From IMG/VR virus record IMGVR_UViG_3300027432_000002: a DNA stretch of 64,000 nucleotides; one strand, 5' to 3'. Numbering within the stretch: the stretch's first letter is position 1; each line of letters opens with the position of its first letter. This DNA is from a virus. A program made the translations under genes and the position numbers. This document shows, piece after piece, positions 1 through 64,000 of this stretch. The notes under the pieces were generated by a model. It saw only the letters and a list, made by a program, of their open reading frames with translations. It was not told the origin of the DNA and did no database searches.

Positions 1-207
1 CGACTTCGCTGGCCAAACCCCGAGCGGATCGCACCGGATACCGTTCTTTCTCAGTACCTTGCACGTGTGCATTGCGTTGACGCCGAGCGCACGATGGGAG
101 TGCGGTCCCATCTTCTGGACGTCACGATATACGATAACGACGTGAGCGAGTTTGCTGTCTGGATTATGGTAGTGCATGAATTGCGCGCTTACGCGTTCCC
201 CAATTGA
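1..207 (+). CDS. 3' end of a hypothetical protein entering from outside the window
   Basis: Open frame from base 1 (RLRWPNPERIAP...LRAYAFPN) to TGA at 205-207, convergent on the minus-strand arm across an AT-rich gap. Confidence 0.5.
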   Translation, partial: RLRWPNPERIAPDTVLSQYLARVHCVDAERTMGVRSHLLDVTIYDNDVSEFAVWIMVVHELRAYAFPN

Positions 208-269
208 CTAAAGAATATACTTCAATATACAGTATACACTATTTGGATGTTGAATGCAAGTGTTATTTA

Positions 270-743
270 CTATAGCCATTGCAACACTTTCCAAACGATG
301 TATGTCACGCCAGCAACCTTGATGGTCTTTCTTACGATTCGTCCGTAGTCGTGACTGTAAAGAAGGTCTTCTGCGAGATGCTTGAACGCTTTCTTGCCCT
401 CTTCACGTTTCCGCTCGAGTACGATTCGGTTTTGGAACTTGTCCCACGTGACTGGCGTTCCTGCTTTCCAAGCGTCGCCAAGCTCGTCGACTACTTGCCA
501 AGGAATGACAATCTTATAGAGCCCTTGTGGGTCATAGAAGTTCTCCGTGATAGGGTCGAATATCCACGGATCCCCTCCTCCCTGAAGGTAATAGAGAAAC
601 GGCGCTACGCCAGAGATAGGCGGCTCGAGGTAATCAAGATCGTACCATCCTGCCGCCTGCCCAGGGTTATTGCTCGTAAAGACGCCAGTATCAAACCACG
701 CAGACGATCCTGCTACGGAGTAATCGAAAATTCCAGCACTCAT
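270..743 (-). CDS. hypothetical protein
   Basis: ATG (MSAGIFDYS) at 743 overlaps the stop of the upstream methyltransferase (ATGA coupling). Confidence 0.65.
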   Translation of the reverse strand: MSAGIFDYSVAGSSAWFDTGVFTSNNPGQAAGWYDLDYLEPPISGVAPFLYYLQGGGDPWIFDPITENFYDPQGLYKIVIPWQVVDELGDAWKAGTPVTWDKFQNRIVLERKREEGKKAFKHLAEDLLYSHDYGRIVRKTIKVAGVTYIVWKVLQWL

Positions 744-1405
744 ACGAGTGGTAGTTTTTTGAGCTTGGCGATCCAATCGACCGTGACATTCCACAACGTT
801 TTGAAACGTTCTCCTTGTACTTCTGCGCTCCGGAGGCCCTCCTCCTGCGGCATGGAATGCCCGACGTCGACTCCGAAGTTGCAGGAGATACGGTAATGGT
901 CAAGACCGTTCTGTTTTCGCCAATCACGGGCGAAGTAGAGAAACGTCTCTTGCATGAAGAAGCGCCGATGGGTAGGGTCCCAGAATGCCCTATTGCTCCG
1001 GCCAGAAGGTACAACGACTGTCATCCAAGCGTCAGGCTTCATGATGCGCCAGCATTCATCCATGAAGGCGAAGAGCATATCGGCGCCGATGTAGCGTGTA
1101 CCGGACCTATTCTCGAGACCACGCCCAGCGGTGACTGGATCCACCAGATCTCGATTCTCGACCTCGCGCGCAGGTACATGCTCGAGAAGGTGTGATGCGT
1201 GAATCTCGTCTACGGAATTGTCCTTGAACGGCCAAGGAAACTTGAATAGATCGACTTTATATTTCGCCTTATCACCGTAGAGGTCCACGCCTTCGAATCC
1301 CTCTTTTGGATTCTGGCCGCACCCGAGGTCGAGCCGGATAGGTTGCGTTGAAACCGCTTCGACAAGCTTGAGAGGAGTCTTCTTCTTATTGAGTTTCTTG
1401 GACAT
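740..1405 (-). CDS. class I SAM-dependent methyltransferase
   Basis: LDLGCG motif I, VDL, PWPFKDNSVDEIHASHLLEHV, DECWRIMKP, DPTH. Confidence 0.9.
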   Translation of the reverse strand: MSKKLNKKKTPLKLVEAVSTQPIRLDLGCGQNPKEGFEGVDLYGDKAKYKVDLFKFPWPFKDNSVDEIHASHLLEHVPAREVENRDLVDPVTAGRGLENRSGTRYIGADMLFAFMDECWRIMKPDAWMTVVVPSGRSNRAFWDPTHRRFFMQETFLYFARDWRKQNGLDHYRISCNFGVDVGHSMPQEEGLRSAEVQGERFKTLWNVTVDWIAKLKKLPLV

Positions 1406-1430
1406 TGAGGTTCTCCGAATAGTGACTGAA

Positions 1431-1661
1431 TTACTTCTTGGGTGTGACGTCGTCTTCCTTGTTGACCGTGACCGTCACGATTGCATGTGCGTTACATCGA
1501 CCGCAGATAATCTCGCAATCGAGAATGTTGTGGTTGAACGGACTGACTGCGGGTAAATCCCACTTGTGCCCCTTGAGCGCGCACCACTTCTTCTTGGTGG
1601 CCTGTTCTTCTGCCAAGAGTGCCGCTTCTGCTCTGGCGAAATCTTCTTTGCTGAGACCCAT
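1431..1661 (-). CDS. small Cys/His-containing hypothetical protein
   Basis: Start MGLSKEDF with AAGGAG RBS; C-x4-H and C-x2-C motifs. Confidence 0.6.
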   Translation of the reverse strand: MGLSKEDFARAEAALLAEEQATKKKWCALKGHKWDLPAVSPFNHNILDCEIICGRCNAHAIVTVTVNKEDDVTPKK

Positions 1662-1671
1662 TGAATTCTCC

Positions 1672-2340
1672 TTATAGTCTCGGACAGACCCATTCGTGAA
1701 GCATAAGATTTGCTTTTGATGTATTACAATGGGCGCATGCTGGACGTAGGTTCGCAGGCCAGTTACTTCCGCCACGCGCGAGCGGGATTACGTGGTCAAT
1801 ACACTCGTACGGATATATTTTGCAGTAAGCACATTTATTACCGTAGTAAGCTACTCGTGCAGCAATCTGCTCCGGAGTGCTAAATCCACTAGCTCTTAGC
1901 ATACGTGTCTTACGACGAGCAAATTTAGCAGCGACTACGAATGGATGACTGTCTCTCCACTTCTTCTCACTTACCTTGCGTGACTTTGGATTCGCTTTTC
2001 GCTGTCGTCTAGCAGCCGCATTTGACTTTTCTGGATTCGCTTCTCGCCAATTCTGTAGTACATGTTTACGAATTTCTCGGTATTGTATTGGATGAGCATC
2101 TCTCCACCGCTGTTCAGCGTCTCTAGCTTTATCAGGATGCTCTGCTCTGAACTTGCGTTGCCACAATTTTGATTTTTCTCGTACCTTTTCGATGTTCTTC
2201 TCTGCCCATGTACGAGCGGTAGCTTTACCTTTCTCAGTTTTTTTGTAGCGGTTTACGTATTCTCTTGTACGATTCGGGTTTTCCTTCCGCCAACGTGCTG
2301 CATAGATTTTTCTTCGTTCACGTTTTTCTTCTGGAGTCAT
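1672..2340 (-). CDS. HNH endonuclease with basic helical N-terminal repeats
   Basis: CAYC...DHVIPLARGGSNWPANLRPACAHCNTSK; repeated WRxxNP/HP units. Confidence 0.9.
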   Translation of the reverse strand: MTPEEKRERRKIYAARWRKENPNRTREYVNRYKKTEKGKATARTWAEKNIEKVREKSKLWQRKFRAEHPDKARDAEQRWRDAHPIQYREIRKHVLQNWREANPEKSNAAARRQRKANPKSRKVSEKKWRDSHPFVVAAKFARRKTRMLRASGFSTPEQIAARVAYYGNKCAYCKIYPYECIDHVIPLARGGSNWPANLRPACAHCNTSKANLMLHEWVCPRL

Positions 2341-3155
2341 TAGTAAATCACCCCCGTGCCTATATCGAGGTGACCTACTTTTACGCGCATGTCTACTGCC
2401 AGACGTTTTCCAGCTAGGACCATCTTCTGACAACAGGCCAGGTCCTGTGTCATTCCGACAACTCCTTTGCCTGGAATGAGATCGTTCATAGTTACGTACC
2501 AGGGAGGTGGAACTTCACGGAAGATAGACATTCTCCACAAAGCGCACCCGCAAGCAATCCCATTGACGGGCATAATCTGTCCCGCGGCAAGCGCTTCGCG
2601 AACGTCGCGCGGGCGAAAGTCGATAACGCCCGTTCGCTTGTATTCTTCAGGGTCTCCGTACGCCATGGGCATATTGACTTCGCCCTTGGTGAAATAGAGT
2701 GCGCTAATAGCGTCGTATCCGCCCCATTCGATAGACTCGAGAAGGCGGATATGCGCATCGGGTGGAGGTAGATTATCGTCCTCCAGAGTCATGAGGTACT
2801 TCCAATTTTTGAGTTCCGGATGATCGAGAATCATCCTAATCATGGCGTCGTAGGCTTGGCCCACTTCGTGGCCCGAAGCGAATAGGAGTGCCCGTTTCTG
2901 GTTCATGGGCGAAATGAGTCCCTGCCATGCGCTCACAACTTTGGATGCGATGAGACCTTCTATCTCCTTGCCTTCGGCGTTCTTGTATTTGCCGCGCGTT
3001 GGGATAACGATGACTGTTGAGTTATCCTTGTAGGTTGTTCCCGGAAGGTGTTCGACCCGCTCGAAGCCTAACCCTGGACTCTTCATCTGTTGAACGACTT
3101 CGCTGACAGTCACCTTTTCGGCAATGGAAGTCTTTTTGAGTTTTGCCTTTGACAT
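2340..3155 (-). CDS. GT-A fold (family 2-like) glycosyltransferase
   Basis: VIVIPTRG, YLMTLEDDNLPP (DxD-like), ISALYFTK, GCALW, TQD, VKVGH. Confidence 0.75.
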   Translation of the reverse strand: MSKAKLKKTSIAEKVTVSEVVQQMKSPGLGFERVEHLPGTTYKDNSTVIVIPTRGKYKNAEGKEIEGLIASKVVSAWQGLISPMNQKRALLFASGHEVGQAYDAMIRMILDHPELKNWKYLMTLEDDNLPPPDAHIRLLESIEWGGYDAISALYFTKGEVNMPMAYGDPEEYKRTGVIDFRPRDVREALAAGQIMPVNGIACGCALWRMSIFREVPPPWYVTMNDLIPGKGVVGMTQDLACCQKMVLAGKRLAVDMRVKVGHLDIGTGVIY

Positions 3156-3185
3156 TTTTCTTCCTGAATTTAGTGATTGAATTAC

Positions 3186-4862
3186 TTATGTTCCTTGGAA
3201 TATGAAGGTCGGCTGTTGAGCGGCTGTAGCGCCTGTTCTGATGTACGAGGCTGTGTTAGAAAGTCCGAAGCTCGCTGGCAGGGCATTGGTGGTCGCTTGC
3301 GAGTAGCCGTTGACCATGAGATTGCTCATCGCGGCGACCTTACCGCTCGAGATGGCAGGCTGTTGAACGTTTCCGTAGATACTTAGTCCAATACCATTTT
3401 CCGTCGATACCCACCAGCCAAATAGGTACGGACCAGGAGTAAGCGCCCACGAGTTGAGGCTCATTTGCTGGTAGTTGATTCCCGTGTTCGACGAGAGAGC
3501 TGCGCCCGACGTCCAAGTAAGGTTGGTGCTACCGCTCGACACGAGCGTAATTTTCGTCCCTCCGCTCAGGGTGTAGAGAGCCGCACTGACCGATAGTCCG
3601 CCGGACGAGTTCGACGCCTGACTCGATACGGACGCGAGCCATAGGAGGTTCGTAACCGTGATGGCGTAGGGAACGATGATGGGTTGAAAAAAGAGCGTAC
3701 CTTGTCCCATGGTCTGCGCGGTAGCGAAGTAACCGTTTGACCAAGAAGAGATACCGCCGTTTTGCATGGTAACGGTCGAACCGTTGAGTCCAAAGCTGAA
3801 ACCGTTCGAGTTCGAGAATACGAGAGCTGAAAGGTTATTCGATGTGGTGCCAGCAGAAACGTTAATGTTGGTGAGCGATGTGGCGACCGATGCCGTGACG
3901 GTGGAAGCGTTGAGACCAAACGAGATGCCGTTACTATTCGAGAACGTGAACGCCGACGCGAGATTGGATGTTGTTCCGGCCGACAGGTTGATGCTCGCTT
4001 GGGTGCTAGCGACAGTGACCGAAGCTGTAACGGTAGAACCGTTGAGACCGAACGAGACGTTATTGCTATTCGAGAAGGTGATGGCTGAGAGATTGTTGGA
4101 TGTTGTTCCTGCGGAAACGTTGATATTCGTTAGCGACGTCGCAACCGACGCAGTCATGGTCGAGCCGTTGAGTCCAAATGAGACACCATTCGAATTACTG
4201 AATGTGATAGCTGAAAGATTATTGCTAGTAGTACCTCCCGAGAAATTGATACTTGCTTGGCCCGGATTGATCGACGCTGTAATGGTGGAACCGTTGAGAC
4301 CAAAGCTAACGCCGTTAGAGTTCGAGAACGTGAAGGCCGACGCGAGGTTTGATGTCGTTCCGGCCGATAGATTGATGCTCGCTTGGGTGCTGGCGACGGT
4401 GACTGAAGCGGTCACCACCGACGAGTTACTCATCCCGAACGTGACGTTGTTACTGTTCGAGAAAACGACCGTTCCACTTGTTGCGGTCTGCGTTCCGGCT
4501 TGGATGGCTCCAATCGCAAGGGCGTCTGCGTTGACACTTGCGGTAATGACCGAACCGTTTAATCCGAACGTAACGTTGTTGGAATTGGAGAAAGTGACGG
4601 CTGAGAGATTGTTTGAAGTAGTTCCTGCACTAATGTTGATGTTGGAAAGGAGAGTGCCTACCGTTCCTAATGGGAGCCACAACGTTTCGGCGGCTGTCTG
4701 TGATGCCGCAAGGTGAAGTTCCCCCGCAGAGTTTGAGAACCCAACCGTGACTGTACTTGCGGCGGAGTTACCCACCTCATACATCGGCCCTTGGTGATAA
4801 AGCGTATCGATACTGAGTTGGACAAGGTCTTGAAAGTTACCTGTTGTGACTGTCATAACCAA
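3186..4862 (-). CDS. fibre/spike-like protein with 7 Ser/Asn/Thr-rich beta repeats and a C-terminal head
   Basis: Seven copies of roughly SAGTTSNNLSAxTFSNSNxVSFGLNGSTxTAS. Confidence 0.7.
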   Translation of the reverse strand: MVMTVTTGNFQDLVQLSIDTLYHQGPMYEVGNSAASTVTVGFSNSAGELHLAASQTAAETLWLPLGTVGTLLSNINISAGTTSNNLSAVTFSNSNNVTFGLNGSVITASVNADALAIGAIQAGTQTATSGTVVFSNSNNVTFGMSNSSVVTASVTVASTQASINLSAGTTSNLASAFTFSNSNGVSFGLNGSTITASINPGQASINFSGGTTSNNLSAITFSNSNGVSFGLNGSTMTASVATSLTNINVSAGTTSNNLSAITFSNSNNVSFGLNGSTVTASVTVASTQASINLSAGTTSNLASAFTFSNSNGISFGLNASTVTASVATSLTNINVSAGTTSNNLSALVFSNSNGFSFGLNGSTVTMQNGGISSWSNGYFATAQTMGQGTLFFQPIIVPYAITVTNLLWLASVSSQASNSSGGLSVSAALYTLSGGTKITLVSSGSTNLTWTSGAALSSNTGINYQQMSLNSWALTPGPYLFGWWVSTENGIGLSIYGNVQQPAISSGKVAAMSNLMVNGYSQATTNALPASFGLSNTASYIRTGATAAQQPTFIFQGT

Positions 4863-4926
4863 TGCCCTCTCGCGGTTACACTTCTACTAAGTAAAGTATA
4901 CCACACTTTTTGCCATAATGCAAGCT

Positions 4927-6291
4927 CTAAGTGCCAATCAAGATGACTCCAGGCTGCCGTAATGCCGAGATTCCTGTACGCACATATCCCGTGTCCGTAG
5001 CGACAATGCTTGTTGGTAGTACCGCCACAGTCGATGTGGATAACCCATTGAGGAACGTATCTTCTTCGATTCCGTCGTAGGTGCCAACAATGTTCATTGC
5101 CGCTCGACCGAACATGTTGACGACAATAGCCCCATTCGCGGTCGATATCGCCCACCCAAAGAGGTAGTCCCCTGGAGTCATGCTGTAGTTTACGCTGAGC
5201 GTCCGATACCGTGTTCCGCTCGCGCCTCCGAATTGACTGGATATAGCGGTGTTACTACCACTCGTCCACGAGAAGACACGTGATGCGGAGCTGGCTAGAC
5301 TTGCGGTTTCTCCTGAGAGTGTGTAAACCCCGTGGCTAACGGTGACCGCTCCTGACGATAGAGACAATCCTTGAAAGTCTGCAATGATAGCAAGCTCGGT
5401 TGCTCGAACGTTGCATGCGAGCGATAGCTTTTGTAGGGACAGCGCCGCTTGGGAGACTGGGAATTGCGTGACGAAGTCTGCATCTTGCGAGAAGATGCTG
5501 ACTGTTCCCACACCGAGTATAGAGCCTGTTACTGTTCCAGCGTTGAGTCCAAACGATATTCCGTTGCTGTTAGCGAACGTGACAGCCGATAGATTGGCCG
5601 AAGTGGTTCCAGCTGAAAAGTTGATACTTCCTTGACTCGAAGCGAACGTTGCCGAAGCGGTGATAACTGAATCATTGAGACCGAACGAGACGTTGTTTGA
5701 ATTCGAAAACGTAACGGCCGACAGATTGTTGGATGTCGTTCCGGCCGATAGGTTGAACGCGTAGGAGGCAGTAATTGTTGAATTGTTGATACCGAACGAA
5801 ACGCCGTTGCTGTTCGAGAAGGTGAACGCCGTTCCTAACTCAACGTTTGGTCCAGCCGAAATGGCAATATCACCGACAACGACAATAGCTCCACTTGTGA
5901 CTAGGATTTTTCCCTTGTCATCGATGGTCTGCCAATCATGAAAGTCGTCATAGTGAATCGTATAACCGGGAGGAAGATTGAACGAATATTTCGTGCTGGC
6001 GAAGGTGCCATCAAAGACCTTGATGGTGACTTGCTCTGGCGCTCCACCTGCATTGAAAGCAGTAAAATCCTTGACGTTGCGAAAGATACCTACTGGAGTC
6101 GCCGGTGGACCGTCTGTAGCAACGGTCATCCCAATCGTATCGATGAGAAGACTATGTCCGTCAGGAATGAACGTGATTGGGAGATTTGGACTTGCTGGCG
6201 GAATCTGATCGACCCAACTTACGTTGACTTCGATAGGCTGCACCCCGCCAGTGAAAACCTGAAGCTCAAAGCTTGGTTTCAGGATGATCAT
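4927..6291 (-). CDS. fibre/spike-like protein, paralog of 3186..4862 with 3 repeats
   Basis: Same repeat x3; similar C-terminus (TPGxYLFGW...YxRTG...QP). Confidence 0.7.
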   Translation of the reverse strand: MIILKPSFELQVFTGGVQPIEVNVSWVDQIPPASPNLPITFIPDGHSLLIDTIGMTVATDGPPATPVGIFRNVKDFTAFNAGGAPEQVTIKVFDGTFASTKYSFNLPPGYTIHYDDFHDWQTIDDKGKILVTSGAIVVVGDIAISAGPNVELGTAFTFSNSNGVSFGINNSTITASYAFNLSAGTTSNNLSAVTFSNSNNVSFGLNDSVITASATFASSQGSINFSAGTTSANLSAVTFANSNGISFGLNAGTVTGSILGVGTVSIFSQDADFVTQFPVSQAALSLQKLSLACNVRATELAIIADFQGLSLSSGAVTVSHGVYTLSGETASLASSASRVFSWTSGSNTAISSQFGGASGTRYRTLSVNYSMTPGDYLFGWAISTANGAIVVNMFGRAAMNIVGTYDGIEEDTFLNGLSTSTVAVLPTSIVATDTGYVRTGISALRQPGVILIGT

Positions 6292-6312
6292 TGGCGCTGT
6301 CTAAATCTATAC

Positions 6313-6699
6313 TTATTTCGTGTCTTCGAGTGAATTCGCTATCCGCTCAATGAGGACTTTGAGTGAATGTTTTGGATCGGTATTCCAATCTACAGGTTTC
6401 TGTATTACTTCGAGTATTCCTTGGAGAGGATCCTTCCAGTTGGCTCTCATCTCCGATAGGGAATGACCTGTTACCATGAACTTCGCACATCCAGTTGGAA
6501 CTTCGCGCGCTACGTGAGAACCGTTGAGTGGAGTGCCAAGCTCCCAATCGAGCAATACCAAGTGGAATCGATGATAGTGGACGAGATTGATTGCTTCGAC
6601 GGCTGTTTCCGCTTCGATTACTTCGTGACCCTCAGCTTCTATAAGATTTCTCAACATGGTTCGTTGGTCACTATCGTCGTCTAAAATTAGAATGCGCAT
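6313..6699 (-). CDS. stand-alone response regulator receiver (CheY-like) domain
   Basis: MRILILDDD, LVLLDWEL (phospho-acceptor Asp), NG, MVTG, QKP. Confidence 0.9.
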   Translation of the reverse strand: MRILILDDDSDQRTMLRNLIEAEGHEVIEAETAVEAINLVHYHRFHLVLLDWELGTPLNGSHVAREVPTGCAKFMVTGHSLSEMRANWKDPLQGILEVIQKPVDWNTDPKHSLKVLIERIANSLEDTK

Positions 6700-6715
6700 A
6701 GATGTCCTTTATTAT

Positions 6716-8545
6716 CTAACGTCCTAACCAGACGTCGACTCCAACATCTTTCGTATGCTCTGTTTGACGTACCAGTTTCAAACCCGCCCACACACATAAG
6801 GCTCGAAGGTCGTCCTTGTGTTTGGCTCGGTGGTATTCATACGTGCATAGCTTTACAGATTTCAAATGTGCGTAGTTTTGAAGTATCTCCAGCTCTACAC
6901 CTTCTGCGTCGATCTTGAGTACGTCCGTTGGCGGCAAACTGTTTGGATGAATCGCTTCTACTTCGATACGACGTCCGTCTGTAGGAGGTTCGAACGTTCT
7001 TGATCCTCCCCATGTTGGATCGATCCACAGTATGGTTGGCGACTTCTCTACCGTTACCGCTTGACGATGAACCGTTGCGAACGGAGCGTTACGTTCACAA
7101 TACGCAGCCGCTTCTCCGTTTGGTTCAAAACATTCGATGGTAACTTCTGGCCATTTGAACTTTGCCCATACCGCAAACGCTCCAACGTTTGCTCCGATAT
7201 CAAGTACCGTACGGATACCTTCAAGAGGTACCTTAGGGTCGTACTCCAAACCTTCGAAGATTCCCTTTGCCATGTGATGGCTGGAGAAATGTGGTTCGCC
7301 TGGAGGTGGAGGTAATTCGAGAATTGTTCCTAGCGGAGTTGTGAGTGCTACTCCATGCGGAGACTCTTGGTACCAACCCTTCCCCCATCGATCCATAATT
7401 CGTTGAAAGTATCGTTCATATTTTGGAGCGATAACTTCGAGACTCCATTTGCCTCGTGCTCTGTCTCGTATCCACAGTCTCTCCTCTAGGCTAAGTTCGG
7501 CTGCCGCTTTGGCTCTCTCCACGAATTCTCTATGAGAAGTACACCTCCACTCGTCTTCTACCGTTTCAGAGAACGCGCCTTGATCTGTGGTGATGGCAGG
7601 AGTGCCCGAAAGTTGCGCTTCGACAGCCGTACCCCCGAATGGTTCTCTGAACTTGGTCGGATTGAGAACCGCAACCGCGTTAGCCATGAGCGCAGCACGT
7701 TCTTTCACGTTGGCATGTCCAAAGAAGATGACGTTTTTATCCGTCGTTACGTATTCTCCTTGACCTGCGATAACGAGACATGCGTTGAGTGATTTACATA
7801 CCTCCACTGCGATATCAAGTCCTTTTTCGTTTCGGACTCGACCAATGAATAGATAATATGGTTCGTTATGGATTGCCTGCATCACTTGCGCTACGCGAAG
7901 TGGGATTGGTGGAATGACAGGAAATTCGTCCATGTCAAAGAAGTTGTGTATAGTAGTCTCGTCGTTGTCTTCCCACTTTTTGTCTTTCGAACCAGCAAGC
8001 CAGCTTCGGTGGAAGTCGCTTTCGAAGATACGGTACCTTGACTGAGTTCCGTAGTATCCAATTCCCCATTCTACGATTGCAGCGGATTGGAGCATTCCGT
8101 CGTAACTACCTGGAAAGAACGCGCCGATAGGTCCTACTTGACAGGCTCCGCTGAGAGTAAGGATGAAGTCTCCCGGTTTCACGCGCGGTACGAGAGCGAC
8201 CAAAAGACGAGCGTTGTACTCACGCCAGTATTTGACAGTTGGGTCCCACTCGATATGATAGAGTTTTTGCTTATCGTGTGGACCGAAGTAGGCCGCACGT
8301 TCTGTCTCTGAAAAAATCTGCACATGTTCGCAATCCGCCGTTGACCCTTCATTGGAGTAGTCGATGCACGTATGTTCTCGACGTGAGAACATCTTAATGG
8401 CCTTGTAGACCTTGGACGTATACGCGCAATGACAATACTCCTCACTCGTTGTCGTATGAGGCATACCAAGGAAATGAAATCTGAATTTTGCAGTTTGAGA
8501 CATAGGTTTTGAGTATACCAGATATGCCTGTAGTTCGTCAATCAA
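6716..8545 (-). CDS. fusion of a GT-B (GT4-like) glycosyltransferase and an FkbM-like methyltransferase
   Basis: [33 protein letters not shown]; then [27 protein letters not shown]. Confidence 0.88.
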
Positions 8546-10302
8546 GGAACCGTGAGAACGATGAGACGTGCTCCGTCAGCTGGAACGTTGGCAGGCGAGG
8601 CACTACCGCTCGTCAACTGAATCGTTGCAGAAATCGTATGCGATCCAGCTGTAGCGATAAGAAGTGCACATCGATTATAAATGTATTCGTGGGACAGTTC
8701 GTCCACTGCGAGAATATCGATTGCCACTCCATCTACAGGAGTGCCGTCTTGTAGAATGGTAAACGTGACTATCGCGTCGGAACTAACGTTTGCGAGATAA
8801 GGAGTTGAGAACCAAACGATAGCTTGGTCGGTCGGAGGAAATACAATAGCCAGTGCTGTAAGTTGATGCGATGCCCCATCGGACCAATCAATAAGACTTG
8901 GATTCTGCGCCTGATGAACGATCGCTCCAGCACCGCTCGCGCCCGTTGCGCCTACCCCTCCCGTACTGCCGGCCGATCCGGTAGCTCCTGTTGCTCCCGC
9001 TGCACCATTTGATCCGTTCGTTCCGGCGGATCCAGTTGCCCCTTTGGCGCCTGTTGCTCCTGTTGCGCCAACTCCTCCCGTGCTGCCGCCCGCTCCCGTT
9101 GCTCCCGTGGCTCCCGTCACTCCAGCGCCGGTAGCGCCTACGCCTCCCGTTGTGCCCGCAGAGCCTGTCGCTCCGGTAGCACCGTTCGTGCCGTTACTCC
9201 CTGTAGCGCCCTTAACTCCCGTTGCGCCGGTAGCGCCAACTGCTCCAGCACCACCTACCGCTCCCGTTGCGCCAGTTGCGCCAGCTCCAGTAGCACCTGT
9301 ACTACCTGCTGCACCAGCAGCACCAGCAGTGCCAGTTGCTCCGGTAGAACCGTTGGTGCCATTGGTTCCTGTCGCTCCCTTGACTCCCGTTGCGCCGATA
9401 GCTCCAGCTACGCCAGCGGCACCAGTAGCCCCCGCTGCACCTGTAGCTCCTACTGTTCCCGCTGCGCCCGTAGCTCCTGTCGCGCCAGCGCCGGTAGCTC
9501 CAGTTGTGCCTGTAGCTCCTGCCGGTCCGGTTGCTCCACCACCAGGGCCTGTTGGTCCCATGGTTCCCGTAGCACCCGTGGCTCCAGCGCCTGTTGCTCC
9601 CGTTGCTCCGGGAGAGCCTGTTGCGCCAGCAGTACCTGTTGCGCCTGTCACGCCAGCGCCAGTAGCGCCCGTTGCTCCACTGCTGCCTGTAGCGCCAGCG
9701 GTTCCCGTAGCGCCCGTGACCCCAGCTCCGGTAGCTCCTCCGCTACCTGTAGCGCCCGCAGTTCCCGTAGCGCCTGGTGCTCCCGTAGCGCCCGTGACCC
9801 CAGCGCCGGTAGCCCCAGCGGTTCCCGTTGCCCCTGCTGTGCCCGTTGCGCCCGTCGCGCCTGGAGGTCCACTAGGACCACCGGACGGTCCTGTCGCTCC
9901 TGTAGCGCCACCACCACCGCCAATAGGCCAAGGGTCTGGAGTGATACCTTGTCCTGCGAAATAACCTTCCGATGCAATAATGAGCGCAATGATTGAATTA
10001 CTGAGCTGAGTGAACGTGGACGGAGTCAGCGTCTCCGTATTCATCTCCGTGTAGCGATTTTCCCAAACCGCTTTACACGCTTTTTCGATGATGAAAACTT
10101 GGAGTGTGTCTGGAGGGTCTGTATCTGGATTCAGCTCCCATGCTTGATCGAATGAAATAGAGAAAGCTCCAGCAATCATTGCGTAAGGAGCATAGTCACT
10201 AGGGACAGCGTCTTCGATCCACCGTCCGCTCGCAGCGAATCCAGAGATGATTCCGGAATATGCTGCGGTGAAGACTGTTATGTCGTTGGGTACGTAAGAC
10301 AT
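8542..10302 (-). CDS. collagen-like fibre protein (YVPN anchor family)
   Basis: Conserved N-terminal domain of about 125 aa, long Gly-X-Thr/Ala tract, beta-rich C-terminal head. Confidence 0.85.
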
Positions 10303-10355
10303 GGGCGGTGGTGTCCTTTGTTAGTTGACGAGATTGTTATACCAGTCGCGCTCGG

Positions 10356-12293
10356 TTAGGCTGTTCCGATCACCGCGGATTCTGAGGCGACGTAATGCGC
10401 TTGGAACCCGAATCCACCCGCGCCAATCGTCGCTACGAAGTTGGCCCACGTGGTGACACGGGTCATGGGGCCCCCCGCTTCCGTGTAGGCGCCCACGGCG
10501 TCGTCCCACGCCCGAGCGTGATTATCTGTCGTTCCGTTTGGAATGATAAAGGCGAAGTCTCCACTCGACCCAGTTACGCTCGGAACGAGTCCAGCAGAAG
10601 TGGGGACTGGGATAACTGCACCAGCACCGACAAGAATGCCGTAAGCATGATTCCCATTACCCCAAACCAAGCCACCGAGAAGAAATGTACAACCTTCGTA
10701 AGCGAGAATTCCGCCCGCAAAGGATGCCGGATTGTCGTGAACCTGAATTCCGGTAAAATGTTCTGATCCATGTAGAACCGCTATCGATTGTATATAAGTT
10801 CCACCAACGAGCAGTCCGCTAACGATTCCTGTTATATAGGTATCATTAGCAAAGTTGATGACGCCGACAAGTTGGTCTGTGTTGGCGTTAGGTATCATCA
10901 GTCCCGCATTCATGTCGATAACGCTGTTGCCCTGTACGCCGTTACACCATACGCAATCGTTGAAGTTGCCTCCGACAAAGACCGCATCCAAGAATGCGCA
11001 TCGGTTGTAGTTCACCGCGTCTGTAGAAAAGGATCCGGCGACCCTCGGTCCGACCGATCCGATAACAAATGAGCAGTCGTTGAACGTCAGTGTGCCGCCG
11101 CTTGAGTGTGGTGGCGTTACGGACGCAAGCTTCAACGTTCCGGGTCTTGTGAGTCGGTATCCGTCACCGATGGTCAGGGCTCCGAATGTCACTCCGTCCG
11201 GGAGTATCGGCCGAGTCACCGATGCCGTAGGGCTGCCGACACCGCGAGCGATCCACGCGCCTGCTGTGGTTGCCATATCGACTACCCGAACCGGAATCGT
11301 TGCTGCGCCACTCGCTTGCGCCACGGCTAGTACGTATGGCGTGAAGTTTGCGATATCGCTCGTGTGGACTGTCTGCCGCTGACCTCCGCCTGGAGCTAGC
11401 GGATTGATGGCGATCGTCCCAGCGTCCAACGTTCCACCGATATGAACGACGACGGGCGTCATGTTCACGACGATGTTGAAGTCCTCTTGATCGAGATAGG
11501 AAAAGTCTAGTCCGATGAGTCCAAAGCTTTCGCTCAGGTAGGTGACGGTAAGGTCGGCCAGAAGAGGACCGAGCGCGCTTCGCGCCTGAATCCGGAGATT
11601 TTCTTCATCTGTCGTAAGGATCGGTCCGCTTCCAGGTGGAACGTTGTTAGCGGTCTGTCCAGTGTTGGCGTTGTTAGCGAATCCGGTTACGTTCTGCGGA
11701 TCCACGAACAGTGCAATGGGTTGGCTTGTCAGCGCGAACGCGGGACCCGTCGCGCCTTGAGCGCCTGCTGGTCCGGTAGCGCCTACAGGACCTGTCGCTC
11801 CCGCTGCTCCAGACGCCCCTGTTGCGCCTACACCGGTTGCCCCATGAGCGCCTGATGGTCCGGTGGCACCAGCAGGACCAGTTGCTCCCGTAGCTCCACC
11901 ACCACCACTTCCAGAAGGCCAAGGATTCGGAGTGATACCTTGACCTGTGAAGTACCCCTCTCCTGCAATAATGAGCGCAATGATTGAATTACATAGTTGG
12001 GTGAACGTGGACGGAGTAAGCGTCTCTGTCGTCATCTCTGTAAAGCGGTTTTCCCATACTGCTTTGCACGCTTTTTCGATAATGAGGACTTCGAGCGTAT
12101 CTGGAGGCGTTGTATCTGGACTAACCTCCCACGCTTCGTCGAACGAAATGGCGAAGGCGCCAGAGATCATCGCGTAAGGGGCATAGTCGCCAGGTACCGC
12201 ATCTTCGATCCACCGTCCACTTGCAGCGAATCCAGAGATGATTCCGGAATACGCCGCAGTGAAAACTGTTATGTCGTTGGGTACGTAAGACAT
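10356..12293 (-). CDS. fibre protein (YVPN anchor family) with short collagen tract and large beta-rich C-terminal region
   Basis: Same anchor; short GAT tract; LFVDP...ANNANTG motif followed by beta-helix-like composition. Confidence 0.8.
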   Translation of the reverse strand: MSYVPNDITVFTAAYSGIISGFAASGRWIEDAVPGDYAPYAMISGAFAISFDEAWEVSPDTTPPDTLEVLIIEKACKAVWENRFTEMTTETLTPSTFTQLCNSIIALIIAGEGYFTGQGITPNPWPSGSGGGGATGATGPAGATGPSGAHGATGVGATGASGAAGATGPVGATGPAGAQGATGPAFALTSQPIALFVDPQNVTGFANNANTGQTANNVPPGSGPILTTDEENLRIQARSALGPLLADLTVTYLSESFGLIGLDFSYLDQEDFNIVVNMTPVVVHIGGTLDAGTIAINPLAPGGGQRQTVHTSDIANFTPYVLAVAQASGAATIPVRVVDMATTAGAWIARGVGSPTASVTRPILPDGVTFGALTIGDGYRLTRPGTLKLASVTPPHSSGGTLTFNDCSFVIGSVGPRVAGSFSTDAVNYNRCAFLDAVFVGGNFNDCVWCNGVQGNSVIDMNAGLMIPNANTDQLVGVINFANDTYITGIVSGLLVGGTYIQSIAVLHGSEHFTGIQVHDNPASFAGGILAYEGCTFLLGGLVWGNGNHAYGILVGAGAVIPVPTSAGLVPSVTGSSGDFAFIIPNGTTDNHARAWDDAVGAYTEAGGPMTRVTTWANFVATIGAGGFGFQAHYVASESAVIGTA

Positions 12294-12312
12294 GGTATTT
12301 AGTACCTTTCAA

Positions 12313-13989
12313 CTACCACGAAATTGCGCATACACCTGCGGTTTGGGTGTTTGGAACGTTTACGGTGTGCAAAACGCTAGAGTCATTAGTTGCTCGGATT
12401 GAAAACGTATGCGTTCCTACCAGACCAGCGGCCACCCAGGTGATGGTACCGTTGGCATATCCTGTTATGGGGGCTGTAATTGCAAGAATGGTTGGGCCTA
12501 TTTGCGTCTCCCCTCCTGTTCCGGCGTCTTGAATGAGTTCGAATAAAATCGCATCGCCAGGGACAGAAGCTTGAGCAGTCATAACGCCAGTTACTAAGAC
12601 TCTGCCCACTGGACCGGAAGGAATGCCTCCCACTCCCTCGTACGTGCATGACCATGCCACACTGCCAGGACCAGTTCCGGGAGGGATGGACCCAGAATTG
12701 AATCCTTCGAGAGTTGAAAAGATCCCACCAGTCCCCGTAGCTCCCGTTGCGCCGATTCCTCCCGTACTGCCGGCCGATCCGGTTGCGCCCGTTGCGCCTA
12801 CTCCTCCCGTACTGCCGGCCGATCCGGTTGCTCCCGTAGCACCATGCACACCAGTAGCTCCCGTTGCGCCCACTCCTCCACTGCTTCCACCAGCTCCCGT
12901 TGCGCCCGTTGCGCCCGATGCACCGGCGCCTGTAGCGCCTGCCGATCCGCCAGCACCCGTTGCCCCTGTCGCTCCAGCTGTCCCATTGGTTCCAGCCGAT
13001 CCGGTAGCTCCTTTCGCGCCAGTCGCTCCTGCTGCTCCAGCAGCACCCGTAGCTCCCGTAGCCCCTGTCGCTCCAGCTGTCCCATTGGTTCCAGCCGATC
13101 CGGTAGCTCCTTTCGCGCCAGTCGCTCCCGCTGCTCCAGCAGCACCCGCTGCTCCAGCAGCACCCGTAGCTCCCGTAGCCCCAGAAGCTCCAGCCACTCC
13201 CGTAGCGCCAGCGCCGGTAGCTCCCGTAGAACCTAGAGGACCAGTTGCACCTTGAGGGCCTGTCGGACCAGACGCTCCACCACCAGGCCCCGTTGCTCCA
13301 ATGGTTCCCGTAGCGCCCGTAGCACCAGCGCCCGTTGCGCCAGTTGCGCCTAGAGAGCCTGTGGCACCAGCAGTACCTGTTGCGCCAGTAACCCCTGCGC
13401 CAGTGGCGCCCGTTGCGCCTAGCGATCCTGTGGCACCCGGTGCTCCTGTAGCTCCCGTCCCTCCTGTACCTGTAGCCCCACTGCTACCTGTAGCGCCTGC
13501 GGTTCCTGTAGCGCCCGTCGCGCCTGGAGGTCCGCTAGGCCCTCCTGACGGTCCGGTTGCTCCCGTAGCTCCACTTCCACTACCAGATGGCCACAATTCT
13601 GGAGTGATTCCTTGACCTGAAAAGTATTCATCCGAAGCAAGAACGATAGCAATGATTGAATTACATAGGGTAGTAAACGTGGATGGTAGAAGCGTCTCCG
13701 AATTCATCTCCGTGTAGCGGTTTTCCCAAACCGCTTTACAAGTCATCTGAATGACCAACACTTGAAGTGTGTTTGGAGGTACTGTATCAGGATTGATTTC
13801 CCACGCTTGATCAAAACTTTGCGCAAATGCGCCAGCGACCATGGCATACGCAGAGTAATCAGCGCTATTGCTATCCTGAACCCATCGTCCACTTGCAGAA
13901 AGTCCCGCGATGATTCCAGAATACGACGCTGTATACACAGTTATGTCGTTGGGTACGTAAGGCATGGTTTCGCTATCCTTTACTGACAC
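12313..13989 (-). CDS. collagen-like fibre protein (YVPN anchor family)
   Basis: Same anchor (start may be MPYVPN), long GXT tract, C-terminal head. Confidence 0.85.
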
Positions 13990-14372
13990 GGAACGTTGCA
14001 GGTCTGTATACTTCCACCATCAAAAAGACAGGCCATCCAAGCAGGCTGTTCCGAGTCCGAATGTTCGTCCGTGACCGCTTGGAGACCGTCCGGTGTCGCC
14101 GACAGACAGCCTCCAATCACAAGTTCTGTGTAGACCGTTTGCGCGGTCGCTGGAGGAGGACTCGTTGGAGCGCAAGATAGGATAGATAGAAGAAAGCCGA
14201 CTGCTTTGACCGTTGACATACAGAGAAACTTTTTAGAGCCGCAAGTGACACATTCAGTCATGAGTCGCTCTTTCCCATCCGAGCTAATCGCTCGAATGAG
14301 TCGAACCTTCTGCCAACCGAACTTATGCACAAGCCAGTGCCAAAGTCCGACCCTCCAAAGTCGAGCGCTCAT
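13980..14372 (-). CDS. hypothetical Cys-rich, possibly lipoprotein-like protein
   Basis: TGATG coupling to the peptidase; internal hydrophobic FLLSILSC segment (alternative start 14219). Confidence 0.5.
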
Positions 14373-16429
14373 CAGACTGGCCAAGAAGCGGCCAATCCTG
14401 CTTGGACCAGTCCTTCTGCACTCGCTCTCGTCAGAAGCGGATGGCCTGCGGCTATCCTGGCGATAGCCCACGCCTGCGCTTGCGCGAGCGTAACAGGTCC
14501 ACTTGGAGTAGGTGGCGGAGGGATGGGAACGGGAATGCTTTTACCGAAGATGGAATTGAAATCCGAAACCAAATCCGAGTACGCGAATCCGCTTGGCGTC
14601 TTGGCCGACGCTTTGATCATCCAGTCCGGCGTCACTCGGACTGCGGCGCCTCCTCCAGCACTTTCTATGCAAAGGGCGGCGATGGCTTTCCACGTCATCG
14701 TACCGAGTAGGCCCCAGGTCATGACCTGAGCGCCCTGGGAATTGGTCCCAACGATGGCGACGTTCGGCGAGTTATAGGCGCACGACCCGATGCAATGCCC
14801 GTTGTTCGGATTGGGGGCGGCCACATCCCAGAGAAAGCCATTGCCGCTCGGGAAGGGATTGACGTAGCTATCTGGCAAAGAAAGCCACATCTTGAGATTG
14901 CCAAACGCTTCGATAGCGAACTTCACTTCCGCCTGGTTGGTCATGTCGACTTCGGCATAACCCGCAAGCTTGGTACCATCGGCATACGGATTTTGCGTGA
15001 AGTAGTTGAGGGCGGTGATTGGGTCTGTTCCTTGGTCACTTGACGGAACGGCCGGATTATAGCCAGTGATGATGCTGTACGCCGCGAGCGTTTGCGCGGC
15101 CGTGTACGCGTAGAGCTGTCCGGCGTTGCCCGTGACGACTCCGATGAAATGTGCCTCTTCGGCCAAGACGCAATTGCCAGAAATGAGAATTTTGCCGTTA
15201 CGACGAGTGACGAGAGTTGAATTCGGAACCGTCGCGCAGAATACTTCGCCATGATATTCGTCGAATTCAATTCCTACAGATTTGGAACTGCGGGTAATTG
15301 ATATATCTGACCTGAAGTTTTCGTTTACAACATGTTCCGGAAAGTGACCGATAATGTCTATTCCGTTTTGGTTTACTCCACCCTGTCTCGGTTCGCGTTT
15401 GTAGATAGCTCCACGTTTACCCACACGTAGAAGTAATTCTTGGATATCATCCGCCAACCGACTGCTTGAAGTATAGAATTGTCGGCCTTGATCCTCTTCC
15501 TGTTTATGTCTTTGATCTCCGTAGAAAGATAGAAATTCAGCGATCTGTTCTTGATCTGCTACCTTGATAAGATCTGGAATTCGTTTGAATGGTGAATGGT
15601 GCACGTCGCCCGTATACGCGTTGACACGAAGCCATCGCGCTAGGTCCGCATCGGTAAACGTCCAGACGCCACGTCGACTTGGTTGCTCTCTAATGTCAAG
15701 AGAGTGCGCGAATTTTGCTACTTCTTCATATCGATCTTCATTGAAGCAGCAAAAGGATATTACGTTTCTATTATGTTCGTCACTACGAACGTAGCCGTCT
15801 GAGATAATGAGAGATAGAAGCTTGATGAGGTCTGTACCGTTCCATTCTCTAGAACCGACTGAGAGTTTGAGTAATCTGGTTCCTACGAATCCGCGTGTGG
15901 CTCCAGGGATTAGACCTCTGTGCGGAAGAGCGCCGACAGGAAGAAACTTCATCTTGCCGTAATGGGCGCTATTCGGAACGTACGGTTTTGGAATATGATA
16001 CGGAGAAACGAGCATGCGATGATTTGGAGTAAGCGCGAAGTCAAGACGCTTATGTGATGAGAACACCATGGGGCCATGATGCGGGCGACGTCGAATCGAA
16101 ATTGGCGCCTGAAATTCTAGCATACCTGTAGTCGTGTTCATCGTTCCAAGTAGGGACGATCCGTCGTAATCTGTCCAAAGACGCCAACCGTGTTCGGTAA
16201 GAACTTCGGTTTTCTCATCATGACAATCGCCCACCGAGTCATTACCTTCTACGTTGGTAATGACAGGCATCGCGGGCGCGGAGTAATCACACGACGGAGA
16301 CGAAGTGGGAATGTTCGCCATGTCCATATAGTGCGACAGCTTGATCTTCGGCCGATGGGGCGAAGGGATCTTGCACGCCCCGATAACGACGTTGCGGTTC
16401 AGTCTCGGTACCCAAATGACTTGTCTCAT
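14372..16429 (-). CDS. papain-fold cysteine peptidase interrupted by an intein
   Basis: Spliced sequence reads GNDSVGD-CVLAEEAH...NGHCIG...VMTWG; start MRQVIW coupled to the upstream stop. Confidence 0.75.
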   Translation of the reverse strand: MRQVIWVPRLNRNVVIGACKIPSPHRPKIKLSHYMDMANIPTSSPSCDYSAPAMPVITNVEGNDSVGDCHDEKTEVLTEHGWRLWTDYDGSSLLGTMNTTTGMLEFQAPISIRRRPHHGPMVFSSHKRLDFALTPNHRMLVSPYHIPKPYVPNSAHYGKMKFLPVGALPHRGLIPGATRGFVGTRLLKLSVGSREWNGTDLIKLLSLIISDGYVRSDEHNRNVISFCCFNEDRYEEVAKFAHSLDIREQPSRRGVWTFTDADLARWLRVNAYTGDVHHSPFKRIPDLIKVADQEQIAEFLSFYGDQRHKQEEDQGRQFYTSSSRLADDIQELLLRVGKRGAIYKREPRQGGVNQNGIDIIGHFPEHVVNENFRSDISITRSSKSVGIEFDEYHGEVFCATVPNSTLVTRRNGKILISGNCVLAEEAHFIGVVTGNAGQLYAYTAAQTLAAYSIITGYNPAVPSSDQGTDPITALNYFTQNPYADGTKLAGYAEVDMTNQAEVKFAIEAFGNLKMWLSLPDSYVNPFPSGNGFLWDVAAPNPNNGHCIGSCAYNSPNVAIVGTNSQGAQVMTWGLLGTMTWKAIAALCIESAGGGAAVRVTPDWMIKASAKTPSGFAYSDLVSDFNSIFGKSIPVPIPPPPTPSGPVTLAQAQAWAIARIAAGHPLLTRASAEGLVQAGLAASWPV
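15173..16225 (-). mobile_element. intein (351 aa) with a LAGLIDADG-type homing endonuclease region
   Basis: Block A CHDEKTEVLTEHGW, block B LTPNHRML, LLSLIISDG, YTSSSRLADDIQELLLRVG, C-terminal YHGEVFCATVPNSTLVTRRNGKILISGN|C. Confidence 0.92.
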
Positions 16430-16725
16430 TTTCCACCATCCGTCTTGGTCGCTAGAAGTTTCGCCTGAAGAGCCGGTACGAGATTGGGATGATCCTTGGC
16501 CCACGAGCTATTGATGAGCGCGTTGATGAAATCCACGACGAACTGCTGTTCACCCGGATAGCAGCTGAGCGCAATCGTGACCGGATCGGTTTGACCCGAT
16601 TCAACCGCGCTCTGGATACAGAGTTCGATGTTGGCAATATCGGGAGGAAGGTTGGGAGACTTGAGTGCTGAGCATCCAAGTGCGCAGACCAGAACAAACA
16701 CTGGGCCAATTATCATCTTCAGCAT
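16426..16725 (-). CDS. putative lipoprotein
   Basis: Hydrophobic N-terminus ending in ALGC (lipobox-like). Confidence 0.6.
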   Translation of the reverse strand: MLKMIIGPVFVLVCALGCSALKSPNLPPDIANIELCIQSAVESGQTDPVTIALSCYPGEQQFVVDFINALINSSWAKDHPNLVPALQAKLLATKTDGGK

Positions 16726-16765
16726 TGAGAGTCTCCTTAGGCACTGTGTACGGCTAATTCATGAA

Positions 16766-17029
16766 CTACTTGGTCGCTGCGATGATTCCGAACACCCCTT
16801 GCACAGCTCCCGTAATCGGAATGACGAGGTTGGCGAGTTCTACACACTCTTTAATGATGGTGAGAAAAATGATCCACCCATCTGGTCCTGGAATCTTCCC
16901 ATAGTCTTTGTAGGACTTGACGATAAGCAGTTTCTCATCGTCACTGCATGCGAGAAAACCTCGCACGTCTGCTTGACTGAGCATCGGTAGCGCTACTACG
17001 ATAGCGACGATAGCCTCGTCTTTGCTCAT
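16766..17029 (-). CDS. small membrane-associated hypothetical protein
   Basis: Coupled ORF with a hydrophobic C-terminal half. Confidence 0.6.
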   Translation of the reverse strand: MSKDEAIVAIVVALPMLSQADVRGFLACSDDEKLLIVKSYKDYGKIPGPDGWIIFLTIIKECVELANLVIPITGAVQGVFGIIAATK

Positions 17030-17253
17030 TGACATGGGATTCCAGAATCGAACGTATCAAGTTTCTGATCTCGGATGACGGCTTGGATAGCGCAGTGACT
17101 GGCTCGAATGAGCGCCGCAGCGGGCGTATCCGCGTCTTGGTAGTTATAAGCCGCAGCGCTCGTTCGAGAAGCGTTTTCGATGTTGGAGATGTCTTCGGCC
17201 GGGAGGCCACCTGCGCAACTTATGAGAGTTACGCAGGCTAATACGCGTAGCAT
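17026..17253 (-). CDS. putative lipoprotein
   Basis: MLRVLACVTLISC signal/lipobox-like start, coupled to the upstream fibre stop. Confidence 0.55.
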   Translation of the reverse strand: MLRVLACVTLISCAGGLPAEDISNIENASRTSAAAYNYQDADTPAAALIRASHCAIQAVIRDQKLDTFDSGIPCQ

Positions 17254-18332
17254 CAGGCAACCGGAACAACGGTCACGTTGGCGCCACCAGCGCCGATTTG
17301 TGCAACCGTTGGGAGTGGAGAGAACGTGGTCACTTCGAAATGGAACGTGTGGGCTCCAGGGCTTAGACCCGTGACAAGTTCGGACCATGCAAAGGAAGTG
17401 TCGTATCCAACCCCTTCACCGGCAGTGAATTGCGTAATGGCCACACTCTGAACGAGCGCAGCATCGACGTACATATCCACATCCATTTGGTCGTTCGCTC
17501 CACTTGGCTGGTAATGGAAAGCCATGAACGTGGACATGTACGCTTTGCCGCTCGCTCCTACGGTCACCGAACCGGTTGCGACCGTAATGGTGGTTCCAGT
17601 CGAAAAATCGATGAGCGAACCGTTGGTGAAAACCGCCGATGCACCCTGCGTTCCGGACGGTCCGGTAGCGCCCGTAGCCCCTCCGCCTGGTCCCGTCGCT
17701 CCTGCCGCGCCCGTGGCGCCCGTAGCCCCTCCACCTGGTCCCGTCGCTCCTGCCGCTCCAGTGGCGCCTGTAGCCCCTCCGCCACCAACTCCCGTCGCGC
17801 CTGTTGCCCCTGCCGCTCCGGCAGCTCCTGCCGTACCTGCGGGACCGGTAGCGCCTGTGGCCCCATTGTCACTTCCCGCATTGACGATTGGGTTCTCCGC
17901 AGTACCCGTGATGGTAACGTTGGTCCCTGCTGAGACCGATTGAACTCCTCCGCCAGGCCACGGTAGCGGTGTAATGCCTTGACCTGAAAAATATCCTTCT
18001 CCTGCAATGATGAGCGCAATGATTGAATTACAGAGTTGGGTGAACGTCGATGGAGTAAGCGTCTCTGTCGTCATCTCTGTAAAGCGGTTTTCCCATACCG
18101 CTTTACACGCTTTTTCGATGATGAAGACTTGGAGTGTATCCGGAGGGTCTGTATCTGGATTCAGCTCCCACGCTTGATCAAACGAAATGGCGAAGGCGCC
18201 AGAGATCATCGCGTAGGGGGCATAGTCGCCCGGAGCCGCGTCTTCGATCCATCGTCCGCTTGCGGCAAATCCAGAGATGATTCCTGAGTACGCTGCTGTG
18301 AAGACGGTTATGTCATTGGGTACGTAGGCCAT
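17253..18332 (-). CDS. short collagen-like fibre protein (YVPN anchor family)
   Basis: Same anchor, GVQSVSAGTNVTITGTAENPIV linker, GAT tract, C-terminal head. Confidence 0.85.
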   Translation of the reverse strand: MAYVPNDITVFTAAYSGIISGFAASGRWIEDAAPGDYAPYAMISGAFAISFDQAWELNPDTDPPDTLQVFIIEKACKAVWENRFTEMTTETLTPSTFTQLCNSIIALIIAGEGYFSGQGITPLPWPGGGVQSVSAGTNVTITGTAENPIVNAGSDNGATGATGPAGTAGAAGAAGATGATGVGGGGATGATGAAGATGPGGGATGATGAAGATGPGGGATGATGPSGTQGASAVFTNGSLIDFSTGTTITVATGSVTVGASGKAYMSTFMAFHYQPSGANDQMDVDMYVDAALVQSVAITQFTAGEGVGYDTSFAWSELVTGLSPGAHTFHFEVTTFSPLPTVAQIGAGGANVTVVPVA

Positions 18333-18410
18333 AGTTCACATAGCGCTAGTTCCTAGCGCCTCTCCTTATCGATAATTGTTTTGGTATAGGAACTAGCTGA
18401 TTGCCTAGAC

Positions 18411-19199
18411 TTATCGAAGAAACGTCTTTGCAGCGAGGTATCCGCCGACACAACTAACCGCGGCTCCCGCTGGACCTGCTACGTATCCGCCGAGCGCTCC
18501 CAGAGATGCCGCAGCGATAATGGGTTTGTGGTCCGTGACCATGTGACGAGCTTCTTTCATAAAGTCGCCGTTGAAGTCTGCGAACGCGTCCGGGTCGTAG
18601 TTCGGGTCAACGTCGGTGGGGTAGTATTCCAGATCGGGATAGTACGGGTCCCAATTCCACGGGCGCGGTGCGAGCCCCAGCCCTCCGTAACCGTAACCGC
18701 GACGGCTGAACATACGACCGTAGCTTCTGCGCTGTGTTTCCGAAAACTGCCGAGTCGTATTGGGAGGAGTGAACGTATTGGTCCGAGAAGCGGCAGGCTG
18801 CGCCCGAGGGTTTGCCCCTCCACCTCCGCCTCCGCCACCTCCGCCACCTCCACCACCACCGCGGCCACCACCACCACCGCTATGACCAGCACCGAAACCG
18901 GACGATCCGTCGAACTCCCAACCGTGTCTCGAATGACCACCGAACCCGGACGAACCGTCGAACTCCCAGCCGTGTTGACTGGACGCGTAGTAGGGACGGC
19001 AATTGACGAGGTTACCGTGTCTGTCGACATCGCAGACGAGCGTGTTGGGAGAAGGGGCATCGTCTCCGTGCATGCTCGGTCCACCGTACGGACGGCAGTT
19101 ATAGAGATTGCCGGCCTTGTCGACATCGCAGAGCATCACACTGCTCGGTCTGGGGGTTGGATCGCCTTCGCCACTCATCGGAGCATAGTAACTCAACAT
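18411..19199 (-). CDS. segmented low-complexity virion protein with C-terminal membrane hairpin
   Basis: Two CDVDxxGNLxNCRPY repeats, two HGWEFDGSSGFG repeats, poly-Gly, hydrophobic C-terminus; GAGGA RBS before the ATG at 19199. Confidence 0.7.
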   Translation of the reverse strand: MLSYYAPMSGEGDPTPRPSSVMLCDVDKAGNLYNCRPYGGPSMHGDDAPSPNTLVCDVDRHGNLVNCRPYYASSQHGWEFDGSSGFGGHSRHGWEFDGSSGFGAGHSGGGGGRGGGGGGGGGGGGGGGANPRAQPAASRTNTFTPPNTTRQFSETQRRSYGRMFSRRGYGYGGLGLAPRPWNWDPYYPDLEYYPTDVDPNYDPDAFADFNGDFMKEARHMVTDHKPIIAAASLGALGGYVAGPAGAAVSCVGGYLAAKTFLR

Positions 19200-19239
19200 T
19201 TGGGTGTTCCTCATTTCTATTGTGTTGATAGTTCGTGAA

Positions 19240-19509
19240 CTATTTTCGGCCAGCTTCGAGTCTTTCAGTCCAACCGAAGACGCGGTCGTACTCTTTCGAT
19301 TTTGCTTCTGTTGCAGACGGAGCGCGAACATATCCGTCCAAAACGCCGTCGTCGGTACTCACACGATAAAGCTTTTGGCCGATTCCCCAGTACCGACCGC
19401 TCTTGTCGTATCCTTGGCGATCGATACGAACGCGCTCCGCGTAGAGTTTCCCAGAAAGCTTCTTGAAGCGTTTGCTCCGACGTCGTGTGGCATTGTTCGT
19501 GATCGTCAT
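19240..19509 (-). CDS. small basic hypothetical protein
   Basis: Closely spaced ORF; RIDRQGYDKSGRYWG motif. Confidence 0.65.
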   Translation of the reverse strand: MTITNNATRRRSKRFKKLSGKLYAERVRIDRQGYDKSGRYWGIGQKLYRVSTDDGVLDGYVRAPSATEAKSKEYDRVFGWTERLEAGRK

Positions 19510-19512
19510 CGC

Positions 19513-20964
19513 TTACTCCTTACCAAAGAATCCGCCGCTGCTAAGGACATATCCAAGTCCTCCACCAATCGCGGCTCCTACAGGCCCTAGTACGATAAGA
19601 CCTAGTACGCTTGCGCCAAGTGTCCAAACGAAAGGTTCGTTGACTTCACTTTCGCCATGCGCCACTCCGATGGCGCTCTCCGGATCGTTAACCGTATGCA
19701 AAACCGCCTGGCCAATATCGCGCGGCGCATGGCGCGTACCTATCGCCAGCGCCCGCGCGGCACGTTGCCGGTACGTCAGTCTATAGGATGGCGCCTTGGA
19801 CTTGACTCGCCCCATGTGGAGAGCAAGCGCGGTATCGAATCCCAGTTGGTCTTTACTCCAGGACTTCGTTCTTTTACTCTCTCTGGCCGAATGATGGCGA
19901 TGGTGATAATGGGATCCGTAGTTGCGATCGTCATAGTCTTTCCCATGTTGAGCGGCAGTTCCGAGCGAATTGCGTACTGCGAGCAATTGCGCTTGCGTGA
20001 CCCCAGGCGTATGAATGAGAGCGATACCCTGATCGAATCCTTGCGTTCCCTGTCCGGCGAGATTGGCCCGAGCGGACGCGATGACCGGATCCTTGTCGGC
20101 GAGCGTTGCCGCATGGTGCGCCAGCTCTTGCTGACCTTTTGGATTGGTGACGGCGTGTTTGCCGTCTTCTTGAATGTTTTTACCATGGGTCATCGCCATA
20201 CCGATGGTGAGACCGTTTTGAATCTGTTTCTTGGTCTTTCCGTCGATGCCAGGGATACTATCGATAGCAGATTGAAGGACGATATCGCCGACGTTGATCT
20301 TACTTCCAGGATGAATCGCTTCTCGAATGAGCGCCTTCTTTGCCGGATCGGGAACGAGATCGATTGCTTTTTTTACATCTTCTGCGGCAATAGCGACACC
20401 GTTGATGGTATCTTGGGCAAGACCAAGTCCGTGCATGAGGGCGTCTTTGGTCCCCTCAGGAATGACCACTCCAAGATTGCCTGCCAGATCGATGATACCC
20501 TTCTCGAGTATTTCGAGCATGGGCTTTTTCTCGACAGCGGCTTTGCCTATATCGTACGCGTCTTTGACAAATACGCCTCCTGGGATAGCGCCCGCGGTGG
20601 CGGCCAAGAGAATCTCGTCAATCGGTTTGCCTTCGGCGAGAGCGAGCCCTCCTCCGATGGCTGCCGCGATGGTGGTACCAATCCCAGGCACGAACGAGAC
20701 GACCGCTTCGACGTAGGGTCCGATCACTTCTGCGGAATGAAGCGCTTGTTTCAAACCGCCAAGCATGGCTCGGTCGATACGTTGACCTTTTGCTACATTG
20801 ATAGCGACATCGAATGGCCACGTGACCGAATCCACGAGCGCTTTGCCGACCGTGGACGCGACCTTACCGACGACGTCTCCAACCTTACCGGCCGTATCGG
20901 CAGCGTCGTGAAGAAAGTGTCCAAGATCGAATCCGCCCACAGCTTTGCTGTCCCTTCCCTCCAC
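19513..20964 (-). CDS. large membrane-associated structural protein
   Basis: Gly/Ala-rich hydrophobic hairpins (VSFVPGIGTTIAAAIGGGLALA; C-terminal TM). Confidence 0.7.
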   Translation of the reverse strand: MEGRDSKAVGGFDLGHFLHDAADTAGKVGDVVGKVASTVGKALVDSVTWPFDVAINVAKGQRIDRAMLGGLKQALHSAEVIGPYVEAVVSFVPGIGTTIAAAIGGGLALAEGKPIDEILLAATAGAIPGGVFVKDAYDIGKAAVEKKPMLEILEKGIIDLAGNLGVVIPEGTKDALMHGLGLAQDTINGVAIAAEDVKKAIDLVPDPAKKALIREAIHPGSKINVGDIVLQSAIDSIPGIDGKTKKQIQNGLTIGMAMTHGKNIQEDGKHAVTNPKGQQELAHHAATLADKDPVIASARANLAGQGTQGFDQGIALIHTPGVTQAQLLAVRNSLGTAAQHGKDYDDRNYGSHYHHRHHSARESKRTKSWSKDQLGFDTALALHMGRVKSKAPSYRLTYRQRAARALAIGTRHAPRDIGQAVLHTVNDPESAIGVAHGESEVNEPFVWTLGASVLGLIVLGPVGAAIGGGLGYVLSSGGFFGKE

Positions 20965-21012
20965 ACTTGGAGGTCACTAAATTCACGCACTATCTAGCCG
21001 ATCTGCCGCGAT

Positions 21013-21207
21013 CTACTTGATTACCTTGACCTCTATCCGATTCGCCTCCACTCTCTTCTTTCGTGTTTCGACGAGTAGATCGATGAGTTTCGTAAGTTGT
21101 TCGTCGCTGAGATTGTCCGCAACGTCTTGAATGACGCTTAGTCCTCCCGTCTTGAATCCCTTTTCAAGAGTGGACTTGAGATACGCCTTGATGAAGTCTG
21201 GACTCAT
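21013..21207 (-). CDS. hypothetical protein
   Basis: 64-aa ORF, coupled to the upstream small basic ORF. Confidence 0.55.
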   Translation of the reverse strand: MSPDFIKAYLKSTLEKGFKTGGLSVIQDVADNLSDEQLTKLIDLLVETRKKRVEANRIEVKVIK

Positions 21208-21314
21208 GACTTGCGAGCGCGGATGATTGCTTCAAGTCTGTGTTTACGGCGTTCCAACTCCGCAATCGGAATTTGGCCTTTGGAGTTTCTGCGAATCTTT
21301 CTCTTTTTGGACAT
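21204..21314 (-). CDS. 36-aa basic peptide (MSKKRKIRRNSK...), absent from the ORF track
   Basis: Translated by hand; GAGG RBS; ATGA overlap with the next gene. Confidence 0.6.
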   Translation of the reverse strand: MSKKRKIRRNSKGQIPIAELERRKHRLEAIIRARKS

Positions 21315-21419
21315 CTCGATCCTCTCTTTTATAAAAATCAACTTGCGACTGAACGAAAACTTTTCCACGTCCTAAAAGAACATCGATCTGTGCGTGAATC
21401 CAATATCGATCTTCGCCGC

Positions 21420-22211
21420 TCACGCGTAAACCGTATGTGCACTCTTCGGATCGACTGCCGCTTGCAAAGCCGTTAGCGTCTTCGGTCCTGCGATACCGTC
21501 TGCCACGAGCCCTTGCGAAATCTGAAATGCCTTGATCTGTGCTGTGGTTTTCTTGCCGATGATGCCGTCGAGCTTGAGCGGAGGCTTGGCGCCAATCGCG
21601 TTGAGTGCCCGCTGCATGCTGACGACGTCGGTCACGGGCAGCTGCGAGGCTTGCTGCGCTAGCTGGTGTACGTAGGCGCTGTTCGCCTGTTGAACGATTG
21701 GATGGGACGCTACTGGCGCAGCACCAGCGGCGCGGCTACCAAGGGCAGCCTCGACGGCTTTGCGCATGGGTAGACCCATCACATCCCCTGGAGGGAGCCC
21801 CAGGCTCTTCTGGAGTGCTGCAAGCGCCGCGCGCGTACGAGACTCGAGCGTGCCCGTGATAGCCAAAGGTCCGAAGCCAAGCGTATTGGCCGCCCGCTGC
21901 AAGTCTTCCACCGATTGCATGGCGAAGTTACTAACGCCACCACGTGTGATGAGCGCTGGGGCTTGTGGGTGGAGCGCAGGTCCCGGCTTATACGGTGGAG
22001 GGTCGTGGATGGCCGCTGGCCCGTTGTCCGCTGGAGGAGGGACGTCGGTCAAGCTCTCTTTGGGCTCCTTGTGATGTGCTTTGGTGGGCACCACAATCGT
22101 ATCGCCCGCTTTGGTCTTGAGCCCTTGGACCTCGGGCGGTTCTTCCTCCATGGCGTCGTAAAGGAAGTAGGCGCCGGTACCTGCGATGAGCAAAAGGACA
22201 ATGGGGTGCAT
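21420..22211 (-). CDS. membrane-anchored protein with two peptidoglycan-binding (PG_binding_1-like) domains
   Basis: N-terminal TM; LQRAANTLGF..G..; MQRALNAIG...LDGIIGKKTTAQIKAFQ...GLVADGIAGPKT. Confidence 0.85.
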   Translation of the reverse strand: MHPIVLLLIAGTGAYFLYDAMEEEPPEVQGLKTKAGDTIVVPTKAHHKEPKESLTDVPPPADNGPAAIHDPPPYKPGPALHPQAPALITRGGVSNFAMQSVEDLQRAANTLGFGPLAITGTLESRTRAALAALQKSLGLPPGDVMGLPMRKAVEAALGSRAAGAAPVASHPIVQQANSAYVHQLAQQASQLPVTDVVSMQRALNAIGAKPPLKLDGIIGKKTTAQIKAFQISQGLVADGIAGPKTLTALQAAVDPKSAHTVYA

Positions 22212-22271
22212 GGCTATTCGCTCCGAAGCTTTCGAAGGTCAGATTCTGTCTTTGCAAGCGGCATCTAGAGA

Positions 22272-22493
22272 TTATTCTTTCTCCGCAACAAAGGCGTCGT
22301 GAATCCATCCCTTCGTACCGTCATTCCATTTAACCCATACAGCTTTTTCTTTACTTGTTGGACCTCGGTACGTACCGTCATTAGAATCTTTCCAGTTAAA
22401 TGGCTCTATGACAGTGCCAGTTCGCCTGACCCCCATAGTAGTACAAACACGCGAGCCGACTTTCTTACAGTTTTTTCTTCTTCGATGTGGCAT
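22272..22493 (-). CDS. small protein, MPH-basic tag family (SH3-like composition)
   Basis: Starts MPHRRRK; AAGGAG RBS. Confidence 0.7.
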   Translation of the reverse strand: MPHRRRKNCKKVGSRVCTTMGVRRTGTVIEPFNWKDSNDGTYRGPTSKEKAVWVKWNDGTKGWIHDAFVAEKE

Positions 22494-22507
22494 AACGTTA
22501 GTTCTCC

Positions 22508-23395
22508 TTATTGGATAGGTCCGCCCGACGCATCGTCTCGCGGATCACCCGAAGACGGAACGAGCCGCTTAACCTCTTCCGCTTCCGATTGCTTCTTTCG
22601 CAATGCCTCTTCGAATCGGGCCATGAGCGGTCCGAGAAGCTTCGGACTGATAGCGCCCATCCCTGCCAACTGCTGAATGGTCTCTGGATTGATCTCTTCG
22701 GCGAGCGCATCGATGAGCGCCGTATCGCTTGTCGCTTGAGGGAAGATCTCTCGGCCGGAGACCGTATTGACCAAGGCAGGCACCATCCCGACGAGCGCTT
22801 TTCGTTCGGTTGCGGACTGCTTGAACTGGAGTTCGCGCATCCGCTGCTCGTGACTTTCGGTGGCCTTCTGCATCATCATCTCTCGGACGACGGCATAGGC
22901 ATCGTTGACCTCGTCACGAAGGCGCGATTCTCGTTCGGCCATGGCCTGTTCACGCTGTAGCGAAGTGACCGCGCCGTGCTGAACGAGGGTGACGAGCAAC
23001 TGCGACATGTTTTCGACATGGCGCATGGACTGAGCGACGATACCAGGACCGTCCGCTGTCTCTTTGACGGTGCGCCCGCGTCCGCCCTGTTGAAGCTCTC
23101 CGTCCATCACGGTAATCGTGTGGTGAAGTCCTGGCGTATTGCTTCCATAGAACGCTTGCATCTCGAACTGCTGAATTCCTCCAAAGTCTTGCGCGTACTG
23201 TTCAGCGAGACCCGTGAAGATTTTTGCAAGTTCGTGTGCCGGTTGCGTCTTGCCTTTGAGGTTGATGGTCTTGACTTCGCGCGTGCCACCACCTTGTTTG
23301 TTGTACATAAGAGCCATGGCCGAGCAGGTTGTTTCCTTATCCGTTTCGGATAGGGCCTGTACGATCCATTGCTCGAGAGGGGTGTATTTGGCCAT
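22508..23395 (-). CDS. hypothetical coiled-coil-rich protein
   Basis: 295-aa ORF in the structural operon. Confidence 0.7.
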   Translation of the reverse strand: MAKYTPLEQWIVQALSETDKETTCSAMALMYNKQGGGTREVKTINLKGKTQPAHELAKIFTGLAEQYAQDFGGIQQFEMQAFYGSNTPGLHHTITVMDGELQQGGRGRTVKETADGPGIVAQSMRHVENMSQLLVTLVQHGAVTSLQREQAMAERESRLRDEVNDAYAVVREMMMQKATESHEQRMRELQFKQSATERKALVGMVPALVNTVSGREIFPQATSDTALIDALAEEINPETIQQLAGMGAISPKLLGPLMARFEEALRKKQSEAEEVKRLVPSSGDPRDDASGGPIQ

Positions 23396-23443
23396 AACTG
23401 CTAGAACCTTGTCTTTGCCACTTCGGCGGAAACAGTGATTGAA

Positions 23444-24040
23444 TTATTCCCTTTGCAAGTTAGTAGTACCCGAAGGGTCGAAATCCACATCCTTCACGGG
23501 AGGTGGACTCTTCGCCAGGTACTCTTTGACGAGCTTGAAACGCCGTTCACTCTCCGGAGCATCATCGCCCACTTCACCCGTATACGCGCGCAAGTTCTGA
23601 TTGCCTGAGAACCGAAGCGCGCGACGAATCATGTGTGTGCCCAAGTGAAGGCACACCTTCTGGGATTCGAGCAAATCTTTTCCGATAAGCCCGTCGCTTG
23701 AAGGAGCGATTTCCCTTCCGTCTTCGAGTAGCTCAATCCCTGAATTGGGGTGAATCTGCATATAGCAAAACGCGTGTCCGCCGTCGCACTCTCCCGGTTT
23801 GCATTTGCCTGCTTGAATACGGTCTTCATAGCGCGATTCTCGCGCACCCACGGCGCCAACCAAGAGCGCCATGTGCGCGTGCGCGTAAGGACCTTTGAAG
23901 GTGACAGGCTCATGGTAGACAATGTCGACAATGTCTTCGGCAATCGCCGTGAGTTTGACCACTCGCTCATCGGACTTTCCTTGCGCGGGAGTCCAAGAGA
24001 GAAGGGCTGTGAGAAGCCACATGGTGATGAGAGAGTGCAT
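23444..24040 (-). CDS. signal-peptide-bearing lysozyme/transglycosylase-like protein (possible endolysin)
   Basis: N-terminal signal; ALLVGAVGARESRY (catalytic ES), C.MQIH, LRAYTG; downstream of a holin-like gene. Confidence 0.55.
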   Translation of the reverse strand: MHSLITMWLLTALLSWTPAQGKSDERVVKLTAIAEDIVDIVYHEPVTFKGPYAHAHMALLVGAVGARESRYEDRIQAGKCKPGECDGGHAFCYMQIHPNSGIELLEDGREIAPSSDGLIGKDLLESQKVCLHLGTHMIRRALRFSGNQNLRAYTGEVGDDAPESERRFKLVKEYLAKSPPPVKDVDFDPSGTTNLQRE

Positions 24041-24057
24041 GAATTTTTCCTCCTTTT

Positions 24058-24507
24058 TCAGGTTCCACGATGAACTTCGTCTGGAGTTTTTGAAGGTGGT
24101 GGGTACTTGCTTGGATGCGAAAAGCCGAAGACTTTGGTATCGAGACCGACAGTCGCTTTGGCAGTGACGAGCGTCGGATCGATGAACGCAATCCACGATA
24201 GCCAGTTTGGTACTTTGCCTTGAAAGATAGCCTTGAAGGCAATAGCAAATAGTCCCATCGCTCCGAAGCTTGCGACAATCCCGTTCCAGACGGCTTTGGC
24301 TGGTGGCACTCCGTCTGTCTCTGCCTGAAGGACTGCGTAGACTTGACCGAGTCCAATAATGAGAACCGGTTTCCAGCGATCCGGAATCGAGATGGGGAGT
24401 TTGCTCGTGTCTCCCATGGTCGCCGTCAAGTAGCTGATAACGAGCATGGCGAGAGGGAGCCACTTGTGGCCGGTGAAGTCTTGGATCATTTGCAATAATG
24501 GACTCAT
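24058..24507 (-). CDS. holin-like multi-TM membrane protein
   Basis: Three hydrophobic segments, charged C-terminus, adjacent to the lysozyme-like gene. Confidence 0.5.
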   Translation of the reverse strand: MSPLLQMIQDFTGHKWLPLAMLVISYLTATMGDTSKLPISIPDRWKPVLIIGLGQVYAVLQAETDGVPPAKAVWNGIVASFGAMGLFAIAFKAIFQGKVPNWLSWIAFIDPTLVTAKATVGLDTKVFGFSHPSKYPPPSKTPDEVHRGT

Positions 24508-24512
24508 GACCT

Positions 24513-25199
24513 TTACTTCCTTGTGAGAGAAACGACGGCAACCCCGCCTGTGATAACGGCAACGAGCATCAAGTTTTGACTGAGCCAGTTGGCTCCAGCG
24601 GCCAGCTTGTCTTCCGCTTTCTTGTAAGAAGGAGCGTCGGCCGTCTTGGGCACGAGCGGCGGATCGAGATAGGACACGGCTCCCTTGACCGGGTCTGGGG
24701 CATTACGCGCGGCGGTGTCGAGCGCCTGGTAGACCTGACTTGACGGTGACGTACCCGGTTGCGGGGGCGCACGCATTGCGAACGGCATCCGATTGAAAAC
24801 GTCTTGCGCGTCGCCCTTATTCACATGCAAGTCTGGATAACTCTGCATGAGGGATTTCAAGATGGCATCGTAATACTGTTTGGCGGACGTGAATCCTTCG
24901 AAGAAGCGGTCAATCCCTTGGCCCAAGAAACCGCCCGTGCCTGTGTCGAGCGCGTGCTGCGCTGCGTCCCGTGCGCTTCGATACCTTGCTTTCAGATTGT
25001 TGTAGTCCTTGGTCCAATCCGGATCGATTCCAGACTTTCCCCTTACGTAGTTCTCCAGCTGCGCCATCTGATCGTCTTTGGCTTTGATGAGAAAGCGCAA
25101 ATCGGCAATCGTCTTCTCGGTCGACATTCCGAGAAACGAGCCGAACGTGGCAGGCTGCTTTCGCAAGCTTATGGTTTTGAAATGTTCTTGCCAGTTCAT
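24513..25199 (-). CDS. virion membrane protein with MNWxEHFK leader and C-terminal TM
   Basis: Leader shared with 25196..26095; C-terminal LMLVAVITGGVAVV. Confidence 0.7.
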   Translation of the reverse strand: MNWQEHFKTISLRKQPATFGSFLGMSTEKTIADLRFLIKAKDDQMAQLENYVRGKSGIDPDWTKDYNNLKARYRSARDAAQHALDTGTGGFLGQGIDRFFEGFTSAKQYYDAILKSLMQSYPDLHVNKGDAQDVFNRMPFAMRAPPQPGTSPSSQVYQALDTAARNAPDPVKGAVSYLDPPLVPKTADAPSYKKAEDKLAAGANWLSQNLMLVAVITGGVAVVSLTRK

Positions 25200-26095
25200 G
25201 CGTGCGCCTGCGCCGACAAGGCGAGAATGCCAATCCCAATCGCGATGGCTGCAATCACGACGCCCGCTGTGGCGGCAGTGGCTATGACTCCAGGAACCGT
25301 GATATAGCTCTCCACGGATGCCAAGACTTGTCTAATCTTCGTTGTGATATCCTCTTTGGTGACGAAGCCTTTGCCGGACGTATCGAATCCCGCATTCTGC
25401 GTATAGATCGCGTCGGGCGCATGACCGAGAACGGCGTCTGAAGGTTTACCGATGAAAGCCGGATAGAAGACCGCGAGATAGGTGTCTTCGAGTGACCTCA
25501 ACTTGCCTATGTACGGAGCGAAGTATTGCTTGACGAGTTCAAGCTGCTCTGAAAACGACATGGCTTTCAGCCTCCCCACAGCTTCACTTTCCGTAGCCGT
25601 ACCGAGAAGGGCTCTCGCTGTCGACGGCATGAATTGAATCAAGCCCACAGCGCCGCTTCCTGCCTTATTCTCGACAGTCGTACTGAACGTTCCACCGGTC
25701 TCGAAGTTGATGACACTCGCGAGCCAGGCAGCTTCTATTCCAATTGCGTTGGCAGTATTGACGAGCGCCTGTTGATCCTTGACTGGCAAACGAATGAGTC
25801 CATGGAACGCCGGTAGAGACGCCGAAGGAGTAGGAGAAGAAAGTCCGAGATTTGCCAAAGTCGCCGTATCGCTCACCCCCGATTGGGCGATACCCGCTTG
25901 ACGTTGGAAGACGATGAGCGCCGCACGGGTTGCGCGTCCGTAGATGCCATCTTCCTTGAGCTTTGGATTAGCTCCACGAGCGTTGAGAGCGCGCTGCATA
26001 GCCAAGACATTGGAATCAACACCACCGCCAAAGTCTGCACCGAACGATGCGACTGGACGATTAGAAACACGCTTGAAGTGTTCGTTCCAATTCAT
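25196..26095 (-). CDS. PG-binding domain plus lytic transglycosylase with C-terminal TM (candidate entry muramidase)
   Basis: MQRALN...EDGIYGRATRAALIVFQ; INFETGGTF, GAVGLIQFMPSTA, DTYLAVFYP. Confidence 0.88.
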   Translation of the reverse strand: MNWNEHFKRVSNRPVASFGADFGGGVDSNVLAMQRALNARGANPKLKEDGIYGRATRAALIVFQRQAGIAQSGVSDTATLANLGLSSPTPSASLPAFHGLIRLPVKDQQALVNTANAIGIEAAWLASVINFETGGTFSTTVENKAGSGAVGLIQFMPSTARALLGTATESEAVGRLKAMSFSEQLELVKQYFAPYIGKLRSLEDTYLAVFYPAFIGKPSDAVLGHAPDAIYTQNAGFDTSGKGFVTKEDITTKIRQVLASVESYITVPGVIATAATAGVVIAAIAIGIGILALSAQAHA

Positions 26096-26099
26096 CTGT

Positions 26100-26351
26100 T
26101 TAGTTCGTGAATTGCTCTTCCTTTTGAAAGCCTTCTTCTACTTGGATCTCTCGTTTGCGTGCGGTCGCCTTACGGAAAGAAGTTATACAGTATTCAAGAA
26201 ACGTCACTTCTGTCATTTCACTTGACACCGCAGCGTAAGTACAGAGGGACATCGCGATTTTGAGTCCCTCTTCGGTATCCACTCTCGCTTCGACGAACAT
26301 CTCTCCTATTTTCATCCCGAGAGAGACAGCCTCTTCGTACGTGATGGCCAT
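26100..26351 (-). CDS. hypothetical protein
   Basis: Start MAITYEEAV just after the upstream stop. Confidence 0.55.
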   Translation of the reverse strand: MAITYEEAVSLGMKIGEMFVEARVDTEEGLKIAMSLCTYAAVSSEMTEVTFLEYCITSFRKATARKREIQVEEGFQKEEQFTN

Positions 26352-26355
26352 ACGA

Positions 26356-26937
26356 CTACTCCGCAGAGCTGGCTGTCCGCAGCGCCCTTCGCGGTCTGTG
26401 AGCGGGCGGTTCGGTTGCGCTTCCGTTGACGACCTTCGGATCTTCGTCTGCCTTGGCCGCCACAGAAGTTCCATTTGCTTCGATGGGTTCGCTGTCCCCA
26501 GGATGACCGATCTCTTGCAAGACTGCGTCCGAGTTGGGAGCCGTCTTTCCCGCATACCGTACGTCTGCGGCGTGCTTGCGGAGAGCCATGGCCGCCCCCG
26601 TGGCCGTGATGCTCTCGAACGCGTCTGCAAGTCGCTCCACCGCGACGACGTCACTGGATGCCATACCCTTGTCGTAAGCCTCCCGGCGGGCCTGTTTCTG
26701 CTCCGCAGTCTGCCCCCGGAGGTCCGCGCGACGTCGGAGCATGGTGGCTTCCACACCGAGTCCGTTTTTCTCGAAGACGTCGGCGAGCTTGCGAAGCTCT
26801 ACCGGATCGTGCAAGTCGGCAAGAGCCGCGAGGTAGACCTTCTCACGTTCGGGCGTGAGGATGCCCTTCTTCTCGGATTTCTTCCAAGCGCCAAAGACGA
26901 GTGCGCCGATAGTGATTTCGAGCAGTCCGATGGGCAC
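26356..26937 (-). CDS. membrane-anchored helical protein, paralog of 31576..32247
   Basis: N-terminal TM then LTPER..VY...DP..L..L.D.F...GL. Confidence 0.7.
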   Translation of the reverse strand: MPIGLLEITIGALVFGAWKKSEKKGILTPEREKVYLAALADLHDPVELRKLADVFEKNGLGVEATMLRRRADLRGQTAEQKQARREAYDKGMASSDVVAVERLADAFESITATGAAMALRKHAADVRYAGKTAPNSDAVLQEIGHPGDSEPIEANGTSVAAKADEDPKVVNGSATEPPAHRPRRALRTASSAE

Positions 26938-27008
26938 GATAAACCTCGTAAGCCACGTTGGCCAACGTTCTTGTTGAATGTTAGTTCATGAACTTGAGCT
27001 AACCGCCT

Positions 27009-27037
27009 ATCCTACCATGAATAGGCGGTATAGTCAA
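27009..27037 (-). promoter_or_regulatory. sigma70-like promoter overlapped by an inverted repeat
   Basis: TTGACT-17bp-TAGGAT on minus; IR ACCGCCTAT (27002-27010) / ATAGGCGGT (27021-27029); palindrome motif at 26983-26994 just downstream. Confidence 0.55.
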
Positions 27038-27041
27038 GTAC

Positions 27042-27173
27042 CTAATGAGGACCGGAACCGAGGAATCGTTCGAGATGGCCCACTCGAACATTGAGTTTGG
27101 CGAGGGTGACGCCGGAGCGCTTCTTGGTAGTCTTCTTTTTGCTCTTCTTACGTGCCTTCTTTGCTTTGGCCAT
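27042..27173 (-). CDS. 43-aa Lys-rich peptide (MAKAKKARKKSKKK...), absent from the ORF track
   Basis: Hand translation; AAAGGAG RBS. Confidence 0.65.
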   Translation of the reverse strand: MAKAKKARKKSKKKTTKKRSGVTLAKLNVRVGHLERFLGSGPH

Positions 27174-27209
27174 GGACGGTCTCCTTTGGTAATTCGCGAA
27201 CTGGATGCT

Positions 27210-27320
27210 TCACATACTACGAAGATGATGAAAGAGCATGACGAGCAGAATGACAGAGGTCGCCCAAGCGACGGCCACTATGATGAGGATAGGATCTATC
27301 TCGTGGTCGAGGAAGGTCAT
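27210..27320 (-). CDS. 36-aa single-TM peptide
   Basis: MTFLDHEIDPILIIVAVAWATSVILLVML...; ATGA coupling. Confidence 0.5.
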   Translation of the reverse strand: MTFLDHEIDPILIIVAVAWATSVILLVMLFHHLRSM

Positions 27321-27556
27321 CGACTCTTCCGACGAAAACGACTTTTCTTCTTGCGTTTTGGCTGCGGGCCAAGATGTTGACTTGAACGATCGAGAAGAAT
27401 CCTGTCTCGCTGGTGCATCAGCGTTTTGACTTCAGGATCATCAAAAACGCTGTGACCATGCTTGTACGTATTTCCTCGGATAGCCCTAAGAAGTTTCGCA
27501 TCTAGCACGTCACGAATTTTTGACTTGAGACTTCTGCGTTTTCGCTTATGGGCCAT
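27317..27556 (-). CDS. small protein, MPH/MAH-basic tag family
   Basis: Starts MAHKRKRRS. Confidence 0.7.
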   Translation of the reverse strand: MAHKRKRRSLKSKIRDVLDAKLLRAIRGNTYKHGHSVFDDPEVKTLMHQRDRILLDRSSQHLGPQPKRKKKSRFRRKSR

Positions 27557-27559
27557 AAC

Positions 27560-28117
27560 TCAGTCTTCTCCACGATGATGTTGTTTGGTCTCAGGCTCCG
27601 GAGAAAATACGTCTGCCGAAAGGCGTTCTCCATGATCGTCATTCGCGACGAACGCGATGGCACGTCCAAGAGCTACGATGCGAAACGATTTCTTGTGGAT
27701 AACGGGTCCGAGATGAAGGCGAGCCTCCGCTTGGTTGGAAGCGTGCATATAATGAATCTGCGGCTCTCCGTCTACTTCGATGGCGCACGCGTAAAGTGGC
27801 TGGCTATTCCACTTGTCGAGATAGCACGGACGTATGAACGAACACTTGGTACATCGCAGATCGGGACTAATTTTGCCGAGTCGATCGATCGAATGAATTC
27901 GATTGTGAAGTAGAAAGTTCATGCCGCACGCGGGGCAGGAGACCATCGCGAGAAGCCACGGTGGTGCGCCTTCGTAGGGAGTGGTCCAGGTGCCAGCGAA
28001 TCCCTTGACGGTGGGACTACCGTCTGCGGTTTTTGAATACTCCCAATCCAGCTTCTTGAAGACGAAGGGCTCGACGTGAGAAGCGGTTACGGTACTGCGT
28101 ACGGCTAAATCTGACAT
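27560..28117 (-). CDS. Zn-finger hypothetical protein
   Basis: CPAC...H...C..C motifs. Confidence 0.6.
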   Translation of the reverse strand: MSDLAVRSTVTASHVEPFVFKKLDWEYSKTADGSPTVKGFAGTWTTPYEGAPPWLLAMVSCPACGMNFLLHNRIHSIDRLGKISPDLRCTKCSFIRPCYLDKWNSQPLYACAIEVDGEPQIHYMHASNQAEARLHLGPVIHKKSFRIVALGRAIAFVANDDHGERLSADVFSPEPETKQHHRGED

Positions 28118-28165
28118 TGAATACTCCTAATTCACGAATTGGTATGAGGAGCCGCACCGTAGGTG

Positions 28166-29032
28166 CTACCCGTCGATTCCTAGTGTGACTGAGAATACGT
28201 ACGGATCGGTAGCGCTGTTATTGACGAGTGTCGCGGCATACGCTCCTGGTGGCAATGGATTCCAGAGCGGACAGTCGCGTGGGTCGTAGACTCGATTCAA
28301 GTTGTCGATGATGACTTGCGCTTCTTGATTGAGAATGGGATGAGGCGGAGTATTGATGCTACCAACCGTCACGTGAATGCTGGTAGCGCCAATTGGTTTG
28401 AGTTTACCTCCAGTAGTCGGAGGACGGTTGGGTGGAAAAAGTCCTCCGGCACTAAGGAACGTATCCTGCTGAGGAAAGAAGAGTTGGTAGCTGCTCGCAG
28501 CCGCAACAGGAATCGCGCACGTGCCAAGATACGTCGAAAATGGACCTGCATTTTCCGGATATGGAATATCGTAAAACGGTTGCTGCGATTCCGCAGGACG
28601 AAGACCTGGTGCAATGTTGATGACGACCGCATAGACTTGTCCAGGCAAGCCCACTTCGCTACCGGGAGGAGAGCCGTCGTAGACGCGAACATCAACCGCT
28701 TCGCCCATCCCGGAGATGGTGGTCCCACTCATGACGGACACCGAGCGTCGTACCGACGTTCCGTTGATGGTCCAGTTGATGTCCGCAAAGACGAGTTGAC
28801 CCGCGTTACCAAGAGCCTGGTACTGCTGGGAGATATCAAACTGAATGGTGTAGACGCAGCATTCAGGAAAGCACACCTGCATCTTGACGACGTTGCCGGC
28901 GGCAGGCTGTCCAGGGTTGGCCGGAACGGTCGGTCCTTGGCAGACGAGGTTACCCGATTGAGACCATCCCGTTTGAGGGTTGATCTCTTTCGTGTTGTTC
29001 TGCATCATCAAACGTCGTGCGCCTGGAGTCAT
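28166..29032 (-). CDS. beta-rich structural protein (possible jelly-roll penton or minor capsid protein)
   Basis: Alternating hydrophobic beta-strand pattern, no TM; location in the structural arm; fold is inference only. Confidence 0.45.
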   Translation of the reverse strand: MTPGARRLMMQNNTKEINPQTGWSQSGNLVCQGPTVPANPGQPAAGNVVKMQVCFPECCVYTIQFDISQQYQALGNAGQLVFADINWTINGTSVRRSVSVMSGTTISGMGEAVDVRVYDGSPPGSEVGLPGQVYAVVINIAPGLRPAESQQPFYDIPYPENAGPFSTYLGTCAIPVAAASSYQLFFPQQDTFLSAGGLFPPNRPPTTGGKLKPIGATSIHVTVGSINTPPHPILNQEAQVIIDNLNRVYDPRDCPLWNPLPPGAYAATLVNNSATDPYVFSVTLGIDG

Positions 29033-29108
29033 GGTCCTATCGTACCCTTTCCTATCATCCTTGCCATTCGCGGATTAGATAGTCCGCAGAACTAGCCGTA
29101 CGGTAGGA

Positions 29109-29417
29109 CTAAATGTCCTCTCCGCGCTCGTAGCGTTTGGCCAACTCTTCTGCGAGATGAGTTCGAGTGGCTTTATCGAAGACTCCAGAACCGAATTCTT
29201 TCTGGTACTGCTTGGCGCCGCGGTCCACCCAATGCTGCCACGCCTTGGGCGCCTTGGTCTTGTCGTACTTGCCTTTGGCGCGCTTTCTCTGCAAGTTTTT
29301 GATGATGGCTTGCTTCATCGGATAAAGCTCGCCCGTATTCTCAATGAAGAGATCCAGCTCGCGAGCGGCTGTCATATCCGCCATTCGCTTCGCCGATTTC
29401 CTACGCTTGTGCGGCAT
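29109..29417 (-). CDS. small protein, MPH-basic tag family
   Basis: Starts MPHKRRKS followed by a helical domain (ARELDLFIENTGELY...). Confidence 0.75.
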   Translation of the reverse strand: MPHKRRKSAKRMADMTAARELDLFIENTGELYPMKQAIIKNLQRKRAKGKYDKTKAPKAWQHWVDRGAKQYQKEFGSGVFDKATRTHLAEELAKRYERGEDI

Positions 29418-29419
29418 GG

Positions 29420-30052
29420 TCAGAATCCTCCGTGAAGCTCAGAGCGGAATCGCTCGTTCGCGCAACCGCCCAATTCCCACTCCACACCCTTGCACAGAAT
29501 CCCCACGGGCGAGCTAGGGTCTCGCATGATCTGAATCTTGCGCGCCATCCCGATACAATGCCCCGCGCAGAGGTACCCTTCTAGCTCGGGAGGCATTTGC
29601 CTGGACGCGGTTTTGATGACCGGTTCGCCTGCGTTCTCGAGTCCCATCCGAAAGGCGCTCTGCGGAGGGCTCTGGGGCTCTAGGAGGCCGTCTAGTGCAT
29701 GAACTCTTGGATTGTCCCAGTTGGGACCCATCGACAAGACGACGCACGCGGTCTGGATGAGATTGGAGTCCTGGTACCGCGGCAAGGAGAGAAGTGTCTC
29801 GAAGACGTCTTCATCGGAGTTGTCTCCGTTTTTGAGAACGCCGATAATCTGCGCACCTTCTTCCCAGTTGGAGAGTGGAGCTGGATGATCTGCGATGTAG
29901 CGCTGCACCGCGCCAAACGCGCTCTTGGCCTTGGGCGAGCCAGCGCGGGCGTTGTCGCCTACCATCTGGAGCATGGCCATGGCGTTCTGGTCACCAGCGC
30001 GAGCGCGCTCGACAAGTTGGGCTGCGCCATCGGATTGGGTTAGATTGGCCAT
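29420..30052 (-). CDS. hypothetical helical protein
   Basis: ARAGDQNAMAML motif; ends ELHGGF. Confidence 0.7.
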   Translation of the reverse strand: MANLTQSDGAAQLVERARAGDQNAMAMLQMVGDNARAGSPKAKSAFGAVQRYIADHPAPLSNWEEGAQIIGVLKNGDNSDEDVFETLLSLPRYQDSNLIQTACVVLSMGPNWDNPRVHALDGLLEPQSPPQSAFRMGLENAGEPVIKTASRQMPPELEGYLCAGHCIGMARKIQIMRDPSSPVGILCKGVEWELGGCANERFRSELHGGF

Positions 30053-30056
30053 GTCC

Positions 30057-31573
30057 CTATTCCTTCACAATCTTGGAGATTTTGGTGGCGTACACGACGA
30101 GTCCTCTGCCACCTGGACCAAACATGCTCGGTGCAAGATCGTAAATTTGAAGTGCCTCGGATTGTGTAAGACCGAAGTTTCGCTTGAGATCGAACTGGGA
30201 AAGGGTTTTAGACGACATCGCTTCCGCAATGCGCATTCCCTTCCGAGTGATCTTGTTCTTTCGCTTGTGAGGCATGGTCTATCTCGCCCAGTGTTTCCGC
30301 AATTTGGCCTTGGGCGAGCCAGCGCGGGCGTTGTCGCCTACCATCTGGAGCATGGCCATGGCGTTTTGGTCTCCGGCGCGAGCGCACTCTACGAGGTCTC
30401 GGGCGCCGTCTGTTTGGGTCAACTGCGTTGCGCTCATTTTGCCTCTATAACATCAATATCGATGTTCCAACCGAGCCGATCTGCTTCGTCTCGTTTGCGT
30501 TTTGCAAGTGTGTGCGCCGCTTCGTTTGATAGTGGCGGAGAGAGATAGATTGGATGAGTTGCGCCAGAATGACGAATTTGAACTTGAGAAAAACTTTTTG
30601 CGTTTTTCTTCTTGCGCTTGTGAGGCATGGTCTACCTCGCCCAGTGTTTCTGCAATGATGCCGGAGTACCAAGAATCTTGTATTGTTCGTCTTCGAGCTT
30701 TCCAATCCTGTTCAGAATCTTGGTCCGCTCGCCCGTCTTATAAGCGGGAACTTTTTCGAGAATGGTCCAGCTACGCTTGATCTGCGCGTGGACAGTCTTG
30801 AGGGACCGTTTCTTTTTGCGTCGCTTGGCGGGCATAGCTACCTCGGTGGCTTTCGCAAAAGTTTACCACGCGGTCCAACTGGCATAAAATAGTCCTTATA
30901 CCCATCTGGACGCAGAACCCAAAAACCAAGTCCTTCTTTGTTAGTTCCTGTTTTTCGGTCCCACCAGCCTCCGTGTTCTAGGGTACGGCCATGAACGACA
31001 GAACCGGCCCGAAGTTTCTTGGTACTCTTTCGCTTGTGAGGCACGGCCTTACTCCTTCTCGATAGAGAACGTGGTACCGCGGAGGAGGTTACTTCTTTTC
31101 AAGGAATCACGAAGGCGCTTACGCTCCGCGACTGCCGCCGCCTTCGATTCGAACGAAGTGGTCATACGCGAAAACTGCGTATGAACGATGAGCTTGTGGC
31201 GCCTTCGCTTGTGTGCCATAACGATTAACCGATGGCGCGCTTGATGGCCGCCGCAGTGGTGCCAGCCTTGCGAGCGGCACGCTTGATGAAAGCCCGGACG
31301 CTGCGCTTGGTTGCTTTGGATACCTTGTGTTTCTTGGCCATGGTCTATCTCCTGTTTGACGTGTTGAAAGTAATTCGTGAACTAACTTCGTCACTTTCCT
31401 TTTGCGAAGATCCGTACGTACCCCTCGTCCAAGAGCGCTTGACGTTGTCCGTCGGAGAGCGGAAGCGCGTCCAAGCGAGAAGTGAGCTGGCGCCACTTGT
31501 ACTGTTGACGTTTGGTGGAAGCTGTCAAGGCTCCTGGCCAGTAACGTCCTTTCTTACGCTTCTTGTGGGCCAT
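30057..31573 (-). other. array of closely spaced small basic genes: 30057-30275, 30279-30437 (chimeric), 30434-30628, 30632-30835, 30838-31044, 31049-31219, 31225-31341, 31391-31573
   Basis: Starts MPHKRKNK, MSATQ, MPHKRKKK, MPAKRRKK, (GTG)PHKRKS, MAHKRRRH, MAKKHK, MAHKKRKK; three were translated by hand. Confidence 0.8.
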
Positions 31574-31575
31574 AA

Positions 31576-32247
31576 CTAGTAACTCCCATCATCGGACGGT
31601 GGAGGAGGTGGCGGGGTAGGGTGAGGATACTGCGAAGGGATCACCGTGCCAACCCCAAAGTCGCCACCATCGGTGGGTCCTCCTCCAAACCCTTCGCCAT
31701 GCGGCATGGGCGGAACCGGAGCTGGTGTGGCCGCGAGCGGCACTGGCGCCTGCATCATCTGGCCCGCTTGCGTTGCGGGGGCCTGCGCTTCAGGGTGCTG
31801 CAATTGGTCGTCCGGATGAGGTGCTGGGGGATTCGAAGGCGTAAGCTGCACAGGCGGTATCGACAGCGACTGTTCGAGCCCTTGCGCGTAGTCACGCAAG
31901 AAACCGGCCGAAGCACCTGCACCCTGGCTCTCGAACACGAGCGCCAACCCTCGGACCGCTGTCGGATCGGTAGACGATAGGGCAGCCTTGAGCGCTTGCG
32001 CACGCGCGAGCTGGACGTTCGCTGGCAGGGTCGGTAGCTTCGCGCGGTTGGCGAGCGCACGCGCTTGCTCGTAAAGACCAGCCTTCCTGAAGGCATCGGA
32101 GAGCGTATTGAGCCGCTCGGGGTCCTTCTCGAAGCTCATAGCCATGGAGTAGACCGCTTGCCGTTCCGGAGTCAGATCTCCGTCATTGGTCTTGTGAGCG
32201 TAGTAGCGCCAGAGAATGAAGAGACCGAGCGGAAGCCAGAGGGCCAT
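31576..32247 (-). CDS. membrane-anchored helical protein with Pro-rich tail, paralog of 26356..26937
   Basis: N-terminal TM, LTPERQAVY...DPERL. Confidence 0.7.
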   Translation of the reverse strand: MALWLPLGLFILWRYYAHKTNDGDLTPERQAVYSMAMSFEKDPERLNTLSDAFRKAGLYEQARALANRAKLPTLPANVQLARAQALKAALSSTDPTAVRGLALVFESQGAGASAGFLRDYAQGLEQSLSIPPVQLTPSNPPAPHPDDQLQHPEAQAPATQAGQMMQAPVPLAATPAPVPPMPHGEGFGGGPTDGGDFGVGTVIPSQYPHPTPPPPPPSDDGSY

Positions 32248-32523
32248 TTAATACTCCACGTTTTCTTCGATAAGGCGTATTGCTCTATCGAGCGCTAGAT
32301 CTCCGTGACTGCCAGGTGAATCGTATCCACCTTTGTCCCAACCGCGTTTTGTCTTCTGAATCGATCCAATCTGAACGCCTTGACTCGTTACGATGAATCC
32401 CTTTTTGTAAGGTTGAAGGTGGAAGTACGGATCGGACGCGTCAACAAGACTGGTGTCCGAATACGGAGCCAGCCGAAGACCGTCCCGAAGTTTCTTCCAC
32501 TTGTTCTTGCGCTTGTGAGGCAT
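32248..32523 (-). CDS. small protein, MPH-basic tag family
   Basis: Likely start MPHKRKNKW at 32523. Confidence 0.7.
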   Translation of the reverse strand: MPHKRKNKWKKLRDGLRLAPYSDTSLVDASDPYFHLQPYKKGFIVTSQGVQIGSIQKTKRGWDKGGYDSPGSHGDLALDRAIRLIEENVEY

Positions 32524-32525
32524 CG

Positions 32526-32903
32526 CTATCCTACCATCCAAGGTTGAATAAGCGGTAAGACTTCCACGATAAGCGGCGTCGCGTGCCAAATGGTCTTAGA
32601 ATTTGGCATTTTCGCATCAATCTCTTTCGATCCTGAGATATGAATGGAAGGTGAAATTTGCCAGTCCCTCTCCATCACCTTATTGAGTCCCCAACTTCTG
32701 CCGCCGGGGCCTGACTCAGTATACACGCCATTTGGAATCACAGGAACAGCAAAGTCTTCTAGCGAATCGTTGTCTACACGCTTCACGTAAAACCAGAGAA
32801 GCCAATAGCGTTCGCCCTTTTGCGTAACCGCTCTATGGATGGTGCACTCGTTTTCAGCGAGCGCCTCCACGTAGACCATAGAGCGGTATCGCAGGATAAA
32901 CAC
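32526..32903 (-). CDS. hypothetical protein
   Basis: SWGL...ISPSIH...WH motif, similar to 59784..60110. Confidence 0.55.
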   Translation of the reverse strand: MFILRYRSMVYVEALAENECTIHRAVTQKGERYWLLWFYVKRVDNDSLEDFAVPVIPNGVYTESGPGGRSWGLNKVMERDWQISPSIHISGSKEIDAKMPNSKTIWHATPLIVEVLPLIQPWMVG

Positions 32904-32957
32904 TTCGTGTACCTTTACCTAATTCATGAATTGGAAATAATAGATGGTACGCAATGC

Positions 32958-33932
32958 TCAGTGCGTTTGAACGGCTTGGGCGACCACGAACGCTTCGAGC
33001 GCAGCCGTCGCGCTTGCGGTGTACGTCGCAAGAGATGCCGATGTAAACGGTCGTCCGAACGACACGCCCGCGCAAATGGAGGCGAGCAGCGCTTGGTCAT
33101 CCGCCGTAGCGACTGTGATGGACTCTGAAGTGACGAGCGCGTCTACCTTTTGCGCAAAGGCGTTCGCTGCGGCAATGATGGTCGTGTAATCTCCAGAGAC
33201 GGTCAATCCAGTGATGTCGCGAGCGGAAAGAGCGCCTTGCATAGCGCCCTGGAAAGCACCTTTGCGTGCAACGCTGCCCGTGATATTCGTTACGGCGGCC
33301 GTGTAGACCGTATTGATGGCCTGCGAGATGGTGTAGTACGGATTGACAGGGGGACCTATACCGAGCGCGCCACCCACCACCGAAACGCTCCGGCCAAACG
33401 TGGCGCCAGCCACGATATTGGAGAGAAGGATTTCGTCGTCACCCGCGGAGATAACGCCGACTACGCTACCGATTTGGAGCGCGAAGCTATCCGCCGCGTT
33501 CACGGGCGCCGTGTAGTCGCCCGCGGCAAGGAGACCTGTCATGTCACGGCCAGAAAGGAGAGCGGCCATGATGCCAATAAGCGCGCCGTAATGACTTACG
33601 ACTCCTCCTGAGAGCTTGGCGACCGCAACCGTATAGGCTTCCGTGGCAGCCTGACACCACGGGTAGTAGGGATTGGCGACACCCGGCGTATTATTGACGA
33701 TCTTGAGAGACCTATCCGAGAGAATTCCCGAACAGATGGCAGCGAAGAGATTCTGATTGTCGCCCGTCGTAATCACCCCAACACTCGACGAAGCTTGGAG
33801 TGCGAATGAATTGACGGCGTTGACGACTGGATTGTAGTCGCCCGCCGTATCGAGCTGTTCGATGTCGCGGTTATTGAGGACCGCTTGCATTGCGCCTTGG
33901 AGAGCGCCGTTCTGTCCAGGTATCGCTGCCAT
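32958..33932 (-). CDS. protein made of three tandem copies of the fibre-anchor-like helical domain
   Basis: Three GAxxGxMxxxLxxRD...GDY...NxFA units. Confidence 0.75.
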   Translation of the reverse strand: MAAIPGQNGALQGAMQAVLNNRDIEQLDTAGDYNPVVNAVNSFALQASSSVGVITTGDNQNLFAAICSGILSDRSLKIVNNTPGVANPYYPWCQAATEAYTVAVAKLSGGVVSHYGALIGIMAALLSGRDMTGLLAAGDYTAPVNAADSFALQIGSVVGVISAGDDEILLSNIVAGATFGRSVSVVGGALGIGPPVNPYYTISQAINTVYTAAVTNITGSVARKGAFQGAMQGALSARDITGLTVSGDYTTIIAAANAFAQKVDALVTSESITVATADDQALLASICAGVSFGRPFTSASLATYTASATAALEAFVVAQAVQTH

Positions 33933-34001
33933 GGGTACTTCGTACCTCTTTTCTAACCTATTGGTTACTCACTCTCATGACTGCACCATGCAGTCGCGGC
34001 C

Positions 34002-35276
34002 CTAACCGATTCGCACAAGAGAAAACATCCGGTTACAAGATCCAGCATCAGAACCGTTGGCTGCGGGATTGGCTACCGTTACCGTATCTGTGCCTGTATT
34101 GGTGCGGTTATGGAGCGTAACACTTTGACCAGCGGTCAAGTGAATGATTCCGTGACCAATAATGGATTGCTCGAGAGTTGGATTGAGCGTTCCTACGAAC
34201 TGGTAGTTTCGCGCCACGGAAGCGCCGTTGACGTAAATCTCAAAAACGAAAGGCGTCGTTGCCATCGTGGCGTGAGTGCCCGTCACGTAAAAGTCGAACT
34301 CGTAATCTCCAGTGGATGCGACAACGAACGCAGAACCTGCGGGCGAAGGAACGGTTGTGAATCCTGCGTTTGGATACGGCGTAGCGCCCAGATCAAAGGT
34401 AACGTCTGCGTCTCCGCCAAGAGAGGTAGCACTGGCGCCGTACGCTACTCCGTACGCGGGAGAGAATCCTCCGCCTCCCGGTCCAGTTGCGCCTGTCGCC
34501 CCAGAAGAACCTGTCGCCCCAGAAGAACCCGAAGAGCCTGTCGCGCCTGTCGCCCCAGAAGAACCCGAAGGACCTGTCGCGCCTGAGCCTGTGGCGCCTG
34601 CGCTGCCAGTTGCGCCCACAGAGCCAGTCGCTCCAGTAGCACCTGTGCCCGTAGCGCCCGTAGCACCTGCGGCTCCCGTAACACCTGCGGCTCCTGTAGC
34701 CCCAGAAGCTCCCGTAGCGCCAGCAGTTCCCGTCGCACCCGTAGCGCCAGCGCCAGTAGCGCCCGTGGCTCCAGAAACACCTGTAGCACCAGCGCCCGTG
34801 GCGCCAGTAGCACCAGCGCCGGTAGCACCCGTAGCCCCTGAACTGCCCGTCGCTCCAGAAGGACCCGTCGCACCCGTCGCGCCACCACCTCCACCACCAT
34901 CTGGCCATGGTAGTGGTGCGATAGATTGGCCAGCGAAGTAATTGTCTCCAGCGATGATGAGCGCGATGATAGATTGACAAAGAGTTGTAAACGATGCTGG
35001 ATTGATCGTCTCTGACGTCAGGTCAGTGAAACGATTTTCCCATATCGCTTTGCAAGTCTTCTCAATCAAAAAGACGTTGAGTGTGTTCGGACTTGTATTT
35101 GGATTGATGGCCCACGCTTGGTCAAACGAAATAGCGAACGCGCCAGCGATAATCGCACTTGGTTCGTAACTGGCAGTATCAGTATCCGTCAAAACCCTAC
35201 CGCTCGCAGCCAAGCCGGAAAGAACTCCGGCATAGGCTGCGGTAAAGACGGTAGCACTGTTGGGTACGTAGGCCAT
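34002..35276 (-). CDS. collagen-like fibre protein (YVPN anchor family) with BclA/C1q-like head
   Basis: Anchor, GAT tract, G.YEFDFYV...[14 protein letters not shown] head. Confidence 0.85.
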
Positions 35277-35291
35277 CGGTCAATTCGCGAA

Positions 35292-36062
35292 TTAGGCGAG
35301 TCGCTTGATCGTAAGCGTCGCGCTGACCGAATGTGTTCCGCCGGCAGTTGGAGTGATCGTAAGCGCTGCCGGGTTACCAGATGGATTGATGACCGAGAGA
35401 ACGTTCCCCGCTCCGACCGTGATAACGGCGTTTCCAACCGCTTGACTAGTGCCCGTGGCGCGACCAACCACCGTATCCGGCAAGCCCACACCACCGATGG
35501 CCAACTGAAGCTGACCAGCTTCTGCAAAGCTGACTTGCCAATCGATTTGGTAGGTACCCGCGTTATTGAACATGAACGTATAGTCGTCGCCTCGGGTGAC
35601 GATAGCCGTAGCGCTTGCGGGTCCAGTCTGCGGGAACGCGACGGGAGCGCCAGCAGCCACCGTGGCGGAGTTATCGCCAGGCATGAGCGCAAAGAACCAG
35701 GCGTATCCTCCGACACCAGCGGGAGGTGGAACGGGAATCGGAACGCCGCTTCCCAGATTCGCAGCCGCGAGCGTATAAAGCTCATCGATGGCTGTAGCGA
35801 GCGCGAAGTAGCTATTCGGCAGAGTGACCGACGAATCGATGAGAGGTCGTCCTTCGAGCGCTGCGGCACAAATGGCTTCTAGCAGCATCTCTTCGTCGAT
35901 GGTGGTCAGTACCGGCAGAATGGCCGCGACTTGTACCGCGAACGCGTTGGCTGCGGCAATCTGCACCGAGTAGTCGGCAGCCAGATCCAATCCTTGGATA
36001 CTCCGACCGTCGAACACTCCCTGGATGGCACCTTGGTAAGCGGCATTCTGTGTGACTGACAT
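35292..36062 (-). CDS. anchor domain plus BclA-C-terminal-like head, without collagen
   Basis: AAYQGAIQG...RS...DY; VAAGAPVAFPQTGP, AGTYQIDWQVSFAEAGQLQL, VVGRATGTSQ, SATLTIKRL. Confidence 0.75.
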   Translation of the reverse strand: MSVTQNAAYQGAIQGVFDGRSIQGLDLAADYSVQIAAANAFAVQVAAILPVLTTIDEEMLLEAICAAALEGRPLIDSSVTLPNSYFALATAIDELYTLAAANLGSGVPIPVPPPAGVGGYAWFFALMPGDNSATVAAGAPVAFPQTGPASATAIVTRGDDYTFMFNNAGTYQIDWQVSFAEAGQLQLAIGGVGLPDTVVGRATGTSQAVGNAVITVGAGNVLSVINPSGNPAALTITPTAGGTHSVSATLTIKRLA

Positions 36063-36139
36063 GGGCTAATCCGTACCCTTTCTGTTTTATCTCACTCTCA
36101 TGATCGCACCACGCGACCAATTCGCGAACTATCCTAAAT

Positions 36140-36322
36140 TCATTTCCCCCAAAGCTTTGCCAGACGAAGTTCTTCTTTCATGAGTTTGGAGACGGACGGA
36201 TGGTCTCCAGCACGACGTCCGATAGCGAGATTGTGTTTGAAGATTTTGTCGAGCTTGTTTCGGACTCGGCGAATGCGTTGCGATACGGAGATTCTCTTCT
36301 TACGTTTCTTATGAGCCATCAC
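36140..36322 (-). CDS. small protein, MAH-basic tag family
   Basis: MAHKKRKKR. Confidence 0.7.
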   Translation of the reverse strand: MMAHKKRKKRISVSQRIRRVRNKLDKIFKHNLAIGRRAGDHPSVSKLMKEELRLAKLWGK

Positions 36323-36603
36323 TACCTCCGAATAAAACCTTGCTCCGCGAGTGTCATCTTTTGCATCTTGCTCGCGTACCGATAGAGCTTGTTCCAGGCG
36401 CGCTCTTCTTCTTTGTGGGCATGCACCTGATCTGGAGTTGGATTCTTGCCGTAACGCTTGTGAAGTGGACGCGGTTTGAATTCGCGAAGGCGCGCCATCT
36501 CCAGCGCCCAGTCGGAGGCACTGCCGGTAAATTCACGGGAGCGGTTCCAGGCTGGACGGTCCACGCTAAAAGTCTTTCCCTGGTGTTGGTGCGATAGGTC
36601 CAA
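36322..36603 (-). CDS. small basic hypothetical protein
   Basis: Coupled ORF. Confidence 0.5.
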   Translation of the reverse strand: MDLSHQHQGKTFSVDRPAWNRSREFTGSASDWALEMARLREFKPRPLHKRYGKNPTPDQVHAHKEEERAWNKLYRYASKMQKMTLAEQGFIRR

Positions 36604-36805
36604 GTGTCATAGCCATATTGCTTGCCTGGTGCATGACGTCACTGAGAGTCAATCCTTTTTCGTTGGCTACCGACGAAGCCAGTTTCATATATCGATTGTA
36701 CAGTTTTTGTTGAGTACGCATTGAAGTAGAAGTCATTGAGCCAGCGTACAAGCGTGCAGCCTTTACAAGAGACTCAAGTTTCTTGGAAGGGCGCTTATGA
36801 GGCAT
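36566..36805 (-). CDS. small protein, MPH-basic tag family
   Basis: MPHKRPSKK; TAATG coupling to the transglutaminase-like gene. Confidence 0.7.
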   Translation of the reverse strand: MPHKRPSKKLESLVKAARLYAGSMTSTSMRTQQKLYNRYMKLASSVANEKGLTLSDVMHQASNMAMTLGPIAPTPGKDF

Positions 36806-37386
36806 TAGCCCGTCCTCTTGAAGTAGGAGTTTTCATTTTCTTCCATACCACAGACCTTGCTCGGGTCCTCAAATGTGCCGTTGGGACCCATCACGAGAAT
36901 GTGGTAGTTCGTCTGATTGTCTTTCTTATCGACCATCCAGCGAAAGACTGGTTTGCTTTTGATTCCTTGCGCAGCGTACTCTGCCACAAGCGCGGCTGTC
37001 AGAGATTTGCAGTCTCCGAATCCTCGTTGGTAGAGTGCTGGAATAGAATCCCAGACTTGCGTACGGTCGTAGACGACACCACTCTCATAGAGCGGCGCGA
37101 TACATCCGGGTCTCATCTGAAGATAGATCAAATCAATCGCGCCAAGGCAGTGTAGGAGCGCCTGAAGTGCAACCGCGTTCGAAACCGGGTCTGATGCGGA
37201 ATCGAAGCACTGCGGCAAATCAAACGTAACACAATACGCCGGACCGTTTCGAAGGGTGGCGCCACGTTTCCCACAACTGCCTTGTATGGTTTCAGCGGAC
37301 TGGATGAGTATGTTTCTCACACGTCGGTTCTCTTCAGGATTTGAACCCTGGCAGAAGACGTGAGGGATACAGAACTCGATTTGCAC
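36805..37386 (-). CDS. transglutaminase-like (papain-fold) enzyme
   Basis: GFGDCKSLTA (Cys), YHILV (His), FEDPS (Asp). Confidence 0.75.
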   Translation of the reverse strand: MQIEFCIPHVFCQGSNPEENRRVRNILIQSAETIQGSCGKRGATLRNGPAYCVTFDLPQCFDSASDPVSNAVALQALLHCLGAIDLIYLQMRPGCIAPLYESGVVYDRTQVWDSIPALYQRGFGDCKSLTAALVAEYAAQGIKSKPVFRWMVDKKDNQTNYHILVMGPNGTFEDPSKVCGMEENENSYFKRTG

Positions 37387-37458
37387 GCTGAAATTCCTCC
37401 GCTTTGCTCTTTCGAGCTAATTCACGAATTGCGGCGAGATTACCTCACCGCAACGGAT

Positions 37459-38181
37459 TCAGCATCCACCACCGCCGGCAATTGTGCTGGGTCCTTGGAC
37501 GGTCGCGATGAACGTGTACGAGAACCCCGTGGCGAACCCCGGCGGAATGAAGCCAGTGTACGCCCCGCTGACCGTGAGCCGGTTCGCAGGCTCGAGGGTC
37601 GGCAGATCGAGGGCCACGCCCTGTGCGAGTGCCGAGTAGGTAAAGGCGTCCTCTGTGTCACCAACAAAAGCATTCACGTTCGCGACCTGGAGGCCCGTCA
37701 GAAGAACGAAGTTCGGCGCCGGAGCGTTCATGACGACACGCTGCGGGCGGATCTTCGTATTGGGCTGCAAGGTCATGTCGACGATGCTCGCGGGCGTGCC
37801 GAGCGTGAAGAGATTGCTCAAGGAAAACGAGTATCGTTCGATCTTGAGCAAGCTATTCTCGTTCGGGTCGAGAAGCGCCGCACGGGCCGCGGTATGGCCC
37901 ATGAGCTGGTGGTGATGGTGCCAAGCGCGAACCATCTCCGGATGCGCGTGACGCGCCTGGGGAGGGGCCGCCATGGGGGGAGCGCCTTCTGCGCCGTAGT
38001 CGTATCCGAACCCGTATCCGAAGTCCGCAACCTGACGATTGCGGGGCATCGGACGCGGCATCGGACGAGCCTGGGGATACGAGCGTCCACGCGCGTATCC
38101 AAAATCGGAACCCGGAAGGGCTCCCATGACCGCGGCAAGAGCCGGGTCACGCTGCGAAAGCTGAGAAGCGGTCGGTCGCAT
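37459..38181 (-). CDS. candidate major capsid protein (single jelly-roll-like C-terminal domain, disordered N-terminal arm)
   Basis: About 120-aa all-beta-patterned C-terminal domain; AAGGAG RBS; C/G-ending codons; own 5'UTR; adjacent to the transglutaminase-like gene. Fold is inferred. Confidence 0.5.
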   Translation of the reverse strand: MRPTASQLSQRDPALAAVMGALPGSDFGYARGRSYPQARPMPRPMPRNRQVADFGYGFGYDYGAEGAPPMAAPPQARHAHPEMVRAWHHHHQLMGHTAARAALLDPNENSLLKIERYSFSLSNLFTLGTPASIVDMTLQPNTKIRPQRVVMNAPAPNFVLLTGLQVANVNAFVGDTEDAFTYSALAQGVALDLPTLEPANRLTVSGAYTGFIPPGFATGFSYTFIATVQGPSTIAGGGGC

Positions 38182-38281
38182 TGTTGTTTCTCCTTGGTTG
38201 GTTTGATTATCGATTCGTCGTCGACATTACAACCCGGAGGCGACAAGATAATTCAAGAACTAAGAACAGAAACGAAAGTCT

Positions 38282-39532
38282 TTAGTACCCCGGATTGCGG
38301 TAGTACGGATTCATCGCCAACGCGGAGGCGTACTGATTGTACGCAGGCATCGGCCGACCATAGACATCCGCAGGCGAATACATCGGAGGAGGAATATAGG
38401 CCGGACCGAAGTACGGCAAAGGACGTAGAGGTTGCGCACGCCGTGGACTCGGACCGAGACATTCTCTTTTTGTATGCCAAATGCCGTCTATGTATTCGTA
38501 TGGCATTTGACAATGAGGATTTGGATGCGGTCGCGAAGCGGTAATGGTGTCCATCGGCATCATCATCGCACCAGATGGATCTCTGGTTACTGCAATGTTG
38601 CTCGCGGTGCCACGTCCAACCGCGTTGACGGCATCGATAACGCCACCTTGACCGCTCGTTGTGGGGTTATTGTCCTGATTGATGCGCTGGACTGGTGCTG
38701 GGCCTCGCGTCGCATTGGCGACAGCGGCCGTCGCTTGCGCAACGGAACCAACGGTCTGAATGATGTCTGTGAGGGTATGATCGTCGTCACCATCCCCCGC
38801 GAACACACCGGTCAAAGGAGAACGCGAAGGATACCGACCCCAATTGGAAAGAATCGGTGCGGAGAGATCTCCCGCGAAAACTCCCGTCGTCGGCGATCGA
38901 GACGGATACCGTCCCCAATTGGAAAGAATCGGTGCCGAGAGGTCTCCACCAAACTTCTTTTTCTTGGAGTACGGACTGTAAGCGTTACCGGTGGGAGCCG
39001 AAGCAATCGACGCGGTAGCCATCGAAGCAATCGGAGAACGCATCGACGAGAGGGGTGAGCGTATTCGCGAAAGACGATTCCATGAGGACCGCTCGTTACC
39101 AAAGTAGCCTGGACCGTCGTATTCCCATCCAAATGCGTGAGAGCAACTTCCGCCCATCATCGGGTCACAACCGAAGTCGTCGGGAATATCATTCTCGATC
39201 GAGTCACCAGCCATCGGAGCCAGGTGATTGCTGTGGTAGAGATCGGGTCCGTAATGACCACGCCAACCAACCCGAGGATCGCCGCTCATCGCGCTCGTTT
39301 GGCACGAGGCGCACGTTCCGCCGCATGTGCATTCATAGCCCATGTCTCCACCGTCGTCTCCTCCGTCGTCTCCTCCGTCATCTCCTCCACCGTCATCATC
39401 TTGAGAAGGTGGTGCAAAATCTCCACCTCCCCCTTGATGGTGCCTTTTGTGGTGACTGTGCTTGTGCGAGCTTCCCTTGTGGCCGCCAGTGCTGCGCGCG
39501 CGCCCACCAATGTCAAATCCAAAACCGTCCAT
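38282..39532 (-). CDS. segmented, low-complexity structural polypeptide
   Basis: His/Lys, Gly/Asp, Cys and Pro/Tyr blocks; tandem repeat GDLSAPILSNWGRYPSRSPxTGVFA. Confidence 0.7.
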   Translation of the reverse strand: MDGFGFDIGGRARSTGGHKGSSHKHSHHKRHHQGGGGDFAPPSQDDDGGGDDGGDDGGDDGGDMGYECTCGGTCASCQTSAMSGDPRVGWRGHYGPDLYHSNHLAPMAGDSIENDIPDDFGCDPMMGGSCSHAFGWEYDGPGYFGNERSSWNRLSRIRSPLSSMRSPIASMATASIASAPTGNAYSPYSKKKKFGGDLSAPILSNWGRYPSRSPTTGVFAGDLSAPILSNWGRYPSRSPLTGVFAGDGDDDHTLTDIIQTVGSVAQATAAVANATRGPAPVQRINQDNNPTTSGQGGVIDAVNAVGRGTASNIAVTRDPSGAMMMPMDTITASRPHPNPHCQMPYEYIDGIWHTKRECLGPSPRRAQPLRPLPYFGPAYIPPPMYSPADVYGRPMPAYNQYASALAMNPYYRNPGY

Positions 39533-39615
39533 GGCTGGCTGCGTCAGAGCTAGTCTTTATCTAACTCTGTCCTTTCTTCGCTACGTAGTTTATGAATTAC
39601 GTGAGAGAGTGCAGC

Positions 39616-40626
39616 TCAGGTAGCTGCGAGAACGAGCTGTCCGTTGTGATTCGAGATGCCCATTCCGTTGCCAGTGGGATCGGTTTGTACTGACGAATGC
39701 TGCCAGTTACCGTCCGTCTGTTGACAAGTGCAAGCGAGCGTCTGACCGTCGTAGTTGCACGTGTTGCACGTCTGCTGGTAGCTTCCGCCGGGAAGCGGTT
39801 GCGGACCCTGCTGACCATAGCCCTGCTGGCCATAGCCCTGCTGACCGTAGCCCTGCGGTCCCATCCCCTGCTGACCGTAGCCTTGCTGACCGCCTTGGTG
39901 GTGATGGTGATGGTGATGATGATGGTGAGGATACTGATCACCACCACGCGGGCGATACCCCTGCGGTCCGTACCGATACGACGGAGCCTGAGATGTCGGC
40001 TGCGCTCCGCGAAACATGTAGGCCAACTGTTCGGGATTGCCGAAACTGCCTTTGGAAGCCTGATGAAGGAGTAGCTCTTCACCATGAAACCTGCGATCAC
40101 GGTCGGCCAAGATTCGAGAAAATCGCTCTCGTTCGAGATGGGAGAGTCGTCTCCAAGCGCGTACGTCATAACGCCGGTCACGCGGGTCAAACCGCGGATC
40201 GACGTAGAACGGTTGCGGATGATGGTGCCGGTGATGCCGCGGATGGTAGTAATCCACCGGATACATGCTTGGTAGCGTGGAGTACGGTGAATAAGGCGGA
40301 TAGCCAACCGGAGGCGCCGATGGGGCGATCACGTCCGCAACACCCTGAGCAACCTGGCTCACAGCGTCGAGAACGCCTCCCGATCCTCCCGCAGCATCAT
40401 CCTGCGGATAGGTCCCGTCGTCGGTTGTGTCCGTATCGTCCTGGCCGAATACGCGAAAGCCTGGCGTAGACGAATCGCAGCCGAAATCGTCCATGTCAGG
40501 AGCGATAGGGGGAGGACCAAAATCTCCCCCATCCATTTGCCACGGCGGAAGTGGCAAGAACTGGTGGTGATGGTGACGGTGACGGTGGTAGCGCTCTTGG
40601 TCGCGCCAATTTCCAAATTCGGACAT
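39616..40626 (-). CDS. segmented His/Gln/Pro-rich protein with a C-terminal cyanovirin-N-like (CVNH) repeat
   Basis: GSYQQTC..C.YDGQTLACTC...DG...SS......ISNHNGQL. Confidence 0.7.
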   Translation of the reverse strand: MSEFGNWRDQERYHRHRHHHHQFLPLPPWQMDGGDFGPPPIAPDMDDFGCDSSTPGFRVFGQDDTDTTDDGTYPQDDAAGGSGGVLDAVSQVAQGVADVIAPSAPPVGYPPYSPYSTLPSMYPVDYYHPRHHRHHHPQPFYVDPRFDPRDRRYDVRAWRRLSHLERERFSRILADRDRRFHGEELLLHQASKGSFGNPEQLAYMFRGAQPTSQAPSYRYGPQGYRPRGGDQYPHHHHHHHHHHQGGQQGYGQQGMGPQGYGQQGYGQQGYGQQGPQPLPGGSYQQTCNTCNYDGQTLACTCQQTDGNWQHSSVQTDPTGNGMGISNHNGQLVLAAT

Positions 40627-40709
40627 GCTGTCCTCCCTCTCTCAGGGTTTCGTAAAAAAGGTTGTAGAGAGGCGGAAAACTAACCGCCCCGCATAGGGAA
40701 GAGTGAAAC

Positions 40710-41147
40710 TCAGCCGAGACGCGCGGCAGCCGCGAGAACCGGATCGCTTTCGATGTCCACTTCGCCCGCGTGCGCCGCGACTGCGGGATGCATACGACCC
40801 GCTCCCAGCATCGGACGACCACGGAGGTGGATGTATCGCTCCGTTGCGCGATAGCTCGAGATAGCGAGTCCCGCGACCGAAGCCTGCCGGACCAGGTCTC
40901 GCGTCGATTTGCTTGCGCTGACGACGAGGGAAAGGCCGAGACCGGCGAGAGAACCGGCAATGTCCAAGGGGACACGTTTGCGGCCAACGGTCATTTCGAG
41001 ATCGGTCTTACTGTGAGCGGCAGCGTATCCGATGCCGATGCCAGTTGCCGTGGCGACAACACCGTCGTGAATGATCTCTTTGCCTTCGCCACCCTTCCAG
41101 CGAGCAGAAGCGAGCGTGAAGTGTCTGCGGATGAACGATTCGGCCAT
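40710..41147 (-). CDS. membrane protein, paralog of 42089..42589
   Basis: Hydrophobic helices, VPLD, C-terminal AGEVDIESDPVL. Confidence 0.7.
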   Translation of the reverse strand: MAESFIRRHFTLASARWKGGEGKEIIHDGVVATATGIGIGYAAAHSKTDLEMTVGRKRVPLDIAGSLAGLGLSLVVSASKSTRDLVRQASVAGLAISSYRATERYIHLRGRPMLGAGRMHPAVAAHAGEVDIESDPVLAAAARLG

Positions 41148-41205
41148 GGGTCTCTTTTCCTTTTGATTGCCCCTTGGGGCTTGTTTACCTAATTCGTGAA
41201 CTTCT

Positions 41206-41461
41206 TTAACGCTTGAATGGCTCGAAGATGATGGGCTGCGGATTGGTCACTTCTTCGCCATTCATCTTTCGAAATTCGTTGCATGCGTAGGTCTTGCGGT
41301 CCCCAGGAGTCTTACCGTAACCTTCAATTTTCATCCACTTGGCAGGATCGTCTCCAACGTAGTGCACGAAGAACCGAGTCACCGTACTCGAGCCCCAGAG
41401 ACGCTTGATACGGACTCCGCCGTTATAGCGTTCGAAGCTGGTAGCGACGACTTTGCGCATG
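41206..41461 (-). CDS. hypothetical protein
   Basis: Start MRKVVATS just after the upstream stop. Confidence 0.55.
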
Positions 41462-41462
41462 A

Positions 41463-41911
41463 TTACTTGGAAGATCCGTATGTCTTGACCTTCCACATTC
41501 CGAGATTTTCCCCGAGGTAATCTTCGAAGGTGGAGAGAGTTCCCTTCCTCTTTCCAACAAGAAGGTCAACCCTCAAATTTCTGACCTGACTATCGGATAT
41601 TGAGCTTGGTCCTTTTTCGCCACGGGCCAAAGCTTTCATATCGAAATAGTCGCGAATGATTTTCTTCTGAGAAGCCAGGTCAGGCTTTCTGCGCTTCCGT
41701 TTGTGTGGCATTACCTCGTCCTCCGCTCCGCTACTTGGTCTTCTCGATCTAGAGCTTTGTTGTACTCTTTGCCGAGAAACTTCACCTTCCGATCATGAGG
41801 AAAGTCGAGTAAGCCTTTGCCTTTGCGTGCCGCCGAGTTGATGGCTTTGACGAGTAGTGCGTGAATTTGCCAAGATGCCCGACGTCTACTTCGCTTCCGC
41901 TTGTGAGGCAT
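41463..41911 (-). other. two coupled MPH-basic tag family genes (41463-41711, 41711-41911)
   Basis: MPHKRKRRK and MPHKRKRSR. Confidence 0.75.
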
Positions 41912-42088
41912 TTCAGATTTCCTTCGTAGCTTGACCTTCTCGATGAAGCGCCCTTATCCGTACTTTTCGAAGGTACATAACCTGCGGATCGGTCCGCCAA
42001 TCTTTGCCGTTCCGGTAGGCGGACTCAATTGCCTTGAGAACCAACGACTCGAGCAATTTGGATTGGCTCTCTCGAGTCTTCATCTGTC

Positions 42089-42589
42089 TTATCGGCTCAT
42101 CCCAAATGCTCGGCTAGCCTCCAGCACAGGATCGTCCATATCAATGACGTCTCCGTGCGCCGCATGACCCGGAAGCGCTTTGGTGGAAGTACGGAGGCCC
42201 TTGCCCCTCCGCCTCCAGTCGCCCGTCTTTCGGTATGCGAGAACCGAAAGAGCGGAGGACCCGAGATTACGAAGGTCGGCCGAAAGTCCCGTCGCGTCAT
42301 TGGCCATCATGACGCTACCGAGCAAACCCACAGCCGCAGCCACTCCGTCCATGGGGACTTCGTACTGTCCCATCCTGACGTCGAGGCTTCCGCGCTCCGC
42401 TTCGAGCAAGCCAAGCGCCGCGCCCATGAGGCCCGATTCGCCACCTTGGCGGACCGCCTGCGCGGTTTCGGTCACGTGACGCTTAAGACCAGCCCCACCC
42501 CCCATACTCTCATACCAACGGCGAATGGCGCTCTTGGCCGGCCGAGACATATTGGACTGGGAGATCTCTTCGGTGATTGCGTCGGCCAT
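42089..42589 (-). CDS. membrane protein, first gene of the structural arm
   Basis: Hydrophobic helices, VPMD, C-terminal HGDVIDMDDPVL. Confidence 0.7.
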   Translation of the reverse strand: MADAITEEISQSNMSRPAKSAIRRWYESMGGGAGLKRHVTETAQAVRQGGESGLMGAALGLLEAERGSLDVRMGQYEVPMDGVAAAVGLLGSVMMANDATGLSADLRNLGSSALSVLAYRKTGDWRRRGKGLRTSTKALPGHAAHGDVIDMDDPVLEASRAFGMSR

Positions 42590-42700
42590 GTGCTACCGCA
42601 CCCTAGTTAATGCAGTAAACCCCACCGTCCAGTTTATCCAGTTAGGACGGTAGGGTACGCTGCGGAGTTGAATTGGCTTGAGGAGTACACCAGTGTTAGA

Positions 42701-42729
42701 AGCGTATCATACTACTTGGCACTTGTCAA
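42701..42729 (-). promoter_or_regulatory. sigma70-type promoter at the head of the structural arm
   Basis: TTGACA-17bp-TACGCT on the minus strand. Confidence 0.7.
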
Positions 42730-42736
42730 GCACTTA

Positions 42737-45700
42737 TCAGTCATCACTATCCAACTCATTCTCACCTCCGAAGTACATCTCTAGATCTACCGTATCAACA
42801 CGATACGTCTTCTGCCCCGTGATGGCGATATGCCGAAGTGCCGCCGCAATCTTGCGGATAATTTCATTAGTCGGTCTCTTGGGAGGTTTTGGACATTCTG
42901 CAAGAACGATGTTCTTCCAGTAATCATCTGAATATCGATTGTCGTCAAACTGCGATCGTAAAATACGCTCCACGTTCTTCTTCGCAACCTTGACGAGAAA
43001 ATGGCTGAGCGCGACCTTCCAGGACTCGAAGTCTCGCGCGTACTTGTCCAAGTCCTTCTTGTACTTCACCTTGAGTTGTGCTTGGCGGATGCGGAGCTTC
43101 TTTGCGAATAGGATTGAATTCATTGAGCTGTCGAGCATGGGATGATCCGCCTTTCTTTCAAATTCATGAATTAGTCGGTCCGTCCGTAGGACCATACTTC
43201 TCTTGAAGTCTCTTCAATTCCAGTAGCTCACTATGACGCGTCTCTTCTGCCAATCGCTTGGTCAGTTTCGGTAGCACCTCCGTCTCTTCGAGAACGTCCA
43301 CTATCTCATTCTCGAGCTTGGCCATCGGGGAGTCTTTGTCGCTACGCTCTTTGTTCTCTACGAACTTCCTCATCCGCGAGAGCGTTTCGACTGTGTCTGA
43401 AAGCGTATCGAATTTTTCCGCGTAGAAACCGCTCCTATCGGTATGCGCGATATGATAGAACGTGGAGTGAAGTATCTTGTAAACGCCGCTCGTGAAGTCC
43501 TCGGTCCGGCAGCCGCGTTCGAGAAACCTCCGCCACGGTTCGAGGCTCTTTCGGAGTTCGGCCACGTGCTCTCGCATGGACTCTTCCGTTACGAGTAAGG
43601 CAATCTGAAAGATACGTTTCCACTTGAGGTCCAATGAATTGATAAGAGGTTGAAAATCAGGCGGATCAATATGAGCGAGACAGTGCGGACACTCTCCGCC
43701 GTTCTCTACGTCCCATACAATCTTACCGACGTTCTTTTTGCAGTCAGGACATGGAAACTGGAAGGTATCGATCTCGGCTTTGATCTTCGCGCGTTCAGCT
43801 TCTAGCTTTTCGCGCACAGTTGCAGTTTCTTTCTTCATAACAACTTCTCAAGTTTGCCATCGGTCAGCACTTCCACTTCTCGCTTGCTCACTCCCTGACG
43901 ATTAACGAGTTCGAGAAAATGAGCACACTCGGGTACTTCGTGACTGATCTTTAGGTTGCTGTCATCCCGAATGAGAATCTTTCCGCATTTGCAAACCGCA
44001 TATAGGAGTCCCATTATTCTTTATCCTCCCGACTTCGTTCAAACGCTCGGTTCACGGTTTGCAATAACGCGATTGAGCATATCTACAAACGTATCCCGAT
44101 CGGTAGCTATCGTGGCAAGCTGAATACGTAACACGTCTACCTCTGCGCGCGCAAAACTTAGGTCAAGCGTCAGCCTGTCCAACTCCACCAGCACGAGCGG
44201 CAGGAGTTCGCGGGCGGCCTTTGCCAATCGTTCGTGCTTCCACCAGATGTTCGGCGTGTTCGGGGCGTCCTCGTCCAGCGCCGCCTTGATGCGTTCTCGG
44301 AGGGTCATCGGCGGGCCTCCAGTATGTCAGCGAACTCCAATGCGTGATTCAGGTAAGAATCTCGCTTCGCTTCGTTTGGCTCCTTCAGCATCGCCACATG
44401 CGCGATCGCTCTAGCCTGCGCGCGCCACCATGGCGCCCACGAGGCGTTGATGTTGTCTCCGCTGCGAAGCTTGACGGTCCGGTAGACCTCGGCTTGCAAG
44501 TCGATCGGGACGAGCGTCCAGCATTCACGGCACATGAGCATGCGCGGCGGGCAGTTTCGTTTGCAGCCGAGAGCGTGGCAGTGGTGATTCATCGTCGCTC
44601 TCCGTTCTCGGCTGCGTCGGCTTTGGCGCGTAGGTCGGCCGCGAGCGCAGGGTAACGAGCCTCGCATGCATCCGCATAGGCCCGCGCGGCGGGAATGGCG
44701 AATGGGTCGTGCGCCCAGTCGAGCACGAAATATTCGCAGTGCTCGTGCTTGCCGTGTGGCCCGCTTGATCCGTCTGTTCGCTCGACTCGGAACTTGCGAT
44801 AGATGCCAGCATCCATGTCTGCCCGGTCCATCGCAGCGTGGATCCGGTTGTCTTCGGTGCTCATCGGCGCGCTCCGTCGTCCAGAGTGGTAGGTGCAGAC
44901 ATGAACCGTACGTTACAATCCCAGTGGATCCATTGGTCGGACGCGTCACCCGAGCCGGTGATGCGGACGGTGCCGTCATTCGCGGTGAATCGGACGGTCC
45001 ACGTGGCGGCGACACCGGCGGTGTATCTGCGCTCTCCAGCGGTCCAGTTGAGTAGGCCCCCTTTGGGATCCAATAGCGCCACGCAATCTATCCATTCTGA
45101 GGAATGCTCAAGGTCGAGCGTCTTTGCTGTCACGTCGAATCGAATCGCAGTGTCCCCCGACACGTTGAACTCGTAGAGAATCGCCGGCTCGCTCATCGTC
45201 GCGCTCCGTGAGTGGGGCAGGTGCATGCCAACGCCAGGCAATAATCACATTGCAGCTCGGGCGGCGCGATCGTTACGAGCAGCGCTCGCGCGTCACGAAG
45301 TAGCTCCGCGTCAGCCATGTCGATCGACTCTTCTTCATGCAGCATCAGGCGTCGATTGATTCGGGATACAACGTCAGTCGCTGTCGATTTGGTGGAACCG
45401 AGATCAAGGCTTACGGAAAACTCCCCGATGTTGAGAATGGCTAGCGGCTCGGCCTTCGCTGGCTCGGGCGCGAGCAGTTCATTGCCTATCCGGATGGCAC
45501 AATCGATGTACCCGGCTCCGGTCGCCGTATTGATCGCCGCCTCGACCCCGCGCCGGTACTCTGGGTGTACGCCCGTTGACGGCTCGGGCGCGAGCAGGGC
45601 GCGGGCACGAACTTCGATCTCGTCGGCCGATTCGGCGTCGCTCGCGTACACGGTGGCGATCGCTATAACCGCCTCCACCCCGCGCCGGTAGTACACCACT

Positions 45701-48086
45701 TTGGCTGCGTCCCGCTCGGCGGTCACGCGTGCGAGGTCGGCCTCAAGGCCGTCGATTGTACGCAGCTGCTTCTGCACTACATCGAATCGAATATCGTCCA
45801 GTCGCTTCACTTCGGTCACTTCCGCTTCCAGCCTCTCCATCTCCGCCAGCACGAGCGGTAGGAGCTCGCGGGCGTCGCTCCCTAGACCTGAGAGCGGCTT
45901 GATGTCGCTGGCGTTGAACTCGTCCAGCGCCTTATTGATGCGTTCTCGCAAGGTCATGAAGCGTATCACGGTTCGTTCTCCTTTCTCTCTCTCAGTTTGA
46001 CGCTCTTGACAAGCCGCTGAACTCCATCCGGTTCTACCCCAAGAAGGTAAAGTGTATGAACTTCCGGGTCTCGTGCAATCTTGAGCTTGGCCAGGTGCTT
46101 TTCGGCCGTGGCCAGACAATCGAAGTTCTTACGGTGCCGTTCTCGCGCAGCACGCACGCCGCCAACGATGATGCGGTAAGTGGAGTAGTTCACGACTTTT
46201 AACCTTCTTCTCCGATCGGAGGAAGCTTCGTCCACTCCGCACCCGTATCAAGTGTCCATACTTGTCCCAAATCATCCAACGCAAACAGTCGATCAAACGC
46301 TGACCCTGGACTGAGTATGAGCTGCACGATCCTTCTCTTCGGTCCCTTGTCCGCCGGAGGAGGTGCCGGAGGGGCGGTCCGTTCAAGCTTGATGCGAAGG
46401 TCTTTGATGGTGGCGCGCTGAAGGAGACAGGTTGCCCGCTCTGCCTTGAGTTCAGCAACAAGTTTCTGAATCAATTGGAGCGGAAAATCCGTTCCGTTCA
46501 AGAGTGCAAGTTCTGCCTGCCGAATCAAGTCATCGACTGCCGATTTCTTCGCCGGACTAGGGACCTCGGGCGCCGTTATCGGACTAGGAGCCTTGTCCGC
46601 CGGAGGAGGACTAACTTGATTAAGAATCCACCGATTGTGCTCAAATGCATTATTGATAGCTTTTGAACAATCTGGACAGAGAACAGCGGCTGCCTGAATG
46701 GTAATTTCTTCGCGTTTTTCCTTATCCGTATACGCCTGTAGATGCAGCGTGAGAAATGGCCACGTTAGATCCGTACCAAGCACGCCTGGAATTTCGTAAT
46801 GCCGTCCGCATCCGTGACAGTTACCACTAGGCCAATGCGCTTGAATTCCTAGATCGATTCTCATGGTTTGGTCTTTCATCGGACTAGCATCCTTGTCCGC
46901 CGGAGGAGGGGCGTTGTCGGCCGGAGGAGGGAGGTTATCGGCGGGGGACTGGTCTCCTACTCCCACCGGAACAAGAACTGCGTTCGGGGCAATCCTAGCA
47001 GCACGAAGGGTGGATACGATGTATGCGCCTTGATGATGAAAGTAAACGGTCGCCCTTGATCGGATGTCCCAATTCCCTCCTACTTCCGCCTCACTATTCC
47101 ACCAGAAAGGACCGTCGCTCAAAACTTCTCGGGACTCTTGAATGACGTACTTCATGGGTTGATCCGTTGAAGGAGGGACGGGAGCTTTGCCGTAGAGAAG
47201 TTCATTTGTTTCCTCTAGTTTTGCGCGAAGATCTTTGATGGTAGTTTCAAGCTCTGCGCGCTCTTGAGAGAGTTGAGAACTCACAGCGAAGCCTGCGCGA
47301 TCAAGTTTTTGCATAGGACTCGGTTGTCCGCATCCCCTACACTCTTTGAGCCACTCTTTGGCGTCGCCGTTGAAGACCTTGCAGTTACCACACGTCCAGC
47401 CGTTGAGAAGGGTAGTCGGCGAACCACTGCATGCGGGGCAGTCACGCGGACCTGGTCTGTCAAGTCGAAGACCGCAGTAGGCGCACGTACCGTCTGGAGA
47501 AGTGGAACCAATGATAAAAAGAATCTTGCCAGAACCTTCGCAGACGCTGCAAAGGGCGGAATCGCGATCCGGGAATGCGCCGTTACCGTCGCAGGCTTTG
47601 CATGGAAGGTAGACGGTCTGACGAAACGTCATTGATGGAATCGTCATTGATGGAATCTCCTAGTTCATGAATTACTTTCAGGGAATGAATTCGACCTTAC
47701 CGCCAATGAGTTTGGCTACAATCTTCGCACGGTCTTCTACGAATGGATGGGCGAGAAGGACTGCATATTCGTTTTCGGTTTCGGTCTCGACGTGGAGGTA
47801 AGTTCCTTCGACCGTCTTGATGTAGTGAGTTGGATCGGCGTCGTAGGAGTCTTGTCGGAGCTTGGTCGGATACGCCCACCCAAGGACAATGCGATCGTCA
47901 GAGGTGGTGACGATGTATTTGCTCATTCTGATTCGAAGGAAAGAACAAGCATTTCTTTGTCATCGGCATTGTCAGTATCGAGATAGACTGACTCTAACGT
48001 ATTAATGTCCATCTCAGTTTCGATGAACACTTCAAGATGGTCAGGATGGGTAGCAAGAATAGTTCTGAGTTCGATTACCGTCATGG
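42737..48086 (-). other. cluster of small hypothetical early-type genes (42737-43195, 43164-43838, 43835-44013, 44039-44308, 44305-44592, 44589-44864, 44861-45196, 45193-45969, 45966-46235, 46199-47647, 47678-47926, 47923-48086)
   Basis: Tightly coupled ORFs, several with Cys/His Zn-binding motifs. Confidence 0.65.
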
Positions 48087-48098
48087 GAATGTCCTTCC

Positions 48099-48980
48099 TT
48101 ATGAATCGTTTTCTCCAAACCGATTGATAGCTCCCTCGTCCTCCTCCTCTTCTTCGTCTCCGTCATGGTCTTGCTTCGGTGACAAGATGAGCTTGCCAGG
48201 ATACTCCGGATGGTTGGCTGGTGTCATTAAAAGAGTGACGCCGCGCGGAGACTCCCCGAAGCGGTTCTTGGTCGAGCAGAAAAACCTCTCCCCATCCTGA
48301 TCGTCCTTCTCCAAAAAGTACGTCGCGTCCACCGCATGCTGAAGCTTCATGATCCCAGCATGGTCGCCGTCCTTGTTGATCTGGTTGACAATGAGAGACG
48401 GCGCTTTCAACTCCACGGTGTAGCTCTTCAAGCGTTCGCAGACAAGTAGTCCGAGGTTTGGGTCGTCGCCCGTCAGCTTCGTCAAGCTGTCCAGGATCAT
48501 GAGCCCTGGCTGGTAGCGGAGGATGAGCGCACCCAAGTCGCTACGGAGGCCCCCCATCGCCTTGACGACCCGGATGCGATCCATGTTCTTGATCTTGATG
48601 CGCCGAGCCGTCTCCTTGATTTCTTCGGGACCTTGCTCGTTCGCGATAAACATCGCTTCACGGTTGGTGATGTCGATGATACTGTCGGCGAGCTGCAAGA
48701 AAAGGGTGGTCTTGCCAGCTCCGGGAGGACCCGCCACAAGACTAACGCTTGTGCGCGCTAGGCCACCGCCAAAGACAGGATCGAGCATGCCTGTGTGGTA
48801 ACGTTCGATAACGGATAGACGGGCGTCCGAGAGAAGAACAGTCTCTTCGTCGTCGGGTGAGGAGTTCTTATCAGGGAGGTGCCAATTCTTGCACTTTGGA
48901 CAACGCATCTTGTCCGAGGGAACAAGAGACTGGCAAAGTTTGCAAGTGTAGGTGCCTACAGAGTGGGCATTGGCGCTCAT
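48099..48980 (-). CDS. RadA/Sms-like RecA-family ATPase lacking the C-terminal Lon-like domain
   Basis: N-terminal C4 Zn finger, LDPVFGGG, GPPGAGKTT, MILDS, LQHAVDA, KNRFG. Confidence 0.85.
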   Translation of the reverse strand: MSANAHSVGTYTCKLCQSLVPSDKMRCPKCKNWHLPDKNSSPDDEETVLLSDARLSVIERYHTGMLDPVFGGGLARTSVSLVAGPPGAGKTTLFLQLADSIIDITNREAMFIANEQGPEEIKETARRIKIKNMDRIRVVKAMGGLRSDLGALILRYQPGLMILDSLTKLTGDDPNLGLLVCERLKSYTVELKAPSLIVNQINKDGDHAGIMKLQHAVDATYFLEKDDQDGERFFCSTKNRFGESPRGVTLLMTPANHPEYPGKLILSPKQDHDGDEEEEEDEGAINRFGENDS

Positions 48981-50759
48981 TCTGTGGACCTAATGAGTTC
49001 GCAGAGTTGTTCTTTAGTCACACCCACAGAAAGGAGTTCGATCACGGTTCTCCAAAGAGCAACAGGATCAATCACTCTCCAATCACAGTATCCACCTTTT
49101 TCACAAGTCGGATCTGTAATATAGCTTGGACGAAACCGACCGCATTTACTGCAAGCTGAGTAAGGATAATCCATAGTGTTTCCTAACCTATACTCTTCAC
49201 GAATTCTTCCCTGAATCTTCCTTTGTCCAGCCAGGAAGGAACCTGAATATCTCGTTGACGTGGACGAGATGTTCTTCACAGATGTGATTCTGAAGAATGT
49301 GGTCGCGGAAGTCTTTCGTCTCTACCGCAAGATCTCGTCCCATAAAGACAGCGGCCACGAGCGCCCGATCGATCGGGTAACGGCGAAGGTCGCACACCAT
49401 GCACATATGATCGCAAGGATCACAATAGGCAGCGTCCGTCACCTTGGCAGGCTTCATCTTGGCCAAGTCTCGCTTGAGCTTTTTGAGGTATGCCGCGATA
49501 TCCATAGTCCTACCCTTCTATCTTACGTGGACCAAAAGCGACCCCAGCACCTAGCTTTGGTTTCTTCGGTTGGCTATTGGCGATAGACTGCTCTCGTAAC
49601 CGCTGCGCCACTTGCAGGCGCCCACCGTAAGTCTTGTACGTGCAGCGATTGCTTTTCTGCGTGACCTCCCAGACCCCCTCTTCAAGACAGACGGCTGAAT
49701 AGTCTTGCGTCTCTATCGGACTATCTATCGTTTTGGAATCTCCAGTTGTCCGAGCTTGTTCTCTACCAATTTGCCGGAACGTACTAGCTGATAGATGGGG
49801 GTCCACGTCCGGGCTTTTTCCGCTGAGTTGGCGTGAGGGAACATCTTCGTAATCTGTTCTCTTCGCTGCGGACCCTTCTTCCGAACGATTTCGAGAATCT
49901 GTTCCGTCTTGCTCAGGTTCGGATTCGGTCTCCAACTGTCCGTCGTCTCTCCATCCAAGCTCTTCGAGGTTGGCTTTATTTCGTCCTCGTCCTCTTCGTC
50001 TAAAGGGGCGGATACCTCTCCTCCACTAGTAGGCTCGACGTTCGGCTTGGGTCCACGCTTCTTGCTACCACCAAGCTTGAGGAGTAATTCATCAAGCTCA
50101 GCGACTCTGGCCAAGAGAGAAGAACGTTCGGCGAGAATCTTCGATCTGAACTCTTCCTGTTTCTCAATGAGGAGACGCGCCTCTTCTTCGAATGAATTGG
50201 AGTTCATGAATTGTTTCACGTTAGGTTGAGGGTTGACGCCAGACCGCTTCGGTTCGATTTAGTTCAGGTTCATATCGAAACGCGAAGTTGCCACAATTCG
50301 GACACTGGTATTCGTGGTCAAATGTCTGCACTCCTACTCCGATATCAACTTCACTGTAGTCAACGCACGGAGCTGGAGCACCACACTTCGGACATGTGGT
50401 GTCAGGCTGAGAGTTCATGAATTCTCTTCCTTCTCCTTTGAATCCACAACCGTCCACCCTTCTACTTCCTTCATCTCCGCCTGCACATAAAACGGTGCTG
50501 TCTGTTTCTCGTCGTCAGGAATGTTGGCGTTGACGCAAATGCGGATGGGACCAATCTTGAACACGATGACGAGCATCTCACGGTCTTTGGTATTGACCTT
50601 GATTTTTGAATACCCTCGAAGCTGAATAATCATGTTTTTCGTTACCAAGTAGACGGCTTTTTCGTTATCAAACAATCGTGAATTACCTATTGACAACTGC
50701 GAAGGATTGTAGTAGCGTATGCGGCTCGTCGATTGGATATGAGTTCTACCACAATTCAT
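48977..50759 (-). other. small hypothetical genes (48977-49174, 49197-49505, 49510-~49690, 49725-50219 possible winged-helix, 50221-50457, 50415-50633)
   Basis: Coupled ORFs with Zn-finger or HTH-like patterns; starts approximate. Confidence 0.5.
50690..50718 (+). promoter_or_regulatory. sigma70-type promoter at the divergence point, heading the replication arm
   Basis: TTGACA-17bp-TAGCGT. Confidence 0.6.
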
Positions 50760-51245
50760 CGACTACTGTCAACAAGGAATTCGCCCATGAATCTCACTCC
50801 GGCCCACGCATTCAAGTGTCGTAATTGCGATGTGTTTCTTCGTAACGTGACCAAGACCCCTATCGTATTCAAGAACGACAAATGTCCGCAGTGTGGTGCA
50901 CCTATCTTGCCAACCGACATTCGCCCAATAGGCGCCAATCCCGCTTTCGATACCCTCAAGCTCTTTCCGCCTCACGGTATGGCGTTCAAGAATGAGATGG
51001 GAAGCGAAGTGTCGATCAGTTACCCACGTGGACGCGAACTCGAACTCTTCCAAGAACTCCAGCGCCAACTTCAGCAGTGGATCAATCCTATTGTGGGCGC
51101 GCAGCAAAGTCACCAAGGAGAACGTGGGACGCCAAGCTTCGTCGGCAACGTGATGCGCGCGGCGCGCGCGATGCCCAAGATCACGGTCAATGACGATGGC
51201 GAGATCGTCTTTGAAGAACCGGACGATGTTCCTCCAGCTGCATAA
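50733..51245 (+). CDS. Zn-ribbon hypothetical protein
   Basis: CRNC...CPQC; acidic C-terminus. Confidence 0.6.
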   Translation: MDMSSTTIHRLLSTRNSPMNLTPAHAFKCRNCDVFLRNVTKTPIVFKNDKCPQCGAPILPTDIRPIGANPAFDTLKLFPPHGMAFKNEMGSEVSISYPRGRELELFQELQRQLQQWINPIVGAQQSHQGERGTPSFVGNVMRAARAMPKITVNDDGEIVFEEPDDVPPAA

Positions 51246-51348
51246 AAGAACTAATTGTTGAATTGTTGCTTACCTTCCTTCAGACGAATCAGGAGTCAAA
51301 CCGAATAATCGGTGGTCTTGATGATTCGTCTTCATCGGTAACTAGCTA

Positions 51349-51966
51349 TTGGAAGAATCCATGAGCACTGCACAAACTGCCAATAAGAAGAACGACGAAA
51401 CCAAACACGCTCCTCCTGCCAGTCACGCTCCAGCAAACGGTGATGGGCCGTCCGCAGGACCGAAAGGCATGGACCGGTTTACGAAGATCGAAACCGAACG
51501 GTACATGTACAATCCGAACAAGGGTTGTGACACTACCCTTATCGGCTACCTTCTCAACATGCTCCCCATGCCTCCGATGATAATGGGGGGAGAAGAGAAG
51601 GAGTGGTCCTGTTTCCTTTTCCGATTGACCGAAACCTGCAAGGTTATCAATCGAGAAGGGAAGGTTATCGAAGTTCCACCTGGAAGCGAAGTCCTCTCGC
51701 CCGCAACCCACCAGCTCACGCAATACATCGAGCGGGTATCAAGCCGGCCAGACCTTTGCTTCGAGATGCGCGTAACTCCCAAGAGCAAGCTCGAAATCGG
51801 TAAGGGCCAGACCATGTGGCTTTACGATCTCGGCATTAACATGAACGGCAAACCGCGCAAATCGTTCGGACCTGCCGCGATGCTTGGAGGCCCCGCTCAA
51901 CTGTCCGGCGGACAAGTGACCGCCGAACAGGTGGGCGGACCGGGCGCAGACAATATCCCGTTCTAA
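51349..51966 (+). CDS. single-stranded DNA-binding-like protein
   Basis: Beta-rich core, Gly-rich linker, C-terminal DNIPF (SSB-tail-like). Confidence 0.55.
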   Translation: MEESMSTAQTANKKNDETKHAPPASHAPANGDGPSAGPKGMDRFTKIETERYMYNPNKGCDTTLIGYLLNMLPMPPMIMGGEEKEWSCFLFRLTETCKVINREGKVIEVPPGSEVLSPATHQLTQYIERVSSRPDLCFEMRVTPKSKLEIGKGQTMWLYDLGINMNGKPRKSFGPAAMLGGPAQLSGGQVTAEQVGGPGADNIPF

Positions 51967-52041
51967 AGTAAGAAAAAAGAAAGAATGGTGGCCCAAGGGG
52001 GAAAAGGATTGGGCCACCAGTTTCCCTCAGGAGAAAAGGAC

Positions 52042-52482
52042 ATGATTAATCCGAAGAAAAAGACGGCAGCCGTTGGGTTTGATATCGAGCTAGGTGGTCT
52101 CTCTCGATTGCGGGTCGCACTCAAGACCGACCGCAAACTCGACAAGGGGCTTGTGGTTCTCGCCGTAAGGCCGCTTGATGCGCTCATCGAAGAGCTTGGG
52201 GTTTTGCACCAACAAGTGGCAAGCGAAGTCCCGAAGGGGCTCTCATCCTTGAAAAAGCGTGCTGGGGGACTTGTGCGCAAGCGAGACAACGGTTTCGAGT
52301 CGGACGTAGGCATGCTGTCCAAACTTCGGACGACCATCCGCATCGATACGTCACTCCTTCGCGCGCATGCGGATAAGGCCGTCGCATCTATCGACGAGTT
52401 GACCGATGCGCTTCTCACTCTCCACGAAACCGTCCTCACGCGCAAGAACTTGGTCGCGTCCATTACGAGGCGAACCGGATAG
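52042..52482 (+). CDS. hypothetical helical protein
   Basis: AAGGA RBS before MINPKKK. Confidence 0.6.
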   Translation: MINPKKKTAAVGFDIELGGLSRLRVALKTDRKLDKGLVVLAVRPLDALIEELGVLHQQVASEVPKGLSSLKKRAGGLVRKRDNGFESDVGMLSKLRTTIRIDTSLLRAHADKAVASIDELTDALLTLHETVLTRKNLVASITRRTG

Positions 52483-52523
52483 AAAAACGCCCCACCTCCC
52501 GGCTCAATCCGGAGAGGTGGGGC
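52483..52523 (-). terminator. intrinsic terminator (possibly bidirectional)
   Basis: GCCCCACCTCTCCGG-ATTGAG-CCGGGAGGTGGGGC-GTTTTT on minus. Confidence 0.75.
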
Positions 52524-52560
52524 TTGCCAATGGGTTGTCGACGACGAAACCGATTACCCA
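52483..52560 (-). ncRNA. putative small RNA of about 77 nt
   Basis: Lies between a TTGACA-17-TATATT promoter (52595-52567) and a GC hairpin plus U-tract (52523-52483); no ORF inside. Confidence 0.6.
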
Positions 52561-52643
52561 ACTCTCAATATAGGATAGCTGACCACAGCTGTCAATAGGG
52601 AGTTTGGAATCGCGCCCGTAGCGAGGGAGTCCGCGATGGCGAA

Positions 52644-53240
52644 GTGAGCGAACTAAGTCCTTGGGCGAAGGCCGCCCGGACAAGGAAACGCCGAAAGCGT
52701 GCGAGAGAGCGCGCTGCACGCGACCGATCCATTCGCGCTCGCCATGCAGCGCTCGTTCGATGGTACGGTAGTTCGTACTCCAATAAGAAGAAACCAAAGA
52801 CTCCAAAGAAGCCGGAATGGAAGACTCCTAAGAAAAAGGTAGTTACAGCCAAGAAAGGAAAGAAGAAGAAACCAGGACCCAAACCGAAATCGAAGAAAGA
52901 AGCGCTCGCCCAAGAAGAGATTCAGAGATTGAAAAGAAAGATTCGTGAAAAAGACAAGAAGGTCGCTATCATGGAGAAAGAAAGGAAACTCTTCAAAGAA
53001 CACATAAGACCCAAAGGTACTATCGAAAGTATGAAACGATTTGGAGCTGAATTTAAACTACCGCCCAAGATGAAACACGAGACGGATATCCAATTCGCCA
53101 AACGAGTCATCAAACAGATGATGGGCAAAAACATGTATACGGTGGAGGCAGCCATCGAACATTATAAGACCATTTCGGAGGCGACGGGAATTTCCGAGAC
53201 GAAAGCGTTTTCGCTCTTTATGAGTCCTCAAGCGGCATGA
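52644..53240 (+). CDS. highly basic DNA-binding protein
   Basis: Lys/Arg-rich histone-H1-like N-terminal half, HTH-like C-terminus. Confidence 0.6.
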   Translation: MSELSPWAKAARTRKRRKRARERAARDRSIRARHAALVRWYGSSYSNKKKPKTPKKPEWKTPKKKVVTAKKGKKKKPGPKPKSKKEALAQEEIQRLKRKIREKDKKVAIMEKERKLFKEHIRPKGTIESMKRFGAEFKLPPKMKHETDIQFAKRVIKQMMGKNMYTVEAAIEHYKTISEATGISETKAFSLFMSPQAA

Positions 53241-53296
53241 GTGCTGCGCCAATTCACGAATTGCACAATTCACAAAACTCAGATCGTGGTGCACAG

Positions 53297-53545
53297 ATGA
53301 AAAAGAAATACCTACCTAATACCAGGGATGCACGCGCAACGATGGGATACCTTGTCGAAGAATGCGGAGAAGTGTTAGCCGCAGTTGGAAAGACGCTTCG
53401 TCACGGATTGACTTCGTGCAATCCAGAATTGCCAATTGAAGAGCAAGAGACCAATAGGGACTGGATCTTGCGCGAGTTAAAAGATCTAGAACATGCGATT
53501 AAGTTAGTTAGAGTGTCGTTAGGTCCAGAAGACGGGCCGAGATAA
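53297..53545 (+). CDS. MazG-like nucleotide pyrophosphohydrolase
   Basis: LVEECGEVLAAVGK...RELKDL. Confidence 0.7.
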   Translation: MKKKYLPNTRDARATMGYLVEECGEVLAAVGKTLRHGLTSCNPELPIEEQETNRDWILRELKDLEHAIKLVRVSLGPEDGPR

Positions 53546-53550
53546 TTCAC

Positions 53551-53766
53551 ATGCCAACTCCAAAAGTGGAAGACGGAAGTAGACCGCCAGAACACCGCAC
53601 GTACGGACGGCAATCGGTACCCGAGAGAGCCTGGGAAGCCTGGGAGCTTTACAAGGCCAATACGAAGCTGAAAGATATCGCTACCAAATTCCAAGTCTCT
53701 ATTCCCGCGGTGAGAAATTGGATAACCGCAGTTCGAGAAGCGAATAAGGATAAGATTCTCAAATAA
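53551..53766 (+). CDS. small HTH DNA-binding protein
   Basis: LKDIATKFQVSIPAVRNWI. Confidence 0.75.
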   Translation: MPTPKVEDGSRPPEHRTYGRQSVPERAWEAWELYKANTKLKDIATKFQVSIPAVRNWITAVREANKDKILK

Positions 53767-53776
53767 GGAGTAATTC

Positions 53777-54691
53777 ATGGGCACCAAGAACAGTCCAAGT
53801 AAACGCAAAACAGAATCGCCGGAAACGCTGGGGCCGTACGCACTAAATCGCGTTTATCGCGCGGACAGCGGAGCGGCCATGCAACGGCTACCAGCTGATT
53901 GCCTCGATGTCGTGGTCACGTCGCCGCCTTACTGGGGGCAGCGTGGCAACGGTGGCCTCGGGAGCGAGCCAGATCCGCGAGACTACGTGAGCCATCTTGT
54001 GACGATTCTCGCCGAAGCGATGAGGTGCCTCAAGCCATCCGGCACACTCTGGCTGAACATCGGCGACTCGTACAACACGCCGATCAACTGGCGCGAGGAC
54101 GATCACGCCTACAGTTCTCTCGGCAAGGACGGGGCGGGGCTCGATCCGTCCAATTCTGCCTACACGAAGAACCGCGGTCGCCGCCGTGCCTTCATATCGT
54201 CCGACGCGAGGTGGCTCCAGTACGGCAACCTACTGGCCATCCCGAACCGCGTCGTGATCGGATTGACGGATATGGGCTTCCTGTTCCGAGGAGAGGTTAT
54301 ATGGGAAAAATCGCGCCCACTCCCCGAGGGCATATGTCGTCGGCCACACCGCAAACACGAGGGCATCTACATCCTCGCCAAGACTGAGCGTCACGCTTTC
54401 CGCGTAAAGCCTCCGGTGTCGTCAGTCTGGAAGCTAGTGCAGACGCCGAACAAGACGCCGCATTGCTCGACGTTCCCGCTGGACCTGCCAATGCAGTGCA
54501 TCTCCGCCGCAGCGATCGAGGGGCGGGGCGTGATTCTCGATCCGTTCATGGGCAGCGGCACGACGGCGCGCGCCGCACGCCTGAAGGGTCACGACTACCT
54601 CGGGTTCGAGCTGGACGAGGGGACTTGCGCCATCGCCGACGAGTACATCAACGCTCCTGCTGCCGAGTCACTTCTACTTTTTGAAGGCTGA
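53777..54691 (+). CDS. N4-cytosine/N6-adenine DNA methyltransferase (beta class)
   Basis: VVTSPPYW before ILDPFMGSGTT; no cognate endonuclease visible. Confidence 0.92.
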   Translation: MGTKNSPSKRKTESPETLGPYALNRVYRADSGAAMQRLPADCLDVVVTSPPYWGQRGNGGLGSEPDPRDYVSHLVTILAEAMRCLKPSGTLWLNIGDSYNTPINWREDDHAYSSLGKDGAGLDPSNSAYTKNRGRRRAFISSDARWLQYGNLLAIPNRVVIGLTDMGFLFRGEVIWEKSRPLPEGICRRPHRKHEGIYILAKTERHAFRVKPPVSSVWKLVQTPNKTPHCSTFPLDLPMQCISAAAIEGRGVILDPFMGSGTTARAARLKGHDYLGFELDEGTCAIADEYINAPAAESLLLFEG

Positions 54692-54826
54692 GAGCCTATG
54701 TTTCCACGCCTCACTCAGGAACCGCACCAATACCGTGCAGCTTGCCGATTTGCCGTGCAGGCGCGACTTCTCGTGCAAAGCCGATGCGTTAGACGAATGG
54801 GCACGCGGTCTCGGTAAGGTGCCACG

Positions 54827-55189
54827 GTGACAAAGCTCGTCATTCTCGAATCTCCCTACGCAGGCAACGTCGTAGAAAATATCGACTACGCATGCGCCTG
54901 CATGCTCGACAGTTTGCGCCGTGGGGAGGCGCCCATGGTGTCCCATCTCCTTTACACGCAAGTCTTGGACGACAATAACTTGGCCGAAAGAACGCTTGGT
55001 ATCGAAGCGGGGCTCGCGTGGGGAAAGGTCGCGGAGGCGACGGTTGTCTATCGAGATCTCGGCGTAACGGCTGGAATGACCAAAGGTATTGAAAGAGCAA
55101 CGCTCGAAGGACGACCAATTGAATACCGACGATTGGAAGATCCCAACGTTCCCATTGGGGAGCGACGCTGGAAAACGGAGACACGCTAG
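54827..55189 (+). CDS. conserved phage protein (small Rossmann-like, nucleoside deoxyribosyltransferase-like)
   Basis: VILESPYAG..N..YA...GEAP..SHLLY.Q.LDD...ER..G. Confidence 0.6.
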   Translation: MTKLVILESPYAGNVVENIDYACACMLDSLRRGEAPMVSHLLYTQVLDDNNLAERTLGIEAGLAWGKVAEATVVYRDLGVTAGMTKGIERATLEGRPIEYRRLEDPNVPIGERRWKTETR

Positions 55190-55192
55190 GAG

Positions 55193-56108
55193 ATGGCTGC
55201 TATCGATTGGCGAAAAGCGCCTACCATCGTCAAACGTCCTTGGTGCGGTCGGTGTAGAGGTACGGGCATATTTCGGTCCCATAAGAAGCTTGGAGTTTGG
55301 CAGCGGTGCACGTGCGGCAGACTGCCAAACGCGACAGCATCGCTCAAGCTCACCAAACAGGAATTGCTTCTGAAACGTCTCGAAGAAGTAAAGCTCAAAG
55401 GCTGGTAAGGACAATTCAAGCACTAAAGGAGAAATGAAAATGAGCAGTCCAGAAGATCTTGTATTGCCCGCAGAGGTCAAACGGGAGATGCTCACCAAAC
55501 TAAAAGACATTCAGAATAAACTCAAAGGGGGATTTCCGACGTCGAGAGAATTGCGGTTATGCTTTCTCGAGCTGACTGAACTCGTCGACATTCTCATTCG
55601 GAGAGCATGAAGTCCACATGTCCTACGCCAAAGACAAAGACGGCAATCTCCTTCTCGATAAAGAAACCGGAACGCCCGTTTGGTGCGGAAGCGCCGCGAG
55701 CCGACTCGAGCATTATCGGAAACAGTCTGCTCCCGAGCTTGTCAAAGAAAATGAAGCGCTGAAAGAACGCATCGCATACTTCGAGAGAAAATATGGACGA
55801 TTCGAGACCAAAGAATGGAAAGAAGCAATCGAGCGAGACGATCAACTCTATATCGACAGAGTAGGAAGGAAATCGCCATGAGCACAAATCCTGAAGACTG
55901 GCCGAATCATCAAGATCTTTCCATTACGGATGAGGAAGCGCTTATCATGGCCAAACTCATCCTAGAGGGAAAACCTCGAAGTTACGTGGAAGGCGCCATA
56001 AGACTCGCTCGATACGTTATCGCACTTCACCAGCAAGCTGATGAGCTTGAGAAACTGATCGAAGAGACAGCGCACGATACGTTACCGGAAATAGAAACCG
56101 ACCATTAA
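55193..56108 (+). other. four small hypothetical genes (55193-55408, ~55434-55610, 55618-55881, 55878-56108)
   Basis: Coupled short ORFs. Confidence 0.55.
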
Positions 56109-56114
56109 AAAGCC

Positions 56115-58355
56115 GTGCGCCTCTCGTATCATTTCCCGGTAGGTGATCCTTGCAAAGTTTGTAGTCGCCCGGGAGCGCTTCATCGAATCACCCATCCATC
56201 CGAAGGCAATCCCTGCCAGCGTTGCGGATACGGAGAGAACTACCACACAAGTACTTCGAAGAGCTGGAGACGCGAGTCAAGCGAAAAACCAGAAGTAGAG
56301 TACCTCGGAATCGACGGGGAAGGACAAGGACGAGAAGACCATCGGTACATCTTTCTCGCTGCAAGCAATGTGGACGGCACGAAACGCTGGTCTATCGATG
56401 GACAGATTGAATCGGAAACCGACAGACGAAGAGTACGTCTAACGACCGAAGACGCTCTCGACTTCATTTTATCCATTCCAAAGACCCGCTACACCAAACT
56501 CTTCGCATACGCCTTCCAATACGATCTCACCAAGATTCTGACTGACGTCGACAATCGGTCTTTATATAGACTCTTTCGCCCAGAATTGAGAAAGCGCCGT
56601 CCCGACGATACGCGCAAGGGCTTGGTACCCATCTATTGGCACGGCTACATTATCAACCTTCAAGCGAGCAAATTCACGGTCAAGAAAAACGGCCGGCGCG
56701 CGGTCATCTGGGATATCTTCAAGTTCTTTCAAGGACGATTCGTAGCAGCCATCGAAGACTGGAAAGTGGGTACTCCCGCACTCTGGGAGCGGATGGCGCG
56801 CATGAAAGAGCAGCGTGCCGATTTTGACAAACTAGACTGGCAAAGTGTGGAGGAATACTGTTTCGAAGAGTGCGCCTGTATGGCAAGTTTGGCTCAAAAA
56901 CTCACCGAAGCGCACACGGCAGCTGGCTTGAAACTCAAGAATTATTACGGTGCAGGGTCGAGCGCCGAAGCGATGCTCACGGTTATGGGGGTCAAGAACA
57001 AGCTTCGCGCTTGTCCGGACAAGCTCAAAGATATCGTTCAGAAAGCTTTCTTTGGTGGAAGGTTCGAAAATTCAGTAATTGGCACCATCTCTGGAACGCT
57101 CTACGGATACGACATCTCGAGCGCGTATCCGTACGAGCTATGCTTTTTGCCATGCCTCGAACATGGCAGCTGGCAGTGGACAGAGAAGCGAGAAGACTTG
57201 GACGGTCCATACGTCGTTCAAGGTTTAGTCAAGTACAGATTGAGAAGAATTCGCTCTACCGTAGGCAGCGCCTGGGGACCATTTCCGTTTCGAGAGAAAG
57301 ACGGGAGTATCTGTTTCCCCATCTCGTCGGGAGGAGGATGGATCTACCGAGACGAGTATCTGGTAGGCGAACGTCTCTGGCCCAATACGGAGTTCTTGGG
57401 AGCGTGGGTCTATAAGACTTCGTGCGACTGCAAACCGTTCAAGGAGATCCCCAAGTATTACGCCGAACGAGTACGGATTGGTAAAGAGGGACCAGGAATT
57501 GTCATCAAGCTCGGATGCAATAGCTGCTACGGAAAGCTCGCCCAATCGGTGGGGGCGGCACGGTTTCAATCGTGGCTTTGGGCGGGCATGATTACGAGCG
57601 GCACGCGCGCGAAGCTCTTGGAGATGGTGGGCCTAGTCAAAGACCGAGCGTCAATTCTCATGATGGCAACTGACGGCATCGTTTCGAGAGAGCGAATCGA
57701 GACGCCGCGTCCGAAAGACACAGGAACGTTTGAAGTAATCAAGATGAAGGACGGTAAACCGGATGGTGGACCCGTCCCACTCGGCGGATGGGAAGAGAAG
57801 GTAAACACCAAAGGGATGTTCTTCGCCCGCCCTGGGATCTACTTTCCACTGTCCCCTACCGCCAAAGAAGCGAGCAGTGTGCGCGGACGCGGTATCGGCC
57901 GAAAGGCCATTCTCGAGAATTGGCAGGATATCGTCAGCTCCTACGGCAAACTGAAAGCCGAAGGCAAGGTCGAAACAGGCACGGTCAAGATAGCCGAGGT
58001 ATCGCGATTCTGCGGCGTCAAGTCATCACTTTCACCGTCTACGAAAAACGGACAGCGAATCTATACGCGAAGCCATGGCAAGGTTGACCCAAAGCGCCCA
58101 GACCACCAGACGCCGTCCTACGGCCAGTGGATCGTCCGACCGATCGATCTCTCCTTCAACCCCCATCCCAAGCGCGCTTACAGCGGGCAGATTGTCTTAG
58201 GACACGAAGCGGAAAGATTGACAGTTCGCAAGATTAGCCAGACAATCGAGAGCGCGGTCTATCAGCGGGCGCTTGATACCGAGGGAGCCGAGATGAAAGA
58301 AGCGATGGAGGAAGTGGTGGAGCAACCGGATGCCGACTTCTATGAGGTCATGTGA
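56115..58355 (+). CDS. family B DNA polymerase with protein-primed-type motif pattern
   Basis: ExoI GIDGEG, ExoII FQYDL, FFGGRFE, YDISSAYP, KLGCNSCYGK, ATDGI, LGGWE; N-terminal Cys/His repeats. Confidence 0.9.
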   Translation: MRLSYHFPVGDPCKVCSRPGALHRITHPSEGNPCQRCGYGENYHTSTSKSWRRESSEKPEVEYLGIDGEGQGREDHRYIFLAASNVDGTKRWSIDGQIESETDRRRVRLTTEDALDFILSIPKTRYTKLFAYAFQYDLTKILTDVDNRSLYRLFRPELRKRRPDDTRKGLVPIYWHGYIINLQASKFTVKKNGRRAVIWDIFKFFQGRFVAAIEDWKVGTPALWERMARMKEQRADFDKLDWQSVEEYCFEECACMASLAQKLTEAHTAAGLKLKNYYGAGSSAEAMLTVMGVKNKLRACPDKLKDIVQKAFFGGRFENSVIGTISGTLYGYDISSAYPYELCFLPCLEHGSWQWTEKREDLDGPYVVQGLVKYRLRRIRSTVGSAWGPFPFREKDGSICFPISSGGGWIYRDEYLVGERLWPNTEFLGAWVYKTSCDCKPFKEIPKYYAERVRIGKEGPGIVIKLGCNSCYGKLAQSVGAARFQSWLWAGMITSGTRAKLLEMVGLVKDRASILMMATDGIVSRERIETPRPKDTGTFEVIKMKDGKPDGGPVPLGGWEEKVNTKGMFFARPGIYFPLSPTAKEASSVRGRGIGRKAILENWQDIVSSYGKLKAEGKVETGTVKIAEVSRFCGVKSSLSPSTKNGQRIYTRSHGKVDPKRPDHQTPSYGQWIVRPIDLSFNPHPKRAYSGQIVLGHEAERLTVRKISQTIESAVYQRALDTEGAEMKEAMEEVVEQPDADFYEVM

Positions 58356-60448
58356 TGAAACCGATCGATTGGACCGTATTCGACAAGTATCCAGAGAACA
58401 CTTGCGAGTGTCATTGCGGTACTACCTTTCGCAGTCACTCCAAAGCAGTAATTCTTGACGATGGATCTATGGGGCTTTTCGCTCGCAAACCGTGTCCGAA
58501 TTGTGGAAAGAATAACGAAATGAGAGCGGTGCGATCCGACCCGGGAGACGATGACGATTCGTAAAGGATAATTCATGAACTCAGAGATTCAAGCCCATCT
58601 AACCAAAAGACCTCATCAAGCAGACACGACGCAACTCATCATTGCCTGTTTGTTACTGGCAGCTATTCACATCAAAAACGCGAATTGGTCTGATTGGACA
58701 TGTGGTGGTGTAGCTACGATCAATATCGTATATTACATCTATCAAGACTACCACTATCGAAAGTGGAAAAGTAAAATGTCCGATCTTTGCGCAATGGAAT
58801 TCTTTAGGTAGTTCATGAACTCAAAGCGTAAGGAAAGTACAGCCGCTCTCGTCAATCCCTGCCACGTAGACGGCTGCCGTCACTCCTTCGGCAATTCCAA
58901 CTTCCTATGCAAACGTCATGAATTCTACGTCCGTAAGGAATTGCGCCAAGCGCTCTTGACCGAACCGTATGAGTCTATCCGCCTCATCGCAGTCCGACGT
59001 CGAGCTACCGCGGAAGTCGTCTTTTTATGTCACGGAGGAGAGATGGCAGGACCGTACATCGAAGACGCCGAACGATGGCGAAAAATTGCTTTCGATCGGG
59101 GGGAAGGAGACCCACTCGAAACACTATCCAAGATACCACTACGTACCAGGCACATCCGGGGTGAGGTAGAGATACGGGAGGAGAAGTGATGGGGCGACGC
59201 GGAGGATTCCCCAATTACGCAACGCGGCACGTCTTCGAGTGCGCCAAGGGGCATACGTTCGAATGTGGAGACGTTCAGCACCATACCGACAAGGACAGAT
59301 TCCTCTGCTGTCATGACGGGTGTCGAGAGCGAATCGTCAAACTGAGCTGTCCGCCAGGATGTCTGACCCCATCGCCCGGCGCGTCCGGGGTGAGGTAGAG
59401 AAGATGGCGACGTGTAGAGAGTGCGACGAAGCGATACCGGATTCGGAGGTCCAGAAGATCCGAGCTGCCCGCGTGCGTCGCGGCATGACCGACTCAGAGC
59501 CAAAGCTTTGTATCAGTTGCTTCGTGACCATTGTGCTGAATTGGCCAATTGACATCAAGGAAACACACACCATGAATGAAAAAGTAAATCTAATCAACAA
59601 TGACACACTCGTCGGCACGGCAACGATTTCAAATCTACCGACCGATCGATACCCTAGCGACCTCGGATGGCTCGCGCCTGTAATTCAAACGTCAGACGGA
59701 CGGATGTGGCTCTTCAAGCCTCAAGAAGCATACGGTGCGGCGCCACTTCCAACGTATAGCCTAATCACACTAGTGCAAGCGACGTGAAACTACACGAAAG
59801 GCTCTACGCAGACGGAACCCACTACGCTTGGATGGCGTGGTGTAACGCCTGCAATGGTCCGCACACGTTCGATAAACGCTGGGCGTTCAATGGTGATAAA
59901 GAAAAGCCTACTTTTCGGCCTTCGATGTTGGCTCACTCCATTCCTCGTTGGAACAAAGTTGAGCGCAAGATTGAAACGCGCGAAGTGCACTGTCATTCGT
60001 ACCTGACAGACGGAGTGTGGGAATATCAAAACGACAGCAAACACGATCTGAAAGGATTGACACTGCCACTACCAGACTTTCCACAAGAAGAAGCGGAGAT
60101 GTGGTTATGAACCATGAGTGTCACGCTCACAACTGCAAAGTCCAAGTACCGCCGAGACTCTTTATGTGCCGACCTCATTGGTATTCGCTTCGAAAGAAGA
60201 TGCGAGACGCCATCTGGAACGAATACCGCCCGGGGCAAGAAAACGACAAGCATCCGTCCGAACGATATATGTCCGTTCAGCAACGAGCCGTCGCCGAAGT
60301 GGCTTACAAGGAATTCGGAATGGACGTGGCCAAACGGTATATCGAAAACGCAGAGCATTGGCGAGAGCTTGCCATCGTGCACGGATGGGGAGACCCGCTC
60401 GAAGCACTTTCCAAGCGAGTTGTCAAGGAAATTGCGTCACCTACCTAG
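58352..60448 (+). other. small hypothetical genes (58352-58564, 58575-58811, 58815-59189, 59186-59398, 59404-59787, 59784-60110, 60107-60448)
   Basis: Coupled ORFs, mostly Cys/His-rich. Confidence 0.6.
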
Positions 60449-60517
60449 ACCTACCATAATTCACGAATTATCGCTCCAGTCCTTCACTTCGGACGAAACC
60501 GTCCGTACCATCTGAGC

Positions 60518-61591
60518 ATGCCGAAGATCATCGCCACCATCTCAGGCTGGACCCTCATCGATGACTCCACCGTCCGGCCTACCACTACATCCAGCGAGTG
60601 GCCATCCGAAGCGCCTACGCGCAACCGCTCGACGGCGCCTACCACACCAGCACCTTACGCTGGCACAGATCTTGACTCGTGCAAGATGTACGCCGCAGTC
60701 TCAGTTCGCGGTGGACTTGCTGCCTACATTGAGCACGTACAATAGTTCACGAACTACTTGACCTGCACCTTTACTTCGCCGATAATCGTTCCGTACAATC
60801 TCCGGTGCAACCGTGACCAACGAAGAAATTCAATTCATCGTGAAGACGACTCGGATTGTAGCCGAGCGCGTCCAGGCTGCGGGGAAGATCTACAGCGGCC
60901 ACCTCTACGCCGAACTTCTAAACGTCATGACCTACGACGCCTACAAGGGCGCCCTCCACAGTCTCAAGTCCGGCGGACTCGTGGCCGAAGGGCCAGACCA
61001 CTTGCTTGTGTGGCGGGGGATAGGGAAGGGGAAGTAGGTCTGCGTACATGGTGGCCACCTAATTCGTGAACTGTTTTGACCTTGGGCCTTTACTCGTGCG
61101 AGGATCGGCCGTACAAGAAAGAGAGGAGGTCGCACGCAAATGAAACAGGCAGACGTCAAGGTGGGGGAAGTCGTTCTGACCAAGGTGGGCGTGTCGCTCG
61201 TCAAGGTTCGTATCATCAAAACGTACAACTACGGCTCAGATACGCGCACTCGGTTCTTTGTGATGCGTCTCGACAACGGCAAGACTCTTCCGAAAGCTCG
61301 AACCGCTGCGGCACTACGGCCTTTACATGTTCTCGCGTGCAAGGCGTGCGGAAGAAACTGCCGTAACAGTGTCACCTACCCAAGCGGCTACGTAGAAGCT
61401 GGACCATGTGTGTGCGCTACTACGGTGCAATCATGACCGCTCGAGTCGCCACGCAGGTGGGGGAAGTCGTTCTGACCATATCGGTAAAGACTTGGGCCAT
61501 TCAGAACACGCACAGAGAATGGCTAACGCAAACAGAACGCGCGCGAAATATCGCCGCAGTGTGTGCCACGAATGCGCGACTAAATTCATAG
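60518..61591 (+). other. small early genes (60518-60745 apparently leaderless, 60813-61037 winged-helix-like, 61140-61436, 61433-61591)
   Basis: The first three each follow one of the promoters above. Confidence 0.6.
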
Positions 61592-61667
61592 GATCAGGTC
61601 ATGGCCAAGAGAATCTCATCGCGACAGTGCACGGTATCGGATACGTGATTGCGAAAGGTAAAAAGTT

Positions 61668-62036
61668 ATGACCGCTCGAGTCGCCACGCGGAACCTCTAC
61701 GTATCGCTCGTCACGCTTCTGACGGCACTCGTCATGCTTTGTGTGCAAGTTGTACGCCTGGTTACCAAGCTCGCTCTCGCTGGGATAGACGCCCTGCAAC
61801 GGCTGGAACGCCGGCAGGCAAAACTGGTGCAGCAAGGTACACCAGCGGTGCAAGCGCCAGCCGCGCCAGTAGCACCAGAAACGCCGGACGCTGCTGCGAG
61901 ACTGACCTCCGCGCTCATGGGTTTGGGATTCCAGAAGCCTGCGGTACGACAGTACGTGTCGTCGGTAGAGACCCGTATCGGGAAGGAACCGATCGAGACG
62001 CTCATCAAGGACGGCCTTCGGACACTGGCGTCGTGA
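61668..62036 (+). CDS. hydrophobic N-terminus plus RuvA C-terminal-domain-like protein
   Basis: LTSALMGLGF...V...V.......IETLIKDGLRTL. Confidence 0.6.
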   Translation: MTARVATRNLYVSLVTLLTALVMLCVQVVRLVTKLALAGIDALQRLERRQAKLVQQGTPAVQAPAAPVAPETPDAAARLTSALMGLGFQKPAVRQYVSSVETRIGKEPIETLIKDGLRTLAS

Positions 62037-62074
62037 GGGCATCGTGAGCAACGTGAAGCTATACCTCACCGCAC

Positions 62075-62640
62075 ATGAAACCTCAGGAGAAAACCGTGAG
62101 CAATCTACACGATCGCATCAAGGCAGCGCTAGAAAATGACGCACCGAACAGCCCGAACATATGGATAAAACACGAACGACTGGCAAACACCGCCCGCGAA
62201 CTCTTCCCGCTCGTGCTCGCAGCGCTTACCGAACGGGATGACGCAGTAGCCTCACTCGAGAACGCTCGCGCGGTGAACCGAAGTCATACCGCCGAAATCG
62301 ATCGACTCATCAAAGAGCGTGATCGATACCGAAACGCGGTAATGAGACTCAATAATGAACTGGAAGGAGGGTGGACCCCGTCATGAGCGCCAAGACCGAC
62401 AAAGCCGAAATCGTCCAGCGTATCAACGACGCGGTGAAGTCCGCCGGACTGCCGGAGCTTCCGTTTGACCTACTCCACAAGGCGGACGCCATCACGCTCA
62501 ACCTGTTCTATGACAGGTGGCTCACGGTGGCGCTGGTATACGTACAAGTATACGTACAAGGAAGGACTAGAGAGATAGAAAGACAGCTACACTGTATATC
62601 GAAACAGTCGGAGACGACCTACGTACGTCCTCCCACCTAA
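62075..62640 (+). other. two hypothetical genes (62075-62386, paralog of 44039-44308; 62383-62640)
   Basis: RIKAAL..DAPN.PNIW.KHERLA..AREL.PLVL shared with 44039-44308. Confidence 0.6.
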
Positions 62641-62715
62641 TTCACGAACTATTTGTTCGAAAGACCTTTACCTTCGCCACGCTCGGCCGTACAAGAAGAG
62701 AGAAGGACGGCGAAC

Positions 62716-64000
62716 ATGATTCGAATCACTTCCGAAGGCCAGCACATCATCCTCAAGCCTACCACCTTCTTGGGCGGCGACAAATTCCAGTCCTACCGGA
62801 CGGCGACCGCGGGAGCACGATTCGACCCGGCGCGCAAAGCTCAGGTCACGGTCCTCACCAAGTTGCCTGCTATCTTGAAACGTCTCTCAGCCGCGGGCTT
62901 TCAGCTCGACATCTCGCCGGACGTTCGCGCCTCCGTGGGCGCGCTCACTGCCCAAGTAAGTCTCGACGTAAAGGATACGCGCGCGCGAGCGGACGCGAAG
63001 GACGTGGAGCTTGCGGCACGCGGGCGCGCGCTCTACCCATTCCAGAAGACGGGCATGGCGTGGCTCTCGTCCCGACATGGAGCTTTGCTCGCCGATCAAC
63101 AGGGGCTTGGGAAAACAATTCAAACGCTCATGGCTTTACCGGACCTCGCACCCGTTTTGGTCGTCTGCCCCGCAGTCGCCAAGGGCGTTTGGAAGCGCGA
63201 AGCCTCTGCTTGGAGGCCGGAGTACAAAGTGACAGTTCTCTCGGGTCGAGGTTCCCTCCGATGGCCCCTTGCAGGGGAGCTGGTTATTGTCAACTACGAT
63301 ATTTTGCAGGTAAGAGACGAAACCGACGAGACGGAATTTTTTGCAGCGTGCCCCAAAGGACTCGTTCTCGTAGGAGACGAAGTTCACGCCACGAAGAACG
63401 CCAAGGCGGCACGCACCGTCGCTTGGAGGCGCCTCGCGGTCGCTACGCAGAAGGCTCAGGGACGCGTCTGGGGCTTGACCGGTACGCCGCTACTCAATCG
63501 CGGCCAAGAGCTTTGGGCGGTCCTCCAGTCGCTTGGTCTCGTCTCGGAAGCCTTCCGCAATTGGGATCACTTCGTCTCGCTCATGGGGGGCTATAAGGGA
63601 AGGTACGGCTACGTCTGGACGAGGACGCCGCCGGACCCGGGGGCAGTGGGCGCGGCGATCAAACCCGTCATGCTGCGACGTCTGCGGACCGAAGTGTTGC
63701 CGGACCTTCCCACGAAGACCTACAACACGGTCACGGTGGACCTCTCGAAGAAGACCACGAAGATCTGCGACGAAGCCTGGGGACTCGTTCAGCATGCTCG
63801 GGCGGATCGATCGGGTCCGGACGAGGGACTTTCGATCGGTCAAGTGTCCGAGGCGCGCGCGGCGCTGGCGCTTGCGAAGATCGATACACTGCTCTCGCTC
63901 GTCGAAGAATTCGAAGAGGCGGAAGAACCGATCGTGGTGTTCAGCGCGCACCGCGCTCCCATCGATGAGCTGGCCACGCGCGAAGGCTGGAAGGCCATCA
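62716..64000 (+). CDS. SNF2/SWI2-family helicase, truncated by the window end
   Basis: Hand translation: LYPFQKTG, LLADQQGLGKTIQ, VGDEVH, GLTGTPLLN, MLRRLRTEVLPDLPTK. Confidence 0.92.
   Translation, partial: MIRITSEGQHIILKPTTFLGGDKFQSYRTATAGARFDPARKAQVTVLTKLPAILKRLSAAGFQLDISPDVRASVGALTAQVSLDVKDTRARADAKDVELAARGRALYPFQKTGMAWLSSRHGALLADQQGLGKTIQTLMALPDLAPVLVVCPAVAKGVWKREASAWRPEYKVTVLSGRGSLRWPLAGELVIVNYDILQVRDETDETEFFAACPKGLVLVGDEVHATKNAKAARTVAWRRLAVATQKAQGRVWGLTGTPLLNRGQELWAVLQSLGLVSEAFRNWDHFVSLMGGYKGRYGYVWTRTPPDPGAVGAAIKPVMLRRLRTEVLPDLPTKTYNTVTVDLSKKTTKICDEAWGLVQHARADRSGPDEGLSIGQVSEARAALALAKIDTLLSLVEEFEEAEEPIVVFSAHRAPIDELATREGWKAI

Follow-up and report, generated by a model that had tools for sequence, protein, structure and literature searches.

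Several described virus groups each resemble one part of the virus considered here. Closest by polymerase, with which it forms one clade, are the actinobacterial Tectiviridae (Toil, WheeHeim and the Microbacterium phages), whose linear genomes of 15-18 kb end in inverted terminal repeats (ITRs) of ~100-120 bp and fall into two divergent arms, with the order ATPase, membrane protein, capsid protein and a structural arm encoding both membrane proteins and lytic enzymes; their capsid protein is a double jelly roll (DJR) and their packaging ATPase is of the A32/FtsK type. The Portogloboviridae (SPV1) have an archaeal host and a circular genome of ~20 kb, which is not known to encode a family B DNA polymerase of the protein-primed type (pPolB). 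SPV1 has one single-jelly-roll (SJR) capsid protein and no FtsK-type ATPase; prokaryotic DJR viruses stay below 20 kb (PMC8812541). The Halopanivirales of the Singelaviria (HHIV-2, HCIV-1, SH1 and P23-77) combine SJR proteins with an internal membrane, and depend on an FtsK-HerA ATPase and on a pair of capsid proteins; sphaerolipovirus genomes are linear with ITRs, measure 28-31 kb and encode no canonical polymerase (PMC12643093).

The window analyzed here, a stretch of 64,000 nucleotides, is probably part of a contig of ~77.7 kb, so that 13.7 kb, the genome ends among them, lie outside this reading. It shares with the actinobacterial tectiviruses the PolB clade, the two divergent arms, the gene order and the lytic and membrane proteins of the structural arm, together with a linear ITR genome as seen in a relative, and differs from them in belonging to a group of 45-80 kb with a single jelly roll, a RadA-like ATPase, a Cys protein that is the likely protease, and collagen fibres. 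From the Halopanivirales it differs by a pPolB and the lack of FtsK, and perhaps by its one jelly-roll gene in most loci. With SPV1 it has in common a lone SJR protein, whose major capsid role is inferred, and no FtsK-type ATPase, whereas the ITR-bounded relative and the peptidoglycan (PG)-binding and SLT genes set it apart from circular archaeal viruses; no sequence similarity to SPV1 was found. The best explanation of the whole, to which we give a probability of about 0.5, is that it holds most of the genome of a large tailless bacterial soil virus, which likely has a pPolB-replicated linear genome, a membrane-lined single-jelly-roll shell and a RadA-like motor (Table 1). The original prediction of a large, apparently tailless virus of a possibly undescribed lineage is supported, its membrane being probable, and the observation behind it holds more firmly than it was put; its Varidnaviria frame is not supported, since the capsid candidate, which it overlooked, is a stand-alone single jelly roll rather than a double one.

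Table 1. Features of the 64,000-nucleotide window, in order of position
Feature	Position	Strand	Remarks
Fibre/spike-like proteins	3186..18332	-	collagen repeats, shared N-terminal domain; repeat families D7, D9, D14, D16
Other genes among these	3186..18332		glycosyltransferase, response regulator, peptidase 14372-16504 split by an intein, three ORFs resembling lipoproteins
Likely entry/membrane module	19513..26095	-	25196, 24513, 22508, PG-binding 21420, TM-tailed 19513
Eleven scattered small basic ORFs	22272..41911	-	start [MV][PA]H[KR]R; 56-102 aa, 15-33% K+R
Second lysozyme-like ORF	23444-24040	-	recognized by eye only
PG-binding and SLT protein with C-terminal TM	25196-26095	-	hydrophobic helix KD 2.49
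Conserved core genes of unknown fold	26356..32247	-	31576, 29420, 28166, 27560, 26356
Further fibre-like proteins	32958..36062	-	collagen, BclA_C
Transglutaminase-fold Cys protein, likely maturation protease	36805..37386	-	PF01841, E 0.032
Candidate major capsid protein	37459..38181	-	FG-rich low-complexity N-terminus, then helix and predicted single jelly roll
Pair of FG/HG-rich proteins of low complexity	39616-40626, 38282-39532	-	found in the close clade only
Pair of small hydrophobic paralogues, likely membrane proteins	42089-42589, 40710-41147	-	lie between the genes for ATPase and capsid protein
RadA/Sms-like ATPase, likely packaging motor	48099..48980	-	Zn finger and RecA fold, KNRxG, no Lon domain
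Candidate SSB	51349-51966	+	position and composition only; 8 homologues
Candidate terminal protein	52644-53240	+	position and composition only
Protein-primed-type family B DNA polymerase	56115..58355	+	PF03175; TPR1-length insert, short TPR2 region
SNF2-type helicase, accessory	62653..64000	+	Pfam; runs off window end

The virus is very probably tailless. Among the best five Pfam and PHROGs matches listed for each of the 89 window ORFs, none is to the large terminase or portal, to an HK97 capsid or tape measure protein, to a tail tube or sheath, or to FtsK. The 71 ORFs of a syntenic relative (G001:C100, 45,030 bp) include neither an FtsK/A32 ATPase nor a gene for tail tube, HK97 capsid, portal or large terminase. 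The hallmarks of Caudoviricetes are not recognizable in either, as had been noted for the structural arm of the window. A 71-aa HTH protein of the replication arm (53551-53766, plus strand) matches PF10668 "terminase small" by its HTH part only (23.9 bits, cut-off 22), and ORF 62075-62386 on the same strand has a weak TerS match (E 0.027). "Tail fiber" PHROGs are matched by collagen repeats and phrog_196 "baseplate hub" by the SLT domain; the sole "portal" match in the relative joins the NUDIX part of the profile to a 154-aa NUDIX protein.

That relative is bounded by imperfect inverted repeats of ~115 bp (6-119 versus 44917-45030, 88% identical), seen in this one relative only; for the virus of the window, too, a linear genome whose ends are inverted is likely. 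The relative also encodes ParB-like and RadC genes. Replication from such ends by protein priming is likely, judging from the polymerase sequence. Its best phage matches are P19/Toil/WheeHeim (27%; 25-29% across the actinobacterial Tectiviridae), and a quick tree, which has long branches and a single RNA-primed outgroup, puts it in a clade with the tectivirus pPolBs of Toil, SCoupsA and WheeHeim (SH-aLRT 99), which agrees with the protein-primed type originally proposed. The candidate SSB and terminal protein show no sequence match to Toil gp09/gp08, and the profile of the relatives' candidate terminal proteins does not match 52644. SNF2 and RadA had been named together beside PolB; SNF2 is accessory, absent from the ITR-bounded relative, and RadA is a core gene and likely a replacement motor.

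Gene order is conserved, with PolB reading away from an array of ATPase, two hydrophobic proteins, jelly roll and Cys protein. As the compared loci are related to one another and some are duplicates, the counts given here are not independent. The RadA-like gene is present in 28 of 32 loci with at least 5 kb upstream, and it is co-oriented with the capsid gene in 35/35 loci, at most 3.2 kb away in 30 of these; in one locus (L078, from G003, an unpublished genome) RadA is missing from the interval that separates PolB and the capsid gene. Its product matches TIGR00416 over positions 29-263 of 454 and PDB RadA 5lkm at E 1.5e-31, and like bacterial RadA/Sms it has the C4 Zn finger and a RecA domain with the KNR motif (KNRxG in 33/33 viral proteins, as KNRFG in 12 and other KNRxG in 21). 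Unlike the bacterial protein it lacks the Lon-like domain, with 26-112 aa following KNR, whereas two cellular copies have 202 and 213 there. Toil places its packaging ATPase in this very slot, as do Microbacterium tectiviruses (PMC11768872, Table 2), and because of that position we regard the gene as the likely motor. FtsK/HerA had been thought to lie outside the window, to be diverged or to be absent; its absence from the relative favors the last, and in a six-frame Walker A scan of that genome the RadA-like ORF was the only P-loop ORF, the Toil ATPase carrying the motif in the control. Alignment of the RadA-like protein with Toil gp12 is limited to Walker A.

Cellular RadA forms hexameric rings, stabilized by the Lon-like domain, and translocates on single-stranded DNA (PMC5512693). 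Cystovirus RNA is packaged by RecA-type hexameric ATPases (PMC3814363), so P4 offers a precedent for such a motor, although P4 moves single-stranded RNA and the motor proposed here would move double-stranded DNA and derives from bacterial RadA/Sms. The chances that a RadA-like ring packages the DNA are about evenly balanced.

The same tailless jelly-roll virus might use the RadA-like protein as a replication or recombination helicase; basic proteins would then condense the genome and, as in SPV1 or FLiP, no motor would take part in enclosing it. We think this unlikely. Cellular RadA is a DnaB-type single-stranded DNA helicase (PMC5512693), SPV1 and FLiP are without packaging ATPases (PMC8812541), and synteny is broken in L078. 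The B-to-C spacing of the PolB, 54 aa versus 73 in phi29, may call for help with strand displacement, but it is equally short in Toil (59) and WheeHeim (55), and Toil has no annotated helicase. The known motor-less precedents have genomes of ~20 kb or less. The eleven small basic ORFs of the window are possibly DNA-condensing proteins of the close clade, but this MPHKR family is restricted to 7 close loci, and in all 35 loci the ATPase gene reads with the structural genes and away from PolB. An IMG/VR scan with RadA gave 26 distant loci, none with the capsid or other core structural genes.

The shell itself is quite probably built from the jelly-roll protein as major capsid protein. Its AF2 model is a predicted single jelly roll (pLDDT 87) with a stand-alone barrel of ~130 aa, in a family whose members mostly have 200-300 aa and one barrel; with clusters formed at 50%, its relatives number 529, and no isolated phage is among them. 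The best viral structure matches (VIA) are modest, SPV1 6oj0_T at Z 7.2 and HHIV-2 6h82_b at Z 7.0, followed by the STIV turret (6.5), HCIV-1 (6.2) and P23-77 VP17 (5.7); the top two matches are to the cellular enzyme PHM (7.5 and 7.4), all scores stay below Z 8, and Foldseek found no PDB match at E <= 0.001. The gene is single in the window, in G001 and in 71 of 79 loci (2-3 paralogues in the other 8). It is the most conserved of the G001 core genes (63% versus 22-45%), its share of C-ending F/Y/N/I codons is 0.72 versus 0.42-0.51, and it ranks first for this expression-type bias in 16/23 loci (2.5 expected), as the Toil capsid protein does among 8 Toil genes; the window's own copy, at 0.68, is mid-rank and not top. 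No DJR profile match was seen among those listed for the 89 window ORFs or among the 71 of the relative. This is not a Varidnaviria double-jelly-roll virus, with the proviso that a diverged DJR may sit among the ORFs without a resolved fold, such as 28166.

An improbable variant makes the jelly roll a penton or minor protein and assigns the major capsid or envelope role to another core gene such as 28166-29032, or supposes an enveloped, non-icosahedral particle. The 6h82_b match covers residues 11-147 of the model, including an N-terminal helix of the kind carried by sphaerolipovirus pentons, and the matched chain is itself probably a penton (PMC6414509). The 28166 product is beta-rich, ends in GI[DE]G and might form two stacked barrels, which makes it a penton or second capsid candidate; a single-sequence model of it reaches pLDDT 33. 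Its conservation is, however, much lower (23-31% identity once the close clade is left aside), with large insertions and lipoprotein-like leaders in some members; its codon bias is ordinary (0.50 versus 0.72), and it has no profile similarity to the jelly-roll protein.

Downstream of the capsid gene, the transglutaminase-like gene noted originally has a weak Transglut_core match and invariant Cys and His in 33 aligned homologues (D125-C126-K127 and H162; the third catalytic residue varies), and it is present in 40/40 loci with at least 3 kb downstream. The motif [FHY]G-x-[DE], picked after the sequences had been inspected, occurs 17 times in core genes versus 4.3 expected, and 6 versus 4.4 in non-structural genes. 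Slightly better than even is the chance that this protein cleaves FG-x-D/E-rich precursors during maturation.

An internal membrane is rather probable: 10/24 structural-arm genes tested encode hydrophobic helices (KD19 >= 1.6; Toil control, 10/26), among them the predicted membrane-anchored transglycosylase. The paralogous small hydrophobic proteins (KD19 1.59 and 1.63) belong to a single family, which has 96 ORFs spread over 55 loci. Core proteins 31576 and 26356 are helical with N-terminal hydrophobic segments, 27560 has a Zn ribbon, and 29420 and 26356 are present in 24/24 loci with at least 8 kb downstream. The capsid, protease and membrane core genes have no PHROGs matches, and when alignments A1, A2, A3, A5 and A6 were run as profiles against PDB sequences, no meaningful match emerged. 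The minus-strand arm, put at ~42 kb, in fact runs to ~50,760, and its left 8.5 kb hold glycosyltransferase, methyltransferase, HNH and response-regulator genes besides fibres.

A linear plasmid-like element without a virion, with the jelly roll as a carbohydrate-binding or surface protein, is very improbable. Cellular proteins do head the fold matches, the relative has its ParB-like and RadC genes, and no relatives were recovered from IMG/VR when it was scanned with PolB, with the capsid gene and with the alignment of the latter; those scans use short exact patterns and may therefore miss distant ones. Against this stand a long arm in which fibres, membrane proteins, the protease and the PG-binding and lytic enzymes are all co-oriented, the lack of any PLSDB match, and the occurrence in GTDB genomes of only 4 contigs, stand-alone and in four unrelated MAGs, probably through mis-binning. 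A tailed phage with its head and tail genes in the remaining 13.7 kb is scarcely credible, for all that the window covers 64 of ~77.7 kb, that TerS-like HTH and "tail fiber" labels occur, and that phi29-like tailed phages also use a pPolB, since such genes are lacking in the 45-kb relative with ITRs at its ends, which has the core in common with the window.

Under the preferred reading of a tailless, membrane-lined virus with a RadA-like motor, the polymerase would start at terminal proteins on the terminal repeats, the shell would assemble on a vesicle carrying viral membrane proteins, the ATPase ring would load the genome and the protease would trim precursors; glycosylated collagen-like spikes would then bind the host and the TM-anchored transglycosylase would open the peptidoglycan. 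Each part has an analogue, yet the lineage, at 45-80 kb, falls outside every family tested, and the combination was not found in print. It shows a tectivirus-type replicon under another capsid, and finding just one single-jelly-roll capsid gene in a bacterial virus is relevant to the SPV1-like ancestor that has been proposed for Singelaviria. If RadA does package DNA, a motor was recruited a third time. More tentatively, and at somewhat less than even odds, this could be a widespread lineage of high rank, overlooked by the present virus catalogues, that combines a replicon of tectivirus type, a single-jelly-roll capsid made of one protein, maturation by a transglutaminase-fold protease and packaging of 45-80 kb of double-stranded DNA by a RadA/SF4 ring, a third motor class beside terminase and FtsK/A32.

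The group of large (45-80 kb) bacterial viruses appears to be widespread and undescribed; the contigs of two of its loci, L002 and L036, measure 73.7 and 81.2 kb. As the IMG/VR scans did not return this group, its capsid and protease profiles can serve as ready markers. The host is a bacterium, in keeping with the peptidoglycan-binding and SLT genes. In samples of 401, 301 and 201 genomes from three phyla, strong matches came from the seed genomes only, and 6 Myxococcota genomes gave weak partial matches (E 6e-5 to 7e-4); the style of the lipoproteins may hint at a myxobacterial host.

The window represents a real, apparently undescribed lineage of large tailless viruses, as the original prediction had proposed; no publication on such a group was found in the literature searched (mostly open-access main texts). 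Pfam and PHROGs profile scans of its 89 ORFs (best five rows per protein) matched the expected PolB, SNF2 and RadA-like ATPase, together with the PG-binding/SLT protein, collagen fibres and, weakly, the transglutaminase; large terminase, portal, HK97, tail tube and tape measure gave no match, again as predicted. Where rows carried tailed-phage labels, the match was to a generic domain: the SLT domain, collagen repeats, or an HTH that barely passed the cut-off of PF10668. There are two divergent arms, minus-strand to ~50,760 and plus-strand from ~51,350. The capsid candidate occurs letter-identical on a 77,674-bp contig, the longest such contig, and ~13.7 kb of the virus's contig therefore probably lies outside the 64-kb window. 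Both window ends are covered without differences by contigs from two soil-metagenome runs, possibly its source, and one soil-metagenome contig extends 2,128 bases beyond position 1.

Features of the window, by window coordinates
Feature	Coordinates	Strand	Remark
Glycosyltransferase and methyltransferase cluster	1-8545	-	With HNH nuclease and stand-alone response regulator, beside fibres; likely spike glycosylation
Five fibre proteins	8542-18332, 34002-35276	-	Common ~125-aa N-terminal domain
Peptidase-like protein (phrog_19005)	14372-16504	-	LAGLIDADG intein at residues ~94-444
Eleven small basic ORFs, seemingly unrelated	22272-41911	-	Begin [MV][PA]H[KR]R
PG-binding/SLT protein	25196-26095	-	
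GI[DE]G family	28166-29032	-	C-terminal GI[DE]G motif almost invariant
Transglutaminase-fold Cys protein	36805-37386	-	
Capsid candidate (jelly roll)	37459-38181	-	
RadA-like ATPase	48099-48980	-	
Inverted duplicate, 107 bp, 82%	44190-44296, 62111-62217		In paralogous small ORFs, one per arm
PolB	56115-58355	+	
SNF2	62653-64000	+	Cut by window end

The predicted protein-primed type of the polymerase is supported by its phylogeny. Its best matches among 20 isolated-phage records are P19, Toil and Microbacterium and Streptomyces tectiviruses (25-29%), the remainder being ABV2, Hardyhisp2 and His2. In a 21-row quick tree with long branches and T4 as its sole RNA-primed row, the window PolB and 12 relatives form one clade (SH-aLRT 97) that groups with the tectiviruses Toil, SCoupsA and WheeHeim (SH-aLRT 99), apart from T4 gp43; the row placed as the window's sister comes from an unpublished genome, G003. 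With TPR1/TPR2 boundaries placed where we presume them to lie, the motif A-to-B spacing of 132 aa (Toil 130, phi29 134) fits a TPR1 insert, and the B-to-C spacing of 54 aa (WheeHeim 55, Toil 59, T4 61, phi29 73, PRD1 88) indicates a short TPR2, like that of tectivirus kin.

Metagenome scans gave at least 75 loci of relatives (best 80 of 170 matches confirmed), the longest contigs measuring 73,685 and 81,199 bp, and relatives also lie on four MAG contigs. One of the relatives, the 45,030-bp contig G001:C100, is apparently complete: its ends pair as an inverted repeat (116 columns, 88%), and PolB, RadA, jelly roll, Cys protein and several further core genes are common to it and the window. Its six-frame ORFs of at least 105 aa (71, one covered in part) gave no match to terminase, HK97, tail tube or FtsK/HerA, and on this gene content tailless status is well supported. 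One "portal" row falls on a NUDIX domain, and two rows labelled "tail protein" cover ~55-60-aa fibre pieces. SNF2 was not found in this relative and is thus accessory. The peptidoglycan-binding and SLT genes point to a bacterium as host; G001:C100 (L082-L084) was binned in an archaeal MAG despite its peptidoglycan-binding and lytic genes, and also carries ParB-like, RadC, NUDIX, exonuclease and subtilase genes.

Replication and gene layout resemble those of tectiviruses, and the capsid fold that of SPV1 or Singelaviria, but each of these groups has a defining feature that is lacking here. For the capsid candidate, the C-terminal 155 aa, folded using 106 sequences, are predicted to form a helix and beta-sandwich (pLDDT 87). 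Foldseek returned jelly rolls, with no PDB match at E <= 0.001 and SPV1 VP4 at rank 27 in BFVD (TM 0.49). The top VIA rows were cellular PHM (Z 7.5 and 7.4), with SPV1 6oj0_T (Z 7.2, rmsd 3.0, 116 aligned), HHIV-2 6h82_b (Z 7.0, rmsd 5.1, 116 aligned), the STIV turret (6.5), HCIV-1 (6.2) and P23-77 VP17 (5.7) below; since every Z is under 8, the fold is clear and homology is not. A role in the capsid is likely for this protein. The family comprises 194 proteins in one search and 529 clusters at 50% identity (199 with E <= 1e-30). None of 50,697 phage and 72,556 plasmid records matched it, and IMG/VR scans by short exact patterns, which distant relatives can escape, recovered no member. Of the core genes compared with G001, the capsid candidate shows the highest conservation (63%; others 22-45%). 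Among 25 loci hand-picked as long and non-duplicate (23 rankable; one from G003), it tops C-ending F/Y/N/I codons in 16/23 (2.5 expected; pooled 0.72 versus 0.42-0.51), as Toil's capsid gene does among eight Toil genes tested; the window's own copy (0.68) is not top. The bias favours a major capsid protein under strong expression, rather than a penton, but is no proof of it. Two or three jelly-roll paralogues in 8/79 loci (L015, L016, L017, L019, L020, L030, L036, L046) recall the duplication proposed for Singelaviria.

Walker A matches in six frames of G001:C100 number three: RadA, a stretch near the PolB N-terminus and a 24-aa frame. The RadA-like ATPase aligns to TIGR00416 positions 29-263 of 454, its best PDB match is pneumococcal RadA, and KNRxG is kept in 33/33 copies; viral copies end 26-112 aa past this motif, where two cellular RadAs (one from G003) continue for 202 and 213 aa. 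The gene is present in 28/32 loci whose capsid gene has at least 5 kb of upstream sequence; three of the four misses are close window kin, in which it likely lies beyond the flank covered, and L078 (from G003) is a genuine break in gene order. Each of the 35 copies points the same way as the capsid gene. The distance between the two is within 3.2 kb for 30 of them, and two hydrophobic paralogues usually come next. Toil is arranged likewise, with PolB pointing left and the series ATPase, membrane protein, capsid pointing right, as PMC11768872 also describes for Microbacterium tectiviruses; Walker A alone is common to Toil's packaging ATPase and the RadA-like protein. We infer that a truncated RadA may have displaced the packaging motor and now packages DNA. 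Alternatively, it may be a replication helicase in a virus with motor-less packaging: cellular RadA translocates on ssDNA (PMC5512693), and SPV1 and FLiP are described without a packaging motor (PMC8812541).

The weakly matched transglutaminase-like gene of the structural arm, whose family has 1,057 members, shows invariant Cys and His across 33 aligned homologues and follows the capsid gene in 40/40 loci with at least 3 kb downstream. The protein is probably a protease, and [FHY]G-x-[DE] would be its cleavage site. This motif, chosen post hoc after the sequences were inspected, is found at 17 places in the 17 core structural ORFs, against 4.3 expected; fibres have one (2.3 expected) and non-structural ORFs six (4.4 expected). 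Across the 179/271 capsid-family proteins with the capsid anchor motif, there are 677 FG pairs in 19,458 N-terminal residues versus 40 in 24,661 core residues. FG repeats might instead be sticky and help assembly. Hydrophobic helices in 10/24 arm genes (10/26 in Toil) agree with the predicted TM proteins and suggest a virion membrane.

Several smaller observations concern other genes. The fibre N-terminal domain, also on non-collagen fibres of G001:C100, is likely a common anchor with swappable tips. The intein appears inserted at the putative catalytic Cys of its host protein, presumably a peptidase from a motif. Some 28166-29032 homologues have an added lipoprotein-like leader and inserted beta domains. 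The small basic ORFs, some of which begin within conserved DNA (repeat family D19), are confined to seven close loci, and their common beginning could be a sorting signal or gene-insertion cassette.

Follow-up and report, generated by a model that had tools for sequence, protein, structure and literature searches.

Fourteen small, otherwise unrelated proteins encoded in the structural arm of an uncultured soil virus, apparently tailless and bacterial, start with a common basic tag. We give an even chance to the reading that this tag is an uncut DNA-binding arm, which probably loads accessory proteins together with the genome. According to this model, the virus family attaches a Lys/Arg-rich N-terminal arm to many unrelated small proteins whose genes are presumably co-expressed late with the structural genes. 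The arm probably binds viral DNA through its charge, so that the tagged proteins would enter the particle along with the genome during its condensation and accompany it on release into the next host; there, accessory effector functions are predicted for most of the bodies (the parts behind the tag). The shortest all-basic peptides (36–43 aa) would likely be genome-condensing core proteins and the source of the borrowed arm.

The analysed window of 64,000 nucleotides corresponds to a 77.7-kb contig minus approximately 13.7 kb, and close relatives were examined as partial loci. All 14 small genes of the original prediction, named there and here by their low (3′) ends, exist as minus-strand open reading frames of 56–102 aa. 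Thirteen of the products begin with M[PA]H[KR][KR], among them those of 22272–22493 (73 aa, MPHRRRK; without a relative in word-indexed search), 27317–27556 (79 aa, MAHKRKR, with a basic C-terminal tail too), 29109–29417 (102 aa, MPHKRRK) and 30838–31044 (68 aa), which matches when read from a GTG start. The product of 30632–30835 (67 aa; orthologue in L004) has the variant MPAKRR (MPAKRRKK). In tagged proteins, the first ten residues have a net charge of +4 to +7. The predicted confinement to the structural arm held as well: using a simple purpose-made gene caller, the strict tag was found on 13 of 45 genes within 21–42.6 kb and on none of the 70 genes elsewhere (0/21 in 1–21 kb, 0/20 in 42.6–51.3 kb, 0/29 in the plus-strand arm), and the chance per gene calculated from composition is 4e-5. 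Four minus-strand genes had been overlooked: an untagged paralogue (41913–42083, 56 aa; phmmer E 2e-5) of the tagged gene 41711–41911 (66 aa; orthologues in L004 and L101), and three basic peptides without His3, namely the protamine-like 31225–31341 (38 aa, MAKKHK; kept in L001 and L004), 27042–27173 (43 aa, MAKAKK) and 21204–21314 (36 aa, MSKKRK). A scan of viral_contigs for one tag spelling gave ten single matches, of which one lies at the start of a called gene and none form a cluster. Promoter and terminator scans gave results at chance level.

The bodies proved as dissimilar as originally claimed. No mutual matches among the 14 were obtained by phmmer, and in iterated profile searches with shuffled and reversed decoys the best link (41711 to 27317, E 0.013) lay at the decoy level (0.015). 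An ordinary paralogue family was therefore rejected, and a helix-hairpin likeness of 41711, 27317 and 36140, spotted by eye, was not significant in the same profile searches. Together with seven close loci, the window contains 53 basic-arm proteins, chosen for their basic starts, which fall into 32 body families. Between close relatives, bodies enter and leave the slots of a collinear backbone, and in three slots they are exchanged immediately behind the tag, where DNA similarity spans the upstream gene and four to eight tag codons and then ends. This bears out the idea that the tag is a portable module carried by a varying set of unrelated proteins. Slots can also be filled by untagged genes, such as a GNAT gene in L004 and 41913 in the window.

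Judged from their orthologues, the bodies are real proteins under purifying selection: nine of the 11 pairs of orthologues have a dN/dS of 0.00–0.22, one has 0.45 and one is saturated, and backbone genes gave 0.07–0.10 for comparison. Orthologues occur, for example, in L001 and L004 for 31049–31219 (56 aa) and for 31391–31573 (60 aa, body identity 90–96%), and in L001 for 32248–32523 (91 aa) and for 36140–36319 (59 aa), whose body is 100% identical at a pS of 0.41. Searches of Pfam, PHROGs and PADLOC, which contain few anti-defence proteins, revealed no convincing match for the 14 bodies (two weak rows, E 0.005 and 0.009). Of three bodies compared by tblastn with annotated phages, two were without match and one weakly matched a gene of Pelagibacter phage HTVC027P that is annotated as hypothetical. 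All ESM Atlas scores were below 0.9, and DUF7249 at 0.81 is a lead only. Thirteen of the 14 bodies offer no functional clue, the exception being that of 29109.

The 29109 body is widespread in viruses and was found in 3,743 clusters. Among the best 150 of these, 110 exceed 200 aa, and the domain is carried by polyproteins; none of the 150 starts with the tag. Six of the same 150 begin with a pattern resembling the T4 capsid-targeting sequence (CTS), compared with a shuffle mean of 0.05, the pattern having been defined after the sequences were inspected. Fusion to RadC, a domain of polyvalent proteins according to the accessible part of the source (PMC5512222), was present in seven of 100 proteins with the 29109 domain that were scanned. 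Two other small-gene bodies of the virus family recur in 29109-domain polyproteins (E ~1e-8; shuffles 0), and the remaining 13 tagged bodies of the window had no match in the 150 polyproteins. The original prediction had raised the question of whether homologues elsewhere lack the tag. For this one body they do, or they carry other address-like starts: the arm can be MPHVR, MATRKK, MPIKR, MPAKR, MAAKKR or none, and the domain occurs untagged in tailed phages and in tail-region polyproteins. Untagged stand-alone copies are among the small genes adjoining terminase genes in four of 11 viral loci. The predicted model of 29109, the only body modelled, consists of a low-confidence arm region and a four-helix domain, which had no clear match among solved structures (best Z 5.8; no sequence match at E <0.01).

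Several alternatives to a DNA-binding arm have to be considered. It is very improbable that the tag is a DNA or translation-start element only, for instance a recombination handle or efficient start cassette, or else that it serves nuclear localisation in a eukaryotic host. The tag DNA does form a repeat family (repeats D2–D3 and D8) that marks crossover points, but codon use is varied, with all four codons for Pro, three for Ala, both for His, both for Lys and five for Arg, and the upstream DNA has only a purine-rich ribosome-binding patch in common. Furthermore, in tag codons 2–8 pS (0.68) is far above pN (0.15). Synonymous sites are thus less conserved than the protein, which goes against the DNA-only conservation named as an alternative in the original prediction and largely refutes it as the sole explanation. 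The peptide is also similar to a monopartite nuclear signal; however, the peptidoglycan-binding and lytic transglycosylase domains present suggest a bacterial host. A specific receptor, such as the capsid inner face, a scaffold or a membrane protein, that reads the code Pro/Ala-His-Lys appears somewhat less remote, but is still quite unlikely. His3 is found in 13 of the 14 window genes and, in the close-clade set selected for basic starts, in 34 of 53 proteins (Lys4 in 42 of 53), and a receptor could co-evolve with the spelling of each clade. Nevertheless, the proposal that His3 is a specific recognition element found no support in the comparison. The residue is replaced by Gln, Arg, Lys or others in four of 14 multi-member body families, as in the orthologues of 36566–36805 (79 aa; MPQKRP) and the L006 orthologue of 41463–41711 (82 aa; MPRKRK), and the L004 genome alone mixes eight starts (MPHK, MPAK, MPTK, MPKK, MKKR, MKRR, MPHV and MPHQ). 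The MPH spelling is absent from all 32 distant loci, 19 of which have basic-arm small genes with other spellings, for example MAKKR, MATRR and MPRKR. Codon identity among the 14 tags is in excess (51% vs 38%, p 0.003), so that copying can explain the uniform spelling. On this comparative evidence, His3 is a clade spelling and no requirement, and MPHKR probably spread in one clade because new bodies recombine behind an existing start-plus-tag, rather than through recognition of His3 by a receptor.

The function of the bodies is harder to decide. They might be redundant nucleoid or core proteins, packaged with the genome, which they condense and neutralise with arm and body alike, and without a job after entry. 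We regard this as rather unlikely, although even without the tag 13 of the 14 bodies have a positive net charge, purifying selection on them equals that on the capsid gene, the family-wide all-basic peptides bear the same kind of arm, and SPV1 packs a nucleoprotein core (PMC8459092). High conservation of bodies, and the positive charge of these 13, are as compatible with structural DNA binders as with effectors. What speaks against such a core role is that 32 unrelated bodies are gained and lost between close relatives, that one body (32248) has a net charge of 0, and that the 29109 domain exists untagged in tailed phages and fused to RadC. Alternatively, the arm might direct late-made, unpackaged proteins to the host nucleoid or the viral replication site. 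A basic arm would presumably bind any DNA, and the untagged 29109-domain copies beside terminase genes are compatible with such a role; it is improbable given that the tag is strictly confined to the structural arm and that the domain elsewhere follows T4-CTS-like starts or forms part of polyproteins in tail regions.

The minus-strand gene 37459–38181 encodes a predicted single jelly-roll protein, which is the candidate major capsid protein and served as family marker. Its model gave middling matches to HHIV-2 (Z 6.7, rmsd 5.3, 116 aligned; a cellular enzyme reached Z 7.2) and to SPV1 (Z 6.6, rmsd 3.6, 121 aligned), and no relative was found in viral_contigs. The gene next after it (36805–37386, minus strand) has 57 homologues in the fetched loci and no family match in profile searches; a Cys-His-Asp pattern, seen by eye, resembles a transglutaminase-like protease. 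The family comprises linear genomes of 45–78 kb with a protein-primed polymerase (56115–58355 in the window, plus strand, protein-primed-type family B; PF03175, E 8.5e-11) and cell-wall enzymes. One complete relative is linear, 45 kb long and bounded by a terminal inverted repeat, in which 102 of the 112 bases that align are identical. Walker A, Pfam and PF04665 searches revealed no FtsK/HerA/A32 ATPase in it, a similarity to SPV1 that we count in favor of the DNA-binding arm. A RecA/KaiC-class (RadA/Sms-like) ATPase (48099–48980, minus strand) is the sole P-loop gene seen in the window, and in 16 of 18 loci its gene ends ≤3.6 kb from that of the capsid candidate. It could be a packaging motor, which weakens the proposed co-condensation step. 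HK97 head, scaffolding core, portal and terminase were unmatched among 48 window proteins and 54 of the complete relative, which is no proof of their absence. Three genome-bin matches bear three different host labels.

By analogy, the tag system appears to work like the internal-protein system of T4 without being a member of it. According to the accessible portions of the T4 literature (PMC3012670, PMC9026906, PMC9958956, PMC10229621), IPI–IPIII, which are small, basic, divergent and variable from one related phage to another, share an N-terminal peptide of approximately ten residues; this CTS is amphipathic, depends on its residues 4 and 7, directs proteins to the scaffolding core and is removed by gp21. 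A short N-terminal peptide common to otherwise divergent small proteins is likewise present here. In the T4 record, the IPII/III peptide is MKTYQEFIAE. In contrast, the tag described here is polybasic, occurs on at least 14 genes dispersed among the structural ones and comes from a virus whose capsid candidate is a jelly roll. Its profile does not follow the CTS pattern (residues 4 and 7 aromatic or hydrophobic, residue 10 Glu), and neither a conserved cut site nor a shared motif behind the tag was found among the tagged proteins. An xG motif of the large structural proteins is missing from eight of the 14 and has no common position. Loading is experimentally shown for T4 in those sources and predicted for the tag. 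DarB of phage P1, an injected anti-restriction protein, likewise bears a signal for capsid targeting at its N terminus, but P1 is a tailed phage with a single 250-kDa cargo, and the Dar proteins are without consensus in the accessible text (PMC9024508). Polyvalent proteins, as far as the same kind of partial source describes them, resemble the multidomain proteins with the 29109 domain, RadC and the two other recurrent bodies, but here each domain is its own gene with its own arm instead of part of a fused polyprotein (PMC5512222). SPV1 (Portogloboviridae) has a single jelly-roll capsid, of which a candidate is predicted here, and no FtsK-type packaging ATPase, for which the complete relative gave no match, and its genome is packed as a nucleoprotein; it differs in having a circular 20-kb genome, no polymerase and one nucleocapsid protein, and it is archaeal, where peptidoglycan domains suggest bacteria for the virus described here (PMC8459092, and PMC8812541 in its accessible part). 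The Portogloboviridae genome type (circular, ~20 kb, no polymerase) was thus rejected for this virus, which has a polymerase in the window and a linear 45-kb relative. The two-SJR helvetiaviruses have an FtsK-HerA packaging ATPase, for which the searches of the complete relative gave no match; the RadA/Sms-like enzyme is present, near the capsid gene.

To our knowledge, effectors carried in virions by means of a common loading tag have been demonstrated in tailed phages only, T4 and P1 among them. If a jelly-roll virus had a parallel system, the same strategy would have arisen in a further virus lineage, with a different chemistry. A wider scenario seems doubtful to us, if conceivable: a so far uncatalogued family of bacterial viruses, linear and of the jelly-roll kind, would pack without a canonical motor, a charge-only arm whose DNA is also the exchange point would deliver a pool of small effectors, dozens in number, to the next host, and effector domains would circulate across virus realms, adopting the loading code of each lineage (basic arm; T4-type CTS or repeated linkers in polyproteins). 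In that case, anti-defence proteins delivered by virions could be mined by following address swaps. The family was not returned by the IMG/VR searches made here, and a literature search, mostly outside subscription journals, found no prior description of it or of the tag. Defined are a tag of 7–10 residues, more than 30 small uncharacterised domains as a list for bacterial-defence screening, and one unnamed domain that is very widespread.

The window also appears to contain a tandem cassette, whose units 1 and 2 are the tagged minus-strand genes 30434–30628 (64 aa) and 30057–30275 (72 aa). Among the contig pieces listed, none spans 29510–30716, the region that would give a read-level view of it; the cassette junction has no shared overlap usable by an assembler. 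At 30279–30437 (minus strand), a truncated copy fuses the 5′ part of gene 29420–30052 to the tail of gene 30632, with repeats D4 (116 nt, 87%) and D8 (51 nt, 92%). From this arrangement, we interpret the truncated copy as the scar of an event by which one slot came to hold two stacked tagged bodies.

All 14 open reading frames named in the original prediction are present in the window, all on the minus strand; 13 start with M[PA]H[KR][KR], one of them via a GTG codon, and the remaining gene (30632–30835) starts MPAKRRKK. As predicted, these small genes belong to the structural arm: according to a simple purpose-made gene caller, the strict tag opens 13 of the 45 genes at 21–42.6 kb versus none of 70 across three other sections, for a chance expectation of 4e-5 per gene. 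Three additional basic peptides in the window lack His3. The bodies behind the tag also proved mutually unrelated, as claimed, and not a paralog family: the sole phmmer match involving them joins 41711 to its untagged neighbor 41913 (minus-strand genes named by their low, 3′ ends), and iterated profiles with decoys gave no link between any of the 14. Thirteen bodies are anonymous, having no convincing family match in Pfam, PHROGs, or PADLOC.

At tag codons 2–8, 11 orthologue pairs gave a pS of 0.68 versus a pN of 0.15, so the tag is conserved as a protein sequence. Body dN/dS was 0.00–0.22 in nine of the 11 pairs, 0.45 in one, and saturated in one; five pairs of backbone genes gave 0.07–0.10. 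Upstream of the tagged genes, the only common DNA feature is a ribosome-binding patch. Codon sharing among the 14 tags reaches 51% versus 38% predicted from usage (p = 0.003). Of nine slots displayed, three show DNA similarity that extends from the upstream gene across the tag and then ends. At 30253–30656, a single slot contains two stacked bodies separated by a truncated gene copy, an arrangement seen at the level of the assembly, with a junction offering no overlap usable by the assembler; the close-relative metagenome locus L004 carries a third body in the matching slot. We infer that the peptide is kept by selection and that its DNA doubles as a crossover point, by which one spelling would spread through the clade. 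The proposed portable tag on a variable library is real and well supported at the sequence level, as a protein-level basic arm on swappable bodies in an uncatalogued virus family. No prior description of this family or of the tag was found in the literature searched; article supplements may list these contigs. Other tagged genes are partly duplicated or cut short at L004:6062–6890 and, in another close relative, at L101:844–1440, one of them down to a tagged stub of 28 aa, which suggests frequent turnover of the cassettes. An untagged GNAT acetyltransferase (L004:17945–18328) sits within the tagged-gene array.

A search for the tag among relatives succeeded at close range: the same spelling recurs in L101 and in six loci at 81–88% capsid identity. 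Together, the window and these seven loci encode 53 different proteins with a basic arm, whose bodies fall into 32 families. The set was picked by at least four Lys/Arg among residues 1–12, and its basic-residue counts therefore hold partly by construction. Large genes are collinear between relatives; tagged genes come, go, and switch slot. At greater distance the strict tag is absent from all 32 loci of at least 9 kb, 19 of which hold small genes with other basic starts (for example MAKKR, MATRR, MAARK, MPRKR, MPKKA). His3 is present in 34 of the 53 basic-arm proteins and varies inside 4 of 14 multi-member families, and homologues of 29109 retain the body with the arm respelled or absent. The conserved property is thus the basic arm, and His is the spelling of a clade.

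The 29109 body (29109–29417, minus strand) is predicted to form an unnamed four-helix domain behind a low-confidence arm, for which structure and sequence comparison found no related solved structure. Look-alikes occur in uncultured and cultured viruses (Klosneuvirus, Pseudomonas phage PspYZU01, Cellulophaga phage phi46:3). Among the best 150 of 3,743 clusters from a profile search, 110 exceed 200 aa, 18 have a basic start, and none carries the tag. Six of these 150 start like the capsid targeting sequence (CTS) of T4, versus a shuffle mean of 0.05 and maximum of 2, by a pattern fixed after the sequences had been viewed and with the CTS taken from the T4 record; 25, as a raw count, contain at least three NP dipeptides. 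RadC is fused to the domain in 7 of 100 scanned proteins, and 8 of 106 query bodies of the virus family, representing two more body families, match polyproteins with the domain (shuffles: none). Its setting was compared across 11 viral loci. Some of them encode it within proteins of 421–520 aa in large tailed phages, close to a gene for tail sheath (sheath identity confirmed for L080 and L085); a 1,688-aa protein also contains it; and in four loci it stands alone, untagged, directly before the terminase genes. This picture, from one body of 14, is the strongest indirect sign that the domain is cargo that takes up local address signals. In distant relatives, the body of a small basic untagged gene (19240–19509) follows an MPKRIKK arm; this body also turns up in polyprotein P0156.

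Gene products of the window include a polymerase of the protein-primed type, collagen-like fibers, and peptidoglycan-binding and lytic transglycosylase domains; terminase, portal, and HK97 had no match in the 48 window proteins scanned. Gene 37459–38181 (minus strand; 290 homologues) has a predicted single jelly-roll fold. Its best viral structural matches, HHIV-2 (Z 6.7) and SPV1 (Z 6.6), are middling and below a cellular enzyme (7.2), so that it is graded a likely capsid protein and no firmer. Searches with it found no relatives in viral_contigs, 77 metagenome loci, and three hits in genome bins under three different labels. One of these three, G001:C100, is a complete linear genome of 45,030 bp with a terminal inverted repeat; it carries (L102, L104, L105) a protein-primed polymerase and a jelly-roll capsid candidate, and its bin is labeled an archaeon, yet peptidoglycan domains are present. 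No FtsK/A32 ATPase was found in this genome, whose only ATPase is of the RecA/KaiC class, as in the window. This ATPase (RadA/Sms-like; 48099–48980, minus strand, in the window), conserved across the virus family, usually lies 1–4 kb before the capsid gene and ends at most 3.6 kb from it in 16 of 18 loci checked; ATP-driven packaging is therefore possible, with this enzyme as candidate non-canonical motor. Both metagenome runs containing DNA of the virus are soil, which may be its origin. The runs behind 26500–42700 hold at least one co-occurring relative of similar depth with many differences.

Loading of the tagged proteins into the virion is likely. The SPV1 genome forms a nucleoprotein core (PMC8459092), and SPV1 lacks a packaging ATPase (PMC8812541). 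The tagged proteins would be made late, alongside the structural genes; their arms, at net +4 to +7 over the first ten residues, would bind DNA; and the proteins would be enclosed during genome condensation, as for the SPV1 core, enter with the DNA, and then act early. We give this whole sequence of steps an even chance. Thirteen of the 14 bodies are net positive even without the tag, and none of the 14 has a membrane-length hydrophobic stretch. Pure nucleoid proteins are a possible, if rather unlikely, alternative. A receptor reading the His, in line with the original view of a near-invariant His3 as specific recognition, is improbable given its patchy presence in the close clade and absence from the distant loci. 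Intracellular targeting by the tag is slightly less probable still. A DNA element or nuclear signal, for which the shared codons might speak and against which the excess of synonymous change stands, is very improbable.

In T4, the ten-residue CTS packages varied small basic internal proteins and is cut by gp21 (PMC3012670, PMC9958956, PMC10229621, PMC9026906). The present system would work alike, with a short N-terminal peptide on varied small basic proteins. However, the tag fails the CTS pattern, shows no evident cut site, and occurs in what appears to be a different type of virus, and on these sequence grounds we do not regard it as a member of the T4 system. A comparable signal is present on P1 DarB (PMC9024508), and polyvalent proteins are the fused counterpart of separately tagged bodies (PMC5512222).

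Elsewhere in the window, a gene at 14372–16504 has a LAGLIDADG match with intein-like flanks inserted in a probable peptidase, and five collagen-like fiber genes (8542–13989, 17253–18332, 34002–35276) have a common N-terminal domain of ~125 aa whose first residues read M[AS]YVPN or MPYVPN. Large structural proteins at 18000–42600 bear repeated xG motifs, [DN]FG occurring nine times there, never in 42.6–51.3 kb, and once in 1–18 kb; these motifs are possibly cut sites for a candidate protease (36805–37386), which would give this virus another address code besides the tag.

What the first reader, a model, noticed from the sequence alone, without database searches (positions are those of the whole stretch)
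52483..52595. Stand-alone small RNA complementary to the 5'UTR of the candidate capsid gene 14 kb away
Seen: a near-consensus minus-strand promoter (TTGACA-17-TATATT) fires against the replication arm into an intrinsic terminator about 77 nt later. The 5' part of the transcript, UGGGUAAUCGGUUUCGUCGUCGACAACCCA, has closing arms UGGGU/ACCCA. Its 13-mer UUCGUCGUCGACA (52548-52536) is identical to plus-strand 38214-38226, so it is antisense to the leader of minus-strand gene 37459..38181, 33-45 nt upstream of the ATG. Flanking AUCG and CAACCC could extend the pairing across bulges. Inference: a trans-acting sRNA that times or tunes capsid translation. A 13-nt match alone has a few-percent chance in 64 kb, so the UTR location and flanks carry the argument.
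Basis: partly seen in the sequence, partly recalled or inferred. Interest (0 to 1): 0.7.

Follow-up and report, generated by a model that had tools for sequence, protein, structure and literature searches.

The report
Viral small RNA matching capsid leader
An uncultured soil virus of bacteria carries a predicted 77-base RNA gene whose first 35 bases are unchanged in a relative and are complementary to an equally unchanged hairpin tip in front of its likely capsid gene 14 kb away, so the RNA likely acts as a remote switch, probably an on-switch, for capsid production, though nobody has yet seen the RNA.

Summary
The promoter (11/12 consensus), the 14-bp terminator and the 13-nt match lie where stated. 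A 13-nt match alone is weak: 4.8% of shuffles give one. Relatives make the case. The 35-nt 5' domain is identical in a relative (L024) that shares only 62% of silent sites, and a second strain in run X1 shares it too. The terminator stem varies by compensation. The complementary 17-nt leader block is invariant in 4 of 6 close capsid leaders while its flanks change, and only 13 of 100,000 shuffles hit such a block. The RNA loop matches the leader's hairpin loop 7 of 7. The lower stem of that hairpin is predicted to hide the Shine-Dalgarno sequence. Best reading: a loop-initiated trans-acting sRNA that opens the leader. The sign is not settled: full unzipping is competitive only in the window, not in three relatives. 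No compensatory change between RNA and target was seen, and no RNA data exist. Three more distant relatives keep a promoter-terminator unit at the same place with unrelated sequence; in two it covers a leader peptide of the replication arm in cis. The capsid label rests on a weak jelly-roll match.

The parts
52567..52595 (-). sigma-70-type promoter, TTGACA-17-TATATT
   Evidence: 11/12 consensus. In L024 the -35 is kept 6/6, the -10 5/6 and the spacer 11/17. A promoter at the same place in L028, L021 and L020.
52525..52559 (-). RNA 5' domain (nt 1-35; +1 inferred at 52559): hairpin with an 8-nt loop (52549-52542) that holds a YUNR motif, plus a linker
   Evidence: Identical over 35 nt in L024/L025. 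Collapses into one 35-nt contig shared by two strains in run X1. Fold.
52483..52524 (-). intrinsic terminator: 14-bp stem, loop AUUGAG, U tract
   Evidence: Fold. One stem position is U-A in the window, C-G in L024 and A-U in the second X1 strain. Folds better on the minus strand in the window and in L024.
38209..38225 (-). target core in the leader, -44 to -28: 5-bp stem with a 7-nt loop; pairs RNA nt 6-23 with 17 bp (one G-U, one bulged U)
   Evidence: 17 of 17 columns invariant in window, L023, L024, L026, against 6/27 and 8/38 in the flanks. Absent from the L019 and L028 leaders.
38230..38241 (-). 5' arm of the leader hairpin (anti-Shine-Dalgarno CUCC and GGGUUG); also complementary to RNA nt 23-34
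   Evidence: Folds and duplexes. GGGUUG is kept in window, L023 and L024 and changed in L026.
38190..38195 (-). Shine-Dalgarno AAGGAG, predicted paired in the lower stem
   Evidence: Mean unpaired probability 0.06-0.33 in the four leaders. Consensus stem 91.7% of cells paired against 30-52% when slid; covariation not above shuffles.
37459..38181 (-). target gene: 240 aa, N-terminal extension plus one jelly-roll domain; likely capsid or penton protein
   Evidence: 290 homologues. Model pLDDT 79.9. Z 7.0 to an SPV1 chain, 6.6 to an HHIV-2 chain, 5.9 to P23-77 VP17, but 7.3 to an unrelated enzyme. No paralogue in the window.
38245..38264 (.). invariant block in front of the leader: a member of the genome-wide palindrome family WRTTCNNGAAYW
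   Evidence: Invariant in window, L023, L024, L026. 27 copies in the window against 0.94 expected. Function not determined.
52560..52606 (+). hairpin predicted in the opposite (early) mRNA, overlapping the promoter: 8-bp inverted repeat plus outer stem
   Evidence: Three inner pairs and one outer pair differ between window and L024 with pairing kept; a U-G pair fits the plus strand only. Two sequences only.
52622..52648 (+). Shine-Dalgarno plus 3-codon minigene (M-A-K-stop) overlapping the GTG start of the basic gene 52644-53240
   Evidence: A short M-A ORF sits at the same place in L024, L028, L021 and L020. Coupling is inferred from the overlap.
51985..52482 (+). convergent gene of unknown function; its stop codon abuts the U tract
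   Evidence: 82% identical in L024, also found in L028. No PHROG, Pfam or NCBIfam match.
42687..42729 (-). sigma-70-type promoter and conserved start of the structural operon, 4.5 kb upstream of the target gene
   Evidence: TTGACA and the downstream elements are seen in window, L023, L024, L026, L019. Block 42687-42699 is invariant in window, L023, L024, L026.

Best explanation
The virus likely makes a 77-nt RNA from its own promoter whose 5' hairpin loop is the exact complement of the loop at the tip of a predicted hairpin in the leader of the likely capsid gene; loop-to-loop contact would extend to a 17-bp duplex and then, probably, into the hairpin's 5' arm, which would free the Shine-Dalgarno sequence and switch capsid translation on. 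Shown: promoter and terminator motifs, complementarity, invariance of both sites. Inferred: transcription, pairing in the cell, the closed default state, the opening step. The perfectly complementary early mRNA that would run through the RNA gene could soak the RNA up early and so give timing; that step is speculation. My odds: about 0.8 that the two RNAs pair functionally, and a little better than even that the effect is then activation.
For: RNA nt 1-35 are identical in L024, where silent sites match at 85/136 in the capsid gene and 28/70 in the neighbouring gene. It is the only noncoding run among the 22 longest exact window-L024 runs printed (my reading of the coordinates). A second strain in run X1 shares exactly 52525-52559 and differs on both sides. 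The terminator shows three pair types at one position. The target core is invariant in 4 distinct leaders with indels around it and is one of only 6 invariant noncoding blocks in 15.6 kb; 13 of 100,000 shuffles have a 12-nt complement to any of them. Predicted binding is nearly the same in the four leaders, -14.5 to -15.3 kcal/mol in the first of six contexts and -13.4 to -17.2 over all six. 2 of 300 shuffles bind the window leader as well. The leader ranks 3rd of 340 ORF leaders, after the cis overlap and level with an opposite-frame ORF. The core lies at -28 to -44, outside the usual ribosome footprint, so direct blocking is unlikely. With the full duplex formed, SD opening in the window falls from 6.5 to 1.0 and from 5.2 to 3.7 kcal/mol in the two contexts. 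L023 and L024 carry insertions on both arms that pair with each other, which supports a real long hairpin. The structural operon has the same promoter type as the RNA, which leaves room for control after transcription.
Against: No compensatory change between RNA and target: both are invariant where both were seen, and both sites together were seen in only two distinct genomes (window, L024/L025). Full unzipping is as favourable as core-only binding only in the window (-14.2 and -15.5 against -14.6). In L023, L024 and L026 core-only binding, with the SD still closed, wins by 5-9 kcal/mol, and by 1-6 when 12 linker bases are forced open. In L026 GGGUUG is changed and core binding tightens the SD stem (4.0 to 9.3; its own RNA lies outside the locus). 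The leader is not unusually closed: rank 12 of 30 genes. Covariation in the lower stem does not exceed shuffles. 9 of 200 shuffles did as well on the worst of three leaders (a model that forbids kissing). The early coding region of gene 51361 binds as well, -13 to -16.5. 2 of 6 close leaders lack the core, and the L028 RNA does not bind its own capsid leader (-4.1). Both stems contain the palindrome UCGA, so part of the match comes with the hairpins.
Confidence: 0.45

Rival explanations
1. Same RNA, same target, opposite sign: the RNA binds the hairpin tip, leaves or tightens the SD stem, and the 17-22 bp duplex is cut by RNase III or otherwise silences the capsid message. A constitutive sigma-70 RNA would then hold capsid synthesis down early or in a quiet state until mRNA outnumbers it.
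For: All pairing and conservation evidence above. Core-only binding is the favoured state in 3 of 4 leaders and leaves SD opening unchanged or higher. The invariant part of the target is the core, not the arm. A host-type promoter in the early region suits a repressor (inference). OOP RNA promotes RNase III decay of cII mRNA (PMC12197685, passage).
Against: The core is outside the ribosome footprint. A leader already predicted closed gains little from a repressor. This reading does not explain why RNA nt 24-35 are invariant, which pairing with the 5' arm would. The core-only model charges nothing for holding a stiff 17-bp helix inside a closed loop.
Confidence: 0.3
2. No trans pairing: the RNA (or the opposite early mRNA) and the capsid leader each keep a similar hairpin because one protein binds both, for example the Arg/Lys-rich product of 52644, or the RNA is a decoy for such a protein.
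For: The plus strand of the RNA gene reads almost like the leader core. A related stem, NCGA-AUAA-UCGN, is kept in the leader of gene 51361 in window, L024 and L026. The neighbouring protein has an arginine-rich N-terminus. No compensatory change was seen.
Against: On the plus strand the inner stem has an A-C mismatch where the RNA strand has G-U, and it folds less well. A decoy should copy the loop, not complement it 7 of 7. Promoter and U tract point to the minus strand in window, L024, L028, L021 and L020.
Confidence: 0.12
3. The unit is mainly a cis-antisense regulator of the replication arm, like CopA against tap-repA or OOP against cII, and the capsid match is secondary or a relic.
For: A promoter-terminator unit faces the replication arm at the same place in L028, L021 and L020 with unrelated sequence. 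In L021 and L020 it covers all 19 bases tested around the start of a short M-A ORF that overlaps the next gene. The L020 part rests on the unpublished genome G002. A conserved plus-strand hairpin suggests the early mRNA crosses the locus.
Against: In window, L024 and L028 the RNA overlaps 0 of those 19 bases and changes their opening energy by under 2 kcal/mol. A purely cis RNA stays complementary whatever its sequence, so it need not keep 35 invariant bases, and the invariant leader block would be unexplained. A cis role may exist beside the trans one.
Confidence: 0.1
4. No separate RNA: the hairpin is only the terminator of the convergent gene 51985-52482 and the promoter and match are chance.
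For: The hairpin begins six bases after that gene's stop codon. Promoter-like sites are no more frequent than in shuffles in 48-57 kb (4 found, 4.8 expected).
Against: The U tract is on the minus strand only. Promoter hexamers are kept while the spacer drifts. 35 invariant bases lie outside the hairpin.
Confidence: 0.03

Closest known systems
PreS (LPR1) of phage lambda (bioRxiv 10.1101/2024.10.31.621285; abstract and sections 11 and 17 read)
   Same: Phage-encoded sRNA that pairs upstream of a start codon and exposes the ribosome-binding site.
   Different: Its shown target is a host gene (dnaN) and it depends on Hfq. Here the target is the virus's own structural gene, the pairing is longer (17-28 bp) and starts loop to loop; Hfq need was not tested.
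IsrK of prophage Gifsy-1 (PMC4825925; abstract and section 21 read)
   Same: Phage sRNA acting in trans on a phage mRNA to turn an inactive structure into a translated one.
   Different: IsrK acts on its own read-through transcript at the same locus and controls an antiterminator. Here the target is 14 kb away and encodes a likely virion protein.
Activating bacterial sRNAs on the rpoS leader: DsrA (PMC6537650, search listing only) and StxS (passage in PMC12197685)
   Same: Short RNA with own promoter and terminator, binding a structured leader upstream of the ribosome-binding site.
   Different: From recall, these bind the anti-SD strand itself. Here the invariant contact is the hairpin tip and invasion of the arm is only predicted.
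CopA/CopT of plasmid R1 with the tap leader peptide (PMC12361487, passages); kissing and YUNR loops (PMC2943612, passages)
   Same: Complementary hairpin loops; a YUNR motif in one loop; an antisense gene facing a replication operon with a coupled leader peptide (overlap seen in L021 and L020).
   Different: CopA is cis-encoded and represses. In the window the RNA does not overlap the leader peptide and its mirror-image partner lies in trans.
Lambda OOP RNA (passage in PMC12197685)
   Same: Small RNA from its own promoter, antisense within the early region; length of 77 nt is recalled, not from a call.
   Different: OOP is antisense to the cII gene. This RNA stops at the neighbour's stop codon and overlaps no coding sequence.
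SD-sequestering hairpins of T4 genes e, soc, 49 and I-TevI (PMC3014915, passages)
   Same: A late gene kept silent in long transcripts by a hairpin over its Shine-Dalgarno sequence.
   Different: T4 escapes the hairpin with a late promoter inside the 5' arm. Here an RNA would be the key; a late promoter inside the arm was not found but is not excluded.

Membership tests
trans-acting base-pairing sRNA | own promoter and intrinsic terminator, no coding frame | tested here: met
   Motifs, fold and conservation. Met at the level of sequence only.
trans-acting base-pairing sRNA | the RNA is made | not testable with these tools
   No RNA run holds this DNA.
trans-acting base-pairing sRNA | short imperfect complement to an unlinked mRNA, conserved on both sides | tested here: met
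   17-bp core; RNA invariant in window, L024/L025 and a second X1 strain; target invariant in 4 of 6 close leaders.
trans-acting base-pairing sRNA | compensatory change between RNA and target | tested here: inconclusive
   No variation on either side in the two genomes that hold both sites. The L026 and L023 RNA loci were not reached.
trans-acting base-pairing sRNA | dependence on Hfq or ProQ | not tested
   Host unknown.
activating (anti-antisense) sRNA | target SD hidden in a conserved stem | tested here: inconclusive
   Predicted in 4 of 4 leaders, 91.7% of cells paired, but covariation not above shuffles and opening cost ranks 12 of 30.
activating (anti-antisense) sRNA | binding frees the SD | tested here: inconclusive
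   Competitive in the window, disfavoured in L023, L024, L026. The cofold result is forced by the model.
any Rfam 15 family | score at or above the gathering threshold | tested here: not met
   0 matches in the window. Best weak hit nse_sRNA, 20.2 bits against 75, E 0.52.
cis-antisense RNA of CopA or OOP type | overlaps the start region or coding sequence of the gene it controls | tested here: not met
   0 of 19 bases in window, L024 and L028; 19 of 19 in L021 and L020 (L020 from unpublished G002).
single jelly-roll capsid proteins (SPV1, Halopanivirales type) | jelly-roll domain clearly matching a solved capsid protein | tested here: inconclusive
   Z 7.0 (rmsd 3.8, 121 aligned) to an SPV1 chain, 6.6 (5.2, 116) to an HHIV-2 chain, 5.9 (4.2, 107) to VP17; all under 8 and tied with unrelated folds. 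No sequence match in PDB or annotated phages.

The most novel reading that the evidence does not exclude
One viral small RNA is a replication-to-assembly switch. It began as a CopA-like cis-antisense RNA over a leader peptide of the replication arm and, in this clade, became a trans-acting mirror image of the capsid leader hairpin. Early mRNA soaks it up; once early transcription falls it unlocks capsid translation 14 kb away. Sister lineages have swapped the 5' hairpin and the target. This would be an RNA replacement for a late promoter in an undescribed group of jelly-roll soil viruses.
Probability: 0.2. Interest if true: 0.8.

Novelty: new variant of a known kind. Interest (0 to 1): 0.62.

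Why it matters
The phage sRNAs I read about act on host genes, on their own locus, or as cis-antisense RNAs. My searches found no virus-encoded sRNA that controls its own capsid gene from a distance, and the 2025 review PMC12197685 has no occurrence of 'capsid' in its main text (its supplementary table of 38 unassigned sRNAs was not read, and subscription journals are not searched). If true, virion assembly can be timed or scaled by an RNA key in a virus whose structural operon uses an ordinary host-type promoter. The pair is compact (35 nt against 17 nt) and can be tested in a laboratory strain without the virus or its host. Unchecked notes of this scan describe similar cases in unrelated phages, so the theme may be common and overlooked rather than unique to this virus.

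Tried and rejected
IMG/VR: no relative of the target protein. The 18 hits of a 17-nt RNA pattern show no promoter or terminator flanks and look like chance coding matches. The 2 hits of the leader core are in unrelated contexts. No whole genome is held for the window and metagenome loci cannot be extended, so the RNA loci of L026 (about 600-700 bases beyond the locus) and L023 were not seen. L027 does not reach the capsid gene. The genome behind L019 gave no match to the polymerase or to gene 51985. No RNA holder was listed; runs X1 and X2 may be the source of the window and look like one data set, X3 and X4 do not cover the RNA locus. The cofold fall in SD opening (24 of 24 cases) was rejected as evidence: the model forbids the leader's outer stem once the RNA pairs in its loop, which showed when truncated RNAs gave identical values. 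The binding and opening energies printed for the dimer used wrong indices and were not used. The inverted repeat in the promoter spacer was first read as an operator; it is better explained as a plus-strand RNA hairpin. L028 RNA against the leader of the 39616 homologue (10-nt match over its loop): 2,828 of 50,000 shuffles do as well and SD opening is unchanged at 4.4, so a lead only. The 13-nt match of the L021 RNA lies inside a coding sequence. The L020 and L021 RNAs do not bind their capsid leaders (-5.9, rank 32 of 63; -4.1). Protein 28166-29032 was folded as a possible double jelly-roll capsid: two beta-sandwich domains, no capsid-specific match. The Atlas gave only unnamed viral clusters. 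No covariance model was built, since only two distinct full RNA sequences were held. A search for papers on this virus group found none that I could match from the listings. The search for P1 C4 and P4 CI papers gave nothing directly useful; CI is described in the IsrK discussion. No earlier scan notes on this sequence or place.

Full report
Setting. The window is part of an uncultured virus held in soil metagenome runs; its proteins occur on contigs up to 77,674 bases. Genes for collagen-like fibres and an endolysin run on the minus strand, and an early arm with a DNA methyltransferase and a family B polymerase runs on the plus strand from about 51,350. No Rfam family or tRNA was found. The host is unknown.

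Observation. With +1 inferred at 52559 the RNA has 77 nt: a 5' hairpin with an 8-nt loop, a linker and a terminator. The match alone is weak. 4,807 of 100,000 shuffles have a 13-nt complement somewhere in the window, and 1 of 8 shuffles beat the raw duplex energy of -40.3.

Relatives. One metagenome scan gave six loci and one genome scan four. L024 and L025 are identical at both sites and count once. L024 and L028 hold both the RNA locus and the capsid leader. L023, L026 and L019 hold the leader only. L027 holds neither. L020, L021 and L022 are distant (42-63% identity in the aligned part).

The RNA gene is conserved. In L024 the -35 box is kept 6/6, the -10 box 5/6 and the spacer 11/17. Bases 52559-52525 form an exact 35-nt run (the global aligner scored 34/35 through gap placement). 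Silent sites between the two genomes match at 85 of 136 in the capsid gene and 28 of 70 in the neighbouring gene; at 0.62 per site, 35 matches in a row have odds near 5e-8 (my arithmetic). In run X1 the assembly collapses into one 35-nt contig at exactly 52525-52559, at a depth of 57 against 31-40 for the contigs on either side, so a second strain shares these bases and differs on both sides. X1 may be the source of the window, and the second strain's promoter flank equals that of L024 over the 30 letters shown, so it is not a fully independent lineage. Its terminator has A-U where the window has U-A and L024 has C-G, with the loop kept.

The target is conserved. The 17 bases at 38225-38209 are invariant in window, L023, L024 and L026, against 6 of 27 and 8 of 38 columns in the flanks. 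They are missing in L019 and L028, so 4 of 6 close leaders have them. In the 15.6 kb shared by window, L024 and L026 only six noncoding blocks are invariant: three copies of a palindrome, the start of the structural operon, one unexplained block and this one. 13 of 100,000 shuffles of the RNA 5' domain have a 12-nt complement to any of the six. The test was set up after seeing the match, and the UCGA palindrome in both stems lowers the information, but the seven loop bases are not explained that way.

Anatomy of the pairing. The core folds as a 5-bp stem with a 7-nt loop at the tip of a long hairpin, whose lower stem pairs the Shine-Dalgarno sequence in all four leaders. RNA loop bases 12-18 complement the leader loop 7 of 7 and contain a YUNR motif, a feature tied to first contact in antisense systems (PMC2943612, passages). 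The duplex extends to 17 bp with one G-U and one bulge, then across a 4-13 nt bulge to GGGUUG in window, L023 and L024, and to a short third helix. Net binding is -14.5 to -15.3 kcal/mol in the four leaders in the first context and -13.4 to -17.2 over six contexts. No compensatory change can be seen because neither side varies.

Sign of the effect. The cofold model gave a fall in SD opening in every case, but that model cannot keep the outer stem while the loop is bound, so I discard the result. When the outer stem is allowed, the window's fully unzipped state (-14.2, -15.5) equals the core-only state (-14.6). In L023, L024 and L026 the core-only state wins by 5-9 kcal/mol, or 1-6 when 12 linker bases must stay open. 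L023 and L026 were paired with the L024 RNA because their own was not held. Core-only binding leaves the SD closed and in L026 tightens it. The core-only model charges nothing for a stiff helix inside a closed loop, so the two models bracket the truth. The leader's opening cost ranks 12th of 30 genes, some with uncertain starts, and covariation in the lower stem is not above shuffles. I favour activation because the site lies outside the ribosome footprint, because a capsid gene with a hidden SD needs an opener, and because pairing with the arm would explain the invariance of RNA bases 24-35. Repression stays a close rival.

The wider locus. L028, L021 and L020 each have a promoter and terminator 75-100 nt apart, facing the early arm just before the homologue of the basic gene 52644, with unrelated sequence. 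In all five lineages a short ORF starting M-A overlaps the start of the next gene. In L021 and L020 the RNA covers the start region of that ORF, as CopA does for tap on plasmid R1 (PMC12361487, passages). In window, L024 and L028 it does not. None of these three RNAs binds its own capsid leader well. Statements on L020 rest on the unpublished genome G002. A plus-strand hairpin over the promoter, kept with changed pairs in L024, suggests that early mRNA crosses the RNA gene. The simplest history is an old cis-antisense unit whose 5' hairpin was matched to the capsid leader in one clade; the order of events is inferred, and no tree was built. A possible second trans target lies in codons 11-14 of gene 51361 (-13 to -16.5), but these are Asp and Glu codons that may be kept for the protein.

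Is the target a capsid gene? The protein has 290 homologues, a confident beta-sandwich at residues 114-233, and weak structural matches to single jelly-roll virion proteins, tied with unrelated folds. It has no paralogue in the window and is followed by the same gene in the seven loci that reach that far. Capsid is likely, penton or another virion protein possible. The part of the genome outside the window was not seen.

Comparison. It works like PreS or IsrK if it activates, and like OOP or CopA in its position and loop-to-loop design. It belongs to no Rfam family. Searches found no virus-encoded sRNA acting in trans on its own capsid leader. The nearest listing was CisR, an RNA from the 3' end of prtV that inhibits the CTX phage cep mRNA (PMC13250501, search listing only). 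Supplements were not read, and the library lacks most subscription journals. Unchecked notes of this scan report similar designs in unrelated phages; I did not test them and they are not support.

Verdict. A real, conserved small-RNA gene with a co-conserved complementary site in the leader of a likely capsid gene. Functional pairing about 0.8, activation 0.45, repression 0.3. New variant of a known kind. Interest 0.62.

Noticed in passing
window, 27 sites from 3809 to 62650; also L019, L023, L024, L026: Palindrome WRTTCNNGAAYW, 27 copies against 0.94 expected, mostly at gene junctions and often over start or stop codons; none in the L028 and L020 loci. Possibly a site for a dimeric DNA-binding protein, for recombination or for RNA processing.
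   Followed up: partly
window 52637-52648; L024, L028, L021, L020 at the same place: Short ORFs of 3, 3, 6, 15 and 11 codons, all starting M-A, overlap the start of the next gene, which is GTG or TTG in window, L024 and L028. Coupling or frameshifting is possible.
   Followed up: partly
window about 51265-51308; L024 and L026 equivalents: The leader of gene 51361 keeps a long hairpin with the tip NCGA-AUAA-UCGN and a changed closing pair. Its stem resembles that of the capsid leader.
   Followed up: partly
L028 3642-3725, 11010-11019 and about 4500-4545: The L028 RNA shows a Shine-Dalgarno-like loop, GAGGAG, and four GG-purine motifs of which three are GGA. It matches pyrimidine tracts in the leaders of the 39616 and 51361 homologues, the second one duplicated. 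Not significant by shuffling for the first; a Csr/Rsm-type sponge is another reading, from recall.
   Followed up: partly
L020 44-125 (unpublished G002) and L021 6697-6793: These RNAs carry anti-Shine-Dalgarno tracts; in L020 the tract lies in the terminator loop and matches the SD of two other genes over 9 and 8 nt.
   Followed up: no
L028 13319-13370: The L028 capsid leader holds an inverted copy of the outer arms of that genome's RNA terminator (10 and 9 nt matches), though predicted binding is weak.
   Followed up: partly
window 30262, 30615, 31031, 32510, 41898: A family of small basic genes starting M-P-H-K-R-K shares a 13-20 nt repeat. L024 has two copies of the region around 41688-41875.
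   Followed up: no
window 36805-40626: The N-terminal parts of 37459, 38282 and 39616 repeat DFG, DYG or DMG motifs, next to a conserved 193-aa protein with Cys, His and Asp motifs that recall a transglutaminase-like protease (recalled; no family match). A maturation protease and its cut sites are possible.
   Followed up: no
window 14372-16504: A LAGLIDADG-like domain lies inside a larger protein, with an intein-like N-terminal match; probably an intein.
   Followed up: no
window 46117-46130: A 14-nt block invariant in window, L023, L024 and L026 at the edge of a gene, unexplained.
   Followed up: no
window 8542-18332 and 34002-35276: Five collagen-like fibre genes share long exact repeats at both ends, which suggests exchange of modules.
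   Followed up: no
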